A stretch of 64,000 bases of DNA from Amoebophrya sp. A120 (Eukaryota > Protista > Dinoflagellata). Where the stretch lies: contig CAJINV010000001.1 in assembly GCA_905178155.1 (NCBI GenBank), positions 4,302,233 to 4,366,232 of the forward strand, in the 5' to 3' direction. The position numbers and the translations under genes are program-made. Of the stretch, positions 1-64,000 are shown piece after piece. Each line of letters opens with the position of its first letter. The first letter of the stretch is position 1. The notes beneath the pieces are model-generated. The model worked only from the letters and a program-made list of their open reading frames with translations, did no database searches and had not been told where the DNA came from.

Positions 1-3000
1 GGAGCTCCTTGCTTGTAGTTCCCGCCAGAAGACGACGAAGTAGAGGCCGCAGTTCTACTCTTAGTACCCGCATGATTGCTGCTAGCGGCTGGCTGCTCCT
101 TCTCTACTTTTTGCTGCGTTTTCAAGTACACACAGAAACGCTCGTACTCTCGCATCCACGCGGATACGAGGTGGTGCAAGACCACGCCGGGCCGCGCGAT
201 CGCATCCGTCTGCGCTTTCACGACGAATTCTAGCAAGCCGATGAGGTACGCAAACTCAAACTGGGTCATTCCGCATTTATCATTCGAGTCTAGCGGATCG
301 TACCAGTTTCGGTCATAGACGGCGTGCAGTTCCAACCGCGAAGCTGACGGCCCGTCGTGATAATTTGCATGTAGAATGTAACTAGCACCCAGTGGGCGAA
401 TCGCGTCCTCTTCCTCTGCTTGCTTCGCCTGCTCGCAGTCGGTTTTCGCATCCCGTTCCGCTTCCGCTTCTAGCTCTTCCTCCGTGAACTGCCCAGACTT
501 TACACGCTTCGCGTGGCGTTTCTGAGATTCCTTCTCTCTCATCTTGATCTCCCATCCCCAGGGGAAGCAATGTTCGCGGTCTGCCACTTCTTGCAAAATC
601 TGGCCCAAATGGCTCTCCTTTCCAAAAGACAGCTCAGTCTTGCCCGCCGGAACCAGACACTGCACCCGGGAGAGCCAATACAGCTGATCCACGCCTATGT
701 CGTCGCCGAGCCAGCCAGTCTTCACGTCGCTGAATTCGGTGCGCTTCGACAAGCCGCTCAGAAAGTATTGCTTTTGCGTTGGCATGGTGTCCAAATGTCC
801 GTGGTTGTGGTCCACGCGAGCGACATCAGAAAGCAAGTATTGGACCAGGTCGATGCTGCGGTATCGTGTGCCCATCATGACATTACTGGGCAATAGCGCC
901 CGCTGCAGCAACGCTCCCTCCGCAATTTGCAGCTTCGGCTGCTCCAGTGGAGGTGGTGGACGACTACTCTTTTTGTCGTGATCCGGGTTTGGACGTGTCG
1001 GCGCCGCCCGAATGCCTAAACTACTGGACCTGTAATGTGGTTTTGGTTTGGGATTAATATTCTATACGATTTGGTCCTGTGTGGTTGTATTAGCACCAGA
1101 AAATCATTGCCAACCAGTACCTAGTGCATACTGTTTCTTTATCTTCATACGAATATGAATCTTCAGGACTATCAATTGGATGTAGGTTAATTCGCCAGTG
1201 GATACTGCAAAGATCCGTCCGGGTGAACTATGCTGTAAAAGAATCTCATCATCTTCTAACTCATGTAGAGGTGAGCCCGAGCGCCTCTTCAGGCAGCTTC
1301 GCGACGAAACTATTGCACTTTGAAGTTTTGTCAGGACTATCAATTGGATTTGGTTGTCTCGCCAGCCAGCCCTGTGAGGACCTGTCCGGGTGAACTATGC
1401 TATGAGTCTCATCATGATGGCATCTGCGCTCTCTTATGTGTGCCTGGTCAGTTGGAATTCTTGGATATTAATTTTCGGCTGGCACCCTATCCGCAGTGCA
1501 GCAGACAGTACAGCACGAGCTGAGATATTATCATCCTTGCAGGCACAAGCAACACGCTTCCCCTTCTAAGCCACAGAAAAAATCCCTGGGGGGGTAGCCA
1601 GAATAGCTGTGCTAAACACAGCATTCGGGCAAAAACCTGATATGAGAAAAAGAAATCAGCCTGCAATTCCAAGCGGATACACATGCAGCACGTAAAAGTA
1701 GAAGAAAAAAGTACAAGAATCTTGCCGCCGTGACGAGCTGTTCTCCCGCTCTGGCCCGAAAGTCCTCCTGGGTGAAGCAGCCAACTACTTTCTGCCTCAG
1801 GCTCGGATGCCGGGCCATGACTTGCTTCAGGCTGTCGCCGATTACGTCGCACCACCGGCGCCCGTTCAGGGAAAAATTGATGCTGATCGAAGGTTCCTCC
1901 GACACTGTGAAAACCTTGTGCCACATCCCACTGGGGAAGTACATAATGTCCCCAGGGAACAGATCGATGACGTCACAGCTCTCTTCCAGCGGTTCATCCT
2001 CCGGGCGGTAGTCAGTCGCGCTTTCGCCATACGGCGGCTGCAAATCTTTGTTCTTTCGTGCCTGCGCCGACCGCGGATCGCACCGGCCCCGAACTTTTCC
2101 AAACAAATCCTCAGTCGCGTACCGTTCCTTCTGGATCTGCTTCTTGGCGGCGGGATCATTCGCTGGGTCCGCACTGTCCTTATTGCCTCGTGCGGAAGAC
2201 GGGCCACGAGCGCGAGACATCCGCAGAGCTCGTTCCATCTCAGAGTCGGAGGTGGAAGCATCATCGGGGTGGTAAAAGTCTTGCTGCAGATCAAAATCTT
2301 CCGACTGCGTGCGCCAACTTCCGCGCCGTGGGTTGTAAACGGTGACCGTTGCACCTTCACCACCGCCACATCCAAGCCTGCTACATTGTGCGGGATGAGC
2401 ATTTCCTGCCCAGTCTTCGTAGTCATGCCCTTTGGAACTCAGCAATGCATCCCCGGCGGTCTGATGGACCAAATTGTGCTTGAGTTCGTTTTCGCGGGTC
2501 GCGTCACCCTTTTCGACGTCGTAGTGCGGGGTAATGCCTAAGATCGGCTCCTGCACGCGGCCCTTGCGGATGTACCATCGCTTCACTCCCTGCAGCTGAA
2601 TCGTGAAATTTTCTTGAAAATCCTGGTGCCAATCGGTAATGTGCCCCTTCTTGGAAATGAAGGTTTCGATCTCGCAGCTTCGCGTTTGCTTCAGTTCGTT
2701 TTGCAACGACCGAGACCATGTGGGCGTTTCAGTATCGAACTCCATCCCAGAATCTTCATCTTCGGATAGTAGTTGCTCTGCTCGCGCCTTTTTCGCAGCA
2801 GCCTTGCTTTTCGCTCGCCCACGGGCCGGACCACCGCGTCCACCAGCATTCGACGCATCCTCTTCGGCGTCGTCCATCTTCACGTCTTCGTCGACACGTT
2901 CCTTGATGGCGTCTTGCTCCTCACCGTCACCCGCATCGCTTTGAGATTCTTCTTTTTCCTTTTTCTTCTTTTTGGCTTGTTGCTTCTTCTTCGCCGCTGG

Positions 3001-5560
3001 CTTTTTTTGCTTGCTCGAAGTCAGAGTGGTTTTCCCTTGCTCTGCAGCCTCTTCGTCACTGTCTTCATCTTCTTCCGATTCCATATCTATCTCGGAGTCC
3101 TCTTCGCCGCTCTGCCATTTTTCCGGAATTTCTGCCTGCTCGTCAGGCTCGCCGATGTTTTCAAAAAATCCTGCAAAATCGAAGCCGAGCTCCTTCATAA
3201 AGGCAGGCAAAGCCTTCTGCTCCAGCAGTTCTGGAGCGCGGAAGTACAAGGCGCTAGCATTCGGCAATCGGCGGAACAAATCAAGTGCCTCCCGCGGATT
3301 TTCGAATTTTCGCGAAAAGAGTGGAAGCCTCTGCTTCTGAGGTTCAGCAGACAATTCGGGACCATTTTCGGCCTGGTGCCTCCGTTCAACATACCCCACA
3401 GCTACCGCTTCCTCGTAAGAAGTCTTGTGTATCGGTGGTTCTTCGGAGGACGATTCTTCAGAGTAGCTGCGGACACGCTTATTCGTGCCGGATGACGTAG
3501 TGGCATTGTTTGCTTTTGCAGCGATAGAAGAAGTTGGATCGGACTCTTTCTTCAGTGCTCTCTTTTTTGCCACCTCTTCCAATCGATCGCATTCGGCCTG
3601 AACTTCGGCCTCGACATCGTTCAAATACCTGCGCAGAGCCCCGGTGCTGCTATGGAGTTCTCAAGTGTTACATTCTCAACTGTTACATGGATTTGTAATG
3701 CAAGACTGGCGAAATTGGAAGGAGGAAGATTGCGCCTCTTGCATTACAAGTTTGGCGCAGATTTAGATGCTGTCTAGCCCTCCCGAAATTTGTCATGCGA
3801 AGCAGCTAGATCATCTGCCGCCCTAAGGTGCTTTTGCATGACAAATCCATGTAACAGTTGAGAATGTAACGTTTGAGAACGCCATAGCTGCTGAGTAAAG
3901 GCTTCAGGGAATCCTTTTTTTGTGTCGTCGCCGAATTTTCCAGATTCGGGTCCATCCAAACAAATACTTCCTGCTCACCACGGCTATTCTCAGGCGTATT
4001 TTGCACCAACGCTTCAATATCCAGATTATACAGGTAGTTCTCCACCAGCGCGTGGTACCGCTCCATGAAGCGCTTCACTTCCATGCGCCTCTTCACGCCA
4101 GCTTGCGTCTCGTCGAAGTTCGGGCCATATAGTAGGCGCCTCCTGGACATGCCCTCGACCTCCATGTCCTCATCCGAATTAATTTCCTCGCTACAACTTT
4201 TGTCGCCACCCATTTCGTCGTCTTTCGTGCTGCCTTCCTCGCTTCCGTCGCCGCTTTTCTCGTCCATCTTGGAAGCGGACTTCTCTTCTCCTGAATTGTG
4301 ACCTTCAGGAAGACCATCGTCTTCCCTGTATGCCGACATTAAGGCCTGTAGGAGCTGCGGCGGGACTTGACCCAGCCGTCGCTCTGCTTCCTGAAACCTC
4401 GCGAAATCAAGGGGCACGTAGCTCGCCAGAGTGAATCCACTGCTGAACCGCGCATTCCATACCTGAAATTCGTCCGCTTTCGTCGCATTTTCCAGATCCC
4501 GGGGGATCGCGACAAAGTGGTCGGGAAACGCAGCTTTTGGCAAGTCCGGTCTCAGGCTGCTGTGCTTCGCCTTCGCGAGCGTTTGTACAGAAGACTTGAA
4601 AACCTCGCCGGCCCACAATTTTAACTTTTCTTTCGAGGTTGTAGAACTGGACTTATTCGCAAAAGTCATCGCATCTTCCAAAACCGGGGCTGAGTGTGAC
4701 AAATGGACCCGACTGTGCGCAGCAATCGGATTGTTGCGGATGACGAGAGCCTGCTGCGCCCAGATGCTCTCGAGAAAATCCTGGCGAAGATTCACCGGGA
4801 AAGCCAGGTTCTCCACAAACTGCTCATCGAGGTCGGGATCGACAGGATACAGGTCGCCGTCCTCGTCTTCATTCTCCTCATCTGAGGAACTACTACCCGG
4901 GAAGTCTTCTTCATCTTCTCCACCCTCCAGGTTGTCGCCGTGTTTTCCTTTTTTCGTTGTCAGCGAGCCGCTTGTTTTCATGTTCTTGTCCTTTGTGCCT
5001 TTTTTCGCCCCCTTCTTGCCTTTCTTGCCCCGGCCTTTGCCTTTCTGTTTCTTCATACTATTTTTGCCCGTTTCAACACGTTCCGAGTCCTCTTCTTGGT
5101 CGGATGACGCGGAGTCTGAGTCGGAAGCTGAGTTTTCGTCGTCCTCGGGTGAAAGTAATGCGTCTGCCTCAGCATCCTTTTCCTCAGCTTTCTTCCCCAC
5201 AGGCGCGTCCTCCTCGTTTTCGGTTTTCTTCGCGTTTTTCCCCGCTCCTGCCTTGTCCCTGCGTTTCCGCTGTGCCTGTTTCGCTTTTCGTACGGCGGTC
5301 GGGTTGAAATACGGAACCAGAATACCGTTCCGGAACACGCGGCAATATTTTTGCAGTGATGGCTGTCGGGAGCGGAACGTGTTCGGGGTAATTTTGCTCC
5401 CGATCGTGTTCTCCCGAATTACTGCCATTTTTACGGACGTGATGTTGACCTTCTCCTTGACGACTTGCTGCATCTTCTGTTGATCAGCCACAGCAAGTTT
5501 GTCAGCCTTCTTCATGCTCTTCATCACGCCTTTTGCTTTTACGCCGGTACTGCCCTTCAT
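1..5560 (-). CDS. JmjC/cupin 2-oxoglutarate oxygenase (ROXA/NO66/cupin_4-like) with long K/D/E-rich extensions; 3' end runs off the window
   Basis: Exons 5560-3887, 3645-1715 and 1029-<1 join in frame (..KPLLSS|TGALRRYLND..; ..AARFL|SSSLGIRA..). Motifs ITDWHQDFQENFTIQLQGVKRW (HxD) and PGDIMYFPSGMWHKV (distal His). Intron 1030-1714 is GT-AG; the other intron is a TIR element. Confidence 0.8.
1158..1257 (-). ncRNA. C/D-box snoRNA, copy A (dual guide)
   Basis: Minus strand: box C ATGATGA (1252-1246), guide AGCATAGTTCACC, D'-like CGGA, hairpin, C'-like TGGCGA, guide ATCCAATTGATAGTC, box D CTGA (1166-1163). Intronic, same strand as host gene. Confidence 0.8.
1327..1419 (-). ncRNA. C/D-box snoRNA, copy B (paralog of copy A)
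   Basis: Box C ATGATGA (1415-1409) and box D CTGA (1334-1331). Both guides and the D'/C' boxes match copy A while the spacers have diverged. Confidence 0.8.
1439..1547 (-). ncRNA. Probable third C/D-box snoRNA
   Basis: 8-bp terminal stem TGTGCCTG/CAGGCACA (1439-1446, 1540-1547), box C-like ATGATAA (1534-1528), box D CTGA (1451-1448) preceded by ATCCAAGAATT, complementary to the conserved SSU rRNA AATTCTTGGAT as I recall it. Confidence 0.6.
3651..3886. mobile_element. TIR element / introner in the JmjC gene (236 bp)
   Basis: ~50-bp imperfect TIR TATGGAGTTCTCAAGTGTTACATTCTCAACTGTTACATGGATTTGTAATGC; TSD GCTGC at 3646-3650 and 3887-3891; removal restores the frame. Confidence 0.9.
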
Positions 5561-6361
5561 TTTGATGATTTTCGAGAGGTCTTAGTTGTCTTCTTGGATG
5601 ATCAATAAATATCAAATTGCCACCTTTGAAGGGATTCAAAGAAAGCGCAAACAAGGTTCTAGACCTAATAGCCAGTCCAGTTTGGATTGCTATTGCAATG
5701 AATTCCTATGTATGTGGCGAAAAACAGATTGAAAACCAGTGTGGTTTCTTCTACTTTCTTCTGCCTGACGTTGCGCACTTGTAAACATTCATTCACGTAG
5801 CTTGTAGACCTTCATTTAGATTTTCGCAGGAGCATTCGTCATATTGAACGAGAAGATGATCAAAAGGTTATCAATTCTGAGCCGACTGACGTTTCAACGC
5901 TCTTTTTTTTATGAAGAAGATCAAGTAAGTTGTCCAGCATCATGCACTGAGATCTGTCGACAATTTCTCAGACCATCTGATCATCTTCCTTTTTCCATGA
6001 AGATCAAGCAAGAGCTCAGGTAGATCGGTCCACAAATCAATTTGATCTGGATCGTTATTTCGAACGAGTTTCTGAAGAATGATCCGACAAACTCAACACA
6101 CGTGCTTCAAAAACAAAGCCGTCGCCGTGCGAAATCTTTCTCTGCAATCAACTAGGCTGTGAAATGTACAAAATAATTCTTCGCTTTCTTGAATCGCGCA
6201 TGATTGATTCTTAACTGCTGTTGTCGTAGTCGCTTGGTTTTTACAAGGAATGGAAATCGATGTGGAAATCTGCTGTAAGCAAGATAACGAAGCCGAGGAC
6301 TCGCAGTTGTTGTGCGCGCAACCGCTAAAGAACGCCAAGGACGAGGACATGGCCGACCTTC

Positions 6362-8890
6362 TCAATTAATGTCCGAATCTTCATCTCCCTCCTTTCCGTC
6401 GCCGGCGGTGTCAGTCCTCCTGCCATCCGTCGCAAACTGGCTGCAAATCTCATCCGCAAGCTCACCGTAGGAAAGTGACCTCAATTCTCGTACTGCCTCG
6501 CGAATGTTTCCCACCTGATGCCGAAAGAGGAAGTTTTTCGTAAACGCAACCGAAGGTCTTAGGTTGTGTGTCGTATGCCAGGTGTTTGCCGGCAGGAAAA
6601 TAGCGTCGCCCTCTTTCTGTAGGCAATAGAAAACCTCACGCGGCGCTATATTTCCCTGGGCTGGCGCTGCTTCACTGTCGAACTGAAAAGGGCACCAGTT
6701 TTTCGCAAACAGCCACAGCTTTGGTCCGCCGGCCATCAGGAGGTTCCAGGCCGACGTCTGATAGGGGTCGCAGTGCCAGGAAAACCCAGGACCGGTGGGG
6801 CAGACGAGGACCCAGGCGTTGTCCACGATCATGTTGTCCTCGGAGGAATTACTTTTTGTTTTGTTTGCTTTTTTCGCCTCTGCACTTTTTCTCCGTCGAA
6901 CGGCTTCCAGTGCCGAATCAAGAATATCGGCAGCCTCAGCCTTGGCCCACGTGACGTCGCTCAAGGTTAGTCCCAGCGCTCGTAGCATCTTTTCTGTGTT
7001 TGCGTCCCATACGAAAGAGGCGGATGGATTTTTCCCTTTCCGCTTAGTGTCTCCAGAGCTATCCCGAGGTGCAGTTCCTCGCTGCAGAGACTTTGCAAAG
7101 TGGTCCGTGAGAAACAACGCCGAAAGTGTCGGACTGTCAGCAACGCCATCCGATTTTGTTTGTTTCGCGATACTAGGCATCACGAGGTGCTTTTCTGCAA
7201 AAGCACCAAGTGTCATTTTGTCGTTGACCACCTGCTCCGAATCTGCGTCAAACACATCAACACATGTGGCGCTGTGAGTAATTGGGTCGGCTGCCTCGCA
7301 TGGTAGGAGCGTACCAATTGGCTGCGCTAAGTCAAAACTTCGGGTCGTGTCGTCTCTGATTCCGCCCACCTGACGGTGCTGTCTGAAGAAGTCCCTGACC
7401 AGCACGACTTCTCCCTGCTGTGAAACCAAGCTCCTTGCAGAAAACTCCTGGTACGTACTTGCTTGGACCTCGGTGAACGTCACATTATCATGCGCATCAT
7501 CCTCAGACATCTTGCCGTGCTTGCTTATGCCAGCACCAGCCTCGCGGCTATTTGAGGGTAACACCAGCATCTCCCGTACCCGTTCAATCGTAGACATAGC
7601 CGCTGGAAGATCTGGCCGAATCTCGCCCAGCTGGATTATGAGGTTCTCTCGAAAGGCTAAGGCTCGCAATTTCCCTTGTTTCTCAGAGGTACATCTAGAC
7701 GTGCAGTCCTGCAAAAGCCGCTGCACAGCACTCCGTGGGTGCTTATTTCCCGCAAGTAAACCCGGAACCCAATCGTCAGCGGCCATGATGCCGTCTTTTC
7801 GTGTCGATAAAGGACAACCACTATCGTTGGGCTGTTCGATCTTTAGATCTTCCGGATCCGGTCGCTCGTTTCGGATCGCATCAAAAATCCTGCTTCGCCG
7901 CAAGAGGATTTCGGTGGGCGCAAGTAGTTTCCCTGCGCCGGTGGGTGTCACAAGATAGGCGTGGAGACAGGAACTGAAAACAGGTGTGAGAAAGTCGTCA
8001 TCGTTGAAACCATCAACTTCATCGCCGTCATTACCGTCGTTGAACGAAAGACCCTTGGAATTTCTTCCAAGTTTATTCGCGCCGGCCCAAAGCTCGTTTC
8101 TTCCAACGTACACGAAATCGACAGGAGTGGCAGTAGTAGCAGTTGTGTACGTTCGTCGATTTAATGCCGCACTTAGCAGCTCGCTCGATTTCTGCTCTAC
8201 CAGTCGGAGCTTGCGAACCCATTCGTCCACGACCAACTCTGGATTTTCAAACACGACCGGATTGCACGTCATCGGCGCCGCGTCGTCTTCTAGAATAAGC
8301 CAATATTCCTTTTGTAGAAGGCGAGACTCTCCCAACAGTGGCAGGTGGCTTTCTTCACCAGAAGTGGTCCTCCGCTCGCCCATTTCAGTGCCTTCGATTC
8401 TGCGTCTTTTGCTGTTGCTACCACTAGCAGTATCTGAATCCGCCCACGGCTCGTGAGAAGAGGAAGACGACGAAGAACTAGAAGCACTAACGGCGGGTCC
8501 ACTTGATGTAGTAGTTGAAGAGCCAACCACTACCTCACGCCATGCTTGCGCGTGACTTAAAAAACATCCAACTTCAGCCCTTGTCGTCGTTCTGCCATAG
8601 TACCGAGCAAGCTCGGGCGTTCGCTTGAGGCCGAAATCTTGTATCCAAGCCCTTTCCGTTTCCTTCATCCCCGCGTCTGTCTCGCCCGCAAGTCGCGTGT
8701 AGCGGTTTGTTTCTAGTGACTCGGCGTGGAACCCATTGAGCCACTTGATTGGAATCTGGAGCGAGGCTGCGGCTTTTCCTAGCGTTTTCTCCTGCCATTC
8801 CCGCCGGTCGACACGCTCAGGGATGTTCAGCACCAGAATACCGGCCAGTCCGGTGCACTGTTGCTGAGGCCTCTGCGTCGTATCAGTCAT
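6362..8890 (-). CDS. Glycosyltransferase family 25 - JmjC hydroxylase fusion protein (842 aa, intronless)
   Basis: N-terminal GT25 motifs VLNIPERVDRR, AEVGCFLSHAQAW, LILEDDA, HAYLVTPTGAGKLL, AADDW. C-terminal JMJD6-like motifs FSWHCDPYQTSAWNLLMAGGPKLW and QKEGDAIFLPANTWHTTHNLRPSVAFTKNF. Confidence 0.8.
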   Translation of the reverse strand: MTDTTQRPQQQCTGLAGILVLNIPERVDRREWQEKTLGKAAASLQIPIKWLNGFHAESLETNRYTRLAGETDAGMKETERAWIQDFGLKRTPELARYYGRTTTRAEVGCFLSHAQAWREVVVGSSTTTSSGPAVSASSSSSSSSSHEPWADSDTASGSNSKRRRIEGTEMGERRTTSGEESHLPLLGESRLLQKEYWLILEDDAAPMTCNPVVFENPELVVDEWVRKLRLVEQKSSELLSAALNRRTYTTATTATPVDFVYVGRNELWAGANKLGRNSKGLSFNDGNDGDEVDGFNDDDFLTPVFSSCLHAYLVTPTGAGKLLAPTEILLRRSRIFDAIRNERPDPEDLKIEQPNDSGCPLSTRKDGIMAADDWVPGLLAGNKHPRSAVQRLLQDCTSRCTSEKQGKLRALAFRENLIIQLGEIRPDLPAAMSTIERVREMLVLPSNSREAGAGISKHGKMSEDDAHDNVTFTEVQASTYQEFSARSLVSQQGEVVLVRDFFRQHRQVGGIRDDTTRSFDLAQPIGTLLPCEAADPITHSATCVDVFDADSEQVVNDKMTLGAFAEKHLVMPSIAKQTKSDGVADSPTLSALFLTDHFAKSLQRGTAPRDSSGDTKRKGKNPSASFVWDANTEKMLRALGLTLSDVTWAKAEAADILDSALEAVRRRKSAEAKKANKTKSNSSEDNMIVDNAWVLVCPTGPGFSWHCDPYQTSAWNLLMAGGPKLWLFAKNWCPFQFDSEAAPAQGNIAPREVFYCLQKEGDAIFLPANTWHTTHNLRPSVAFTKNFLFRHQVGNIREAVRELRSLSYGELADEICSQFATDGRRTDTAGDGKEGDEDSDIN

Positions 8891-9299
8891 GGCCTTTGAG
8901 TACTTTGTATTTCAAGAATCTTTTGTTCTCGCTTCGATATCATGAACAAGTGGGGAGGGGGGTACGTTTGTGGAATGAAAACGGGTCAGTGAGGTCCTGG
9001 TAGCGATTTTTTTTTCTTTGCGAGAATATTAGCTATGGCTCGACATAAAAAGTAGCTATCTACAGCTATTACGAAGCGAAAGCGTGAAATAAATAGCTGG
9101 TCCTCCGAGTCCGTGTTCTGATAATTTCACATCTACTGTGCAAAAGTATTTCTTGAGCGATCTAGAAGTCCAGGTACTCAGAAGGATCTTCCACCTGTGA
9201 AGATCGTGCTTCAATTCTGAGGTTGGTCGCCGCCTAGTAGCCTCGTGATCTCGAAAGAACACTTGACGCAATCACGACTGCGCGTTGCAGAGACAGAAA

Positions 9300-12200
9300 T
9301 CAAAACTGATGCTGGAATGCGAATCCTTCATTTGCTTCATTATCCTCTATTCCGCTGCTGAATTGCTCACGAAGCTGCTCTTTGATTGCGGCATAGGTTC
9401 TGAGCATCGATTCCGAAACCTCATCCGACGAGCCGAGAATGTCCACCAGAAAGTCGCGGTCTTGAGCGTTGCTGTGGGAGCTCAGTTTGTCGGCCGGTGG
9501 AGGAATAGGCCTGGACGCGTTAAGCGGATCTGCGCTAGAAGGTACAACGCTGGCAATAGGAGTGGTCACCCGGCTTCGCGCTACGGAATATTTTGACAAT
9601 TTTGCTTTTGCCTCCTCAATCTCCTTCGTCAGTGAGCTGGTCGATGAGGATCTGCTTGTAATGTTGCCCGCTGCAACACTATTCAAACCACCAAAGACCG
9701 GCGCATGCCACTCTTGCTCTTGTTCAACATGCTCGTCAACTACTTTGTCTGCAAACAAATCCTCAGTGGAAGTCCCGAGCGGGTGAAACGCTTCGTCGTC
9801 GGGCGACGCCCCGGAATAGAAGAGCACCGGGCTCACTCCGTTTTTTGCCGCACCACTTGGGGGGCTGTAGGTCCGACTTCCCAGCATGGCTGGCATTCTC
9901 CTCCGCATGTCCGGAGACGGGTCGTTTTCCTCCCTAGTCGGAGACTGCGATGATGCTGAAGAGCCTTGTAGTACCTGTGAATGATGCTGAAGAGGCTTGG
10001 CTAGTTAACGCAGTTAAATTATACCTGTATTGAGTAGTGCATGTGTATCAAGGTTTGTTGTGGTCACCGAGCAGATGCAAAAAGCAAAAAACAAAGAAAG
10101 TGCTAAAGTGTAAGCATGATCAAGAATTTGTTCTTGACAAGCATCCCGATCTGAATTGACTAAATTGAAATCACGATGTAAATCACGATGCTACGATGAT
10201 GATTCAAAATGAGGTCTCATGCAAATCACGATGTTCATGAGAAGGAACAAAAATGAAGTTCACTCTAATCCCGCACTGTATACTAGTGACGATCAACGAT
10301 TGTTGATCTGATATTTTTCATAAATTTAGGGTGATTAGAACAAATTTGAACTTTCATGTTTTACCCCCTTGACTGAGAACTCAAAATTTGTGTGTTGTTT
10401 GGAACGCTAAATTTTTCCCCACAGGCTGCGACGATAGTCACCATAGATTGATTGCGACTAAGAAACACTGAATCCCACCTAGATTCTGCTTGACATGCAA
10501 GATGGCCAGTGTTCACACCGCCCGCGTTTCTTCGTCGTTGATTGTCTTCACACCGTGAAAATTCGGTTGACATTCTAACGGCACAGCCTTGAGCGCTGAC
10601 ACCAAGACACGACCAGTGCCAACACGACAACAACTACCAAGCCTGGTCCCCCCGCAACACGACAACACCTACCAAGCCAGGACCAGAACCAAACCACCAA
10701 CCACACCAAGACCCGCAGGAAGGTACTAAAAGCACGAAGAAAAATAAAGAAAATTTTGAATTTTTGGTAGTGTTTTTGAATAGAATTTTTGTTTGAATTT
10801 GAACTAAAAATTTAGGCAAAATAACCCCCAGCCACCGAGTTCAAATCAACCAACAGTGGTGATTTGCTGCCGTGATATCAATTGCTGATACACGGTCAGA
10901 GGCTGTTTGAAAGTAAAAGAGAATTTGTAATCATACACCTACACAGGTGCAAGAGAGACAAAGCGACCAAAGGTGCGCGCTACGAAGCCCGTAACCTTTG
11001 CCGAAGCATCGAGCGAGGAACAAGACAGGTGCTAAAAGTGTACTTATTTTCGGTCTGTTTTCTAAAATCATTGGAAATTTTGAATGCGAGCACACATGGC
11101 AAGAGCACAAAAATCGCATGTTAATCCTCCCCAACAAAAACTATTACAGTTTTGGGCGGCGGATTTAACGCACCGAGCAGCAGGCCGGTACAAGAGCAAG
11201 GACCCGACAGCAGGCCACGAAAAAGGTACTGAATTACATCGGTTTTTGAAAATAGAAGTCTAAACGTAATTCTGATTTTGTCTGTAATTGCATCGTGAAT
11301 TCAACAAGATGATCGCATTTGAAATGCTGAATACCATCTGAATTCGATTGCAAATTTCTTGTACAGGTAGCCGCCTACGCGTGTACCGAGTACAACAGAC
11401 GACACAACCGCGACGCGCGTGCTCATCGTGAAAAGATGGGGGCGCCGGGTGATGACCATCGTCCGAGCACTTCCGGCACCGTCGGAATGCTGTACGACGC
11501 GGAACACGAGGGAGAAACTGGAAAGGACTTCCAGACGTTCAAGGGTAGCGTGATCGCTCAGGCGTTCTCGTTGAACATCGGTCCCCAGTTCAAAGAGGAC
11601 TTAGAAGGAAAAGTCTGCATGGACAAGTGGGATGAGGTCGATCAGTTAGCCTGCGACCAGTGGGTTGCTGACGGCAAACACGAAAACGACTTCTGGCCCA
11701 CCTACACAACCGAAGTGCGCTCAGCTTACGCGAAGTTGTATGGTACAGTATTCAAATCCTTAACCGGAAAGGCCCGAGCCAAAGCTCAGGACATTCAGGA
11801 AGAGCCCGGGGCTGACGCGTGTGTAGTCTGGTTGATGCTTCAGATCAAGGAAAAGGCTAACCCGCAGACCGCCGGTGCCCGCCGCATGTTGATCAAGGAA
11901 TATTTCAACAGCAAGCAGGGTGAAGATGAAACCGTGGAAGAACATATTGACAAACTGAAGAACTTCTGGAATTTCAAACTGGGCGCTAAAGTTACGGCCG
12001 AAGAGTTACGCTATCACTGTATCTTCGGGAACATGCGCGAGGAATTCGATGAGTGCAACAAGCGTGCCTTGGCTAATGGATTCAGTTTCGAAGAAACCAA
12101 GAATCATATGGTCGAGGAAGAACGCGCTCTGTCTAGCAACGGAGAGACCACGAAGCACAAAGCTAATCTGGTCCGCAACAAGAATTCTCGCAACCAGCAT

Positions 12201-15200
12201 GGCCCGCGCCCGGATCACGTTCAGAAGAACCGTGAGAAGCAGATGTTCTCCAATATGTTGAAGAAAGAGATGCCGAGTCTGATCCAGCAAGCCGCTGCGA
12301 ATCTGATCGCGCAAAATCCGAACTTGACCCAGAATCACACTGCTGGTAGCAATGACGACAGTCATGCGGCCAATTACGCAGGAGATTCCAAGTGGTGTTC
12401 GAATTGCAATTCGGAATCCCACAACACCAAGGATTGCTGGTACAAAAACGGCAATAAGGTCAATAACAAGTCTTCCAATAAGAATTCCGGTAAGGGTAAC
12501 AACACGAATACTGTTCGCAAGGGCAACGACAAGCCGAAGGGTGGAGGTAAGAAAGGAAAAGGAAAGAAGGGTAGGAAATACTGAGTCTTAGATGGTGTTT
12601 CGAAGAAAAGTAGCTTGTTACACAAACTACAAAAAGTAAGAAAACTATTCTTACGGCTGACGAAAACTCGATGTTATAATACAAATTATTCGCGATGTTT
12701 TTCAACTAAATTTTTAACAAAAATACCCCCCCAAAAGAACCCCCCACAAAAAGAACAACCACCTGGTGATGAACCACCAGTGACTACAAGTCATTTTGAA
12801 GAAGATGAATGTGTGTTCGACAGCAAGCTTGACATCTTCAATCCAGATTCTTCATCATTAATCGATATGGATGATTTATTCTCGAATCTCGATAAGAATG
12901 AAGATGAAATTTGTACCAATGATGCAGCTGGTCCAACGAGACAGCTGAAAGGAAAACGAAAAAGAGCAGAGCTGGAGCTTGCTGAGCAATTTGCAACCCC
13001 AGAGATGGCAAATATGACACAACAAGTCCAGGCTCTTGAGTCGACCGATCGCGAAATCCGTAAGATTTTATTTCCTCGATCTCATGTTTCGGATGCGTCC
13101 AAAGCCGAACGAGTTGAAAAATGCAATCTGTCACAAGATGCAGTATTTTCAATCGTAGCAAAAGAAAGCGAGCAAAATCATTCGCCCGAGTACACAGCAA
13201 GAAAGCTAGCACACCTCTACAGCGTTCGCGAATCAGCATTGAGGAAGGTGCGCGAGGCGAACGATGCTCATCGGAATAAAAAGGACGAGCAGCACCGAAA
13301 TCATGAAACAGCTTTTAATTGTGTCGATGATGCAATTTGCGACAGTGGCGCAACAAGTCACATGTCGGGCCGACCAGAGATTTTCGAATCTTGGGACGAC
13401 AGTAATCCAGTGCGAATAACTGTAGCAGACGGAAAAGAGTTGGATGGCCCTGGATATTTTGGCACATTGAAACCAAACGCACTTGGTTGCAAGCGTGCAA
13501 TATTCCATCCATTCCTTCCACAGACCCTCCTCAGTGTCGAGCAACTGAAGAAAGAAGGCTATAGAGTTGTTTTCGACGAAGGGGGCAACTACTTGCAAAG
13601 TAGGAAGACAGGAAAGAGAATTTTTCTTCACAAAGGGATCGGAACCAAGCTGCCGGCCGTGGCACTTGGGTTCAACGAAGATCCAGGTGAAAAGGGTTTG
13701 TTGTGCGAAGAGATCGAGACAGAGTCCACTATGATGACAAAGGCTGAGAAAATGCTTCTTGATCATCAGCGTGCTGGACATCGTAGTCTACCAGGAATAG
13801 TAGTCCGATGTCCTGCCTGCGATCTCGCGAAAAGCAAAGGCGCGCAACATGCAAAAGCGAAGAAAGAATGCTACAAAGTTGAAAAATTCAATGACCAAGT
13901 TGATTTTGACTTCACTGGACCGTGGGAACCTGACTACTGGTCGCAAAGATGGGTGCTAAATGCCATCGATCAAGCAACCAGCTGGCCTCGTTCTTTCATC
14001 TGCAAGAGCAAAGCAGAAGCAGGCGCAAAGCTGCAGGTCTGGATAAATGAAGAGGGACCACCGAAAAGAGTGAGATCCGACAATGCCAAAGAGTTCAAGG
14101 AACCAGGTAGCACTTGGAAAAAGACAGCACAGAAACAGTCCCCGCCGATTCATACTGACTACTCAGCTCCATACGAACCACAAGAAAATGGAAAAGTTGA
14201 AAGATACAATCAAACTCACCAGAACGGAGTGAGGGCAATGATGGTCGGAGTCGATAAGCGTATGTGGAGTTATGCAGCACGCACTTTCTCCCACATATTC
14301 GCCCGAACCCCTACAGCCAAAGGAGGCGAGTCGCCATTTGAAAAACGCTTCAAAAGAAAACCTTCCATCAAGTATTTCCGACGTTTCGGATGCTTGGTAT
14401 ACGCGAAGGATCACTCACAGAAGTCGAAGCTTGAAGACCGGTTTACCCGTGGAATCTTTCTAGGCTACGCCCAAGAAAATTCTACATACCTGGTAGGCAT
14501 GTGGTCCGCAGATGGTCGATGTAAGAAAAGCTCCAAAATCCGCTTCGGAGTCCACGAGGTGAAGTGTTGTAAGTTTGATGAATCAGTGCTGGTCAGCAAG
14601 ATAGATGATCTGAAGCCGGACGCTGACAAGTTGTTAATTGATTTTCCGAATCCGGCGCGTCTGGGTGATAGTTCGCAGCTCGTAGAGCCGAATGTGCCCG
14701 CTGTAGATCATGATCAAAGCAGTCGTGGTCAGGACGCTCCGAGGACCGATCGTTCGAAAGATGAAGAAGATGCGGACAAACGCAGTTCGAAGGAAAAAGA
14801 AACCGTCGAAAACGACGAGGGCAAGAGTTTCGAAGGGGGTGAGCAACCTGAGGAAGGGGGCGAGGAAAATCAAAACCCTAATCAGGATTGGCTCGATTTG
14901 TTTTCAGAGGAGGCGCCTGAAAAATCCCCGAAGCAGAAAAAGAAAGCTGAGAATGGAAATCGAAAAAGAAAGTCTAATACAGTTGATGCTGATGAAAAAG
15001 AGAACGAGACACAAGAAGCGCCTAGGATCCTCGTTGAAGGACCTACACGAAAGAAACTTCGCAAGAAGGGCCGAGGGCATGACAAGAAAAAGCGCAAAGA
15101 ACGCAACGACAAAGGCCAAAGTCGTGGCCCTCGAGCAAAGAAAAGGCAGAAAGTCAATCTTGTGTCGTCATCTGACCTTTTGAAAGATCTACCGATGGAA

Positions 15201-18200
15201 TTTGAAAAAGAAGCAGAAGCTATATTCCAGATTCGTCATGAATTAGAGGAGGACGAAACTCCTTACCTCTTTGGCTTGCAGCACACTTGGGCCAAGTGTC
15301 TGGAAAGTCCTGACGCAATCAAATGGATCGAGTCAGATACGAAAGAACGCCTAGCGCTAGAAGAAGCAAATACGTGGAGGCATGCAACCGCAGAAGACAT
15401 CAAAGAGATGGGTGATAAGTTAGAGATTATCCCGACGGTATGCATCTACACGAAGAAGAGAGACGGACGCTACAAGTGTCGTCTCGTAGCACTAGGAAAC
15501 AGGCAAAAGCTATCTCTTCAAGGAGAAATATACAGCCCAACTGTGAGCCATGCCGCTAACAGGTATTTACTTGTTGAAGCAGCAGCACGCGGATGGAAAG
15601 TTAGACAGTTCGATATTTCAAATGCGTTTGTGCGTGCAGCTCTAGGTGACGAGATCGTGTTATGTCGCCTGCCCAAGCACAACAGCTGGAGCAAGAACAA
15701 AGAAAAAGGCGATGTTGTCAGGCTGTTAAAGTCGTTATACGGTCTGAAGATCAGCCCACGCCGCTGGTATGACGAATATTCCGGCAGACTCAAGAAGTTA
15801 GGCTGGGTTGTATCCGAACACGAACCAGGTTTGTTCAAGAAGTTTGCAAAAGACAAACAGGGAAAAGAGCAAGAGCTCTGGCTAGCAGTTTACGTAGATG
15901 ACAACATTATCTCAGGCGAAGATGATGACCTTGTCGCTGCAGAAATGAATGCAATTTTAGCAGAGTTCCCAGGAAAAGAAATTCTCGCAGAATATGACAA
16001 GGAAGGCAATGAGATCCGCGACCTTCTCGGCGCAAAGTTGACCTTCAACGCGAAAAAGAGAGTCATGAAAATCACTTGCGAAGACGCAATTGATAAGCTG
16101 CTTGAGAAATTTCACATGAAGGACTGCCGCGCAGTAGTTTCCCCATGTTTACCAAATTCCCACGCAGACTTGGACTCGCCGTCGAATTCCACATTTCCGA
16201 TAAGATCGCTAGTAGGCGGAATGTTGTATATCAGTTGCGTTGCCCGGCCTGATATCGCATTCGCAGTACAAAGAGTAGCGACGCAGGTAGCTAGTCCAAC
16301 CGACCAAACGGTAAAAGATGCTAAGCGTATTCTGGCGTATTTGAAAGGAACCAAATCGCAAGGATTGGAATACAGCAAGCAGCAAGAGAAAAAGTTCAAA
16401 GAAATCTACACAAAAGCCGCAGAGCTAGAAAACAAGGAATACAGAGACACTATTGCTTTCTGCGATGCAGATTTTGCAGGATGTTCTGTAAGTTTTCGAT
16501 CCACGTCAGGAACAATCCTATATCGACGCGGAGTTCCCATCTGTTGGAAGTCGAAACGTCAATCGATTCGAGCTACGTCAACAATGGAAGCCGAGTATTG
16601 CGCGATGTATGACTGTGTAAGGATGACTATGGACCAAGGATATTTGAACTGGTTTTCAGAACAAGAGTCAGGATCTCTACCGTTGATCTTCAACGACAAC
16701 AAGTCCGCGCTTGCGTTGAGTCAGACAACCGTAGCCACGAAAAGATCCAAGCACATGAGTCTTCGACTACACCTAGTACGAGACTACGTAAAAGACTTGT
16801 GCTATGTAAACACAGATATCAATCTAGCGGATGGATTGACAAAACCACTTCCAGGAGAGAAGTATATCCAAATCTTCAAAGCTCCCGCAAGAAAAGCTAA
16901 TGAAGTATTTGCGAAAGCTCATTTTGTCGATTTCAATAATCTCTAGGATTTATTGATTCGAATTTCACACGAATTCATCACATCTAAGATTTCTCGAGAT
17001 GATTTCACGTTCATTCGGAAGGGGGAATGTAAGCATGATCAAGAATTTGTTCTTGACAAGCATCCCGATCTGAATTGACTAAATTGAAATCACGATGTAA
17101 ATCACGATGCTACGATGATGATTCAAAATGAGGTCTCATGCAAATCACGATGTTCATGAGAAGGAACAAAAATGAAGTTCACTCTAATCCCGCACTGTAT
17201 ACTAGTGACGATCAACGATTGTTGATCTGATATTTTTCATAAATTTAGGGTGATTAGAACAAATTTGAACTTTCATGTTTTACCCCCTTGACTGAGAACT
17301 CAAAATCTGTGTGTTGTTTGGAACGCTAAATTTTTCCCCACAGGCTGTGACGATAGTCACCATAGATTGATTGCGACTAAGAAACACTGAATCCCACCTA
17401 GATTCTGCTTGACATGCAAGATGGCCAGTGTTCACACCGCCCGCGTTTCTTCGTCGTTGATTGTCTTCACACCGTGAAAATTCGGTTGACATAAAGATAA
17501 AAACAACACCCTGTTAGGACATAAGTACCGCTGTCGCGCCAGCCTTGCTGCCAGGACGAGCACTTTTTGCTAGTGGAGGGCTTGACACCGGTGGCGATTT
17601 TGCCGGAGGTTTACTTCCTTTCGTAGCTCCAGCTTGAGCTTTTGGTACCATCGCACTAGTAGTTGTAGTGCTACCCTTTGCCCCTTTGTTACTTTTAAAA
17701 ACACCGGCACTAGTGCCAGTTCGCCCTGGCGGTGAGTAGGACATTGGCTTCGCACCCTTGCGCATGCCGCTCACGTTCTCGTACACCACGTCAGGCGACT
17801 TCTGGGTGGGTGAAGTTCCGCTCAGACTACTTGCTTTAGCCGTCGTCGCATTCTTTTCCTTTTCACCGCCATCTTCGAGGACCGTTTTTCGGAACAGCCT
17901 TTCCAACTGGTCGAAGCGCTTGTCATCGTCAGCCAACGGCACTAAATGCCCAAGAACGATGCGCCGCAAGACGCTGCTCAGCTCCGGATGCAGTTCGAGG
18001 AAGATTTTGCACACGCGTTCGACCGTGACGTCATAGCGGTTTCGCGCGTTGGTTTCCTGCTCCCGCAGCGTCGCCCGCATCGTATCCAGCTTTCCCTCTA
18101 GCTGGTCGCGCTCTTGCCGCCGTTTCTCGCGCTCTTGCCGGAGCTTGTTCGTCTCCTCCACCTCCGCTTTCAACCTTTCGGCTAAAATCTCACATTTCGC

Positions 18201-18593
18201 CTGGTGCTCTGTCGCTTCCCGAAGGTATTGCGCCTGGAGCTTGGCGTTCAAACGGTCTTTCTTCACCTGTTCGGCGATAGAAATAACCTGCCCTATCCTC
18301 TGAGGCGGAGAATCTTGTTGAGCTGGTTTAGGTTTTATCTTCCCGACGGTCTCCGGGGAGCCGGTTGCCGAACTCGCAGATGGAGGCAGCTCATCTGCTG
18401 TTTTCTTACTCCCGCTGGAACCTCCAGCCGCTTTTCCCGCCGATGGCTTCTTCGCTTCTTCGTCAGTGGTGCTTGCTCCCTCCCGCTCTTCCCAGCGGGC
18501 TGTCAGCTGATTCTCCAAATTACTAACGATGTCAGCAATGTTGGCGCGATTCGCCTGCAGGTCGGCAAGCATCTGCTGAATGTTGTCCGCCAT
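9300..18593 (-). CDS. Hypothetical coiled-coil protein; two exons separated by a Copia-containing intron
   Basis: Exon 18593-17529 (..AGATA) joins exon 9974-9300 (VLQGSSAS..DMRRRM..) in phase 0 across the GT-AG intron 9975-17528. Confidence 0.65.
10109..10572 (+). repeat. Copia-1 5' LTR
   Basis: Direct repeat of 17028-17491 with 2 substitutions seen by eye; internal AAATCACGATG repeats. Confidence 0.97.
11436..12584 (+). CDS. gag: Copia-1 Gag
   Basis: 382-aa ORF with a CCHC knuckle (CSNCNSESHNTKDC) and a basic tail. Confidence 0.9.
   Translation: MGAPGDDHRPSTSGTVGMLYDAEHEGETGKDFQTFKGSVIAQAFSLNIGPQFKEDLEGKVCMDKWDEVDQLACDQWVADGKHENDFWPTYTTEVRSAYAKLYGTVFKSLTGKARAKAQDIQEEPGADACVVWLMLQIKEKANPQTAGARRMLIKEYFNSKQGEDETVEEHIDKLKNFWNFKLGAKVTAEELRYHCIFGNMREEFDECNKRALANGFSFEETKNHMVEEERALSSNGETTKHKANLVRNKNSRNQHGPRPDHVQKNREKQMFSNMLKKEMPSLIQQAAANLIAQNPNLTQNHTAGSNDDSHAANYAGDSKWCSNCNSESHNTKDCWYKNGNKVNNKSSNKNSGKGNNTNTVRKGNDKPKGGGKKGKGKKGRKY
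12585..16946 (+). CDS. pol: Copia-1 Pol (protease, integrase, RT, RNase H), in frame with gag after a single TGA
   Basis: AICDSGATSHM (PR); HQRAGH..CPAC, RSDNAKEF, PQENGKVER (IN); KSLYGLK, YVDD (RT); FCDADFAG, NLADGLTK (RH). Uninterrupted ORF. Confidence 0.95.
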   Translation, partial: VLDGVSKKSSLLHKLQKVRKLFLRLTKTRCYNTNYSRCFSTKFLTKIPPQKNPPQKEQPPGDEPPVTTSHFEEDECVFDSKLDIFNPDSSSLIDMDDLFSNLDKNEDEICTNDAAGPTRQLKGKRKRAELELAEQFATPEMANMTQQVQALESTDREIRKILFPRSHVSDASKAERVEKCNLSQDAVFSIVAKESEQNHSPEYTARKLAHLYSVRESALRKVREANDAHRNKKDEQHRNHETAFNCVDDAICDSGATSHMSGRPEIFESWDDSNPVRITVADGKELDGPGYFGTLKPNALGCKRAIFHPFLPQTLLSVEQLKKEGYRVVFDEGGNYLQSRKTGKRIFLHKGIGTKLPAVALGFNEDPGEKGLLCEEIETESTMMTKAEKMLLDHQRAGHRSLPGIVVRCPACDLAKSKGAQHAKAKKECYKVEKFNDQVDFDFTGPWEPDYWSQRWVLNAIDQATSWPRSFICKSKAEAGAKLQVWINEEGPPKRVRSDNAKEFKEPGSTWKKTAQKQSPPIHTDYSAPYEPQENGKVERYNQTHQNGVRAMMVGVDKRMWSYAARTFSHIFARTPTAKGGESPFEKRFKRKPSIKYFRRFGCLVYAKDHSQKSKLEDRFTRGIFLGYAQENSTYLVGMWSADGRCKKSSKIRFGVHEVKCCKFDESVLVSKIDDLKPDADKLLIDFPNPARLGDSSQLVEPNVPAVDHDQSSRGQDAPRTDRSKDEEDADKRSSKEKETVENDEGKSFEGGEQPEEGGEENQNPNQDWLDLFSEEAPEKSPKQKKKAENGNRKRKSNTVDADEKENETQEAPRILVEGPTRKKLRKKGRGHDKKKRKERNDKGQSRGPRAKKRQKVNLVSSSDLLKDLPMEFEKEAEAIFQIRHELEEDETPYLFGLQHTWAKCLESPDAIKWIESDTKERLALEEANTWRHATAEDIKEMGDKLEIIPTVCIYTKKRDGRYKCRLVALGNRQKLSLQGEIYSPTVSHAANRYLLVEAAARGWKVRQFDISNAFVRAALGDEIVLCRLPKHNSWSKNKEKGDVVRLLKSLYGLKISPRRWYDEYSGRLKKLGWVVSEHEPGLFKKFAKDKQGKEQELWLAVYVDDNIISGEDDDLVAAEMNAILAEFPGKEILAEYDKEGNEIRDLLGAKLTFNAKKRVMKITCEDAIDKLLEKFHMKDCRAVVSPCLPNSHADLDSPSNSTFPIRSLVGGMLYISCVARPDIAFAVQRVATQVASPTDQTVKDAKRILAYLKGTKSQGLEYSKQQEKKFKEIYTKAAELENKEYRDTIAFCDADFAGCSVSFRSTSGTILYRRGVPICWKSKRQSIRATSTMEAEYCAMYDCVRMTMDQGYLNWFSEQESGSLPLIFNDNKSALALSQTTVATKRSKHMSLRLHLVRDYVKDLCYVNTDINLADGLTKPLPGEKYIQIFKAPARKANEVFAKAHFVDFNNL
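17028..17491 (+). repeat. Copia-1 3' LTR
   Basis: Follows the PPT and is followed by TSD TAAAG. Confidence 0.97.
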
Positions 18594-19094
18594 TTTTCTT
18601 TTCTTTTTGCACGCTGTCTGACTCTCCTCGGGGTTGGCAGTTGATATAGACTGCTCTACCGCCGTTTATCAAAAAACTTTGATGCACTCGATTCGTCACG
18701 CTTGAAGAGCGAAAGCGAAGCCAATACGACGATACAGCAAGAACTCTGTCTGGTTCAACTTCATCAAACACCGTAGCCAAGAACATTAAAGTTGCACTAA
18801 AATTGCACTAGCGTGGTCCTCCTTTCTGCTACACAAGTAGTTGGCGCTCATGTTCCATATGGTATCACTGTTCGTCTTCGTGAGTATATGCGTCAGAGTT
18901 TCCATTGAGCTTCTTGGTCCCGATGTCAATTCAAGTCACTACAGTCAGAGCAATGCATTCTCGTCCTGCATGCGTCATTAGATGTAAGATGGAAAAAATT
19001 TCCAAAGCGAGCTTCATCAGCCCTTCTAGCTTCGAATTTGTATTTGATAAGAACCACTACCTCCGTGCGAAAAATAACGAACGCTGCACCTCGC

Positions 19095-22000
19095 TCACTC
19101 ACAAGCGAAGAACGGCTTCCGCCAGTTCCACTTTTCTGGCAGCAGGTGCAGGTAATTGACGTTCAGTGTCCCTTTGATCACTTGCTGGTCCTGCTGCAGC
19201 ACAATGTACCGCTCCGCCTCGTTGTATTCCCGGTCGATGGCGTTGGTTTTGTTTTTGTAGAAGGAGCTCCGCTCAAACTTCCACCGGAATTCCCAGATGT
19301 CGCCCGTGTCCGGGTCCCACACCTTGACCGGGTGCCCCGCGACGCAGTCCACGAAGTGCTGGTGTGCGTAGGGCAGTCGCGTCATGTTCCAGACTAGAGA
19401 GTGGTTCAACGCGACTTCCAACGGGCGCATCAAGACCGCGAACCCGATTGTCTGCACGATGTGGTCGCCCCAGCCGTGGATCTGGAACATGCCGTGCAAG
19501 CTGTTGAGGTATTTCACGTAGCGCTGGTAGAGCGTGTCGGGCGTGCCGGTGTACTTGCTGTTCGTGATCGCGTTGGGCATCACACAGCCCCCAGACAAGG
19601 CGTTTCCCTGCGGGTACTCAAACGTGATCACCACGACCTCGTCGAAAAGCGATTTAAACTCGTTCAAAGGCTTCCCGCCGCTGTCCAACTCCTCAGCCTC
19701 ATCCTCATCCTCCTCGTCGTCGTCCTTTCGGTTTCTCCTTTTTTCCTCGAGAGTCTTGTCCTCCCGCTCAATCACCTCCAGCGTCTTCCCCTCCCGGCGC
19801 AACTGCCGCGCCGACGGACCGTCTAGTTGCTGCATCGGGAGGCGCAGTTGCCGGTTCGGGTAGGTGAACAGTTTCGACTCCATCAAGTGTCGATGCTGTA
19901 ACGCCCAGAAGTTCGTGATCTCCCATAACTGTTGCAGTGCGGCGGTCTTCTGCGAACGGTAGAGGATCTTGTAGCCCCACGCAAGCTCCAGGTCAGAAAC
20001 GAAATCGTTAACGTGTTCGACAAAAGTTTGTTTCGCTTGCTGAAGAACTGCTGTGGAACTGGAAGACGAAGAAGATGTTGTTTTTACAGCATTCTTTTTC
20101 TTACTGCCACCATCTCTATTTTGGTCCTGCTCTTCAAACACGCCATTCTCTTCCTTCACCTGCGCCAAGAAGTCGTCCAGATGGTTCTTCAGAAAGTACT
20201 TTTTCGACCGCTGCTGCAAAACGAGATTTTTGTGCTCGAAGTCCGCAAACGGATCATAGCCCTTAGCGTCGTTCGGGAAGTAAGCGTCCGTGTCCAGCCA
20301 CCAAGACAGGTGGAACCTTTGCATAACGCTCGTCAAGTACAAGGGTCCGCTCCTGAAGTGGATCATCTCCAACCACGGGTAAGACCTGTGGTGGTCTTGT
20401 CGGTCCATGTTCGGCAGAATTGGTAATTCCGGTTTTTCGCGCAGATGCAGCCATATCCGGTTCTTCGACTTTGCGACAATGTCCAACAGAGAAATGTCCT
20501 GCCCGTACTCGCTATCCACCTTCACGTCCGCGCCGACCGACTTCAGATGCCCGTTCCGCCCACGGGACACAAAAATTGTCCCTGCGGGCTGTGCATGTTG
20601 CCGCATCTGTTTCGCTTGCTCGTAGAACTCGTCTGCGTTTTCAAATCGAAAGACGCGAGCCTCGGAGTTGTGGTCCGTGCGGAAATGGGCAAGGCGTTTC
20701 ACCTTCTCCAGAACCAAATCGTCTTCTTCGGCTTCTTTTGATGGCGCAGGAGCAGGGGCTTTTGTCTTTTTGTCTTTACTTGCGGCAGTTTTCGCTTGTA
20801 GTTTCCTCTCCTGTTCTTTTTTCCACTCCAGATATTCCTCCTCCTCCTCTCGCCTGATCAAGTACGCCTCGATCTGGGTGGTTGTCTCCTCGCTGACCGC
20901 TGGCTTGTTCATCCTCTTCCTCCATGCCGCGAATTCCTGGTCATCGAAGTCATCCTTCAAAACTTTGCTAGCCCCGCCGTTGTTCAGGAATTGGAGCTCC
21001 TGCTCCCGAGAGATGCCGACGTGCCAGATCAAAACGGGGTAGTCGAAGTACTTGTTAAAGTTGTTCCAGAGATTGCTCAGCGCGTGCTGCAACTCCCACA
21101 AGTGGTCCTCCCCGTGATCCAGCAAGTAGTAAATCGCGTGCTTGTTCTCGTTTGTGGGAAGCGTTTTCTCAAAAGCTTCCGACCGCAGTTCCTCCTCGCC
21201 GCACAAAGGTCCGCGGTAGGGCGCGAAGCACTCACAGATTCTCTGCGAATTCGGCTCCCGCCGGACGCAGCGGCCCCGGTTGCTGTTTTCGATAAACGTA
21301 TCCACCCCGGGGCCGGGGTGCTTGTGGTAAAACCGCTTCGGAAACAGCCGGTGAACGAGAAAGGAGTACAGGCTCGGGAAACTCTCCAAAACTTCTCCTT
21401 TTCCAAACACGTCGCCGCCGTGGAGCGCCAAGCCGCTGCTTACGATATCCTTTGGAATTCTCGTCTTCCGGAGCAGAAAATCCGCCCAGTAAAACCGCGC
21501 GCGGCGGTAGAGCCCGAGTTCCTCGCTGTAGAGGAAGTTGTACTCCAGGCGCTGGAACGCCATCGTCTTCCAGGGGGAGCAGAACCACCCATCGAGCCAG
21601 TGATCGAAAACTGACAACTGCCTTTCCGGGTGGTCCAGCTCCTTCACCACGTAGCTCTTGTGTTTGAACACTGCGTAGGCGTGGTCGATCTGGAGCAACT
21701 GGTACCCAAACGGTTTCAGCATGTCCACCAACACCTGCAAGCTGCAGTGGGTCACGTGGTCACCCCACTCCTCGCGCTCCACGTGCTCCTGCAAGCCCTG
21801 GGCGATTTGCTCCAGCGGGGGCGGGACCAGAGGGTTGAAGGGCAGATACCAGATTTTCGGCAAAAAGTAGTTCGACAGAATCATGTTGTTCAGGATTTCG
21901 CAGTTCACCGTCTGCACCGCGGCGGAAGCGATGTCGACACTGTGTGCCGGGGAGGTTCCGGGTCTGGTTTGCGCCCACGGCATGACCGGTGCCCGGTGGC

Positions 22001-25000
22001 CGGCGAGCGGGCGACCCAGGTATTCCAGCGCTTGTCCCTGCGTCGCGTTGTTCCAACTGAAAGAATTGCCAAACACGGCCGCGACGCTGCCGGCGAAGTT
22101 TTTCTCCACTTCCAGGCATTTGATCGGGTCCCAGTGGTTTTCGCCCGGAAAGTTCCGCAACCGCGTGGAAATCACGCTCGCGCGGTCAAAGACCCGCGCT
22201 TTCGTCAACTCACGGAGGTACGCAATTTCGAAGTGCGTCTGCTGCCAGTCGTGCAGCAGGTACTGGAGGTTGAGATCGGTGGGTGGTTGGCCTAAATTCT
22301 GCACGAGCGCCATTTCCCTCTCCTCCGGTTTGGAGAAGTCGGCCTCGATTTGCGGCAGAATTTCTTTCCTTTGTTCCAAAAAGGTCTTCACCGTGAACAT
22401 CCTGCGCTGCAAGTCGTGCACTTGCTCGGGCTTGACGTGCAGGGCAAAGACGTTGGCGTACACGTCGAGCATCTGCTGAAATTTGTCGACATCGTGACCG
22501 TACGTCATCAACGGATGTGGGACTTGCGTTAAGACCGGGTCCTTCACCTCGCAATCGGTGGTCGAGTTGCGCGGTTCCAAAAAGCTCCGGATCGCGAGGT
22601 AGTGGTAGCTCGCGCCGCGGCCCTGATTCTCCGTCGGCTCAAAGGATTGCAGTAAATCGCTCGGCGCGAAGTTGTGCCAGTTGTACGTGAAAGAACCGTC
22701 GACGAAGGGCGTTTTTCGGGGCAGCTTCCGCGAATCGGTGCTCGCAATTCCAGTTTCCGGCAACGGGAATAAAGCTCGCTCCCGCGACCGGGCTTGGCAG
22801 ATCGGGTCATTGCGCGAAAACTTGTAGTTCTCCGGGTCGAAGGCGTTTGCGTGAAACGTCGCGTAGGTGTCCAGCGTGCGGGGCTTGTCGCGTCGTTTCA
22901 AATACCAATTGGGAAGCGTTTTTGCTTTTTTCGTTCCAAGCAGGCCGGCGTTATAGTCAAGACTTTCGTTCTCTGTTGCTTTTTTCTCATGGAGTGTCGT
23001 CTTCGCTTTTGCAGTGTTTACCTGATCTTCCTCCACCGCAAAGAGGGAAGATACGTAGTGATTCCCGAAGGCCTTCTCCTGTACTGGTTCATCATCTTTG
23101 CGGGAGGTGATGAGCTTATTCTTGTCTTTATTTCCAACCGCTGTTTGTTTGTCCCCCGTTCTTTTCGCCATCCCGCCACTAAGCCCGCGCTCGCGAAACA
23201 GGCTGTGATCGCTGGCTTCGCCGAAGTACTCTTCCGTCAGTTCCCCGTCGAGGAAGCTGCTGCTCAGCCGCTTCTGGTTTTCTTCAATAGCCTTCGACAG
23301 CGGCGGGTGCGCCACGCGTAGCATCTTGCCCTGAAACCCGTTCGCGCCGTTCAACCAAAGGCCTTCCTCGAGCGCTATGCTGGCGTCGCTGTCCACAACC
23401 GCAAGAGACCGAGAAAACTTCGTCGCAGGAGGAGGGTTGTTGCTGTGTTGGATAGAGTTCAACATCTTCACAGAAGTTGTTGGTTCTTCTTTCAGCCGTT
23501 TCAACTGCTGCACCAGCAAACTTCGCTGTTTCTGCACCAAATCCTCCGTCTGGATACTGTCGTAGTGCGTGTGGTTCAAGAGAAACTGGTAGAACGGCAC
23601 CAAGCCGATTTGCGAATTCACGGGGACGGCGGCGGCGCGACCCGCGTCGCGGACGATCATCGCGAGGCCGGACAAAACCGCAGTTGCAACTTCCCGCAGG
23701 ACCACCAAATACGTGTGCACGGGCTGCAGGTAAAGCTTGCTGTATTCCATGAAAAACTTCTGCTCCGGGTCCTGTTCCAGCTTGTCCGCAAGCACTTTCA
23801 CTTCTTTCTTCAAATCCTGAAAGTCGCGGTCGATGTCGAGCTTGAGGAACTCCCCCTCCTTGGGTAGAAAGTCGTCCGGGAGTCTCTTTTTCACTTCCTT
23901 GTCGTCGATGTCCTCGTCGGTAGCGATGATGCCCTCTTTCAGCAGTCTCGCCAGCCGCTGCCGCCGCTCCACCCGTTCGTCCCGGACCTGTTGCCGCTTC
24001 TTTTCCGTGAACCCCGGGGACACGTACTGGTCGATCAGGCCAAAGCATCGCAAGAAAAAAGCGCTACAGGTACAAAAAAATTGTGTTGCAGGAGACGCAA
24101 GACAGACAACCTTTGTCATGCAGGAAATGCTTGCGAGCCTCGTTTCCTACGTATTTTCCCTCAATGTGATCTTTGCATTACAAGTTTTCTCTGCCACACA
24201 GAGAAAATTTGTGATGCAGAAACTCCAACAAATGTGTAACTGTAACACTTTTTTCTCGTGATACAAAGTCGAACGCCGCCTGCAAGGCCCGGTCGCGCAG
24301 CCCGACGTGCTTGGGCACGCGGTTCTCCAACACGTGCAGCACAAAGTCCAGGGACTCCACCGTGGCGTTGGAAGTGCGGAAGTTCTGCCGGTTCTCGTAC
24401 ACCACCCGGAACAGCTCGTGGTAGTCGCGGAGGTAGGCGGCAAGGTCCTCGGGAAATTCGAACAGCGCGCGGAACTGGATATCACACGGCTCGACCACAC
24501 CATTCAGAATGGGTTTTCGAACCTTGGGGCACTGGAGAAGATTCTCGACCGTGAAGGGAGAGGTCGAAGTGATTCGAATATTGTTCATCGGGGAAACTGT
24601 AGTTTCTGTCACTATTGGTGTTGCAGGACTATTGTTTCCGCTTCCCGTGCTGGGCGCCAACAACATCTTCTGATGCCTCTCCTTCCTGTCGAACCGGGGG
24701 TCATACCGCAGGGTGTTCGTCCCTACATCTGTTTGCTCCTTGAAAATGTCGATCAGTTCCACGTTCCAAATCGGCGAAAAATGCGCGTGGCGGTCCGCTT
24801 TCTTCCGCATTTCCACCGTTTCCGGTAGATTCGCCTCCGACAGATCGTACAATCTGGGCCCGTGACTGGGGTCGACGGCCGCATGTATCGGGTTGGACAT
24901 GCCGAAATCCGACAGCGTCCGAGGTTTTCCGGTATCGTTCACCTCTCTTTTCCGTTCTTCGACAATCGTTTTTGGTGCCTCAATGAAAGTGCTGATAAAC

Positions 25001-25542
25001 TTTTCATCATCCCCAGTTCCTCGTCCTTGCGCTTCTTCTTCATCTGCAACATCAAAGTCGGCAGTTTCCTCGTTATCAGTCTCTTCACGCCCCTTTTTCC
25101 TTTTCTCCTTCCGTGCTATCTTCACCAAGGGTGGCGTGCTGGCGACCGACAAAAGAAAGTCGCACGTGCGCTCGATCTCGTGCCCAAACCGGTCCACGAC
25201 CTCTTTCGCGAGGTATTCCAAGAGCGTTTCGGAAGCCCAAGTGCTGAAGTATTGCGTTCCAAAACCAAAGTCTTTGAACGCGTGGTGGATGCCGATCAGC
25301 TGCTGTTCGCAGTCCTCGATGTGTGCCGTGAGGCACTGGTGGGCACTGGACGCTGGAGTCAGCGATGGCTCCCCCTGGGCAGACGTAAAGCAGCACAAGG
25401 TTGCAGCTGATACCAAGACAGCACAGAGCCCTTTTGCTGTGTTCCGTGCTGTTCTTGACCACGAAACCAGAACTGCGCCTCCTGCGTGCCATCCTCTTGG
25501 CCGCTTCGATTTCGCAGAAAGCAAACGAGCAGTTGCGACCAT
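19095..25542 (-). CDS. Large secretory-pathway protein with an EGF-like module and a GT15 (Kre2/Mnt1 alpha-1,2-mannosyltransferase-like) domain
   Basis: Exons join as ..AAFDF|GLIDQY.. after removing the TIR element 24046-24263. Hydrophobic signal/anchor LCAVLVSAATLCC; EGF-like GRCVRR..CECFAPYRGPLC; GT15-like NFNKYFDYPVLIWH, WWLDTD, GWGDHIVQT. Start codon uncertain. Confidence 0.65.
24046..24263. mobile_element. TIR element / introner in the GT15 gene (218 bp)
   Basis: TIR CATCGCAAGAAAAAAGCGCTACAGGTACA / TATCACGAGAAAAAAGTGTTACAGTTACA; TSD CAAAG at 24041-24045 and 24264-24268. Confidence 0.88.
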
Positions 25543-26617
25543 GTCGTGGTAAAACCAGCACCACACCGATAGAGACAGCCGAAGCCGAACGATCAATCGG
25601 TAGTTACAACGAGCAATGAGCAGCTGACAGCACTTTAGTTCTTTTGCTTCATTTTGTCCTCACCGTCGCATGCACAACGAGTACGAAATGCTGCGAGTGA
25701 ATCATGTAGCTCCACTAATCTACTGATCCGGCGGGCTTTCGTTTCTCTTCGTGTGAGTGTCTTCTAGCATCCTCGTCTTCAGCACATACAATCCTGGCTG
25801 CCAAAAGAAAAAAGACTGTGCTAGTGCTTCCCTGACGCTGACACATACCGCAATACAGCAGCTGCGCTGTATCAGACCACCGATCAATGGACGGGCAAAA
25901 GAAGTAGACAGACAAAAGCAAATGATCTATTCTAAATGAAGCAAACAGGCACGTAGAGCGGATAGTACCGACTAGTCTACTTCGGAAAGGAAACTACAAA
26001 CAGACCGAAAATTTTTGACGGAAACAGATCTTGTGTGACACCTAGGGCACGTTGTGATCGCGGCAAACAAAGGCAAGTACAAGTACATGCCAAAACAGAA
26101 AAATAGCTGAACATTTTTCAACACGTATCACGAAGCAAAATAACGATCTGTTGATCCGTAGTTGCGCTTTTTGTTATTTCTTCTTCTTTCTGAATTTTAT
26201 TCCGGTCTAGTTTTTTTTGCGTGTTTTGCTGCTCAAATTGAGCACCCTAAGTCGTTGTTGCTCTACCTTAAAAGAATGAACGTCGCCTCTAGTTTCATTT
26301 CATATTTTATTTGTTGATCATACACGGTGTCGTGCCCATTAACACCACCAGGGAGTGGAAGTCGAAGTTGTTCGTTTTATAGAATTCTGTCTATAGCCGA
26401 AGGCAAACATGTCTACGTTCCGGGGGTCAAAAGTTTGAATACAAGCCTGAAGCGTCATCTGGGCGTGGGGCAAAAGAGTAGACGATCTAAGATCGTACGT
26501 AGGAAGGGAACCCACCAGGGGTGAACTAGTACCTTCGAATCGAACAAAATCGGAACGGCAGCGTGTAGTTTCAGATTTATTCTGAAAACAAGAAGACGAT
26601 CCCCTTGGCTCGTCGGA

Positions 26618-29600
26618 TCAGCTGACTGCTCCGCTGCTCCACGCGAGGGCAAAATTGTGGAACCGTGTGACCAGCTCTACGGGGACTCCGTCCGGTCCGC
26701 GCAGTTGTTTTTCCCCCTTGCTCCGATCCGGCGAGGTGGAGAAAATCCCGTAGCTGGCTTGGTTCGGACTCACGTCGGCGGACAGATCCGGGTACAAATG
26801 GCAGAATCGAATCTCCCGCCACGTCCAGGAACTGTAGTCAAAAGCTTTTACCAAATATTCCGTCGCGCGCTTCTCGACACGCAGGGTCACCGCGTGGGCT
26901 TGGTTGTGATGTTTGCGAGCATTCTTGCTCTCGTAATTGTTGTTGTTCGGGTTATTCATTTCCTTGGAACTCTTTGTTGTTGTTCCGGGCAGCACTTGAG
27001 AAGTTGTGCTAGAACTGGCTGTCTTCGGGTTGAGATTATTGTAGATAGGGCCCTGGTGGTCGCTAGAAGAAGTCGCTTGCTGCTCCATCTTGTTTACTTT
27101 CTGATTTCTTGCTGGGCCGCTGGTTGTTGATGTTGCGGAAAGGTCATACTGACCTTGTCGTGGCTTTGCGCGAGGTCGGTAAATGTCTGGGTCGTAATCA
27201 TGCCTCGAGTAGTCACAAGCCCCACCATTGCACACAACGACGGAAATACCGGCCGGACTGTCGTTCTGGCCCATAACGAGGCCCACCTGTGAAGTGATAC
27301 ATAGTGATCAAAGTTTTTTACGATTGGACATGTTATGAGAAATACTAGAGCTCAAAAAGTACAGTCCTGGAAGCACGGCAGGAATTGCACAGAAGGCCAA
27401 TACACAACACAGCATAGACCGGAGCTATGGAGTTAAATGAGGGTTGTACGATGTTGAGAAAGCCTCAAAACTCGTATCTACTATTTCGGATCATTCATTC
27501 GGCATTGATAGTGGACCGACATAAAAACAGCAGGAACAATCTCGACATTCCTGCAAGGCTATAAATTTGTATACCGAGATCCAGGCCGTGTTGGAGATGT
27601 AAATGAGCAGCCCCCCTTGGTCGTTGCAGCGGAAGCGGCTTTCCCCCAAGCTATTGGTGCCCATATTTGATGCGAGCAGGGATGTGCGCAGGGGGATCAT
27701 CATGTTGCTCATGTTCAAGAAGCCCGTCCCCGTGGACTCGTCAGCAGTCGTGCTGTTCAAGTTTACAACTTGGGAATTCGTTCGTGACTGCAGTACGTTG
27801 ATGCCACTTTTCGCTCCGCCCTTGACGCTGCTCGTCGTTCGCGGCAGTGGCTGCGGGGGACCTCCACCTCCTGCAGAACTACTTGTTGTACCCACACCAC
27901 CTCCGGCGGTAATGCTCACCCGCTTGGCCTGTAAATACGTGTTGGCGCCGGCATGCAGGGAGCCGCTGGTAGTGGATGTGTTATCCGGCAACTGCAATTG
28001 CAATGATCCAACGAGAAACGGATTCTCTACCTCACCCAACGTCAAGGAATCGCGGCCGCTGATCGCCGTCGTTGAGGAGTTCCCTTTCGCAAGGCCGCCA
28101 AAGGTCCGCGAACTAAGATGACCTTGTTGCTGCTGTTGGTGTTGACTACTGCTCTTGGAGCGGCTCATAGTACCTTGATGCGGTAGATGAGCGCCGGTAC
28201 TGGTACCCTTCGTTGTTCGTTGCTCCTGGGAGGTGGAAGCGGACCGGCTGAACAATCTCGGCCCGAATTCCGCGGCCATGCTCCCTTTTCCGGTCGGTGT
28301 GCTGGCGGACACCGATCCAGCAGTGGAGAGCTGCTCCATAGTTGTAGTACTTGTTCCTGCGATTGCGCCAGTAGTACGACCTTGTGCGAGTGGCAAGTTC
28401 TTCGTCCTTGCTCCCTCCGTCGCTCGCTGCTGTAGAAGCTCAAACACACCCTGCAGCTCCGGAAGAGCTCCTGCCTCAACATCGGTAGAGACGGCATGGT
28501 CCGTCTGTTCGCCGAAGACCAAGTCAGCGCCGGAAAACTGGAACTGCACATCGCTACTCTGCGCCGAGGAGTGCAGCTGCTGCTGTCCCTGCTGCAAGGC
28601 AGCGACTCCCCCGGGGAGCAAACTTTCCCCTCGGTAGAGCAGCCTGGTGGGCATCGCGGGCGAGTGGTGACTGCCGAGCCTCTTCGCGCCAAACATGTTG
28701 TCCTGCTGCTGCCCAGGACCCGTCGAGGCCTTCGCAACCGGCGCGGCGGTGAGCTCCACCGTGACCTCCAGAGACAGAACCGACACGCGGCACTCGAAAT
28801 TCATCCTGTTGTCCTTGTTGTTCCTGCTCTGATCACCTCCGTCGTCCGTGTTGTGGTTCACGTCCATCAAATACTCGAGGTACTGCTTGGCCATGCACGC
28901 GTCTTGCAAAGGTATCAAATACGCTTCACCATTGGTTTTCTGATGCGTGAAGGCATGGACAGTCTCCCCGTTCAGCTCATCCTGCCACATCACGCTGCGC
29001 CAGAAGTCGCGCCCGGGCGAAGGCGCCATCCAGAACACACTTCCCTCCTCGGTCAGCCCCCACCTCTTCGGGGCCTGGTCCCCAAGCCACCGAAACCGCC
29101 CGTCCAAAAGGGTTGCGCTTTTCTGTTTCGTCAGGGATGAATCCTCGGCGTGTTGTTCCTCCTGTTCATCCGGTGAAGAGCCTTGTTGTCTTTGCGCTAC
29201 TAGCGCAGATCGCTTAAACATATGATCCGCCGCGCCAGAATTGTTTACCAACTTCGGACCTGTTCTCGAGCCGGAAATCATCGCCGCGATACCAGTTGTA
29301 CCTGGCGCGGCAGCCCGTGTCCCGGAACTCGTCACGGACGCCACGGCAGAATTAGCTCCTCTGCCGCCGGCTGGGGGGCCCAGTTGTTGTTCGCTGTGAG
29401 GAGGCCCACCAGCGCCCACATCGTTCATCGTGTTCCATTGCGAGGAGGATATCTGCTCGGCGGCTGCTCCGAACTGTTGCCGGGTTTGCTGGTTTTTGAT
29501 GGCCCGCGTCTGGTTCGCGAGTGACTTGATCATGTTCTCTAGCGCCTTCAGCCGGCGGTTATAGGCCTCCTGGGAGAGATCCGAAGTCGGCAGTTCGAGC

Positions 29601-32600
29601 AGCTCGTTCAGAACCTTGACGCGATTCTGCGCTTGTTCGGAAGTAGAACCGTCTGCCTGTTGCCGTTGGGGACCGGGACCACCGCCAGCCGCCGACGTGC
29701 CACTGGTGCTCTGGGATGCGGACACAGTGCCCGGCGCTCCGTCGTCAAAGCTGCCAGCGGCGATATTGTGCTGTCCCTTCCGCTGCTTTCGGAACCGTGC
29801 CAGCATGTCGCGCTGCGCCTCCATGATTTCCTGTTGCGTCTGAAGAATCTTCTTCTGGTTGACGTGCTCGTCGCTAGTTTGCGGCGTGTGCAGCACATTC
29901 GCAGTGGAAGAACTTTCTTCGTTGATGTCACTCAATCGCTTCCCAGTACCCGCCTGCGTCTGTTGCCAGTGCTGCGGCTGCTCCTGCTGCGCAGCTCCTG
30001 CTGGTGGGAGGTGCTGTTGCTGCTGCTGCTGGTTATAGAACTGTTGCTGGGGCTGATGTTGTTGTGTACTAGCCACGCCGGCAGAAGGCGGCGCAGCTCC
30101 CAGAACGGGAGGACCTCCTCCCTGCCCGGCCGCAACATGCTGCATGTGTTGCATTTGCAGCTGTTGCTGCTGCATCATAGGGTTATTTATTGGCGTCCCT
30201 GGTGTCCCGGGCCCGGCGTAGTACTGATGTTGCTGCTGAAATTGTGGCTGCTGGAACGACTGCTGAAATTGTTGCTGCTGCCCAGCGGGGGCACCGTACT
30301 GTTGATACTGGAATCTGTTGGCGCTCTGGCTGTAGGGATCCACCGACAGAAGCGGCGCGGAGGGCGCATCCTCGTGGTCCTGCCTGCGCATCATAGCCAG
30401 CACAGGGTTGCACTCTTCGAAGGGCGCTATTAGTTCCTGCGGGGCGGTTGCGGGGAGGCGGAATTGGTTGTTGTCGCTGCTATCTGCCTGGAAATTTTGC
30501 AGAGGGTTATGCTGTGGTGGTGCATGATAGGGCTGCAGTCCCGGATTAAAATTATCCAGGTGCTGCTGCTGTTGTTGATGACCTGTGGCCGCGGGGACTG
30601 GCAGCATGTACGTACCTCCAGCTGCTCCCGCGGGGTTCCCCTGCAAAGGCGGAGTCGTGGGAGCTCCCGGGCTGGGAAGCGCGAGCTGTTGCGCAGCTCC
30701 TTGAACCTGCTGTGTAGGGTACTGGTTGTACGACCCATTATAGCCGGGAGGGAGGACAGGGACCTGTTGCTGGTGGGGCAGTTGATACTGTGATCCGCTG
30801 GCTTGTTGCTGCGCGATCTGCCGTGGGCTAGCAGGTGGCATCGGGCTGTGCATGATCGCATTGGGTGCTGGATTGATGTTTGTTTGGTGGGGGGTAGCCG
30901 TTGAGCTCGTTACTGGAGCGGAAGGAGGGGTGTTTGGAAGATGATGAAGCTTCGGCGTCGTGGGACCGACATTCCCATCGCTCGTGCGGTTCGCAGCTTG
31001 GGCCGCACCGTATTGATGAAGTTCGGCTGGCACCCCGCTGGTGGCAGCTGTGGTTGTTATATCGGTGATGTTCGCCTGCTGCTGCTGATTGCCGCCGAGA
31101 AACGGGTTTCCTGGGTTAGGCCGAAAAAATCCACCCGTCGTCGGACTTTGTGGCACGGCCATCCCAGCTCCAACTGCAGCGCCGCGCTGCACAGACGAAG
31201 GCGAGTAGTTCATCATTGGTTGTGGAGGACCTCCGGCGGCGCCCGGAGGTGCCTGGTGCAGTACCGGCGCAGACGGTGGACCCAACGATTCCCGACTCGA
31301 GGGTTGGAAGGGCGGCCCAACAAGCTGCTGTTGGTGACCAAAGTACAAATTGCTGCTAGTATTAAGCTGTTGCTGTGGCACTGCGCCCTGTGGAGCTACA
31401 GCCGAAGCGACGGCAATCCGCTGGGCAGCCATTCCTCCCGCTGCGTATTGATCATGCAATGGCGTGAGCGCACGCACGTCGGCGGCGGACGGCGCTGGTG
31501 CCGCTTCCAGTTCGGAGTTCGGCCCCTCCTCACTTTGAAAAATGCGGGAAAGCCGGTTCGCCATCTCGGTGGCGCCAATCGTGCCCACTTTGCGGAAGGT
31601 TTGGCTAGTCACGTAGTGCGCTTGGTCGTCGTCTTGGAGTTGATCGGTGGCTGACCCGACCGGGCTCGCGCGGCTGGTCGTGCCGTACGTTACCACCGGC
31701 AATCGGAGATCCGAGGAGCTATAGCCAGCACCGCCCGGGATGCTCTTTAGGTGGCTCATTTCCCCGGCGCTCGTGGCCACAATCTCCCGCGATGAGGAAG
31801 AGTTTGTCTTTGGCGCAGTAGAAGTCGGGACGCCGCGACCGTGCCCATACACAATCAGGTCGCCCCCCGTGCTCGCATCTACTGGCGTCAGCTTCGAAGA
31901 CGAAGCAGCATCGGCCGAAGACGGGCCTTTGAATCCGTATGGCGCGCCGCGGTGATGATGCTCCGGGGTGTTCTGCCGGCTGATAGCTTTGTCCTGCGTG
32001 GTGCCGAAATACGTCAGGTATTCGTTCTGCTGCAGCATGCCGCGGATATCGTCTATCAGGTTTGCCGTATTCCCAAGCGCGCTGTGCATCGAGCGCTTCT
32101 GCTCACCTGCTGCACTCGGGTCGTGGTTCTTGCCGGTAGTTGTGATATAATTTGGCTTTACTTGTTCCTGCTCTACTTGGCCTGGGTTGGTGCTACCCCC
32201 GTTTTCTGGGGTTTTGGCAGCCCCGAGTTCTTGAGTGGCTGACCCCTCCGAAAAAATCAAGTGATGGTGCGAGTGATGCGAGAGGCGATTTTCGAAACTA
32301 CTCACCGGCGCGCCGGAAACGGGGGCCAATTCCGGTTCGCTTCCGTCCGCCCGGGTGATGGTAATTGTTGGAAGACGACGAGGCTGCACTAAAGTGTCTT
32401 CATCACTCTTGTCCTCGTGGACATCAACGCCGGGCTTGTTTATCCGGGTCGTTGCGTTAGTCGGTCCGGCCGACATTTGCGCTTCACCTTCCGACCGCGT
32501 CTGGGCGAAGAAGTCCTGCTTGTAGTTTGGGGCACCGGGGACGAGAGGACGATCTCTCCGCACATGGTAGTCTTGCGTCGAGACCGCGGACGAAGCTAGC

Positions 32601-33004
32601 ATGTCCCTGTTTGTCCTTCTCGTAGACGATTTCCCGGATCTACTCCCATCGGTCGAAGTTGTGGTGCTTGAAGATGCAGCACCTCCGGTGTCGTCAGGCA
32701 AAGGCGAAAATTCCTGGAGCTTCACTGACGCGGGCTCCGCTAGAAGTACCACCTCTCCTGCGGCACTCGGAGGCAGTGCCTGCTCGGAGGTTACGAGGAC
32801 GGGACTACCCGTTGTACTAGCTTGAAGATCTTCCCGGTGGAAGTACCTTTCACCGCTCCGACTGTCTGTGGGCACCAGCACAATCGGCCCGCGGCCCCCA
32901 TCGTCGTCGCCCACGGTCTGAGACGCAGAGGCGACCAAGCCCTCCCCGGCGTGCGGATTTGATACCACTTCGGCTGCTTCCGCGCTCAACACGGCAACAG
33001 TCAT
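26618..33004 (-). CDS. ~2000-aa Q/P/S-rich protein with a C-terminal DUF1349 (Ree1/ConA-like) domain broken by insertions
   Basis: ORF to 27573 joined by a GT-AG intron (~27287-27572) to exon 27286-26618. Motifs GRDFWR, DQGGLLIYISNTAWI, SVVVCNGGACDYS, WREIRFCHL. The 5' end may have further exons. Confidence 0.55.
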
Positions 33005-34147
33005 GCTCGTGTTCGTCCAAAACACCAGAAAACGTACATAGATGTTTTAACTTTAACTATTTGTCTGTACCGGAAAATATTTTGAAAATCTTCGTCAACC
33101 ACAGAAATTGTTGTTTATCCTTACCATCGTCAGCGCAATCGCGAATAAAAGAGACGACACATGGCCTACTTGGCTCCATTCCACGCGTACGCGTTGTGGA
33201 GGTGCTCATAGATATGAGAAGCAAAGCGACAAATCAGAATCTTGCTATACGGAGGTAATAACTCAACGCCGATATTTGAAAAAAAAATTATAAGGTCAAA
33301 CGAAATTCGACTTCTTATCGGGTGTAAGTGTAACTACCACTACCACATACACATAAAATCATTCCTATATCACTTCATCTTCTACCTACAATGCGCGAGA
33401 ATGAGGAGAGCCTGGAAATAGGTGGAAAAAGAAAAGGATTGAGGGCTGTGTTGACTTCGGATTTCTTGTTCGGACTGCATTTGAGATATCGATCTCAGCT
33501 GTAGAACTGAAACTGTACCTGTAACTCGTAGTAGCACGCATGAGAACGTGCTTGTCCTTTTCTGGTAGTATCTATAACGATCAGTGTGCTTCTATTTGAT
33601 TTCGGGATCATCAAACCATTTCTTTGTAATCTTGTTCATCCTTTAGTTTTCACCGATTCGGTGTAAGTTTCTCGACCGAAGCCAGTTGCCAACCTTCCTG
33701 TCTCTGGGATCCATTTTCAACCGATGATCGTTTTCTAGTGCTGCGCTGTTTTTTTTTAAATTTTCTCTCACTTTTGTTCGTTGCTGTCTCGGCGGTACTA
33801 GCCAGAATTTTTTCTTCTAAACATTTACACGTTAGTACCGATCGCGAGGAGGCGCTTCTTTTATGAGTGACTACCGAACGGAGGAGGTGTCAAATTCTGA
33901 GCCAGACACTTCTACTTGTTTTGACTACTTGGCTCCATTTGTTCCAGTGTAGTTTCATTTTCCCTGAACTGCCGCGATCCTAAAGATCTACTTGTACTTC
34001 CAGCATCATACAGAAAACGTCATATCGTCTTCCGGGAGCATTTATGGATCTATGTCAGGGCCGATCTCATATCTATGATTTTTCTTCATTTTTTTTGAGA
34101 TATGTCTATGTGGCGTGGCCGTTGAGACGGACCATTTTTCTTTTTTA

Positions 34148-37100
34148 CTACATGAGAACCCGGTCGAGCACATCCTCCACGGACGCAAAAGCTCCCTTCG
34201 ACCTTTGGCGCACCAAGTCCAGTAACAGCACCAGATCCCCCATCTCTAGGCAGGCCGGAATCACCTTGCTCACGTTGCTGGGCGCCCCGCCCGCATAGTC
34301 CGCTCCCTGTTTGAATTTGACCAGCATCAAATCGATGTCGCCGCCGGAAAGGGGAAGCGGCTTGAGAAGCTTCCGAACGGAAAAACTGGAAAACCCGTTC
34401 CGGTTTGCAGACGCGATATCAGTGACGAAAGCCGCAGGGTTGGCCTTGATGTCGTCCATTTTTCGTGAGAGTGGAACAACTACCGGAAGATTTGTAGCTG
34501 CTGTAGTTGATCCAGATGTAGTTGCCGAAGAAGATAGGCGTCTCGCCGACAGCGTGCGGACGCTGAGGAGCTTTGTGGAGTAGGCCTGTTCCAGCTTCAA
34601 CAGAGTGTGGAGGAGCTGTTCGTCAAGCTCGACTTCAATGTAGTTCTTGTCCAAAAAGGAAGAAAATTCCGACTCGCTGTCTTCAAGTTCAACCTTGTCG
34701 CTGGTCTCTTCATCTTCGTCCACTCCGTCTTCTGCGTCCTCCGTGCTCTCAGAACAATCGGAAGTTGCAGCCGCGCCCTCATCTGTATCGTCCTGCTCGG
34801 TTTGTTGATTCTGGTAGTCTTCGTCATCCGCATGATAATTCGTATTGTCGGAGCGCGGTCGGCCAGAAGGATCATCAACATGCGTGTCAAGTGCTTTTGT
34901 AGTCGGTGACCACCCAGACACAGAATCGACGACAGTACCCGGAACAGTTTCTCCTCGCTGCTCTGCACTGCAAGCCCCTTTGACCGACGTTTTTTCCTTT
35001 TTGTTTTTTCTTTTTGCTGCTGGCGTAGTTTTTCCACGTCCTCCGCTGCTATTTGTCTCGATCACGAAGCCGACTGCTTTTTTCTTTAAATTCATCGTCT
35101 TCGGGCCGCGATTCTTCTTTCTGTTGCCCTTGCCACCCCCCTTCTTTTGCGGGGCGGGGTAGCCCGCAAGTTGGTGCACGATGTGCAATGCTCCGCGGAT
35201 CAGCTTGCTTTTCACCTTTTAGTCCACAGGCCCCTCGTGATGCGTGTGTGGGAGATGGTGCTCCATGCACCGACACGGCTTCACCTTCACAACGCTCTGC
35301 TCTACAACTGCACCGGCCGCTGCACCAGCGTTGGTGATTTCTGTCGCTATCGGAATGACCTCGTCGATTGACAAGCTCGGACTGTTGTTCACTTCCAGCA
35401 GGTGCATTTTCATTTTCTGATCAAGGAGCACGTCGAATCCAAGTATTTGAAGACAGCGACAAGAAGAAGACGAGTTCTTACTGTCTTCCCGTCCTACTGC
35501 CCCTGGTCCTCGTCCCGCAGCCTCTTGCACCATTTCAAACGGCCTCGCGGACGCCAACAGCACTGGCGTCATCACTGTGACCCATTGGGAAACCACTTCG
35601 GAAAGTTGTTCCCAAAACTCCTCTTCGTCGAACGTATCGGGATACTCCTCGGCCAGCTGCTCGAGTGTTATCTCCAAGGACCGCTTCGTTGCCTCTCGTT
35701 CGGAAGATGTCTTGACCTCCTGGGGTTCCTCGGCAGCTGCAGACCCTGCTTCGTCAGTTGTATGACCGACAGCTCTGCTGGCATCCGGTGGACAAGTACT
35801 ACCCGCATTATGAACTACCTCGTCGACGACAGTTTGCTTGTGCTCCGCAGGGGAATGGGAAATTCGACTTCTCGGTGACATAGAGGCTCTATCGTCCTTC
35901 GCAGGTGCAGCTGCAGCGGCACGCGAAACCGGTACTACTACTAAAGCACTCTCCGTGGTCGTGACAAGCACATCTCCCTCTCGCACGTAGCCGGCTTGCC
36001 GCTTTTGAATCGAGTAATTCGTCAGGTGCTTCTGGCTGTTCGTCATGTTTTTTGCGTTCGGTTTCTCGTACTTTTCCGTGCAAAACCGGCCCAGGCCGTC
36101 CTTGCACAGGAAGACTCTCGGTTTTACTTCTTCCCCAAACAGACCCCCGATATGGAAGTGTCAGGATCGAAATCGACAAAATTGAAATATTTTGTCATGC
36201 ATAAAATGGATTCCAGTTCGAACCCACTTTCTAAGTGGCGCATGACAAATTTTGGTGGTGCCTTAATGCTGTTTAGGCAAAGAAGACTGATTCTCTCATG
36301 CTGCTTTAGCAGCTCGTGCTATAAGTAACCCCAAACAGGCTTACAGTCGGCCTCACTTGCCTGCTCTGCAACACACGTATTTCGAGTCATGCATTTTATG
36401 CATCACAAGTTAGCAGATTTTGTCGATTTCGATCCTGACACTCCCATACCCGACCACGATCGCGTACACCCGGAGATCAAATTTGAAACCGTTGAGAAGC
36501 AAAGGACTTTTCACATACGACTGCACCACCGCAGCCTTGCAGTTTGACGCCTTCAGTTCCAAGTCGCGAAATTTATCGATCAGGAAGATGCCATCGCCCT
36601 GCGAGCCGTCTTCCGGCTTGACGATCAAAGTCTTTTTCTTATTTAAAACCCGCTGGATCTGCTCTCCATCTTCCGGCCAAACGTATGATTTGGGAATGAA
36701 CTTCTGCAACGCGAAAGGTGCTGTAGTAGCGCTGGACAGAACGAATGTGCTGTCTCTATTTCCAGCGAGAGCTCCTTCTGCGCTAGTACCATTTTCCTGA
36801 TCCTGTTCGTCGTCATCTTCGTCCTCATAGTACTCTGCACCTGAGTTCTTCGAGGAGGTCGTGGCCGCTGCAGCTTTCCCTTCTATCTTGTCCTCCGGCC
36901 CCTTTAGCAATTGCTCCACCCGGCGCAGCCACCGGGTTTGGTTGCACTTTTCGCACAGGTCGCCCATTCCCGGGTACCGCGAAAGCCAACAATTTGACTT
37001 TTGAAACACCTGCGGTAGCTGCTCGAGCCATTCGTAGCTCTGCATCACCAGGCAGATAGAGTTGTTGCGCACTTTTTCGGTGACCAGGAGCCCAATTTCG

Positions 37101-37387
37101 TTCGCGACGCGGCGAATCAAGTCTTGCCAGTGGCCCCGCCCGGAAAACGGCAGACATACCGTCCAGCATTTCAACGTACCATCATCGGGCTCGACCGCGC
37201 TGAGGACGGGCCGTGGACCACCAGTGGCGCCCGGCGAGGACGTAGTTGGTGTAGCAGTAACTGCGGTTCCTGTTATCGTTCCCGCTGAAGTCGTGTCTAC
37301 AGCGACAGCTTCGGATAGGTTCGGTATTGAACCGTCAGCACCAAGAGTGCTCGCCCGACTCCTGGAAGACGCCGAAGTCGAGGCCAT
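34148..37387 (-). CDS. Tubulin polyglutamylase, TTLL6/TTLL11-like; contains an in-frame TAA at 35219-35221
   Basis: KPEDGSQGDGIFLI, VVQSYVKSPLLLNGFKFDLRVY, GLGRFCTEKY, HLTNYSIQK, QILGFDVLLD, LLEVNNSPSL. One introner at 36151-36448. Confidence 0.85.
36151..36448. mobile_element. TIR element / introner in TTLL (298 bp)
   Basis: 32-bp TIR TATGG(A/G)AGTGTCAGGATCGAAATCGACAAAAT; TSD CCCGA at 36146-36150 and 36449-36453; removal gives YAIVVG|GLFGEEVKPRVFLCKDGLGRF. Confidence 0.95.
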
Positions 37388-38541
37388 ATTTCTTGTTTGA
37401 TGTCTAAGAAAGTGTAAGTCTTGCGTGTCTATTCTGCCCTTCTAATCCATCGTTACGCATTGTGCTGACGAAATGCCACGGGTTATATGCACCATGACAC
37501 AGACCTATCATCATGCCTCTGCTCCCGATTCATACAAACACGCAAGCAGTCGTGGCGGAATTTGTAGTAGGCTCATTTTCGGGCTGTACTTCTTGCAAGC
37601 CTGGCACTTGTAGCACAATCACGATGGTACGACTGGCGATGGTGGTTCGTGCGAGTGAGTTGCATCGCTAGCGATCATCTTCATTATACAAGCACCGATC
37701 TAGTTCTGGTAGTCCTCACACCGACGGGCGTGTGGATTTGGTCATCACAGATATACAGATGACTTTCGTTTGGATTTGGTCAAACTTTAAAAAACTCGAA
37801 GCAAAAGGCGCACATCGCTGAAGCTGCGCCGTTAGAGGCCCTTTTTGCCTCGCAGGCGTTGACTGATGTATCCATCACTTACTTGATGTGGCCCTGTTGA
37901 CCCGGCTTTCCCCTGTCTTCCCTGTGACAACCCCCCACCTAATCCGAAGAAGAAAGGACATGCCCTGCGAATGATGTAGTTGTTGTTCTGGTTTGTGTTT
38001 ATTGATGAACATCACAGATTTTCATCCCATTGGTCCAGGCCGAGGACCTTCTTACGACGGGAACTGCGGCCTCCTGCTGCTCGTTCCGCAGTTTTTGACT
38101 TCATAGAGAGCCAAAGCGAGCCGAAGAGCTCCTGGTGCAAGAACTCGAAATAAAAGGACGGCACTTCTCAATCTCATCCACCTCCTGTTCAGGAAGATGC
38201 ATTTTTTTAGTGTCTTCCCCCTCGGCCACCAGTTTCCTCACTTTGCGAGTGAGTAACCAGCCGCAAAGCTCGCGTAAGTAAGATTGTAAGAAAGAAAAAA
38301 AGATCAAGATCTTGAGAAGTATCTCGAAGCACAACTACCCGATTCGAATCTATCTCCATCGGCATACGCTGCACTTCGACCACTTCTGGTTCTGCACTGT
38401 AAGAAAATTCGAAAATTCGGCTTGCTCGCTAAAAATTGACTCCGTTAAGGTTAACTACTTTATTGCTACTATTTCTTCACTAATTTTTCTACTACAACTA
38501 CTTGTGTCCACCAACTGACTCGACTACCTGGTCGTCCGCGT

Positions 38542-41500
38542 CTACTTGTAGAGCAGCAACTGGTTGTCGTTTACGCTCTCCAGCGTTGGCCTGCGCTCGC
38601 CGCCACTGATGGGCCTCTTTCCACCCTTTTTCCGCGTTGCCGCCTGCTGTGCGGGCCCGACCGCGCCCACTGCGACGCCTAAGGGTGGAAGCCCCCCGGC
38701 GTCGAGCTGCCCGCCACCGATGACGGCATGGCTCACCCCGCCGGTTTTGCCCGGACGCGTCGAGGGCTGCTGCGCGCCGCTCGACTTGCGGCTGTTCGGC
38801 TGGGTGGGTTGGTGGGCGGAAACAGGGTTCAAGACCCCGACGTTAGTATCCTCAGTAAAAACGTACCCACACCAGAGTCAAGATGGCAAATCTGCTAGAC
38901 AAATCAGCCAGCTTTGGTCGTTTGGCATGACAAGTTCCTCTTCGTAGTGTAATCCTGTTTAGGTAGTTCAGCAGCTTCACAGATCTAGTATATCATTCTT
39001 ATCAAACAAAAAAAGTTCGTCACGATCACTTATGCGCATTTTTGCAATACAAAATTTTCTGTCATGCGTAAAAATGCATAACAGCCAAACTTCATAAGGG
39101 ATTTCCCTAGTGTTTCTGCAATACAAGGAAAATTTGTGGTGCGAATAAAAATTTGTAATGCAAAACCTGCAAGTTAGTGACTGTGACAAACTTTTTTCTT
39201 TCCATAATTCTGATTGTAGCATCACAAATTCCAAAACACGACTAGACAATGCCTCTCATGGCGCTCCGCATGACAAACCTTTTTGGCATGCAGATTTGCA
39301 TGACAACTCTGGTGTGGGTACGTTTTTACTCAGGATAGTTAGGCCCGGACACCCCGAACACCTTGTTGTAGTTCTGCTCGCGGTTGACTAACTCTAACCG
39401 GTATCAAATGCAAATATGTTTGAGTCTGGGAGATTGCGAGCTTTGTCATGCTAGTGCGGCATGACGCTGAGGTCTGTATTGCGTGGCCGCGAAGAGCTCC
39501 TCTTGCCTGTCATGCAAAAACGTAGTTTCTCATGCAGAGTACGCAACTCAGAACCACGGAAAAACTTGTCATGCTGACCAGCGCATTTTTACAGTGCACT
39601 CAGCTCACTATTTTTCCCTTTCTTGCATCACAAGTTTCCAGACCCAGACACATTTGCAATGCATAACCGGTAGTACTGCATCTCGTCGCGCAGCTGGTTG
39701 AACGCGGTTTCGCGGTCCCGGCACTCCTGGTGCAGTAGACGGATTTGCTCGACGTCTTCGGGCCGGGACGGTCGGTTCTCGAACATTTGCTGCAGCTCCA
39801 AGATCCTGGCCCGCAGTTGCTCCCCTTCGGCCTCAATGTCGGCGCGGATCTGTTGTGCAGCAAAAGCAATGGTTTCGTTTAGACTCTTACTGATTTATTT
39901 GATGCCTACTGATGAAACACTCTCGGTATCGTACTACATCGTTTGCTTATCGTTCACTACAACAAGCTCGAAGTAATTCGGATACTCTCGTACTAAGTAT
40001 CTCGGTAGCCTCGTGATTTGAAAGAAAAGAGAAAGCAAAGAAAGGAAAAGAAGAAAAGAAAGAAGAAGAAGAACCTCGATGGTGAGACTGGCTTTCTTTT
40101 GCAATCAGGTGCTGTTTACGAAGAATAAAAACCTTCCCCCGGTAGGTATCTGGACACGATACCTCTAGGCTTCGAGAGTCTGTTTGTTCGTATATCAGTC
40201 GCATTTTACGAGATCTTAGCATGGTAGCGGAGTTTTAGGCTAATCACCTAGGATCCTCCACAGAGCCCCCCGGCTGTAGAAAAAATTTACTTGTCTCAAG
40301 CTTTTTAGGGCCTACCGTTTTCGCACTGTTTAAACAAAACCAACACCATGGAACGCAGCAGCGGGAGCAGTAGCAGCAGCGGACACAGCAGTGGACGCAT
40401 TCCGGTGCCGGTGTGGACCCCGACAATGGGCCCACGGGAGTGGAAGGAAAAACTCCAATTGTGGTTGCTGGCATCGGAGTTATCGGAACATTTGATCTGC
40501 CCCACCATCATGCTGCAAGGCATCGAGCCCAACCATTACCATCCCCTTTTGGTTCGCCAACTTTTACAAATGGACCCGCGCACCTGGACCATGTCCATGA
40601 CCCCGGACTACGAAGGCAAGGAAGGAGAAGACGCCGACTGGATTTCGGGCATTCGCACCATGACCCCGGTGCAACGCTTAGAACGTGCGGTGACGTTTTT
40701 GGAACCGGTCGACGGGTTGGCCGAAGAAAAGCGCTACCGCCGGGTAAGCACTTTCGAACGGAAGGGGAACGAAGACTACCAAACCGCAACCACCCGCTTC
40801 AAGGCTTACGTGGTTGACCAGAAAAACGACCAGCGTCCGATGGATGAACGCGCGATCGTATCCGCCTACTTTTCGGGGATGCGTTTCGACCTGAACGATT
40901 CCAAGACGCTGCGCAACCACTTCGACTTGGCGAAATCGGGACAGGGAGAACACACGTTCCGCCACCTTTGCCAGCTGGTCGAAACTCTTTTGGTTCCGAC
41001 CTCTTTGGACCGCGCGGGAAACCGGTACGACCGACAGGGGGACGCGATTATGGCTATCGCGGGTTTGGCACAGATCCCGCGCTGGAAGGGAAACGGCAAG
41101 GGCAAGCACGGACGGAACGGTGGCAACGGCAAGGGAAACGGAAACACGAATTTTCAGTACAAACCCCAACAACGCAATGGTGGGAAACCGACCAAGGCCG
41201 GCGGGAAAGGAACGGGCCAGGGACAGAACGGCGGAAAGCCGCAGCGCAACGGCGGAAACGGCAAGGGCAACGGAGGTACGAAAGGCGGCCCCGGTGTTGG
41301 AAAAGGGAACGGAAACGCGGCGAAGTGCTGGATTTGTGGTTCCAACCAACACCTGCGGAAATCGTGCCCCCACCGTGGAAACGGCAGCGCGATGCTGGCC
41401 CAGGATGCTGACGCCGACGAGACGGAACATGCGGCCTGACTATCCCCACCGAAAACCGATGGAAAGTATGAAAATTTGAAGATGGACGATTTGCATCTAC

Positions 41501-44500
41501 GACGCACCCCGGTGGCGAATGAAAAAATCTCAATTATTCCGTGTCCCGAATCCCGATGTCTATGCAAGAACGAAAAAGCATCTATCGACCTGAATTCCAA
41601 TGGTAGGACGAAAATCAATCAATCCCTGCAAGCTTTGAAAAATTTGAAGACCGGTGCTGTTGCGACCGAAAAAAAAAAGCAATCCGAGAATCCGCATGGT
41701 GTTACGATGAAAAATTTGATGATGAGCCCCACCATTTTGGGAAAAATTTTGGAAAACGGAACCCCCCCGCCGAACCCCCAGACAAAGTCTACAGCCGCGG
41801 GCGGACGATTCGGACTGGTGTTATTTGTCCGAGCTAACCGAGGAACAAACGAAATCCTACGAAAAGTTTGCCGGGATTTTCGTTGTCGACCCGGGTTGCA
41901 GCCGCAGCCTTGTGGGCGAAGCTACCTTACAGGCCTTCCGGTCTGTGTTCCCGCATTTTGTGGGAGAAGAATTTCAACTACCAAAAAAGTTGAGTTACAA
42001 GTTTGCCGACGGCTTCACGAAAAAAGTGGAAAAAGGAGTCAGCATACAGATAGGCAGCGCCTGGCGGACGTTTGCCGTGCTGACTCCACCCGACACGCCT
42101 TTCCTTTTAGGGTGTGACATTTTGGGCGGAAGTGTAATCGATTTGGAAGGGTTTGAAATTCGAAAAGGAGAGGAAGTAATACCGCTGCAAAAACGAAACG
42201 GACTCTACGTGGTTGATTTTCTGAAAAATTTTGAAAAAATTTTCGGAAGTGAAACGGGCTACCACTACGCAAATGCCGGAACTGCTGAAGAGCTGGCGTT
42301 TTTCACGTATTCCGAGGTAAAGAAATTGCACGAGCGCAATTGGCATCTGCCGGCCAAGCCGCTGACTTTTCGATATTCCGAAGTTTTTGAAAATGAAGCG
42401 GAACGGAAAAAGTTCGAGCAGATCGCCGCGCTGGTTGTTGAAAACTGCCCGACCTGCGCCCAGCTTTTGCGCATGCAGCCAAAACCGAAATTGGGAGGAA
42501 AGAAAATTTCTGCGACGGCGCCCAATGAGTTGGTCTGCATTGACACTGTGTGCTTCGTTTGGAAAAATAAAAAGTGCGCAGTCCTGCACTTTGTGGACGC
42601 GCATAGTGGGTGGTCGTTTGCAACCATCTGCGAAACGGAATCCAGTGGGTCCGAAGTTGTTCGAGGATTGCGATTGTGGAGAAAAATCAATGGGTCGCTG
42701 CCAACCGCGATTCTCACCGACAACGGTACGGAGTTCATCAATGCAAAAGTTTTTGGCTACCTGAGTACCGTGGCAGGAGGTGTAATCCATTATCGCAGCC
42801 CTGTGCGCGAGCATGAGTTCATCTCTGAATCGCATACGCGCGCTTTGGGGATGTTGGTGGACAGGTTGTGTGGAAGTCCGGCAAGCCACTACACGAGCCT
42901 GGACTTTGTTGACATTCTGCAGGAAGCATTGGTGTGCAAAAACAGTTATGTCCGATCTTCCGGCCACAGTTCTCAATTTGTTCAATTGGGAAACGATCAC
43001 AGTCAGGACGTTTTGCGCGACCTTGCTCCTGGGCCTTCAATCGCGAAAATTTCAAAAACGGACCAGGAATTTGCTTCCCAGCGCGCGCAGCTTCGGAATG
43101 AGGCAGCAAAACTGGTGAACTTCGAGGCACAAACAAAAGGAATTTCCGAAATTTTGAACAACCAGAGCCAACACGCAAGTGCGGAATTTTACTACAATGG
43201 CGACCGAGTTTTTGTGAATGTGGACACGAAACCAGAAGACAAAACCACCGGGCGCACTCGGTGGGCTGGTGCTACTGTCGTGGGAACAAAAGGCACGAAG
43301 ACAGTAGTGGTCCAGTTCGATGATGGAACCATGAAGCAGGCGCACGCGCGAGAGTGCCGCCGCCTTCCGCCATCTGAAATTGAGGTCGTTGAAGTTTTGC
43401 CCGAAGAGTATCAAGATTTGGCCACAAATTTGGAGTCGCAGTTGTTACAAATGCAGCCAGAAGAAGAGCAAGAAAATGCAGAAACCGATGCTACGGACGT
43501 AGACAAAATTGTAGTCGATGTGATGAAGGCCAACGCGAAAAACCTGCACAGCGCCGCAGCCGCGCGCGACGACACAACCAGGCGCATGGCAGTGCAAAAG
43601 TCGCTTTTTGGGTCGGTAAAAGTGATCCAAGCTAGCTGCAGAATTGGCGCTACACGATTCGACGAACCAGTTTTGATCGCGGGCAACGCACAGGCAAACC
43701 GCGAAAAACTGAAGACCGTCCGCACGGTCCACGCGACCTTCACACCAAAGGGCAAACTGCTGGAAGTGAAATACCTAAAAGGGCCAAAAGTTATCCAGCG
43801 AGCTCAAGAACCCCGCGGCGTTTTCGATATCTGTTGTTCACGAAAATCAAGTCACTGCCGCGCGTGACCTCTCCAACTGGAGAGGGGTAAACCAGAAAAC
43901 GAAAAGCAGGGATCTGGATCCGAAGTTCTACCGCGAGGTCCCGCCCGACAAACGGAACTTGGAAAGTTTAGGAGGTTTGGCAATGGTGGAACTGCAATGG
44001 CTGGCGCACTATCTCAGTATCCCCCTGGCAGCACAAAAAGACGAATTGCTGAAGCGCATTAAGTCGCATTACGAACACACCGAGGAGCTGGCATTCTTTT
44101 CGCTTGGAGCACCAGAAGCGGAATTCGCCTACCTGTCATCTCAACAAAAGCAATCCCTGAGCCTGTTTCAAGATTTCTTTGCTGGGTTTGTTGATGACAG
44201 TACCACGCGCGCCGAGTTTTTGCCAGGCTCGCGGCCGTTCGAGCTGATCAATTCGACTTTGAATTTGCCGAGCCTTGCGGGTGTTGTGATTCGAAAAAAC
44301 TGCCAGCGCGTCCCAACAAAAACCGGTCTGGAAAAACGGCCGGAGATTCCGAATCAGCACTCAGCTACGTTCATTCTCATTCCAAACGCGCCCGCCCGCT
44401 CTGCTTCTGTCGGTGAAGCAGTTTCCAAGCGCGATCTGGTAGTGAGTTTGGTTTTTGAAGATCCCGCGTTCAAGTCTGTTCCGACCGAGCCGACGGAAGT

Positions 44501-47500
44501 CAAGGCCGAGAAAAAAGAGTCAGAAAAAATTTGGCTCAACCTGCCGCCGGAGCAGTTAGCCAAAGGAACAGTCGAGCTGGATTACAAGTGGTCTGTGCAA
44601 AACGGACTGAGTAAACTGGCGCTGGAGGCTTTTGTCAATGAGTTTGGAAGTTTGGAAAAGCGCAAAGTTTACAAAATAGTGGAGAAACCGCTTGGGCAGA
44701 AGTTGATCACTAGCCGCGTGATCTTCGCCGTGAAGTTAAATGCCGATGGGTCTCTCAAACGTGTCAAATGCCGCTTCGTGCCTCGCGGGTACATGGACCC
44801 CCGCAAAACCACTCTTCGTTTAGATCAGGACGTGGTGAGCCATGAAGGGCTGCTTTTGAGTCTCTGTCTTGCGAGCAAAAACCGATGGCAATCAAAGACG
44901 ACAGATTTTGAGACCGCCTTCCTGCAACAAAACGGATTCAAGGAAGGGGAGCCCAGGCCGTTCGTCGCCTTTCCTCAATTGCCTGAAGAGTGCGGCCCTG
45001 AGTTTTACGAAGCAATGAAATGGGAGGTCAATTCATGCTTGGAGCTGTTGATGGCACTTTATGGCTTGGTGGATGGACCTCGACGTTGGTATGTTGCCTT
45101 TTCTGACTTCCTCAAAGAAGTTGGATTTCGGCAACTAGGTGCTGACTTGGGATTGTGGGTGCTGGAACTGGATGAAAAAGACGAAGTCGTGAGGCGCCCG
45201 GACCAAGAAAATTCCAAGAAATCGGCAGAGAAAATTTTGGCCGAAGAAGTTCTGGGAACCGCTCCCATTGGTCGAATTGCTGAAGTTGTAAATCTTCACG
45301 TCGATGACAAGCTTACGGCTGGAGATAGCGCATTCGATCGGTATTGGCAAAAAGTTGCTGATCGTTTCAAGGTGGGTTCGGTCGATGACATCGATGAAAG
45401 CGGTGTCATTTTTTGCGGAAAATGTATCAGAAGAACCAAAGACGGTGGGTATGAAGTGGATCAAGAACATTATGTCGCAAAGTTCGAGCAAATTGCGGCA
45501 CCAGCAGACGCAAAAGACGAAGATCCACTACCTGCGGAATACCACACCAAGTACCGCAGCGCCATCGGGCGTTTGAACTGGATTTCCTACCGCACACGAC
45601 CCGACCTGACCTACGACACAAATTCGCTTTCTAAGCACGCTACAGCGCCGACATGGTCGCACCTCCACCAGCTCAATAAATTGATCCGGAAAACTTTGCA
45701 CAGCAGAAGCGTACGACTGAAAATACCGAAACTAGAGGGCGATTTGCAAATAGTTGCCTATGCAGATGCATCGTTTAACCGACTACAACCCGAAGCCCCA
45801 TGCATTGGGTCAATTTATTGGCTGAGTTCCATCCCAGACAAAGCCGAAACGCGAGGGGTGGACCAAGTTCACAAAATGGAGAAACCGACCGGGGCAGCGA
45901 TCAGCGCTACTGGAGTGCCGATCTACTGGCGCACGACGAGCGTAAAACGGAAATGCGATGCTATCCTGGATGCCGAAACCTTGTCGACGCAATTCGCCGC
46001 GAACGTGGCGAGATACCTCAGCGCCATCGCGATTTCCTTGGGTTTGGTTAAACCTACCGACCCTATCGTGATGCTGAACGACAACAACTCACTCGTGTCC
46101 CACCTGAAAACAAATAATCGCTGTCATAGCATGCGACTTGCAGCAAACTGGTACGGCCTGCGACAGCTTTACACGAGTGGGAGCATGGTGATTCGCTGGG
46201 TATGTGGCAAGACGCAAAACATCGCTGACGTTTTGACGAAAGGAAAAAGCCCTCTACTTCCATTGCTTTTACAAAATTTGCATCTTAATAAAATCTCCAT
46301 TCCGCGATGAGTTATTATATTTTTTCACAAATTCAGACTTTTAATTTGTCATGCTATTTTACATTCTTTTACAACTTCTTTATCATATGGTCAGCGCATT
46401 CTCATCGTGTTTCGCATTACAAATTCCGTTGACTACTACTCATACTCATCTTTTCTCCTTTTCCGCATTACAAATCTAACATTTACACTTTATTTTTTTT
46501 GACAAAATGATAATCAAGCCTCTTCCTGTAGCACCTTGAGTCAAATGATACGAGTACTCCCGTGCTGTTTTTGTTTTGCCATTTTGGCAGTTTTACGCTC
46601 TTCGATTTTATCTCACGTTCACCATTGCGATTCGGATTGTCATTGCTTTAATTTTTTTTGCTTTTCGCATGACAGATTCATCTTTTGCTTATTTTTATCT
46701 CACATTTTCAGCATCACATATTCCATATTTTCCTAGTGTTATGAATATTTTTTTTTGCTTTCTAAGCGGTGTTTGCTTCATTTCATATCATTTTGTTGCA
46801 AACTTTTACAATATTCAAATTTCCCGCATTACAAACCAACTCTTTTATTTCCCTTCGTGTCATGTTTCGCATTACAGATTTGGTTTTTATATTTCATGCA
46901 CGCACCTACATTTTTCAAATTTTTCTACTCTTTCTTCACGTTTGGTTGAGCCTTCTTACGAACTTAGGTTTTTATTTCCCTAGGTCGCTCCACATAGAAA
47001 TCTCATATAAATACTGGCCATATTTATTTTCGATTTTTCTTAGTGGGGGGAGTGATGAAACACTCTCGGTATCGTACTACATCGTTTGCTTATCGTTCAC
47101 TACAACAAGCTCGAAGTAATTCGGATACTCTCGTACTAAGTATCTCGGTAGCCTCGTGATTTGAAAGAAAAGAGAAAGCAAAGAAAGGAAAAGAAGAAAA
47201 GAAAGAAGAAGAAGAACCTCGATGGTGAGACTGGCTTTCTTTTGCAATCAGGTGCTGTTTACGAAGAATAAAAACCTTCCCCCAGTAGGTATCTGGACAC
47301 GATACCTTTAGGCTTCAAGAGTCTGTTTGTTCGTATATCAGTCGCATTTTACGAGATCTTAGCACCTACTAACTTATTTTCAGCCGAACAATGATGGCTT
47401 TACTTGTCAACCCAAGCTTTTTTCGCTCGCGCCTTCATCTGGAAGAGTAGAATAAACACCTGATCAAAACTAGTTATGACCCAAGTAGTACCTGATTCAT

Positions 47501-50500
47501 CCTCGCGACTTCGTCCTGGTGATTGGCCTCCAAGTTCTGCTTTTCTGACTCAAACGATGCTCTAATCTGTGCCTCTCGCTTGTCTGCGTCAGCCTGTGGT
47601 AAGAGTTCACGAGAACAAGCAGTGGTGCGTTGATGCATTTAGAAACGGCGAGTCGGACAACGTCCATGATCTTCCAGGATGAAAAAAAAAGCCGAACAGA
47701 CGAACGACTCATCTGAGAAGAAATTCATTATGAAGATCGATCAAAACAAAAATCTTGATGTTCTTTGCCGAATTATTACCTTCAGCCTCCTCAAGCTCTC
47801 GTCTCCTGATTGCATTAAATCTTCTATTCGCTTTTCCGAGGCTACCAAATCCGCCCGCAGTATCGCTATATCGCTCGTCAACTCGTCGATCTTGGAGGAG
47901 CTGCACCGCAGGTCTTTTTCCAGGGCGGCGCACTTGGCGTCGGTCGCCCGCTTCTCATCGGCGAGTTCCTTGTGCCGTTCCCTGGCGGCTTGCGTTTCCG
48001 CCTCGTGCTGCTGCCGCAGCTTTTCCATTTCCATCCGCAGGTTCCCGTCCAGCTGCGCCAGCTCCCCGTCGTGTCTCGATTTCAGCTGCTGCAGCGACGC
48101 CGTGTGTTGGTCCTCGAGCGCGGCAATCTTCTCCGTGAGCTCGATCTGCAGACGCGTTTAGGAGGTTTTGATACGATTTATTCTTCATAAACCCTTATTT
48201 TTACTTTTAGTGAGTAGCTCGCCGGAAAGATGAAGGACCTTTGTCTTTCACTTTCTAGTACTGTCAAACAGGAAGATGAAAACATCAATCACTACAAAAG
48301 CGTATATCACGTACGTTGTGCCGCTGCTTGACCCGCTCTAGCTCCGCGCCGTGCTTTTCGTAGATGTCCGCAATTTTCTGTTGGTGCTGTTGTGTCAGTT
48401 CCTGTACCATTTTCACTGCGTCGTCCTTGGCGTCGTTCAGCTGCCGATTCATCTGCGCCGTCATGAGGTCCATCTTCTGCTTCGCCTCCGTGGAAACTTC
48501 CCCCAAACCCCTTTCCTTGTCCTGCAGCTGCTTTTCCAAGGAATCGATGCTCTCGTCCTTCATCACTAAATTTCTTTCCAGCTCCTGTTTCTCGTTCCTC
48601 ACGAGTGTGAGATCCTTTTGCAGGTTCGTGTTGTCCTGCTTTGCCACCCGGCACTCCTCCGTTTCGCGGGACAGATCCTCGCGCATCCGCGCGATAGTAG
48701 CGGCGTGCCGTTCATCCGAGGAAAGATTCTTCGACTCAAGGTTTTGGACACGGTCGCGCGCAGTCTATGTTTTTATTTTCAGAAACCATGATTGACACTT
48801 TCATTTTCATCGCAAATCGACAAAAATCGTAATCGATTCAAGTGTACTGTAGTACTCAGCTGCAATGTGTTCTTCTACTTCTAGTACTAGTTGTTCCATC
48901 CTGATCCTGGTATCTTCTTTACTTGCGGTAATAAAGAACAGGAACAAAACTCATGATACCTTGAGTTGTTCGCCGAGACCCGCTGCCTCCGCCTCCTTGG
49001 CAGCAAGGGTCTCGCGCACCGCGTGGAGCTGCTTTGCGGTGTCGCCGCCGAGATCCTCGAGGTTGCGCCGCTTTGACTCCTCCTCTTCTAGTCGGCCCTG
49101 CAGAGTCGCCACTTTCTGTTCGAAGTCTGCGTGTTCTTTTTCCCGCGCCGCACTGGTTTCGTGGCGGTCCCGATCTCGATCGGTGATAAAGCTGCGCTGA
49201 AGCTCTTCTATTCGCTCGTTGTGCGCTTTTGTCAGTTCTTCTTTTTCTTTCGTATACTTTTCGCTCGCCGCCTCTGTCTTTGACGCAAAGTCGGCACTCA
49301 GGGACGCTTGCAGGCTTGCAATTTCCGCCTTGTGCTTTTCTATTGTCGCGTCCAGCTCCTGTTTGTGCGCTGCTTGTTTTTCTTTCAGCTTCTTCTCTAG
49401 TTCTTCTATTTCAGCTGTGTGCTTCTGCCGCAAGATGTCAATGTCGGTCTTGGCCCCACTACTGGTTTCTTCTATCTGCTTGCGCAAGGCGTCTATCTCA
49501 GACTGCAACTTGTCACGTTCCGCTCGGCTCGAGTCTCGCTCGCTCGTCAAGGTGTTTGCTTGCTCCTCCAACCGCTGTGCTCGTGTGTCCAGCTGATATT
49601 TTCATGGAAATGAAAAACGGTTGAATTTCATTGAAAGAAGCTACGCACAGACGTGCGACCATCAAAAAAACAAGTTGATGGAGAGAACCAGTAGCCGCTA
49701 CCGCTACCGAACAACAGTGTAGTACACAACGTACTCGCAAAAAATATACAAAAATTTACCTCTGCTCGCCGTTTCTCCGTTTCGCTAAATTTTTTCTCGA
49801 CCGCCTCTTTCCCGTCCTCCAGCGACTTTTTGGTTTCCTCCCAGCGCTTTTTCTCCAGCGCAAAGGAGTCTCGTAGTCTCTCGACCGTGTCCTGGGCTTC
49901 CCGGGAAGACATGCTGGCCTCGGACTTGTATATCGTAAGGAAAGATCCCCCCTCCCCATATTGAAAAGATATGTTTTCGAAAATTTGCGTTGCTGATTTG
50001 AGGTCACAAATCACATCTGTCTTGCAAGAAGAGAAGGGCAGAAGCTTCCGCCCCATTATGAAGCCGGTTTGTCATGCTGTTGGGACTACAGGGCAGCCGT
50101 TTGCCATGCTGAGCAACTAGATTCATACGCCCTTACCTACCCTGGGGATCTGGTCGCAATGCCTCCCTGCAATACACAGCTGATTTGTGTACACAAATCC
50201 AGCATCAGAAATTCTGTTTTGATATGGGGAGGGGGGATTTTTCCTCACAATATTGTAGCGCGAGAATTCTCTCTCCCGGTCGGCCGCTTTCGTCGTTTCC
50301 TCGTCTATATCAAATGTAAAAATGTCTGGGTCTGGAAGAATACGCGATTTGTCATGCAGCTTTTCCATGACCCGTGAGGTCTGGAATGCAGGACATAGCG
50401 TGACAGATTCTGTGCGATCTTTCCCATGCCTATCCTGCATGAGAAACTGCCTCCCGACTTGGTCAAAACTGGACGACTTTTGGTAATCATGCAACACAGA

Positions 50501-51663
50501 TTTTTGCATGCTTCAGATTTAGCACGACAAATTGCATTCTTCCAGACCCAGACATTTTTGCATTTGATAGTCTAGCGAGGCTTGAAGCTTCGCGACTTGA
50601 CTGCCCAACTCGGTCTTCATCTTCAGCAATTCCGCTCGTTCTGATTCTAGTCGCGACGCAGTCGCGGAACTACCCTCTCTCAGCCTTGACAAGTCTTCCA
50701 CCACCCGATCCCGGTCCTCCGCGGTCTGTTTGCGCCGAGTCTCGGTGTCCTCCAGCTCGGACTCTAGTGCCGTTTTGTCGGCGATCGCTTTTTCCAGCGA
50801 CTTTTGTTTTTCTGCGAGCTGCGAAGCCAAATTTGCACTGTTCTCGTCGCGCTCCTCTACTTTTCGCTTCCAGTCATTTTCGGCGTCGCTGCGCGCACCC
50901 TCGAGACTGCGGATCTGTTGAAATTATGGTGTGCATGATTCTTGTTGGTGTCCTTGCAGCAAAGAAATTTTCCGGCAGATAAGTATAAGTAATCTCAACA
51001 CAATCTTTAATTTTCTATTTCTCCTTGTCGTGATGTGGATTCCGGAATTATACACGACACGACGAGCAGCACAGCCTAGCACTACATCAGCACTGGACAT
51101 CAAAAATAGATTGATACTTTCGCATTCAGCAAGACTCTTTCTTCGTCCCACTTCGTGCTTTCTGCCTCCAACGTGCCCGACAACGTCGCTTTCTGGTCCA
51201 AAAGCGCCTGGCTGTGCTGGTCCACTTTTTGCTGCAAACTTCTGTCAAAGCTCTCCCGCTGCTCGCGACACCGCACCCGGAGCTCATCGAGCTCCTCGGT
51301 CAAGGTTGTGACCCGGTCGGTCCAATGTCGGAAGGACTCCTGCTCCTTTTTCACTTGGTGGAGTTTCAGGTCTTCGATCTCCTTCAGCATGTTTTGCTTT
51401 TCTGACTCCAGTTTTTCCTTCATGCCGCGACTCTGCTCCCGCACCGCCGTCTCGTTTTTTACCTTCTCAAACGCGTTCCAGGCGTCCTGGATTTTCGCGT
51501 TGCAGTTGCGGACGATCCCCTCGATCTCCTGCTCGTACGCGTTGGAAACCGACCGCAGATGCAGGTCCGCTTCGTCATTTTTCGTGTTCAAGTGGAAAAT
51601 GACCTTCGTGAGCTGCGCAATCTTCTTGCTCATCTTGTGGAAAGTGTCGTCGCGCTCCACCAT
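38542..51663 (-). CDS. FAM184-like coiled-coil protein, multi-exon
   Basis: N-terminal KMSKKIAQLTKVIFHLNTKNDE; C-terminal RPSRPEDV..YYRLELVNREQNYNKVF..PNVGVLNP, both FAM184 hallmarks. GT-AG introns (e.g. 50915-51117, 49593-49759), four introner introns and one Copia-containing intron. Confidence 0.85.
38847..39337. mobile_element. TIR element / introner in the FAM184-like gene, carrying a nested element
   Basis: 32-bp TIR TATCCT(C/G)AGTAAAAACGTACCCACACCAGAGT; TSD GTTAG at 38842-38846 and 39338-39342; removal gives GPN|VGVLNP. Confidence 0.95.
39000..39206. mobile_element. Nested TIR element (207 bp)
   Basis: Imperfect ~55-bp TIR TATCAAACAAAAAAAGTTCGTCACGATCAC.. / TATGGAAAGAAAAAAGTTTGTCACAGTCAC..; TSD ATTCT at 38995-38999 and 39207-39211. 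Confidence 0.85.
39402..39665. mobile_element. TIR element / introner in the FAM184-like gene (264 bp)
   Basis: Left end TATCAAATGCAAATATGTTTGAGTCTGG, right end CCAGACCCAGACACATTTGCAATGCATA; TSD ACCGG at 39397-39401 and 39666-39670; removal gives MQYYR|LELVNRE. Confidence 0.92.
39910..40221 (+). repeat. Copia-2 5' LTR
   Basis: Direct repeat of 47053-47364 with 3 transitions seen by eye. Confidence 0.97.
40222..40232 (+). other. Primer-binding site, tRNA-iMet type
   Basis: TGGTAGCGGAG directly after the 5' LTR, complementary to a ..CUCCGCUACCA tRNA 3' end. Confidence 0.75.
40348..41439 (+). CDS. gag: Copia-2 Gag
   Basis: 363 aa with GKG-rich repeats and a CCHC knuckle (CWICGSNQHLRKSC). Confidence 0.9.
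   Translation: MERSSGSSSSSGHSSGRIPVPVWTPTMGPREWKEKLQLWLLASELSEHLICPTIMLQGIEPNHYHPLLVRQLLQMDPRTWTMSMTPDYEGKEGEDADWISGIRTMTPVQRLERAVTFLEPVDGLAEEKRYRRVSTFERKGNEDYQTATTRFKAYVVDQKNDQRPMDERAIVSAYFSGMRFDLNDSKTLRNHFDLAKSGQGEHTFRHLCQLVETLLVPTSLDRAGNRYDRQGDAIMAIAGLAQIPRWKGNGKGKHGRNGGNGKGNGNTNFQYKPQQRNGGKPTKAGGKGTGQGQNGGKPQRNGGNGKGNGGTKGGPGVGKGNGNAAKCWICGSNQHLRKSCPHRGNGSAMLAQDADADETEHAA
41825..43867 (+). CDS. pol: Copia-2 Pol part 1 (protease, integrase)
   Basis: VVDPGCSRSLVG..PFLLGCD (PR); HERNWH..CPTC, VCIDT, LTDNGTEF (IN). Confidence 0.85.
   Translation: MSELTEEQTKSYEKFAGIFVVDPGCSRSLVGEATLQAFRSVFPHFVGEEFQLPKKLSYKFADGFTKKVEKGVSIQIGSAWRTFAVLTPPDTPFLLGCDILGGSVIDLEGFEIRKGEEVIPLQKRNGLYVVDFLKNFEKIFGSETGYHYANAGTAEELAFFTYSEVKKLHERNWHLPAKPLTFRYSEVFENEAERKKFEQIAALVVENCPTCAQLLRMQPKPKLGGKKISATAPNELVCIDTVCFVWKNKKCAVLHFVDAHSGWSFATICETESSGSEVVRGLRLWRKINGSLPTAILTDNGTEFINAKVFGYLSTVAGGVIHYRSPVREHEFISESHTRALGMLVDRLCGSPASHYTSLDFVDILQEALVCKNSYVRSSGHSSQFVQLGNDHSQDVLRDLAPGPSIAKISKTDQEFASQRAQLRNEAAKLVNFEAQTKGISEILNNQSQHASAEFYYNGDRVFVNVDTKPEDKTTGRTRWAGATVVGTKGTKTVVVQFDDGTMKQAHARECRRLPPSEIEVVEVLPEEYQDLATNLESQLLQMQPEEEQENAETDATDVDKIVVDVMKANAKNLHSAAAARDDTTRRMAVQKSLFGSVKVIQASCRIGATRFDEPVLIAGNAQANREKLKTVRTVHATFTPKGKLLEVKYLKGPKVIQRAQEPRGVFDICCSRKSSHCRA
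43959..46310 (+). CDS. pol: Copia-2 Pol part 2 (RT, RNase H); frame open from ~43779
   Basis: VKCRFVPRGY, DFETAFLQ, ALYGLVDGPRRWY, LHVDD, TRPDL, YADAS, NIADVLTK. Confidence 0.9.
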   Translation: MESLGGLAMVELQWLAHYLSIPLAAQKDELLKRIKSHYEHTEELAFFSLGAPEAEFAYLSSQQKQSLSLFQDFFAGFVDDSTTRAEFLPGSRPFELINSTLNLPSLAGVVIRKNCQRVPTKTGLEKRPEIPNQHSATFILIPNAPARSASVGEAVSKRDLVVSLVFEDPAFKSVPTEPTEVKAEKKESEKIWLNLPPEQLAKGTVELDYKWSVQNGLSKLALEAFVNEFGSLEKRKVYKIVEKPLGQKLITSRVIFAVKLNADGSLKRVKCRFVPRGYMDPRKTTLRLDQDVVSHEGLLLSLCLASKNRWQSKTTDFETAFLQQNGFKEGEPRPFVAFPQLPEECGPEFYEAMKWEVNSCLELLMALYGLVDGPRRWYVAFSDFLKEVGFRQLGADLGLWVLELDEKDEVVRRPDQENSKKSAEKILAEEVLGTAPIGRIAEVVNLHVDDKLTAGDSAFDRYWQKVADRFKVGSVDDIDESGVIFCGKCIRRTKDGGYEVDQEHYVAKFEQIAAPADAKDEDPLPAEYHTKYRSAIGRLNWISYRTRPDLTYDTNSLSKHATAPTWSHLHQLNKLIRKTLHSRSVRLKIPKLEGDLQIVAYADASFNRLQPEAPCIGSIYWLSSIPDKAETRGVDQVHKMEKPTGAAISATGVPIYWRTTSVKRKCDAILDAETLSTQFAANVARYLSAIAISLGLVKPTDPIVMLNDNNSLVSHLKTNNRCHSMRLAANWYGLRQLYTSGSMVIRWVCGKTQNIADVLTKGKSPLLPLLLQNLHLNKISIPR
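47053..47364 (+). repeat. Copia-2 3' LTR
   Basis: Follows the PPT and precedes TSD CCTAC. Confidence 0.97.
49931..50252. mobile_element. TIR element / introner in the FAM184-like gene (322 bp)
   Basis: TIR TATCGTAAGGAAAGATCCCCCCTCCCCATAT / TATTGTGAGGAAAAATCCCCCCTCCCCATAT; TSD TTGTA at 49926-49930 and 50253-50257; removal gives FSRYK|SEASM. Confidence 0.93.
50308..50569. mobile_element. TIR element / introner in the FAM184-like gene (262 bp), same family as 39402-39665
   Basis: TIR TATCAAATG(T/C)AAAAATGTCTGGGTCTGGAAGAAT; TSD GTCTA at 50303-50307 and 50570-50574; removal gives ASLD|EETTK. Confidence 0.95.
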
Positions 51664-52957
51664 TTTTTCGGGACCACGCGCTGACGGGCGCGCGACACGT
51701 GGTCTTGCTTACTACTACCTGGCCCTGGTGTGCTGTGCTCCACCCATCAAACTAAATTAGTACTACACGCGGCAAGGGCGAAGCGCCCACAACATCGGTA
51801 ATAGCGCCAGGCGAGGAAGAGGGCCGGGGAAGTAGTTCTTTACCATGAAGAAAATGCGCGGAGAGTTCGTCGTTTTTAACGCTTCTCTTCTTCAAAAAAA
51901 TCGCTTGGCCGGTGAGGCTCCATCCCCCATCTGCAGCCGGCAACTGACGACTCGATTACTTTTGCGTGCATCTTTGTGCAGGTGTCAGGTCGTAGGAAGG
52001 AATCTTCAGAACGCGTCGAATCCATTTCTGACAATCTTCCCGAACGTCAGCCTGTACCACCCGGCGCCGTGCGCTTCGAGTCATGAATTTCAAAAAGTCC
52101 AAAGTGCGTCAATGGCTCCTGTGGCGGCGTTGGTGTAAGAGCAATCACAATCAATTGAAACTTACGATCATCCGAGAGGAGGAACATACTTACTTACACT
52201 GTATCATAAGGCGACTTATTTTCACTCACGATGTCTCTCCGGGATTTTCGAAACGAAAAAAAAAACGAAAACGACATACGTTTTCCTCTTCGATCAAGTA
52301 GCATCACGATTGCAGAGAGTGCGATTCATCTTGATGTAGTTCTCCCTCTTTCACTACGAGAACAAGCCTTCTCAATAAATATTGAGAAACGACAACGACT
52401 ACGAAAAGAAGCTCAAGCTCCACATCGAACATGAAAATACCGTGGGCAAATGAGCAAAGATCCGCTCCGGGACGACGGCAGACGAGCGTCTCAAGTTTAT
52501 TTTGACTTTGGACTTCTTATGTGGTGAGATGATGTTTCGCAGTCTGGTCGTGGTTGATTCGAGCCATACTTCTGCTTCTGCTAGATGGCAATATATAGCT
52601 CTTCTAGCCCTGATAGGATTGGTGTCGTGGTTCTTGCGCCATAGTAATACTATGCGAAGGTTTATTCCAGAAGTTTTTCAAGACCTGGTGTCGTGGTCGC
52701 TTGTTCCATGGACCGTTTCAAAAAATGGTGAAGAAGATTCGTCTTAATTCAGTCGCTATGGTGAAGATGTTGAATTGTAAGTAGAAGTGTAGAAGCGATT
52801 CACAGTGGCATCAAAACAATGGTGCCAGTGTTTGTTGTTCCTGTCAACATGTGATAGTATTTCCTTCCATTTCGAAACATTTCCTAGCTGTTGATTCTTA
52901 CTGCTGTGCTACTAGCTCTCTCGTTGAAGGTCGTCGCGAACCACAATTTTCAAAAAA

Positions 52958-55025
52958 TTAGTCCGAGTCGTCGGAGTCCGAGTTTTCGGCAAGCCACTCC
53001 GCAAAGGGTTTCACGATCTTGTGCACGGCGTCGTGGCCCGGGTGGTTCTTGTTGGCCTTCGGATCGTTATAGTAGGGGAGGAAATTCTCCTCCTCGATTA
53101 AGTCCATATCGTACATGGCCTTCAGAACCATCGGAAACCTGTCAAGAATAATTCGATTCAGTTGTGATGTCGATCAGCGATAAGTTATGTTGAACAAAAA
53201 TCTTCATCTACTCGAGGAAACAGCACTATTTGATCATTATTCAATGCTTTATTTACAACAGCACCGCAATCTTGAATCTCCGCAAAGACGTGGTCATCGA
53301 CACTTCGATTCTACAAAAAAACTCTATAGTTGTACCCTTTCAGGCAGGCTTCGTGTTCGGAGATGTAGAGCTCGAAAGCCCACATCAAATCCTTCATCGG
53401 AATTTTGTCCTCCCGCACGACCCCGGCGAACAGGTCCTCGGCCTTTTCCATGGCTTTCGCAGATAAGGATTCGTCCGGAAACAAGGACTCCAGAATGGCG
53501 TACGCAAACAATTTCTTCTCCATCTGCCGAGAAATCTTCAGAAGCCGGGACTGGGATAGGTCGTTTATTTGGATCAAGAATTGCAAGGATTTAAGAAAAG
53601 AACATGCTAAAAAAAAGTATAAACATAAGCCATCTTTTTATTTCTCGTGCTAAAAAATTTTCATACCTCCTCGATGAATTCCTTGGCTCCGCCCTCCTTC
53701 AAGCCTTTCAAGGAATCGATGAAAGTCAGCGTGTCCTCGTCCTTGTGCTGGTTCTCCTCGTCGTCGCTGCTCTTCGCACGCGTGCCGTCCTGGTCGCCGC
53801 CGTCATCCGACTCCTCCCGGGTCTTCTTTTTCTTCTCCTTTTTCTCCTTCTTGTCCTTCTTCTTTTTCTTTTTCGTCTCACCAGAGTCCGAGTTGTCCTC
53901 GTCCGCGTCGCTGTCAGCGGCCTTCTTCTTCTTTTTCTTCTTGGCCTCTGCATCGCCGGCGTCTGTGGAATCACAATATGTTTGCATACAAACTAAAGTG
54001 ATCTATCATCCACCAAGGTCAACTACAGTTGAGAAGAAACAAAAGTGCGTCGAATGCATACCTAGTACATGCGCAAAAATAATCAGGATGTAAGTGAATG
54101 CCTTTATGTTTATTCGAATGAAAAAAGTTCTATCAACAAACCGCACCTTCCTTGTTCCCTTCCGCAGCTTTCTTTGCGCGGGCGGCGCGACGCTCCTCCT
54201 TCGTTTTTCCCTTCTGCTTGCTGTCATCACCGCCGCCGTCCATAGGGTTTTTGAACACGAACGCCGCCATCCGGTGGATGGTCGCGTCCTGCAGCAGGCC
54301 GGACCAGCCGCAAGCCGCGCACGCACCGCTGATCTCTTCCGCTTTCTTGTTGGTCCTGCGATAATTTTTCTCAGCTCGTTCAAAGAAAAAGCTACACGAT
54401 GATAACCTTAAACGTAAGATGTAAGAGCTTATTCAAAAAATTTTCTCATAAATTCTGGTGCACGCACAATGGAAGGAGCAAAAAGTAAACCGTTTGAGTA
54501 CTTCAAATCCATTTCCGGGAGTCCGCAGGTCGGACACAGCACGTAGACGCTCAGAAACTTGTCCAGGGAGACCTGCAGATCCGGGGCCTGGTGGGCGCCC
54601 AGGAGGATGGCTCTTTGGCCCTCCCCGTCCTTCTCCGTGTAGGTGGAGGTCGCGTTCTGCTCGCAGGAAAACCACTTCATGATGTAGCCCGGCGGCCGCT
54701 TGATCGCGGTCGCAATCTCCTTGCAGTTCACCACACTTGTCTTAATCCCGTTACCACGACCCTCGACCTGGTGAATCGGTTTATTGTATTTTTCAGATAG
54801 AGTTTGCACTTCAACGAAACTTTGTTCAGGTAGAAAAAGCGGTGCGACTATGCGTTCGTCTTCGTTACGTTCCTGATGCAGCAGATGAAACAGTGCCGGT
54901 GCATGAACAATAAAAGCGATGTTCTTTATAATTAGAGCGTAAAGATTTACCTTCGAGATGAGTTTCGGCATCTTGTACCGATAACTCGGGTCGGTGTTCG
55001 TGGAAGGAATGTTAACCATCGCCAT
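52958..55025 (-). CDS. eIF5: Eukaryotic translation initiation factor 5
   Basis: MVNIP..DPSYRYKMPKLISK|VEGRGNGIKT..RPPGY..YVLCPTCGLPE; K-rich boxes; W2-like C-terminus ending WLAENSDSDDSD*. Several short introns. Confidence 0.92.
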
Positions 55026-55597
55026 CTTGCCTGCTTTTTTCGGAAGTTACTACTACCCGAACGAACTGCTCCAAAAACTACTCTTTTCGCCGTCGATAAA
55101 AACCGTACTGACTTCTACTCGACGATTATCTTCCCCACCAGCAATGTGGGAGGTGCTATGTTCGTTAGTCTGGTGCCGCTGTCCTCGTCGTTGTTGAAGA
55201 GAAATAATAGCTGTTGAGGGTCTAGTCGCACTTGATGTAGTTCCACTTCCTGCCACTATGTGTAGAAGCAGGTCGCTTTTTGCAATAGTCAACAACAGTT
55301 CTTCCTCGTCATCCGAGTTTTTTCGTGCTGAAGAGGCCGCACTCGTTAGAGCAGTTGCTCCAGTCGCTGCGCGGTGCGGGGGGATGAAATACAGCAGGTC
55401 GTCTGTTCTTCTACCATGAAGAAGACTCCTCCTCGTGTTCTTCTTGCTGGTAGCACTACTAGCAGCTGATGCCACTTCCTTCAGCTGTAGTATTCTGCTG
55501 TTGCGCGTTTTGCGTTGCTGGGGCGTCGCCCATCCGAAAATGGACCTCTTCCTTGGCTTCGGCTTCGAAACATGCACTTCTATTCCTGCTGCTCGTG

Positions 55598-55920
55598 TAT
55601 CAAAATGAAAAAAGCCCCCACCCCATATCAAATGGGAAATCTGTGATGCAGGATTTGTGTACACAAATGCGCGCTGTCATGCAATACGGCATCGCAACCA
55701 GATGCGCAGCCTACGGAGGGACATTTGGGTCTAGGTGCTTAGCATTACAAACGGCTGTCCTCTAGGCCCAACAGCATGCCAAACCGCTTCCATAATGGCG
55801 CGGAAGCCTCTGCGTTTGTCTTCTTGCAAGACAGACGTGATTTGTGGTCTCAAATCAGCAAGACAAATTTTCGAAAGCATGCCTTTTTGATATGGGGAGG
55901 GGGGATTTTTCCTCTCAATA
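55598..55920. mobile_element. TIR element (323 bp), inverted homolog of 49931-50252, upstream of eIF5
   Basis: TAT...ATA ends with CCCCCACCCCATATCAAA / TTTGATATGGGGAGGGGGG; TSD TCGTG at 55593-55597 and 55921-55925; internal sequence aligns with the reverse complement of 49931-50252. Confidence 0.92.
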
Positions 55921-56856
55921 TCGTGGCCCAGGAACTCTCATACAAGCAGGAACTTCTGTGGTCACTGCTGCGAGGGAAAGAAGAACTATGCTCCGCGCGA
56001 CGAGTTCCGTATCAAAACCCGAGGCGTGATTCGATTGTTGTGTTTTATTCGATAGTCTGAACTAGAAACGGTTCAGACACGATACTCGGTCTTAATTTGT
56101 AATGTTTTCGTTCCTGTGCAACTAAAACAGATGAGTTGAGTGAAAAATTCTTGGGCGCAGTTGTTGCTTCAAAGATTTCGTAAAAACACCAAGTTATAAC
56201 AGTTGCTAGCAAAGCATAAGCTTCGAGGTTGGTATCGCGATTTACAGAGTGTAAGATCGGGAGGTTAGTATGGGGGCCAAAATGGAGCCACTGTGAAAAA
56301 CTGAGGAGAAGTCGAAAATTTGGATTTGTCGCAGGCGCAGGTGGGTGATCTCTTTACATGTTACTTCTGATGTGGTTCATTTATCAATCTACATCTTCTC
56401 ATTTGGTCTCGTACGGATCAAGATTTAGCTTTGCACGAGGCGCGTTCGTTTCTTTTTGCGTACGGCTCCTCGCATATTATATTTTGGAGAGACATCGAAA
56501 TATTCATACGTATAGACCGAATCTGATCTCGGTGAGAATTTCGCGCTCGCTCAAACCGATCTTGTGTGCGATTCGGCAACACGTATTGACTTGATTGTTC
56601 TCTACGTGTACCATTCATGATTAGCGGTGAGTGCCTAAGCTACTTCCGCAAGTACTTCTTGTTCTTTCTCTTTTCTTCCATATTCATTTTTCACTCGCGT
56701 AATAAATGCGATGGACGTCGTCCTGTTAGAAGTCAAACTATTCTAGTCGCTTTCTGTCGCTGTCGCTCTGTCGTACGGGTACTTTTCTTGGTTCGGTTAC
56801 TTAGGCACAACTTCTCAGCTGGCTTCATCCACGAGGCCGAGGCCAAGCATCTGCTC

Positions 56857-59800
56857 TTAGATACAGACTGCTTTTTTGTACAGAGTTGCCCTGGCCTTGT
56901 AAAACTGCTCGCAGCAGGTTCCCTCCAACTGGATGGTGTCGCTGCTGCTGAGGTAGCTAAGTTTGGCCTTGTCGTCGATGTGTAGCACCCGCTTGCCGAA
57001 TTGCGATTTGAACTCCGTCACGAACGTCTTGTTATCCGCCCGCGCTTCGTCTGCCAGCGTCTGCTTGAATTGCGAGAGTTTCGGGGGACAGACCAGCAGC
57101 GTTGGGTAGGATCCTAGTTGCGAGCTCGTGGGATGAATGTTGTCCTTCTCCCCCGTTGTTTCCGTCGGGTCCCGAATGTTCATTTCCGCTCCCTGCGCTC
57201 CGATTTCCTTCGGAATCAGCTGCAATTTGGGTGGCTTCGAAGCATTGCTGGCCTTGTTGTTCAACCCGGTAAGAACCACTCCACCTCCCGCACCGCCGGC
57301 GACCAAAGCGTTTTTCCCGGATGGCCCAAAGGTCCACATGTCCACTTCGTCGTCCTTTTCGTCGCCGGGGCTCGCCGTCACTTGGGCCTGCACAAACGCT
57401 ATGCGCGCACTCTGGCATTTCGACCAAGCCAACGAATTGATGAAGTCCTCGTGCAGCTCTGCGCGGCGTTTCCGCCGGGAAAAGCCGCTTCCGAAGTGGA
57501 CAATGTTAGAATCATCCAGGTTCGCGTCCATGTTGGGCGCAAATGTTTTCACGGTCGTCGACGTCTGGCTCATCGCCTCGTACTGCAGCTTCAGGGTGTT
57601 CGTCGCTTCCTCCGCCACGTAATTCTTCGTGGGGAGCAGAATCAGCTGCAGTGGCGACGCGGAGGAGATCAGCGCGCGCATGTCTCGGTGGTCTTTCAAC
57701 CCCAAGGGCGCGTAGCAGACCATGCACTCCACGAGCAGTTCCAAATCGAGCACATCGATTTTCATGGGCTCCCGGAACCGCACACGCAAATCCCACAACC
57801 AGTCAAAGTCCGGATTGTTCTGGTTCGCAGCCGCGCTGCCGGAGGCACCTGGTGAGTGTGGGTGGGGGGAGGGAGTTGAAATAGAATAAGATTCAGAATG
57901 ATCTTCCGACGTCAACATAATTATGGAAAAATTCGCAACTTGTGGTCTTCGCAACTGCAAACGTTCAACCTTTTCATCTGGAGCGCGAAAAACTAAAACC
58001 TGATGGTGTATGAAGTAAATTTTTTCTGCGATCAATCTACATCTGAATCATCTCCATAAAACAGCCAGTACCTGTGGCCCCGTCCCCCGTGACGACGGAC
58101 TCATATTCGTGGGTTGTCTTCCATGCCTCGATTTCTTTGTTCGATAGCGGCTGCCCGTAATCATCACCTCGGGCCTGCACAAACTCGAAAGTAAAGTTTT
58201 TGTGCTTCGGAAACAAGTTCAAATCTTGAAAAAACGAGGCATCTTCGTCATCGAAAGCGACGTGTTCCTGTGGTATTTGTGTGTTTCAACTTCATTTCTT
58301 TCCGCTACGCCTTCTAGAAGAGAACCTCCGCATTCAAGGCCACCTGTTCGCTAGCTGTGCCACACGAATTTAATCGAGAAATGTAGAGTGAGAGGTCTGT
58401 TGTACCTGTGGAGCGTCCCCCGCACCAGCTGCCGCGCCACTTGTGACGTGCGCTGCGCCGTCGTTTTCTCTCTGTAACGCCGTATGCAGGTCCTGCCTCC
58501 TTTTTCTCTTTGCCGTGAGGTCCTGCTGTCGCCGCACTTCTTCTTCGCATTTGCGTTCGTAGTACCTGGTGATGTCATTATCAATATTCATATTGAAACC
58601 CATACTTTTAGCGCGGTCGTGCATCAGAAACTGTCAATGAGCGGTGTGCGACAGTTCATCATCATCATAATCATCAGTTGAAAAAAAATGTACAACAGGA
58701 GGGATGTATCCATGATACTTTCTCAGCTCCTGCTCGCTCCATCGCGTTTTGATGTATTGCCTGGTGTTGTACTGTCGCTGCTGGACTTTATTTACGATGA
58801 AGTCCGTCATAAGCTCGTTCGCAAGACTGTCGTCCGGTACGTTAGAGTACCCCAGGAGCCAAACCATGTTTTTCGGGTTGCGGCAGATTTGCAGGAAAAA
58901 TTCACGGGCTTCGCCGTTCTCCAAAGAGTGCCCGTTGGCAACGATCACCTTGTTGGTGCCCATGCCAATCGCCTTGCTCCCCTTCTTCGACTCTCGGGCG
59001 GCCCAGTCCTCCAGCGAGGCGAACAGCTTCACGTGCGAAAACCTTTATTTTTGTCGATTGTTTTAGATTTTATTTGCAGGTCGTCGCGGGTCCCCAGACT
59101 GCAGAACTATCGGAAAACGACTCAGGTTTTCTAGATTTATAAAGCTACCACTAGTTGTGTCTGAAAATTCTCAACCTAACGAAACAAACACTGACAGTGA
59201 CTTCAATACCTGAACGGCGTTCGCTTTGCGTGGTGGTACTGTTCTTGGAGTTTCTTGCAGACCCACTCCATCCTCGTTCGTGCCTGCTCCAGCACGACGT
59301 CTGCGACTGGGCTGACCCAGCAGATTTCAAATTTCTCCGCAAGGGCGTTGTCTACATTCCAGGCTTCGTCCAGCAAGTGAATCACCTCGAGCGCACTGGT
59401 ACAAGTCCCATCGGTGGGGATCAGAATGTCGCCGCCGTTACGAAGCACCTCGATCGTCTTCTCAAGAAAGTACTCCTCACCGCACGTGCGGCAGATCTGA
59501 TTTTTTTTGCAGTTCGACCGACATGTTCATTGTAATTCTTCAATCACGATTCATATCTCTTTTTTTCGTAGCTGCTCCCCCTTTTTTAACATCTTCCAGC
59601 TTGTGTCAATCGACAAATTTTATTGCACCATTAAACCAACCAACATCTATACCGACTTCACACTTCCGTGGCCTCCCTTCTTTCCTTGTGCTGCGTTCGT
59701 CGGTGCGGTCGCTGTTATCGACCGTTCGTTCCCCAACCTGGGGATATCCTTTCGTGTGGGTGGTACCGCCGTGATAAAGATGTGATTTCTTGAGATCGTG

Positions 59801-60621
59801 GCTGATCCGCTCACTCCGATGGTGAGCAAGGTCTGCAAGTCCAGTCCGTCCACTATTCGGGTGGACCGCAAATCGTAATCGAGGCAGTACACGACTTTCT
59901 GCAGCCCAAAATGCAGAAAGAAGTACGTTCCGCCGATGGTCGACCCGCAGGGGTGCGCCTGCACGGTGCACTCCAGCTGCCCCTGCTGTGCGGTGGACTG
60001 TGGGTTATTCTTGCCGTAATTTGCGCCATTATTCCCGGTGCTGCTCCGCTTCTTCGCGGAGAGGGGTCGGTTTTGCGACCCGGTGGACATGCGGTTCTTA
60101 TTGTTTTCTTTGTCGTAGTCATCGTCGTCGTCCTCGGCGTTTATACCATCCTGTCTCTGGTTGTTGATTTCCCCGTCTGCGCCAGCGAGCCCCAACACCG
60201 GCTTTCGGTAGAGGAAACGTTCGCCGAATTTCAAACCTTGGAAGTTCTGCGAAAGGAAGGCAGCGACGACGTCCTCCAGTTCCATCCAATCCACATTCTT
60301 CAACAGACTCTGCTCTTCGAAAAACGCGATGCAGGCCAGCTCGCCGAGCTGCCGCACGGGGTCCGTGCACAGTACCGGCGCGTGCAGCTCGTGCTTGGCG
60401 AACAGCCAGGGCAAGCCGCCACAGTGCTGGATGGAGGGGTGCGAGATCAAAACGAAGGAGATCTCCGGAATGTAGGGAATCAGTGGCTGGTACAAATCCT
60501 CAATGTCGACGTTCTCCATCGCTACCGGAAGTCCCGCGTCGAGTAGAATGAAAATCCCGTCCACGTGCAGGAGCGAACATCGCCACTGCGACGCGTCCGG
60601 AGAAATGGCTATCAGCGACAT
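56857..60621 (-). CDS. CPSF2: Cleavage and polyadenylation specificity factor subunit 2 (CPSF100)
   Basis: Inactive metallo-beta-lactamase N-terminus (SLLHVDGIFILLDAG, VLISHPSIQHCGGLPW), LRNGGDILIPTD, beta-CASP-like region, C-terminal LEGTCCEQFYKARATLY. Multi-exon. Confidence 0.85.
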
Positions 60622-61699
60622 GATCGCGGAGTTGTTCTCCTTGTAAAATTCTATTCGGCTGCGATCTTTCCGATCCCGCAACGTTTGGGATTTATCAAAA
60701 TCAGTGTGTTGTGTATCTTAGACCGCAATTGCGTAGCTCTGACGCTACGGGGACTCAAAGAAGTCGCTCCCCATCGCAAAAGCGGGGAACTTCTAGAGAC
60801 TTGTTCTCTACTATTCGGTACAACTTTTGGCTAAAAATATTTTATCAAAAATCTTCAGATCGACAAAGAAAACGATGAAGTGAGTCTTCGTGGGAAAGAA
60901 TCGATTTGTTCCAAAAATGACGGAGTGTTATTGTGGTGTCGCTGCTGTAAAAGTCGTTACGCTCTCGTTCCGGTTCCGGTTCCGGATCGATAGAAGATCA
61001 CAAAAAACTTGTTGACATCACACACAAGGGATCGGAAAAAACAAAAATCTGTTCAAGCACTGGGATCTTGCCAAGAAGATGATCTTGATCTGTGCAAAAA
61101 GAACTTCAAATAAGTAAGTAGAGATCCTGTAAGTACTTTGTGGAGTGAGTTAAGAACAGCTTTAGTGTAGTGGAACCTATCGGTTTCGGCAGTAGTCTGG
61201 TTTCCGCATCGGAGCTATCGCGAAGGCATAAAGTAAGTGTGCGTTGCTGTAGTATACTGTAAGTGCGCGCGATGCAGTTGTAAAGCATCTATGAATATGC
61301 AGTCTATGGCTGAATGCGAGCGGTTAACGTTATGGTACATGTTTGCAAAGGCATTTGAGTGTGTTTGTGTTCGTCAAGTGGCATTCTTGTTCAGGTCTAG
61401 TACGTTCAGGCTGAATAACTTCTTTAAAAATTTGACTTCCTTTTTCTGGTGCGGATTCGGATGCACTTCTTTTTAACAAACGTAAAGGCTGAGATCGGTT
61501 TCTGGTGATGCAAAAAGTTGCATACCGTGTGCCCAAAACGTCAAAAATTTGCGATCTCCGTGGCGCGGCAGACCGTTTTCAAAGCAGTTGCCAGGACCAC
61601 CGCACGAAAAGAACAAGGGCAACCCTGTCACGATCTGAACTCCCACGACCTATTGTCAATTCATTCCTCGAAAAAGCGCAGCATCCCTTGCAATTGCTG

Positions 61700-62733
61700 C
61701 TAGCAGGCACAGGATTTGCCCCCCGAGTCCTTCACAGCGGACGGGCCTGCGGTGAGCGAAACTCGATCGCGGTGTCGCTGCGCCGTGTTCGCCAGGAGCC
61801 CGCTCGTGGCGAATTGGTCGAGCACACGTTCGCCGACGGATACAAAGGCATCGGCAACGCCCTTGCCCGATTTTGCCGACACAGCGAAAAATGGGATCCC
61901 GAACCTACGAAAAAGAACAAGTTGATTTTCGAGAAATTGCCACACTGAGACCGACATCTTCTTCGAGGCAGGTATATTGAAGCACATGAGATGAAAAAAT
62001 GCAGCGGATCATTTAAGCATCACTCAGGCAGATCAAGTAGGTACTCATCTGCGAGCTCCTTTCCCTTCGCTGCCTGAACGCCCTGCGGTGATTTCAAATC
62101 ACTTTTGTTGCCCAACAAACACGTCTGTACGCCGTCAGGTGCGCTGCCTTGGATCTGTTGCATCCAGGTGCGCACATTCTGAAACGTCGCGGGCTGGGAC
62201 TGGTCGTAAACCAGCAGTATGCCGTGCGCATTCCGGTAGTACTGTTCAGTTATCGTACGAAACCGCTCCTGTCCAGCAGTGTCCCAGATTTGCAGTTTCA
62301 CCTTCTCCTTCGCCAGATTCGTGTATTTGACCCGGTAGTCGATTCCTATGTTGAAAAAAATGGCGTCGAACATAAGTTCAAGGTAGTTCTTTCGAGTGGC
62401 AGCACTGACGGAAAAAAAAAACACTACTACACTTGTAGAATACACACCGTGTGACAAATACACAGATCATCAACACGTTAGCGCGTTTCTGTAGTACAGG
62501 CTAGTAGCAAAAGCTGCACCTATTGTGCTGAGGTAGGTGGAGCTCCACTCATCGTCGCAGTACCGCATGAGCAATGACGATTTGCCAACCCCACTGTCCC
62601 CGATGAGAAGTAGCTTCAGAATCTTTTGCTGTTGGCCCGTTCCGCTACTGGCACCGGAGCCACCACTTTGGTAGCTGCCTGTCAGACGGCTCGCGTCTGA
62701 CGACCGGGAGGAAGAAATTACTGAGGAAGGCAT
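61700..62733 (-). CDS. Rab GTPase, Rab8/Sec4/Rab1-like
   Basis: [16 protein letters not shown]|[33 protein letters not shown]-terminal CAC prenylation motif; three exons. Confidence 0.92.
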
Positions 62734-63617
62734 CTCGTCTTTTTGTTTTTTCCCCTCCGCTCTTCCAGCTCCTCTCCTCAAACTGCTCACGCACAGATGC
62801 AGAAACAGATCTTCAAGCACAACTGAATGAAATTAAGGTCCTCGTCCAAATTGTTGCGGAGGATGCAATGTCTTGATATCTCTCACCACTCTAAGTAGAA
62901 AACGCGTCGTCCTGATGTCCCAGCACTCGCGTTTCTTCTCTCCGTATACGGAGCCTCTTCTTTGCGGCACTCGTCACTACACTCCCCTGGTGCAGAGAAT
63001 CGTCGGAATCGACGACTGATCTAAAGAACTCGGTCCGCCATTACTGAATGCAGGGCCGACTGAACAGCAGAGGCAGACGTTTATGGAACAAAAGCCTGAC
63101 TGTCTTCTGGCTGAGAACTTGTTATGATTTTGTTGCCAATACTATTGCAGCAGCTGCGAGCAGCGGATGGGGAGGCCGCAACTACGCGTTCCGATAAGGC
63201 TACACGACATCATACACATCATACAACACCATATCTTCAAAATCGTCATCGAAGGTATGGAGGATGGACATCACAGTATCTATCAGATACAAAGACTGAT
63301 TTTTTTTGCACCTCGATCGGCATTTCCTTCAAAATTCAAAAGAGTCGATGTGACAAGCGGTGTGGCTCCTTCGCTGCTTCCCGACGGAAGCCACAACGAG
63401 CAGAGAAAAAGGCTGCTGAACATGAAGAGGATTACCACTGCGTTGCTGACCAACTCTGCTCTGTCGACCACGACTGCGCCACTACAACTTTTGGTAGTCT
63501 TCTAAGTAGTGCCAAGTTGGTTCCTTCCCGATGAAAAAAACTACTTATTTCCACCAGTACCTAGTAGCAAAACAGATCACGCCCCCGCCGAGCAATCGAG
63601 GACGATCTGCACTCCTA

Positions 63618-64000
63618 CTAGCTCACATGCGCCATTACCACGTTCACCTCTGCACCCTGCGGCTTTGCTTTCTTATGTGCGACCAGAACGCGGGAGTCGG
63701 TTGCAAAAAACTTTCCGCCGATCTGCACAACCATCATGGCATTTTCTTTCTTGTATGCCACTGGATTTTTGATCAATTCGTCCGCAGTTTCTCTCACAAA
63801 CTTCGCATCAGTCGCATCTTTTGCGACCTGCTGCTTGGTTCTTAGCTTCAATCGTCCCGGCTTCGTCTCACCACTTTGTCGGTCTGGCCGGAGAAAGAAG
63901 ATATTGTTCAGGGGGACGGTAGCCTTGATCCACGGACCCCACTTGCTGACCTTGCCGTTCAGAATATCCTGCAGTTTGTCCAAAGGCAAAAGAACTCGGT
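63618..64000 (-). CDS. 3' end of a hypothetical protein entering from the window edge
   Basis: Open frame with coding-like composition; no recognisable motif. Confidence 0.5.
   Translation of the reverse strand, partial: RVLLPLDKLQDILNGKVSKWGPWIKATVPLNNIFFLRPDRQSGETKPGRLKLRTKQQVAKDATDAKFVRETADELIKNPVAYKKENAMMVVQIGGKFFATDSRVLVAHKKAKPQGAEVNVVMAHVS

Follow-up and report, generated by a model that had tools for sequence, protein, structure and literature searches.

The locus and its elements

The window, a stretch of 64,000 nucleotides from Amoebophrya sp. A120, carries on its minus strand a gene of the tubulin-tyrosine-ligase (TTL) family (35222..37387), which corresponds to the annotated A120 protein P0001. 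A second minus-strand gene (38104..52114) encodes a FAM184-like coiled-coil protein, A120 P0007, whose A25 ortholog P0010 carries PF15665, and this gene also has canonical GT-AG introns. One of them, at 39850-47491, holds a Copia LTR retrotransposon in antisense orientation (39910..47364, plus strand), with 312-bp LTRs that differ by 3 mismatches, TG..CA ends, the target site duplication (TSD) CCTAC, a gag-like ORF, an integrase and an RT.

Short TAT..ATA elements with terminal inverted repeats (TIRs) are scattered over the window and were located by an end-agnostic scan for a 5-bp repeat abutting an inverted repeat with at least 14 of 20 positions paired. The scan gave 16 matches, nine of which are the elements described in an earlier note on this DNA, and ten shuffled windows gave 1-6 matches each. 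The starts and 5-bp TSDs of all nine elements were borne out, including the CAT end of E2, and the direct repeats are exact in every case. No strand is assigned to the elements.

E1 (3651-3886; 3646..3891 with TSDs) has GCTGC on both sides, a TIR of about 53 bp and four exact copies of the motif described below, and it lies in a minus-strand ORF of 563 + 678 codons with a JmjC domain downstream. E2 (24046-24263; 24041..24268 with TSDs), with the ends CAT..ATA, the TSD CAAAG and three exact motif copies, lies in a minus-strand ORF of 463 + 1649 codons for which no Pfam matches were found. E3 (36151-36448; 36146..36453 with TSDs; CCCGA) interrupts the TTL domain. The FAM184-like gene hosts E4 (38847-39337; 38842..39342 with TSDs; GTTAG), E5 (39402-39665; 39397..39670; ACCGG), E6 (49931-50252; 49926..50257; TTGTA) and E7 (50308-50569; 50303..50574; GTCTA). 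E8 (55598-55920; 55593..55925; TCGTG) belongs to the same family as E6, in the opposite orientation. E4 consists of a 279-bp core and a nested element, E4n (39000-39206; 38995..39211; ATTCT). Other copies of the E4 family appear to lack E4n, and a DNA-type run contains a joint at the E4n site (38996>39210, with one other letter). The RNA folds predicted for the elements are long hairpins, that of E7 being a single one with a z-score of -9.9. The nine elements are repeated and non-coding, with 9-226 matches each in the loci that we fetched and best copies that are 77-94% identical.

Reading frames and borders

At each of the eight top-level sites, a long minus-strand frame opens once the element and one TSD are deleted, whereas retention leaves 2-11 in-frame stops. 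The earlier observation that such a deletion restores the frame holds, although the coding interruptions number eight rather than seven. Annotated A120 proteins match two of the host proteins at 100% identity; with E3 and one TSD removed, the product of the E3 host matches P0001 over 621 of 621 residues with no gap. The element-free products are also collinear with their orthologs (P0008: 747 aa, no gap).

On the coding strand, no GT-AG, GC-AG or AT-AC border occurs in any TSD register at the eight top-level elements, as had been claimed. Among 116 coding hosts elsewhere in the genome, taken in any register, we found no dinucleotide excess (GT-AG 5 against a null of 4.8 +/- 2.0, GC-AG 1 against 3.0, AT-AC 4 against 3.5). 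The base composition of the TSDs equals the exon background, with no border base preference, and a cut register flush with one element end would leave one constant border. In independently predicted flank frames, removal of the element plus one TSD was favored in 99 of 118 cases (11 and 8 in the other two classes), and element lengths are spread across the three phases (47/35/34).

Absence of the elements from RNA-type sequence

Sites E3, E4 (with E4n), E5, E6 and E7 could be compared with contigs from four runs, two samples and one study, the RNA nature of these runs being our guess. All four RNA-type runs contain exact skips of 303, 496, 269, 327 and 267 nt, respectively, which at these five sites and for these six elements equal the element plus one TSD; E4 and E4n are skipped as a single unit. 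Canonical GT-AG joints occur in the same transcripts. GT/GC-AG pairs lie in frame within about 30 nt of every window element, and their use in cDNA had been named in the earlier note as what would speak against its claim, but the contigs leave them unused at all five sites. At E8, the match of the RNA-type contigs runs as far as 55592 and is followed by 311-384 further letters, and removal of this opposite-orientation copy is supported only indirectly. Together, the RNA-type contigs and the host-protein matches support non-canonical removal: the unit missing at the five sites is precisely the element plus one TSD, and splice dinucleotides are absent.

None of 11 joints in the RNA-type contigs is circular or reflects partial removal, an absence that carries no weight because contigs drop rare forms. 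The RNA-type runs also hold element ends joined to the flanks of other loci, for which DNA carry-over is possible. In the DNA-type run, single contigs cross from the flanks into the elements by 26-29 nt, at a depth of 40-45, which is the single-copy depth. A run of raw reads placed just 8 reads on the stretch and added no information.

Copies elsewhere in the genome

Further copies were drawn from 144 loci that were reached via the TIR of one family, with predicted host frames. Among 438 short TAT..ATA repeat pairs in these loci, an exact 5-bp repeat flanks 269, whereas repeats of 4 bp and 6 bp flank one pair each. The TIR logo shows A at frequencies of 0.89-0.94 in positions 11-13, in a set that is biased to one family and for which the scan required TAT. 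Exonic copies occur in both orientations (37:22, 8:6, 2:7, 4:4 and 5:6).

The TSDs of 415 copies include 67 with one mismatch and 33 with two, and of 192 predicted exonic copies, 35 have imperfect TSDs. Where a TSD has a single mismatch, the one in-frame codon that lies wholly inside it shows a non-synonymous difference in 8 of 29 cases. Synonymous TSD mismatches at first seemed to be in excess, which would suggest a sliding cut, but the excess disappeared once frames were selected under masking of the TSD (13 of 29, with 14.3 expected). The direction of the mismatches gave no indication of the cut register.

A shared 9-mer motif

The interiors of the elements had been described as mostly unrelated, a view qualified both by the kinship of E6 and E8 and by an exact 9-mer, TTGTNATGC, that is present in all nine window elements. 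It occurs there in 21 exact copies, against a mean of 0.2 and a maximum of 2 in 1000 shuffles, and it recurs in 253 of 268 further copies and in 15 of 17 families. The motif columns are conserved between lineages, with 0.047 differences per site against 0.125. For singleton changes in exonic copies, the difference is not significant (0.026 against 0.032, p=0.12), but this test is weak because the elements hold several motif copies.

The motif is not biased toward the sense strand (126 against 112), and each exact form is missing from the sense strand of 24-25 of 116 copies, which led us to reject the idea that it acts as a strand-specific signal in RNA or as a branch signal. E4 and E6 are both skipped even though neither has a close motif copy near its RNA 3′ end. 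The motif resembles a signal for transposition, and transposition, not removal, is its most likely function. Four exact and four one-mismatch copies also lie in the 3′ UTR of the Copia element (46311..47052, plus strand), where a TIR remnant is absent; the matches are motif-sized only, and we rejected the idea that this UTR is a decayed TAT..ATA element.

Search for an autonomous element

No autonomous copy was found in 609 kb of loci. Five TAT..ATA pairs over 600 bp were considered as candidates: in two (L051, of 6.2 kb, and L049) the paired ends belong to separate elements, the same is probable for a third (L061), and the remaining two (L053 and L035) are short copies that carry insertions in their interior. 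Two motif clusters (L018 and L019) are decayed copies with no clear ORF. A word search revealed no relatives of the Copia integrase, and the Copia ORFs had no matches in the loci. A phmmer search with the Copia integrase returned 86 matches, and the sole named one among the ten looked up was a 1573-aa A25 polyprotein. The TIR of E7 had no matches to viral contigs. The term superfamily, used in the earlier note, is unproven because an autonomous element was not found.

Discussion

The phenomenon as such is already known from this strain. Farhat et al. (2021; PMC7789003) described introners with inverted repeats that consist of TAT, seven variable bases and at least three A, with direct repeats of 3-5 bp (a 5-bp example stands in the legend of their Fig. 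S19) and with RNA-supported non-canonical borders, in tens of thousands of introns genome-wide. The window elements share the strain, TIR start, direct repeats and border type, and they reproduce the published TIR pattern, except for the A run, which is incomplete in E1 and E3. The proposed link to Amoebophrya introners is correct; its novelty was overstated, since the TAT start and a 5-bp repeat had been published. Repeat length is variable in the available part of that account and sharply 5 bp here, and our internal motif, orientation analysis and border-dinucleotide null have no counterpart in it. We found no literature precedent, in the sources as far as they were accessible, for the shared 9-mer, the sharp 5-bp repeat, the two orientations with no GT-AG excess or the 9-mer cluster in the Copia 3′ UTR. 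A literature search for the motif or the removal mechanism returned nothing relevant among the matches listed; of the A120 supplement, 23 of 58 rows were covered, and the remaining 35, the published figures or Roy et al. (2023) may contain an earlier report of the motif.

Our preferred interpretation, for which we see about even chances, is that short non-autonomous TAT..ATA DNA transposons in coding exons are cut from pre-mRNA by a hairpin-guided and probably spliceosome-independent step. On insertion, an integrase-type DDE transposase encoded elsewhere would bind the ends and the repeated subterminal TTGTNATGC and make a 5-bp staggered cut. On removal, the paired inverted repeats would bring the exon ends together, and a factor measuring from the base of the stem would remove overhangs that sum to 5 nt over the two sides. 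An odd total of 5 rules out two cuts placed symmetrically about the stem. The suggestion that the borders are set by the repeat architecture is supported. In the data covered, neither an enzyme nor an intermediate nor an excised RNA came to light.

A possible though less probable alternative is that the elements leave as lariats through a modified spliceosome that lacks U1 and relies on the hairpin and a fixed UAU or AUA end in place of normal splice-site recognition. A120 retains nearly all spliceosomal proteins together with U2, U4, U5 and U6, which speaks against our preferred interpretation, while U1 snRNA was undetected in the published account (PMC7789003), which also speaks for it, and a modified spliceosome could use the fixed ends with these retained parts. 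It is also consistent with this alternative that canonical splicing is active in the same transcripts and that a register flush with one end gives a constant border. However, the other border is free sequence with the composition of the exon background, the border dinucleotides match the null, both orientations are tolerated, and E4 and E6 are skipped with no close motif copy near the RNA 3′ end.

It is rather improbable that RNA polymerase II skips the elements during transcription by realigning from TSD to TSD across an extruded DNA hairpin. Such a skip would yield the element plus one TSD in either orientation and needs no dinucleotides, but it is at odds with the imperfect TSDs of exonic copies and with the precursor-like element ends in the RNA-type runs, DNA carry-over being possible for the latter. 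More improbable still is DNA excision in one life stage, with transcripts made from repaired templates, as for the internal eliminated sequences (IES) of ciliates, a route raised in the earlier note. The precise, repeat-bounded removal would fit, and stage-specific excision is possible, but the DNA-type contigs that read into the elements at single-copy depth make it unlikely; rare empty sites may lie beyond the joints listed, and Amoebophrya is not known to have a germline/soma split. Least credible is a reverse-transcriptase artefact in which the mRNAs keep the elements and the genes are dead or rescued by ribosome hopping between TSD codons: a hairpin with short direct repeats is the falsitron architecture, a known template for slippage (PMC8240250), and slippage is conceivable on the cDNA data alone, but the host proteins are intact and ortholog-collinear despite the stops that retention would bring at all eight sites, such introns number tens of thousands genome-wide (PMC7789003), and the non-synonymous TSD codons would not be tolerable under hopping if the genes are active.

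Falsitrons, for which up to 70% of cDNA reads show the skip, share the hairpin and flanking-repeat layout and the deletion of one repeat in cDNA (PMC8240250), but their genes work unspliced, whereas the host frames here need the deletion. The nonconventional introns of euglenids, of probable MITE origin, likewise have paired ends and non-GT-AG borders and occur alongside canonical introns (PMC12501133; PMC11282704). In the portions of these papers available to us, Euglena shows a CDG/CH'G signature, a purine at the exon start and the release of circles, in contrast to the TAT/ATA ends and free 5-bp TSD in A120, where the terminal logo departs from that paired signature. Euglena is nevertheless a precedent for borders set by a stem plus a spacer (PMC12501133).

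Ginger2/TDD elements have TGT..ACA termini, which the TAT..ATA ends do not match, while their 4-5-bp TSDs agree with those in A120. IS3EU/GingerRoot elements resemble ours in their TA..TA termini and have integrase-related DDE transposases, but their TSD is usually 6 bp, a length found in 1 of our 438 pairs against 269 with 5 bp, and no intron role is reported in the available text (PMC10045372). One A120 introner family, family 38, was listed by Gozashti et al. (2025) as "5-bp TSD, TA/TA Termini"; it shares genome, ends and TSD length with the window elements but is about 810 bp long and a single family, and most of the other 22 A120 rows covered are classed as "TIR DNA, Unknown", their automated TSD calls varying. 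The similarity of the family 38 ORF to Copia and Gypsy hints at an integrase-type mobilizer. A transposase was not found in A120 by Farhat et al., as far as their account was available (PMC7789003).

More tentatively, all TAT..ATA introner families of A120 might form one integrase-type system, unified by a binding motif also present in Copia, with an orientation-blind, spliceosome-independent ruler enzyme that removes the hairpins and so licenses insertion into exons. If this is true, transposons gain a general license to insert into exons. More than 60% of A120 introns are reported to be removed without splice signals (PMC7789003; PMC11282704, both seen in part), and the element grammar makes their removal testable: the 9-mer can serve as bait for a binding protein, existing RNA-seq of copies with mismatched TSDs can show in which register the cut truly falls, and the tolerance of both orientations narrows the possible removal machinery. 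A second route of nuclear splicing in an alveolate, converging on that of the euglenids, would be a major result.

Results

All nine TAT...ATA transposon copies reported in the earlier note were found at their places in the window: E1 (3651-3886), E2 (24046-24263), E3 (36151-36448), E4 (38847-39337), E5 (39402-39665), E6 (49931-50252), E7 (50308-50569), E8 (55598-55920) and E4n (39000-39206), the last nested inside E4. Each is bordered by a 5-bp direct repeat whose two copies match exactly and whose sequence is free; the inverted repeats span about 28-53 bp, with TAT...ATA ends in eight elements and a CAT start in one. An end-agnostic scan of the window gave 16 repeat-plus-inverted-repeat matches, including all nine elements, compared with 1-6 in shuffled windows (n = 10). 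The note was right that the elements interrupt reading frames, but the number is eight top-level elements, all in minus-strand frames, and not seven. When retained, these introduce 2-11 stops, whereas deletion of the element with one repeat copy leaves an open frame in every case. None has GT-AG, GC-AG or AT-AC in any register, so the lack claimed previously extends to all eight.

E1 lies in a minus-strand ORF with a JmjC/cupin domain (window 1615-5581), where an in-frame GC-AG alternative would remove 9 nt less than the exact deletion does. The minus-strand ORF hosting E2 (19098-25659) exceeds 2100 codons and gave no Pfam match. With E3 deleted, its TTL host gene is identical to a protein annotated in Amoebophrya sp. 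A120 (621 of 621 residues, ungapped), and five homologs align straight through the insertion site in one piece. The FAM184-like host of E4-E7 is equal to A120 protein P0007 across 846 residues. It is also collinear with its orthologs, among which one carries the FAM184 Pfam family. Public annotation thus already leaves out E3-E7.

Removal in RNA is supported for E3-E7 by contigs of X3-X6, runs guessed to be RNA and representing two samples of one study. In all four, the stretch missing from the contigs measures 303 nt at E3, 496 nt at E4 with E4n, 269 nt at E5, 327 nt at E6 and 267 nt at E7, always element length plus 5, exactly the predicted cDNA loss of the element and one target-site duplication (TSD). 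In-frame GT/GC-AG pairs occur near every element, and their use in cDNA, which the note had set against its own reading, was checked; yet the RNA-type contigs use none at E3-E7. Five canonical GT-AG joints are present in the same contigs. At E8 the match runs to base 55592, immediately ahead of the TSD as at the other sites, and 311-384 further letters follow in the contigs. The elements are real, and their removal is supported by RNA at E3-E7 and, indirectly, at E8.

A search with the E7 inverted repeat yielded at least 149 stretches, giving 144 loci and 609 kb; the matches listed come from one public assembly series, whose strain may differ from that of the window. Among them, 438 unique short TAT...ATA pairs include 269 with an exact 5-bp repeat (317 with at most one mismatch), and one each with a 4-bp and a 6-bp repeat. 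Copies of up to 600 bp (268 among the matches listed) form 17 families, the biggest of which (n = 134) was favored by the search. Host frames in these loci are predicted by a codon model whose training set was the window. Among the matches listed, 180 copies have clean flanks; both sides are predicted as coding in 149, with strand disagreement in 31, and removal of the element plus one repeat would fit 99 of the 118 strand-agreeing copies. Across the 116 confident coding hosts among these matches, the five largest families occur in both orientations, TSD composition equals the exon background and element lengths occupy all three phases. GT-AG, GC-AG, AT-AC and GA-AG were counted in 5, 1, 4 and 8 of the 116, vs. 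4.8, 3.0, 3.5 and 5.3 under a random-insertion null. At L051:3325-9521, at least nine elements are crowded 50-700 bp apart, mostly within one apparent gene.

The 9-mer TTGTNATGC (extended form AAYTTGTVATGC) has 21 copies in the nine window elements (shuffle mean 0.2), a single copy in the 54 kb of remaining window DNA outside a Copia element, and none in eight RNA-shown canonical introns. The exact motif recurs in 253 of the 268 further copies and 15 of the 17 families among the matches listed, where the sole motif-free case, even at one mismatch, is L056:2404-2789, with TAT...ATA ends, a perfect inverted repeat and a 5-bp TSD. Inward-facing copies peak 32-33 and 40-45 bases from the element ends, with none before 26, a spacing that suggests helical phasing; a test for sense-strand bias found none. 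The motif is conserved between lineages, a contrast inflated by picking motif columns from the majority sequence, whereas singleton changes in exonic copies show no such conservation. This pattern fits a putative subterminal transposase-binding site better than a splicing signal. In non-coding locus L019:8600-12400 there are numerous decayed elements, with motif copies scattered through it. Two E7-family copies (L053:6001-6972 and L035:3862-4492) carry inner insertions flanked by direct repeats of 13-19 nt, which contain the motif or a version with one mismatch. One of the insertions is A-rich at its end, and both are possibly retroelements targeting the motif.

The full-length Copia (7455 bp; 39910-47364), antisense to the FAM184-like gene, has a 5-bp TSD (CCTAC), PBS-like and polypurine tracts, and gag, protease-integrase and RT parts in separate reading frames; it is young, with LTRs 99% identical (3 of 312 bases differ). 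Its host is a 182-nt canonical intron, and the whole 7642-nt intron is spliced at GT-AG. A minor joint (44435-47492; X3 only, depth 3.3) connects the host donor to a cryptic acceptor within Copia. The Copia 3' UTR (46311-47052) contains four exact and four one-mismatch motif copies, of which six share an orientation; four exact copies per 742 bp compare with a shuffle mean of 0.04, and 0 of 1000 shuffles reach four. TIR remains were looked for in this UTR and none was found. That Copia and the elements share a binding factor is a lead, drawn from just one example. Searches for an autonomous TAT...ATA element in the listed loci (609 kb) and for an integrase-only A120 protein, the latter among the ten of 86 phmmer hits looked up, found neither.

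Discussion

The phenomenon is already described in strain A120; the earlier note had pointed to reports from Amoebophrya. The excerpts consulted from PMC7789003 (Farhat et al., 2021) report introner elements with inverted repeats that open with TAT and continue with seven variable bases and three or more A, direct repeats of 3-5 bp (5 bp in one example) and RNA-seq support; in the same excerpts U1 snRNA is undetected, no A120 transposase was found and the removal mechanism is called unknown. In the portion of PMC12130899 consulted (Gozashti et al., 2025), A120 family 38 is labelled "5-bp TSD, TA/TA Termini" and most other families are unknown TIR elements (23 of 58 A120 rows, Dataset S2). Judging from partial texts, Amoebophrya other than A120 have mainly canonical introns (PMC12005148), and the closest working parallel is offered by the introns of Euglena (PMC12501133; review PMC11282704). 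From similar extracts, IS3EU/GingerRoot share the TA...TA ends but have a 6-bp rather than 5-bp TSD (PMC10045372), and symmetric fungal stwintrons are without TSDs (PMC8469720), unlike the A120 elements. The shared motif, strict 5-bp repeat, orientation data, null test and Copia link were not found in the literature searched, and some of these may be present in published figures, in supplement rows or in Roy et al. (2023).

We favor, at about even confidence, a dedicated cut-and-join route over four rivals. Removal by a modified, U1-less spliceosome is a tentative second choice. Skipping of the element by the polymerase is improbable, and slightly more so is the IES-like DNA excision that the earlier note had entertained: contigs of X1, whose kind is not on record and which we read as DNA-type from its even depth over silent DNA, retain the elements, crossing into them from the flanks at depth 40-45 among the joints listed, beyond which rare empty sites may exist. 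Least probable is a pure reverse-transcription artefact, worth naming because a hairpin with a direct repeat is known to template it (PMC8240250, in excerpt), but leaving the intact, conserved host genes unexplained.

For the dedicated cut-and-join route, element transcripts are predicted to fold into long hairpins that bring the element ends together. Since the TSD sequence is free, border bases are lacking and either orientation is tolerated, a structural cutting rule would be the simplest, in which the cut may be placed relative to the stem base and 5 nt of repeat would depart with the element.

Follow-up and report, generated by a model that had tools for sequence, protein, structure and literature searches.

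A conserved, regularly spaced internal motif in the introner-type elements of Amoebophrya sp. A120 and its putative role in their mobilization

The introner-type TIR elements of the marine parasite Amoebophrya sp. A120 carry a short internal motif, GCAT[G/C/T]ACA[A/G][A/G] in consensus, whose enrichment in these elements is confirmed here in a 64-kb stretch of the genome (hereafter the window, at its full length) and in related loci from another assembly. On balance, and with modest confidence, we favor the reading that the motif is a conserved internal binding site in double-stranded DNA for a putative mobilizing machinery, either a transposase or a TnpA-like helper, because it is enriched, conserved, positioned relative to the element ends, regularly spaced and depleted of shared mutations.

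Results

The motif is concentrated in TIR elements

The word GCATNACAA has 26 exact matches in the window, compared with 2.37 ± 1.45 in 100 shuffles (maximum 6). Nine TIR elements, amounting to 2,414 bp, hold 21 of them (4, 3, 3, 4, 1 in the nested element, 3, 1, 1 and 1, from 5' to 3'). Of the other five, four lie in non-coding sequence at the 3' side of a copia element and one lies in a pol ORF; no further exact match exists. Scanned with a weight matrix that had been trained on other loci, each of the nine elements shows 3–6 motif copies (Table 1). The central base of the motif is free to vary but avoids A (2%). All 14 positions quoted in a preliminary description of this DNA carry the motif, within 1–2 nt. 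Nor is the motif equally frequent in canonical introns and intergenic DNA: there is no match in eight RNA-supported GT-AG introns (~1.4 kb, boundaries approximate) and one in the remaining ~46.7 kb of window sequence. Some putative GT-AG introns of related loci do contain motif copies. The triple-motif pattern had no occurrence in viral contigs.

Table 1. Motif-bearing features of the window, with target duplications and motif positions
Feature	Coordinates	Strand or orientation	TSD	Motif copies
TIR introner F6	3651..3886		GCTGC	3693(-), 3741(+), 3790(-), 3836(+)
TIR introner F5	24046..24263		CAAAG	24113(-), 24175(+), 24209(-)
TIR introner F8	36151..36448		CCCGA	36192(-), 36240(+), 36400(+)
TIR introner F4	38847..39337		GTTAG	38925(+), 39219(+), 39268(+), 39298(+)
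Nested TIR element inside F4	39000..39206		ATTCT	exact 39153(-); near-copies 39044, 39067, 39076, 39118, 39142
TIR introner, F1-like	39402..39665		ACCGG	39443(-), 39566(-), 39625(+)
copia LTR retrotransposon, single-copy	39910-47365	+
AT-rich copia 3' non-coding region (742 nt)	46311..47052	+		7 copies, centers 46350, 46418, 46469, 46671, 46715, 46830, 46873
TIR introner F3	49931..50252	forward on +	TTGTA	exact 50069(-); near-copies 50109, 50202
TIR introner F0	50308..50569		GTCTA	exact 50349(-); near-copies 50437, 50522
TIR introner F3	55598..55920	reverse on +	TCGTG	exact 55742(+); near-copies 55649, 55682, 55774, 55858

The window elements are introner-like, and six are removed from RNA-type contigs

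By their ends, repeats, splicing and lengths, the window elements appear to be the introners described in Amoebophrya sp. A120 (Farhat et al., 2021, PMC7789003; Gozashti et al., 2025, PMC12130899). All nine are of the TAT..ATA type with 5-bp target duplications (TSDs), in line with the 3–5-nt direct repeats of A120 introners, and the left end of the F5 introner reads CAT, not TAT. Ends of the form TAT + 7 nt + AAA, shared with A120 introners, are found in seven of the nine; those at 3651 and 36151 begin with TAT and lack AAA at positions 11–13. Non-canonical splicing and a lack of coding capacity are also shared. Family lengths here (109, 149, 209, 252, 262, 279, 305–311 and 322) match listed A120 family lengths (106, 149, 209, 252–260, 278, 305 and 310–322), a comparison by length alone. 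The introner descriptions in PMC7789003 and PMC12130899 concern terminal repeats only, and in those sections mention no internal motif, spacing or link to copia.

Six of six outer elements are removed from RNA-type contigs without GT-AG ends, together with one TSD copy, as judged for four of them by a joint or contiguous record and for two by record length; the introners at 3651 and 24046 are not part of this set. The RNA type of X3 and X6 is an automatic guess, and both also skip CT..AC introns. The raw RNA runs X9 and X10 left the exons uncovered and were uninformative on splicing. The F4, F1-like and reverse F3 introners are bridged in X3 and X6 by joints 38841->39338 (491+5 nt), 39394->39664 (264+5 nt) and 55592->55921 (323+5 nt, with a 5-nt ambiguity), and 36145 to 36449 is contiguous in X6 contig 17, which skips the 298+5 nt of the F8 introner within a tubulin-tyrosine-ligase-family domain. 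In X6 contig 14, the flanking pieces are separated by 561 nt, equal to 1155-(322+5)-(262+5), from which we infer removal of both the forward F3 and the F0 introner. F3 is thus removed in both orientations. When the F6 introner and one TSD are excised in silico, the frame free of stops grows from 682 aa to 1242 aa; for the F5 introner the corresponding gain is from 1683 to 2113 aa.

Summed depth in X1 reaches 10^4–10^6 over the elements, compared with about 30 elsewhere; it is not a copy number, but together with the consensus matches given below it indicates that the elements are repeated genome-wide in families. The nested element is missing from other F4 copies (joint 38996->39210 in seven DNA contigs), and the majority of relatives aligned there restore the motif at 39139. 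Likewise, 99% of DNA depth over the F0 introner reads T at 50525, restoring GCATGACAA.

Related elements share the motif across families

Our comparison set comprises 381 related elements in 15 families, from 575 kb of loci of another assembly in which 383 candidates were called, against none in shuffled loci. The motif reaches 8.0 copies per kb inside elements and 0.18 per kb across the 447 kb left after the elements are masked, with 777 matches observed compared with 6.2 expected in shuffled elements. At least one matrix match is present in 380 of the 381 elements, on which this matrix was itself trained, and all 15 family consensuses contain the motif. At the 762 ends, positions 1–3 read TAT in 98–99% of cases, as required by the caller, and positions 11–13 read A in 89–96%. 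For eight of the nine window elements there is a matching family consensus (75–89%), and F0 is the most abundant family in this sample. Two long candidates were set aside: a 6.2-kb 'autonomous' element in L055 came from two 150-nt elements wrongly paired, and a 972-nt element in L057 proved to be a normal F0 copy that carries a poly(A)-tailed insertion.

The preliminary description placed the motif in every TIR element, which is the case for all nine in the window; in a related locus, a different type of TIR element (L019:11405-12270, with TAC..GTA ends) has no copy. It also held that the families differ outside the motif. Interior homology within F0/F1/F13, F5/F7/F9/F12 and F3/F10 qualifies this, and the 15 families therefore reduce to about nine groups.

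Motif copies hold set distances from the ends and from each other

No exact copy lies less than 28 nt from an element end, and the first copy is centered 34–53 nt from the end at 564 of 762 ends; in 428 of these first copies the inward reading is TTGTNATGC, and the other 136 have the opposite orientation. Copies sit on a lattice of ~16.4 nt (16/32/48), whose period is 16.25–16.5 nt; three one-per-group subsets give a z of about 7.0 (0 of 2000 randomizations). Exact copies alone give p=0.0095, and among matches outside called elements 20 of 42 close pairs fall on the lattice, compared with 24.5% expected (p=0.001). Among the window elements themselves the lattice is weak (14/31, p=0.053); there the copy centers of the F6 introner are 48, 49 and 46 nt apart, and spacings of 39–40 and 59 nt are off the lattice. 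An initial guess of ~42 nt for the period, made on the window only, gave way to ~16.4 nt in the larger set. Flank identity of same-strand pairs 30–34 nt apart is 0.32, compared with 0.28 across groups, and recent duplication is therefore not the cause of the spacing; Tandem Repeats Finder returned just weak two-copy arrays. Copy number, order and orientation vary between groups while the spacing is kept. The motif resembles TIR positions 4–13 in only three of nine groups (best offset at TIR position 4), with 100 of 762 ends within two mismatches and negative mean scores.

Shared mutations are depleted from the motif

Across five families, divergence is 4–10% in motif columns, 6–11% in the terminal 30 nt and 19–27% in the interior, with motif columns 2–6 times less diverged than the neighboring interior. 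Singleton alleles are as frequent per column in the motif (0.60) as in the interior (0.58), whereas shared alleles number 0.18 and 0.79, respectively. The ratio of internal to terminal tree changes is 0.19 in the motif and 0.50 in the interior (OR 2.6, p=3e-9), and TIRs follow the same pattern as the motif (0.27). Private mutations are thus present while shared ones are strongly depleted, which indicates selection at the copying step. Terminal-branch changes number 1.45 per column in the motif and 3.14 in the interior, roughly a twofold reduction, and rare variants per cell amount to 0.028 and 0.057, respectively; selection after insertion may thus play some part.

A copia retrotransposon carries a motif cluster

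The preliminary description overlooked a cluster in a copia element, whose 3' non-coding region has seven matrix matches compared with a shuffle mean of 0.06. Six of the seven are on the sense strand of the element, and their spacings (68, 51, 202, 44, 115 and 43 nt) are not clearly on the lattice. We rejected an origin of the cluster from an abundant introner, given the single-copy depth of the element in X1 (33–36) and a best match of 31 nt between this region and the 381 introners. The window's second copia element is nearly devoid of 3' non-coding sequence and has one motif match, which is coding. A tblastn search with the window gag/pol ORFs found no match in the 575 kb of related loci, nor were there relatives of the copia RT in viral contigs. 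The cluster suggests that the factor is perhaps not exclusive to TIR elements, and lends some plausibility to a shared host or anti-silencing factor.

Discussion

The preliminary description attributed the motif to one trans-acting factor common to all families. This agrees with its presence in every family consensus, its TIR-like conservation, fixed end distances and lattice; the factor itself is putative. Between the two roles then left open, mobilizing enzyme or splicing factor, the evidence favors propagation at the DNA level. Under the mobilization reading, several protein units would bind the motif copies cooperatively, the first unit 34–53 nt from each end and the remaining ones at steps of 16, 32 or 48 nt. 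The bound units would build a paired-end complex, after which a catalytic step would act at the TAT termini and give a 5-bp staggered insertion. Copies that lose a site would persist in genes, yet would rarely give rise to further copies. A precedent is the Emigrant MITE, whose transposase is described as binding internal repeats cooperatively (PMC1636448). No autonomous element or candidate protein was found in the window or the 575 kb, a small part of the genome, and the account of Farhat et al. reports no transposase in A120 (PMC7789003).

Known systems offer partial parallels. In the descriptions of Emigrant/Lemi1 (PMC1636448), En/Spm TNPA (PMC2613891) and Tol2/Sleeping Beauty (PMC8151067), short motifs are likewise repeated inside the TIRs in both orientations, are arrangement-sensitive and are conserved with the termini. 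Unlike such subterminal repeats, the present motif is common to about nine groups with different TIRs, fills the whole element on its lattice, is weakly TIR-like and recurs in an LTR element, and the elements that carry it are introns. IS3EU/GingerRoot elements, which have integrase-like transposases, share TA..TA termini but usually have a 6-bp TSD (PMC10045372), in contrast to the 5 bp of all nine window elements; identical 6-bp flanks were seen in 0 of 381 related elements. An A120 family, family 38, is annotated as 'Ginger, 5-bp TSD, TA/TA termini' in PMC12130899.

Possible, if doubtful, is that a chromatin, insulator or anti-silencing protein, encoded by the host or, like Arabidopsis VANC, by a mobile element, binds motif DNA and keeps introners and copia active, helping propagation indirectly and outside a transposase complex. 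Seven copies in an unrelated single-copy copia element, which has no need of a TIR transposase, speak against a TIR transposase and fit such a protein, as do the 148 matches (about 20 expected) in AT-rich DNA outside called elements. Depletion of shared mutations and orientation independence are predicted here too. The VANC targets of Arabidopsis VANDAL elements, as described in PMC5735166, are similar in being 8–9-nt motifs accumulated in non-coding mobile DNA, with VANC6 motifs also in an unrelated transposon. However, VANC sites are multiplied through tandem repeats and are not the same from family to family, whereas the introner motif is common to all families examined, is anchored to the ends and is not in tandem repeats. 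Its fixed distance and preferred orientation tie it to the termini, and the copia sample is one element, not clearly on the lattice, next to a second with almost no region in which a cluster could lie.

We regard as unlikely a broader variant in which one protein polymerizes along the whole introner on a ~16.4-bp lattice, serves many TIR families and is recruited by an LTR retrotransposon too. It would be an undescribed mobility system with a shared licensing factor, which might mark elements for U1-independent removal.

Less likely still is an RNA signal, by which a splicing factor or endonuclease would read the motif, as single strand or as a stem formed by two opposite copies, and remove the non-canonical intron with one TSD copy. 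The precise removal of six elements agrees with it, as do a mild strand bias in families with asymmetric copies (47 vs 28, p=0.037), the reduced terminal-branch changes and the reported failure to detect U1 snRNA in Amoebophrya (PMC7789003). Of the 154 consensus copies, 72 form in-register pairs with a second copy, and 81% of motif bases are paired compared with 63% of other interior bases; the other 82 have no motif partner, F9 and F11 having no paired copy at all. Elements lie in inferred genes in both orientations (90 vs 115), with motif copies on both strands relative to inferred sense (301 vs 363), as judged by a strand caller that failed on 2 of 8 window elements. Between predicted partners there is no covariation at the variable base (observed/expected 0.35/0.35, 0.59/0.59, 0.85/0.79 and 0.60/0.51). 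The presence of both orientations in genes and this lack of covariation are evidence against a splicing signal: unlike a spliceosomal cis-signal such as a branch point or enhancer, the motif is not strand-specific, and it is missing from the eight RNA-supported GT-AG introns of the window. Exact copies are of one strand only in 80 of 235 elements (32 vs 48), private mutations accumulate in the motif, and Rfam gave two weak matches far below the gathering score.

Copying of introners through RNA by copia machinery, with the motif as a packaging or nucleocapsid signal and copia integrase making the 5-bp duplication, seems very improbable. Its attractions are the sense-strand bias of the copia cluster, the 5-bp duplications flanking both window copia elements (TAAAG and CCTAC) and the combination of TIRs with copia/gypsy-like ORFs described for A120 family 38 (PMC12130899). 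Introner ends are TAT..ATA whereas the LTR ends are TG..CA, no similarity to an LTR or primer site was seen, and a lattice that does not depend on orientation is more easily reconciled with duplex DNA; the copia 3' region was covered by no RNA contig, which is not evidence of silence. That the motif is a functionless relic of one ancestral element is hardly credible: interior homology among several families and common TAT ends would suit it, but it is largely refuted by the depletion of shared rather than private mutations, and the low divergence of a motif whose central base avoids A, and the spacing kept across varied arrangements, also oppose it.

The spread of tens of thousands of non-canonical introns in A120 without a recognized transposase, and their splicing, are left open in the account of PMC7789003. 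A conserved and spaced motif that the families have in common is a concrete bait for finding the putative binding protein, and a signature for locating an autonomous element and decayed introners. Motif mutants could separate a role in mobility from one in splicing.

Results

The window elements are introners

Elements were called from inverted repeats and flanking duplications, the motif playing no part, which gave nine elements, 207-491 nt long, that end in TAT..ATA (one end reads CAT) and have 5-bp duplications. They are genome-wide repeats, because in run X1 the depth, flat near 30, reaches very high summed values over them (a depth that is not a copy number). The runs X3 and X6, which are predicted to be RNA and in both of which CT..AC introns are skipped, skip elements plus exactly one duplication copy (joints 55592->55921, 38841->39338, 39394->39664 and 36145->36449). 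For the elements starting at 49931 and 50308, the record length separating the flanking pieces is 561 nt, which is what remains of the exon span once both elements and two duplications are subtracted. F3 elements are removed from RNA in either orientation (49931, 55598), and in silico removal of elements 3651 and 24046 yields longer reading frames. In the accessible part of PMC7789003, introners of Amoebophrya sp. A120 have ends of TAT + 7 nt + AAA and 3-5-nt direct repeats; the window elements agree with them in terminal sequence and direct repeats, and family lengths agree with entries that PMC12130899 lists for A120 (40 of the 58 A120 rows compared). The TIR elements themselves are of an already known kind, probably A120 introners.

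At 50483-50569, raw RNA reads of another sample (X9) cover no exon; their sole match is an F0-like element end, mostly less than 90% alike and with the motif preserved, that continues into one foreign flank. In another strain or organism, a relative of the element appears to be kept in RNA.

Features and their coordinates in the window or in loci (L) of the larger sample
Feature	Position	Strand	Description
copia LTR retrotransposon	10109-17492		near-identical LTRs, 5-bp flanking duplications; gag and next ORF in one frame, single stop between
copia LTR retrotransposon	39910-47365		rve and RVT_2 domains; LTRs 99% identical, 5-bp flanking duplications; gag and next ORF as in the first, pol split over further frames
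Nested introner	39000-39206		inside introner 38847-39337; 491-nt composite removed as one unit (RNA-type contigs)
Two neighbouring long ORFs	1612-8911	minus	JmjC-like domains; one split by introner 3651
F0 introner	L057:10001-10972		~710-nt insertion, A-rich tail at end; motif copy within duplicated flank
Putative GT-AG introns	L020:14752-14803, 15856-15887		motif pairs with spacings of 51 and 31 nt; no terminal repeats
TIR element of another kind	L019:11405-12270		866 nt, TAC..GTA ends, ~50-nt repeats; single in sample; no GCATNACA; own repeated word AGTGAAA, 8 copies

The motif is concentrated in introners

GCATNACAA occurs 26 times on the two strands of the window, against 2.37 +/- 1.45 (maximum 6) in 100 dinucleotide shuffles. 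Twenty-one copies lie inside the nine TIR elements, four in 46311-47052, and the remaining one in a pol ORF; all 14 motif positions cited in the preliminary description were correct to 1-2 nt. A weight matrix trained on loci outside the window gave 40 matches in 2,414 bp of TIR elements, 7 in the 742-nt region 46311-47052 and 1 elsewhere in the two LTR elements. The preliminary description would have given way had the motif been equally frequent in canonical introns and intergenic DNA; there were 0 matches in the 8 RNA-supported GT-AG introns of the window and 1 in its remaining ~46.7 kb. Its claim that every TIR element carries the motif held for all nine window elements; the L019 element, of another kind, lacks it, and its own repeated word fits group-specific end-binding proteins.

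A single pattern taken from the terminal repeat of F0/F1 retrieved at least 152 loci, all of one assembly (JACKZZ01 contigs); merging left 63 contigs with 575 kb in total and 73 short loci with 46 kb. Called in the same motif-blind way, they yielded 383 candidates versus 0 in shuffles, and 381 simple elements were kept. Exact copies were present in 114/117 elements matching the search pattern and in 243/264 not matching it (some being F0 relatives), with a density of 8.0 per kb inside elements; the 447 kb left after masking the elements had 0.18 per kb. The motif is in the consensus of all 15 families with at least 5 members, merged by interior homology into about 9 groups, and reads GCAT[G/C/T/A]ACA[A/G][A/G]T (variable base G 52, C 28, T 17, A 2%). 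Reads of other family copies restore it at 50525 and 39139, two sites at which it is no longer intact in the window copy.

Copies are anchored to the ends and regularly spaced

No exact copy lies less than 28 nt from an element end among the sampled introners. The first is centred 34-53 nt inside at 564/762 ends, the distances peaking at 36-37 and 44-48; of these first copies, three quarters read TTGTNATGC toward the interior. At 100/762 ends, in groups F0/F1/F13 and F2, the sequence right after TAT is within 2 mismatches of the motif, and the '7 variable nt + AAA' of these ends may be a degenerate site.

Spacings group at 15-18, 31-34 and 46-50 nt, independent of orientation, with a period of 16.25-16.5 nt (z 7.0 in one-per-group subsets, 0/2000 randomisations; p=0.0095 with exact copies only); across all 15 families a 31-nt peak ranks equally. 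In individual elements 50% of family-weighted spacings fall on this lattice versus 30% expected, and in the nine window elements 14/31 (p=0.053). Recent tandem duplication is not the explanation of the lattice, as flanks of 30-34-nt copy pairs resemble each other no more than flanks from different groups do. Matches outside called elements show the same spacings (20/42, p=0.001), and many look like missed or decayed introners; the putative GT-AG introns of L020 are possibly introners turned canonical.

Motif columns are conserved

Divergence is 4-10% in motif columns, 6-11% in termini and 19-27% in interiors. Private alleles are as common per column in the motif as in the interior (0.60 vs 0.58), whereas shared alleles are depleted 4-fold there (0.18 vs 0.79). 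Across five family trees the ratio of internal to terminal changes is 0.19 for the motif, with termini alike, versus 0.50 for interiors (p=3e-9). In this test motif sites were set on the consensus and terminal branches take in unsampled lineages; terminal-branch changes in the motif are still halved.

Nature of the site

Judging from sequence, we lean, with some reserve, towards an internal array of sites bound by the mobilising machinery. A chromatin or anti-silencing factor binding the motif, for which VANC offers a comparison (PMC5735166, seen in part), is possible but clearly less probable. The second copia element keeps such a shared host or anti-silencing factor in play. It is single-copy in X1, and no long match to introners exists in its 3' region (46311-47052), where seven motif copies stand against 0.06 expected; six of them are in sense orientation, and their spacing is not clearly that of the lattice. 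The cluster, seen in one element, shows that the motif also occurs outside TIR elements.

An RNA splicing signal is improbable. Gene strand was inferred by a codon model for 235/381 elements (right for 6/8 window elements); family members lie in both orientations (90 vs 115), and on the inferred sense strand the two motif orientations number 301 vs 363 copies. Exact copies are on one strand only in 80/235 elements, and asymmetric families have a mild strand bias (47 vs 28, p=0.037). In predicted folds 72/154 consensus copies are base-paired to a second copy, two families having none paired, and the variable base shows no covariation between fold partners. These sequence patterns are best matched by a duplex-DNA site, in which case splicing would depend on the terminal stem and the 5-nt repeats.

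Copying of introners through copia-borne RNA is very improbable. Least credible of all is that the motif is a relic.

Discussion

The predicted binding array can be likened to the cooperative subterminal sites of Emigrant/Lemi1 (PMC1636448) and to the TNPA sites of En/Spm (PMC2613891), as far as the accessible parts of these papers go. The TA..TA ends suggest an enzyme of the IS3EU/GingerRoot type; we do not assign the elements to that group because its duplication is usually 6 bp (PMC10045372, in the part available).

The internal motif is not described in the accessible passages of PMC7789003 or its text supplement (GCAT, ATGC, MEME: 0), although figures such as S19 and S25 might show interiors. 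'Subterminal' and 'internal motif' are absent from the accessible passages of PMC12130899, files 13-14 aside, and the motif is without description in the accessible literature on Amoebophrya introners and non-canonical introns, including bioRxiv 2020.10.14.339549 (subscription papers and theses aside). Papers listed for the motif strings are all unrelated by title. The shared internal motif, its end anchoring, the lattice, selection at the level of propagation and the copia cluster appear to be unreported.

Weak selection after insertion would be compatible with the halved terminal changes too. We infer that loss of a site is tolerated once an introner has inserted, but that copies which have lost one would seldom parent new copies.

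Follow-up and report, generated by a model that had tools for sequence, protein, structure and literature searches.

Why does an LTR retrotransposon carry an array of the short motif that recurs in the introners of its host genome? The question is raised by Copia-2, an element in a stretch of 64,000 nucleotides of the Amoebophrya sp. A120 genome (GCA_905178155.1, CAJINV010000001.1:4302233-4366232). This whole stretch is called the window, and coordinates refer to it unless a locus is named. The introners of A120 have been described as non-canonical introns that are removed from RNA, with 3-5-nt direct repeats and inverted ends of TAT, seven loose bases and an A run (PMC7789003). The original prediction held that the motif, GCAT-N-ACA, is read by a host factor co-opted by unrelated mobile elements, perhaps in order to be treated as removable introns.

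The Copia-2 Element

Copia-2 spans positions 39910-47364 and is a young Ty1/Copia LTR retrotransposon. It has TG..CA LTRs, a 5-bp target site duplication (TSD), an integrase located before an RVT_2-type reverse transcriptase, a primer-binding site (PBS) and a polypurine tract (PPT). The following features were assigned:

39905..39909, + strand: left copy of the 5-bp TSD (CCTAC), from the sequence
39910..40221, + strand: 5' LTR, 312 bp, TG..CA, no motif, from LTR comparison
40222..40232, + strand: primer-binding site-like stretch starting with TGG, from the sequence
40348..41439, + strand: gag ORF with CCHC knuckle, ending TGA-CTA and followed by 225 codons open in frame, from translation
41726..43867, + strand: pol part 1 with integrase (rve; PF00665, E 3e-11; translation) and a motif resembling a protease, recognized by eye
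43779..46310, + strand: pol part 2, Copia-type reverse transcriptase and RNase H region in a different frame (PF07727, E 6e-13)
47042..47052, + strand: PPT, from the sequence
47053..47364, + strand: 3' LTR, 3 differences in 312 bp to the 5' LTR, from LTR comparison
47365..47369, + strand: right copy of the 5-bp TSD, from the sequence

The PBS-like stretch is presumably of the initiator-Met type; a search of 40 loci for the primer tRNA yielded no tRNA gene. The gag ORF had no match in Pfam. In both Copia elements of the window gag ends with a TGA stop that is followed by an open in-frame continuation (41437-41442 in Copia-2, 12582-12587 in Copia-1). The TGA-CTA of Copia-2 is a readthrough context. 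Behind this stop two +1 frame changes occur in Copia-2, and the DNA run agrees with them.

Runs X3 and X4 represent one sample which is guessed to be RNA; their contigs, here called RNA-like, skip introns that are kept by the DNA run. In the raw-read run X9 nothing mapped beyond an introner end. Copia-2 was found to be neither intact nor active nor multi-copy, as pol lies in two frames and the DNA depth resembles that of the unique flanks. Its depth in the RNA-like contigs was 0-3.5 compared to 57-117 for the host gene. In the DNA run the interior formed one contig with a depth of 43.7 and no differences, and the unique flanks had depths of 39.6-45. Consequently, Copia-2 is single-copy at 85% likeness. 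Its LTRs are 99% identical with two to three differing sites, depending on position 47284 in the 3' LTR, where the window has A and all contigs have G, so that the DNA run lacks this LTR difference. The depth over the LTR (47053-47364) reached 146, and one contig carried an extra T at 47098, which suggests a third LTR copy elsewhere in the genome. Over the bin of the 3' untranslated region (UTR; 46276-46939) the DNA-run depth was 63 compared to about 45 in the adjoining bins. Either part of the UTR has a diverged second copy, or sequence from elsewhere contributed short matches. Protein collections contained no close relative of Copia-2 (7 matches, 22-25% identical), and none was present in metagenome contigs or in at least 140 loci of a related assembly.

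A Motif Array in the 3' Untranslated Region

The array comprises seven copies of GCAT-N-ACA, six sense and one inverted. All six sense copies begin exactly where they had been predicted. The inverted copy is likewise present, two nucleotides away from its predicted start at 46345. As proposed, the array lies in a T-rich spacer of 730 bp (33% G+C, 45% T) that separates the pol stop (46310) from the PPT.

46311..47041, + strand: T-rich 3' UTR with the array, without introner ends or introner homology (profile and end-score tests)
46347..46354, - strand: motif copy GCATGACA, inverted
46414..46421, + strand: motif copy GCATTACA
46465..46472, + strand: motif copy GCATTACA
46667..46674, + strand: motif copy GCATGACA
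46711..46718, + strand: motif copy GCATCACA
46826..46833, + strand: motif copy GCATTACA
46869..46876, + strand: motif copy GCATTACA

All motif copies were assigned from the sequence. By comparison with the count of seven, dinucleotide shuffling of the UTR (5000 shuffles) gave 0.14 copies on average and never more than 3. When any comparable gapped 7-mer was admitted, the best count in 1000 UTR shuffles was 5. As AT-rich controls, six RNA-defined canonical introns (1021 bp) contained no copy, and among 59 AT-rich 530-bp tiles of the related assembly without introner DNA 49 had none, eight had one, and the maximum was 4. The array is not at the background frequency for AT-rich DNA.

The spacings between the UTR sites are irregular, and N varies while the core is constant. 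The extended motif has a T-rich stretch ahead of the core and a RATT-like one behind it. When a matrix of the flanks, trained only on introner sites, was applied to the UTR, it ranked the six sense sites above random UTR positions (p 3e-4 for the 5' side, 5e-5 for the 3' side). Thus, the UTR sites represent the same extended motif as those of the introners, and the claim that introners and an LTR element have the motif in common holds for core and flanks. The motif may resemble the Sox-Oct composite site and RBFOX or ApiAP2 words.

The Motif in Introners

Introners were recognized by TAT..ATA ends, a 5-bp TSD and, mostly, an A run at positions 11-15. The ends of the window introners agree with the A120 consensus (PMC7789003). 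Eight introner spans, listed without strand, were delimited:

3651..3886: introner, 4 motif copies, the outer ones 43 nt from each end (ends, TSD, motif scan)
24046..24263: introner with imperfect left end, delimited by hand, 3 motif copies (motif scan, profiles)
36151..36448: introner in a TTL-family gene, 3 motif copies (ends, TSD, motif scan)
38847..39337: introner enclosing a nested introner (39000-39206), 7 motif copies in total (each with its own 5-bp TSD)
39402..39665: introner, TAT..ATA, 5-bp TSD, 4 motif copies (ends, TSD, motif scan)
49931..50252: high-copy introner, 1 exact motif copy (contig depth, ends)
50308..50569: high-copy introner, 1 exact motif copy, its end used as probe for related loci (contig depth, ends)
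55598..55920: introner, 3 motif copies (skipped in RNA-like contigs, kept in the DNA run)

From the last of these, the RNA-like contigs drop the introner together with exactly one TSD (55593-55920, 328 nt), which restores the pre-insertion sequence. The most identical match of the TTL exon of the host came from Amoebophrya sp. A25, with 77% identity across 17% of the query sequence. The eight spans contain 26 motif copies in 2414 bp (10.8 per kb), and the UTR has a density of 9.6 per kb. In the remaining 60.8 kb of the window 2 copies were found where 5-6 were expected; this depletion in host DNA is not significant (p 0.06-0.15).

The survey was extended with a 28-nt introner end from one family as probe, which retrieved at least 140 loci from one related assembly (626 kb when merged). 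In these loci the motif was present in 373 of 388 TAT..ATA elements with perfect TSD, and the element finder returned 9 elements instead of 388 on reversed sequence. After redundant and long calls had been dropped, 365 elements remained. They fall into 53 families and into 18 groups without shared sequence once the motif is masked. The motif occurred in 17 of these 18 mutually unrelated groups.

In 11 families the fixed motif positions diverged from the column majority in 5.2% of the alignment cells, compared to 28% for N and 21.5% for the other internal columns, the cells not being mutually independent. Measured from the introner end, the first inward copy is found at 32-33, 40-44, 52-55 or 60-65 nt. 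These distances are phased: for 47 family modes, which are likewise not mutually independent, R was 0.50 at a period of 10-10.5, a value reached in 0 of 20000 draws from a smooth null. Sites of the same orientation are spaced with a peak at 31-33 nt. The UTR sites of Copia-2 fit the helical phase of the introners only loosely.

The strand of an introner relative to its host was inferred from open frames and could be called for 182 of the 365 elements; these have 253 sense and 299 antisense sites. A family with one-directional sites had 9 sense and 8 antisense insertions, and one of 12 families tested displayed an orientation bias (15 versus 4, p 0.02). Motif mismatch rose from 2.8% in younger (n=298) to 4.7% in older introners with mismatched TSD (n=52), TSD mismatch being a coarse clock of age. 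Under the same split the conserved internal columns went from 5.5 to 7.4%, a loss equal to the 1.9 points of the motif. Conservation, the 10.5-nt end phase, strand freedom and decay after insertion thus fit a site in duplex DNA that would act at the time of mobilization, and not a splice signal. Like subterminal sites, the introner copies are conserved, repeated and at fixed distance from the ends. In Copia-2 the array lies at least 488 nt from the element end, where a fixed end distance does not apply.

Three side observations were made in these loci. In coarse classes, 279 of the 365 introners have a coding-like context and one lies in clearly non-coding DNA; introners may therefore target exons. 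Three of 20 runs of at least 11 A have the motif and an introner end 2-4 nt later (L046:15346, L031:1090, L032:2411). In the L031 and L032 cases the other half of the introner was not found, as if a poly(A)-tailed sequence had been inserted beside the site. L012:2635-6090 encodes a C-5 cytosine DNA methylase split across two ORFs, which is relevant if the motif has a role in anti-silencing.

Other Retroelements and Motif Clusters

Copia-1 (10109-17492) has a UTR of 81 bp without an array and one motif match in its coding part. Its LTR contains several AAATCACGAT repeats, and its 864-bp leader lacks the introner motif. After masking of the introners, the at least 140 related loci retained 126 motif sites in 443 kb, including nine clusters of 3-4 sites. 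For unmasked DNA of the related assembly, the comparison was 124 sites with 44-47 expected. Clear introner ends were detected at three clusters (L025, L016:4563, L020), and two clusters in L017 were borderline. The clusters in L005, L031, L043 and at L016:3377 had no introner ends. The cases of L005, L031 and L043 mean that motif-rich remnants can arise without a retroelement.

The cluster at L016:3377, found by searching for motif clusters, consists of three sense copies of GCATTACAAATT 210-408 nt past the stop of an ORF piece. This ORF resembles the end of an integrase, since 7 of 30 Atlas matches belong to PF18697 (retroviral integrase C-terminal domain, score 0.92). Searches of the ORF against Pfam, for homologues, against PDB sequences and solved structures and against viral contigs gave no match, and a single-sequence fold was uninformative (pLDDT 51). 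The insertion is rearranged, bounded by 35-bp repeats and without LTRs, and a PBS-like stretch lies upstream of the ORF. The spacing of its sites did not fit the helical phase of the introners. Judged from the sequence, the array quite probably belongs to a Gypsy-like 3' UTR. The original prediction had asked for the array in other families of transposable elements; a Gypsy-like fragment would provide it, on the sense strand past the integrase stop, while Copia-1 does not.

In a wider view, L016:1181-3746 represents an insertion of composite structure, probably within a host exon, and has three target-like repeats of 35-59 bp. Its PBS-like stretch is at 2161, and a 23-nt match to an introner interior is at 2453 (E 0.01). 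Three viral contigs with an 18-nt match proved not to be introners. At the variable position, 7 of 10 retroelement sites have T compared to 207 of 1109 introner sites. Among the 213 ORFs of at least 200 amino acids in the related loci (32 shadow ORFs left out), no other reverse transcriptase, integrase or transposase family was detected.

Origin of the Array

The alternative that survives best is that an ancestor of Copia-2 captured introner DNA long ago. Its ends would have decayed, local duplications would have multiplied the motif, and the sites would be useless to the retroelement. We regard this as rather unlikely. The equal site density in UTR and introners speaks for it, as do runs of 5-6 same-orientation sites in 18 of the 365 introners. 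Two UTR sites are alike at 19 of 21 nt, and C stands at -1 in 5 of 7 UTR sites compared to 4 of 26 introner sites, as local duplication would give; such duplication probably helped to build the array. Moreover, the 53 families sampled are to be compared with 1954 reported (PMC7789003).

The region 46316-46512 looks like a TAT..ATA element, its sites lying 31 and 40 nt from the ends. As a decayed introner it was rejected, because it has no TSD and scored at shuffle level (p 0.36). End scores around the UTR sites in general were at shuffle level (p 0.36-0.42). The enclosing-pair end score of the UTR was 8.6, where random DNA has a median of 7 and true elements reach a median of 53. Against the 53 family profiles the UTR reached a best score of 7.8 bits, whereas the eight window introners scored 200-301; with one of the profiles the UTR outscored each of 200 shuffles (6.0 versus 5.7 bits). 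Thus, neither TAT..ATA ends with A run and 5-bp TSD nor homology to any of the 53 families was found in the UTR. A decayed inverted-repeat element inserted in this copy only, against which the prediction had been weighed, is also contradicted by the 99% identity of the LTRs. A later insertion would still be recognizable, and so the array was presumably inherited through reverse transcription.

At 20-30% neutral divergence the computed probability that a 7-nt core survives is 0.08-0.21. Seven perfect cores amid unalignable spacers are hard to reconcile with neutral decay. The second retroelement-like fragment with the same arrangement, L016, also argues against a single captured introner.

A quite improbable alternative places the motif on RNA. 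A Gag or other particle protein would read it as a packaging signal, and introners would be packaged, reverse-transcribed and integrated by the LTR machinery. Both retroelement arrays lie on the sense strand of a 3' UTR, and introners and Copia-2 alike make 5-bp TSDs. The strand test in introners rules out a role in splicing, not one in a donor RNA. In addition, no transposase was found in A120 according to the accessible text of PMC7789003. On the other side, phasing at 10.5 nt relative to the element end is a sign of duplex DNA, and introners have no visible PBS, PPT or direct repeats. The UTR sites have no common fold and no match to an Rfam family, and the probability that two elements agree on the strand is one half.

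The Array and the Host Intron

The idea that elements with the motif leave as introns because a host factor recognizes it was compared with the position of Copia-2 in its host gene:

39666..39883, - strand: predicted host exon downstream of the Copia-containing intron, open frame
39884..47403, - strand: predicted GT-AG intron of a host coiled-coil gene enclosing the whole antisense Copia-2 (frame open across; RNA-like contig depth fits)
47404..47438, - strand: predicted host exon of 35 nt upstream of this intron, open frame

The predicted intron measured 60 nt before the insertion of Copia-2 and measures 7520 nt now. When it is taken out together with two introners, the host frame remains open. 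The RNA-like contig of the host gene extends 1450 nt beyond 48315, and its bin depth of 21.5 fits two small exons (23.8), not LTR read-through (88.5). The Copia-2 UTR was barely covered in the RNA-like contigs. Copia-2 resides antisense in what is predicted to be an ordinary GT-AG intron, and a role of the motif in making it removable is not needed.

Removal as an intron is supported by the skipping of introner 55598-55920 in the RNA-like contigs and by the present length of the host intron (7.5 kb). Presumably, GCAUNACA fits the branch-point pattern yUnAy. Also in its favour, U1 is reported missing (PMC7789003). Against it, the six canonical introns have no site, 35 of the 182 strand-called introners have no sense copy and 31 have no antisense copy, no orientation bias was seen overall, and the exact motif is missing from 12 of 365 introners. 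The motif also decays after insertion, and the predicted intron around the antisense Copia-2 has its own GT and AG. This part of the original prediction was not borne out, and we consider it very improbable. A branch point or splicing enhancer, for which generally one sense copy near the 3' splice site is expected, was rejected on account of the free strand and the absence from canonical introns.

It is just as improbable that tandem slippage in a hypervariable 3' UTR made the array and that its match to the introner motif is a coincidence: arrays of short sites are frequent in retrotransposon UTRs (Sirevirus, PMC2829016) and direct-repeat families of 16-26 nt centre on the UTR sites, but the top word of the UTR is the introner word of the genome, flanks included, and the array has an inverted copy, a variable N beside a fixed core and irregular spacings.

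Comparison with Known Systems

Several short direct and inverted sites inside the element ends are needed for recognition in other transposons, among them the Tn7 TnsB sites, the En/Spm TnpA repeats and the Ac subterminal repeats. By analogy, the introner motif may work like such subterminal arrays of transposase sites, which are family-specific as far as we are aware; we know of none arrayed in the UTR of a retroelement. Repeated short sites in the untranslated part of an LTR element occur in the gypsy Su(Hw) insulator. Sirevirus LTR retrotransposons possess multiple PPTs and RM boxes, repeated sites upstream of the 3' LTR (PMC2829016). The Copia-2 array is also made of untranslated repeats; its units, however, are distinct from the PPT and match a different class of transposons within the genome.

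The closest likeness is to the VANC motifs of Arabidopsis VANDAL elements, which are 8-9 nt long, dense and in one orientation in non-coding element parts, and rare elsewhere (PMC5735166). VANC6 motifs also occur in the unrelated AT9TSD1 family (PMC5735166). GCAT-N-ACA is similarly dense, of the same orientation in the array, non-coding and common to unrelated elements. VANC is an identified protein with ChIP and EMSA support (PMC5735166), whereas the protein for GCAT-N-ACA is a predicted one. VANC motifs form part of tandem repeats, and the accessible text mentions no end phase (PMC5735166); here the spacers are unrelated. Unlike in the pair VANC6/AT9TSD1, DNA transposons have the motif in common with LTR retroelements here.

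For A120, introner family 38 has been filed as Ginger-like, with 5-bp TSDs, TA/TA termini and ORFs homologous to Copia and Gypsy; according to its authors it lacks Ginger homology (PMC12130899). TDD-4/5 have 5-bp TSDs and a Gypsy-like integrase, and Ginger termini are TGTNR (PMC2836005). The introner termini are TAT and not TGTNR, no transposase was seen, and the 5-bp TSD matches Tdd only. The accessible parts of both sources describe no cis motif common to Ginger or family 38 and LTR elements (PMC12130899, PMC2836005). GCAT-N-ACA was not found in the accessible text of the papers searched; logos in PMC7789003 (Fig. 3, S25) might display part of it. In its accessible text a dinoflagellate introner preprint makes no mention of Amoebophrya.

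A Probable Shared Binding Protein

We favour, with a probability of about 0.6, the reading that one protein, probably of the introner mobilization machinery, is also recruited by retroelements. The motif would be a double-stranded-DNA site for one predicted binding protein that engages introner ends in helical phase. Introners would likely need this protein to transpose, its role being in mobilization and not in splicing. The Copia lineage would likely recruit the same protein through the 3' UTR array. Perfect cores, unalignable spacers and the presumed inheritance through reverse transcription suggest that selection keeps the sites in this lineage. A shared protein site is thus the best reading of the sequence pattern, and in this respect the idea of a factor co-opted by unrelated elements may stand. 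The accompanying premise that a transposase site is of no obvious use to an LTR element was put too strongly, given the Ginger-like A120 family with LTR-homologous ORFs (PMC12130899).

At slightly better than even odds, we would guess that an element and not the host encodes the protein, which might then be a Ginger-like transposase related to integrases or else an accessory protein. This slight lean comes from the almost site-free host DNA of the window and from the Ginger-like family with LTR-homologous ORFs. As a further guess, the retroelement might gain integration help or an escape from silencing, as AT9TSD1 responds to VANC6. Counting against the shared protein, Copia-2 is a single copy without a close relative in the protein or metagenome collections, Copia-1 is arrayless, and L016 is a rearranged fragment that was found via the motif.

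Significance

An array by itself is ordinary; what counts is its match to the introner site. The accessible text of PMC7789003 reports no internal or common motif, no family-specific inverted-repeat motif and no transposase in A120, and it argues against a general transposase-mediated mobilization. Unlike that view, a motif which is family-independent and phased to the ends points to one shared introner machinery. A conserved, helically phased site in 17 of 18 introner groups argues for the same and could serve as bait for the protein. Upkeep of the site in retroelement UTRs would mean that Class I and Class II elements have a cis site in common. In the closest precedent, VANC6/AT9TSD1, no LTR element is involved according to the accessible account. 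In a bolder and doubtful version, one integrase-related protein would bind GCAT-N-ACA, mobilize the tens of thousands of introners that make up the non-canonical introns of the genome, and descend from or be supplied by LTR retroelements that keep the sites in their UTRs. If this were true, introners would be exploiting, as parasites, the machinery with which retroelements integrate.
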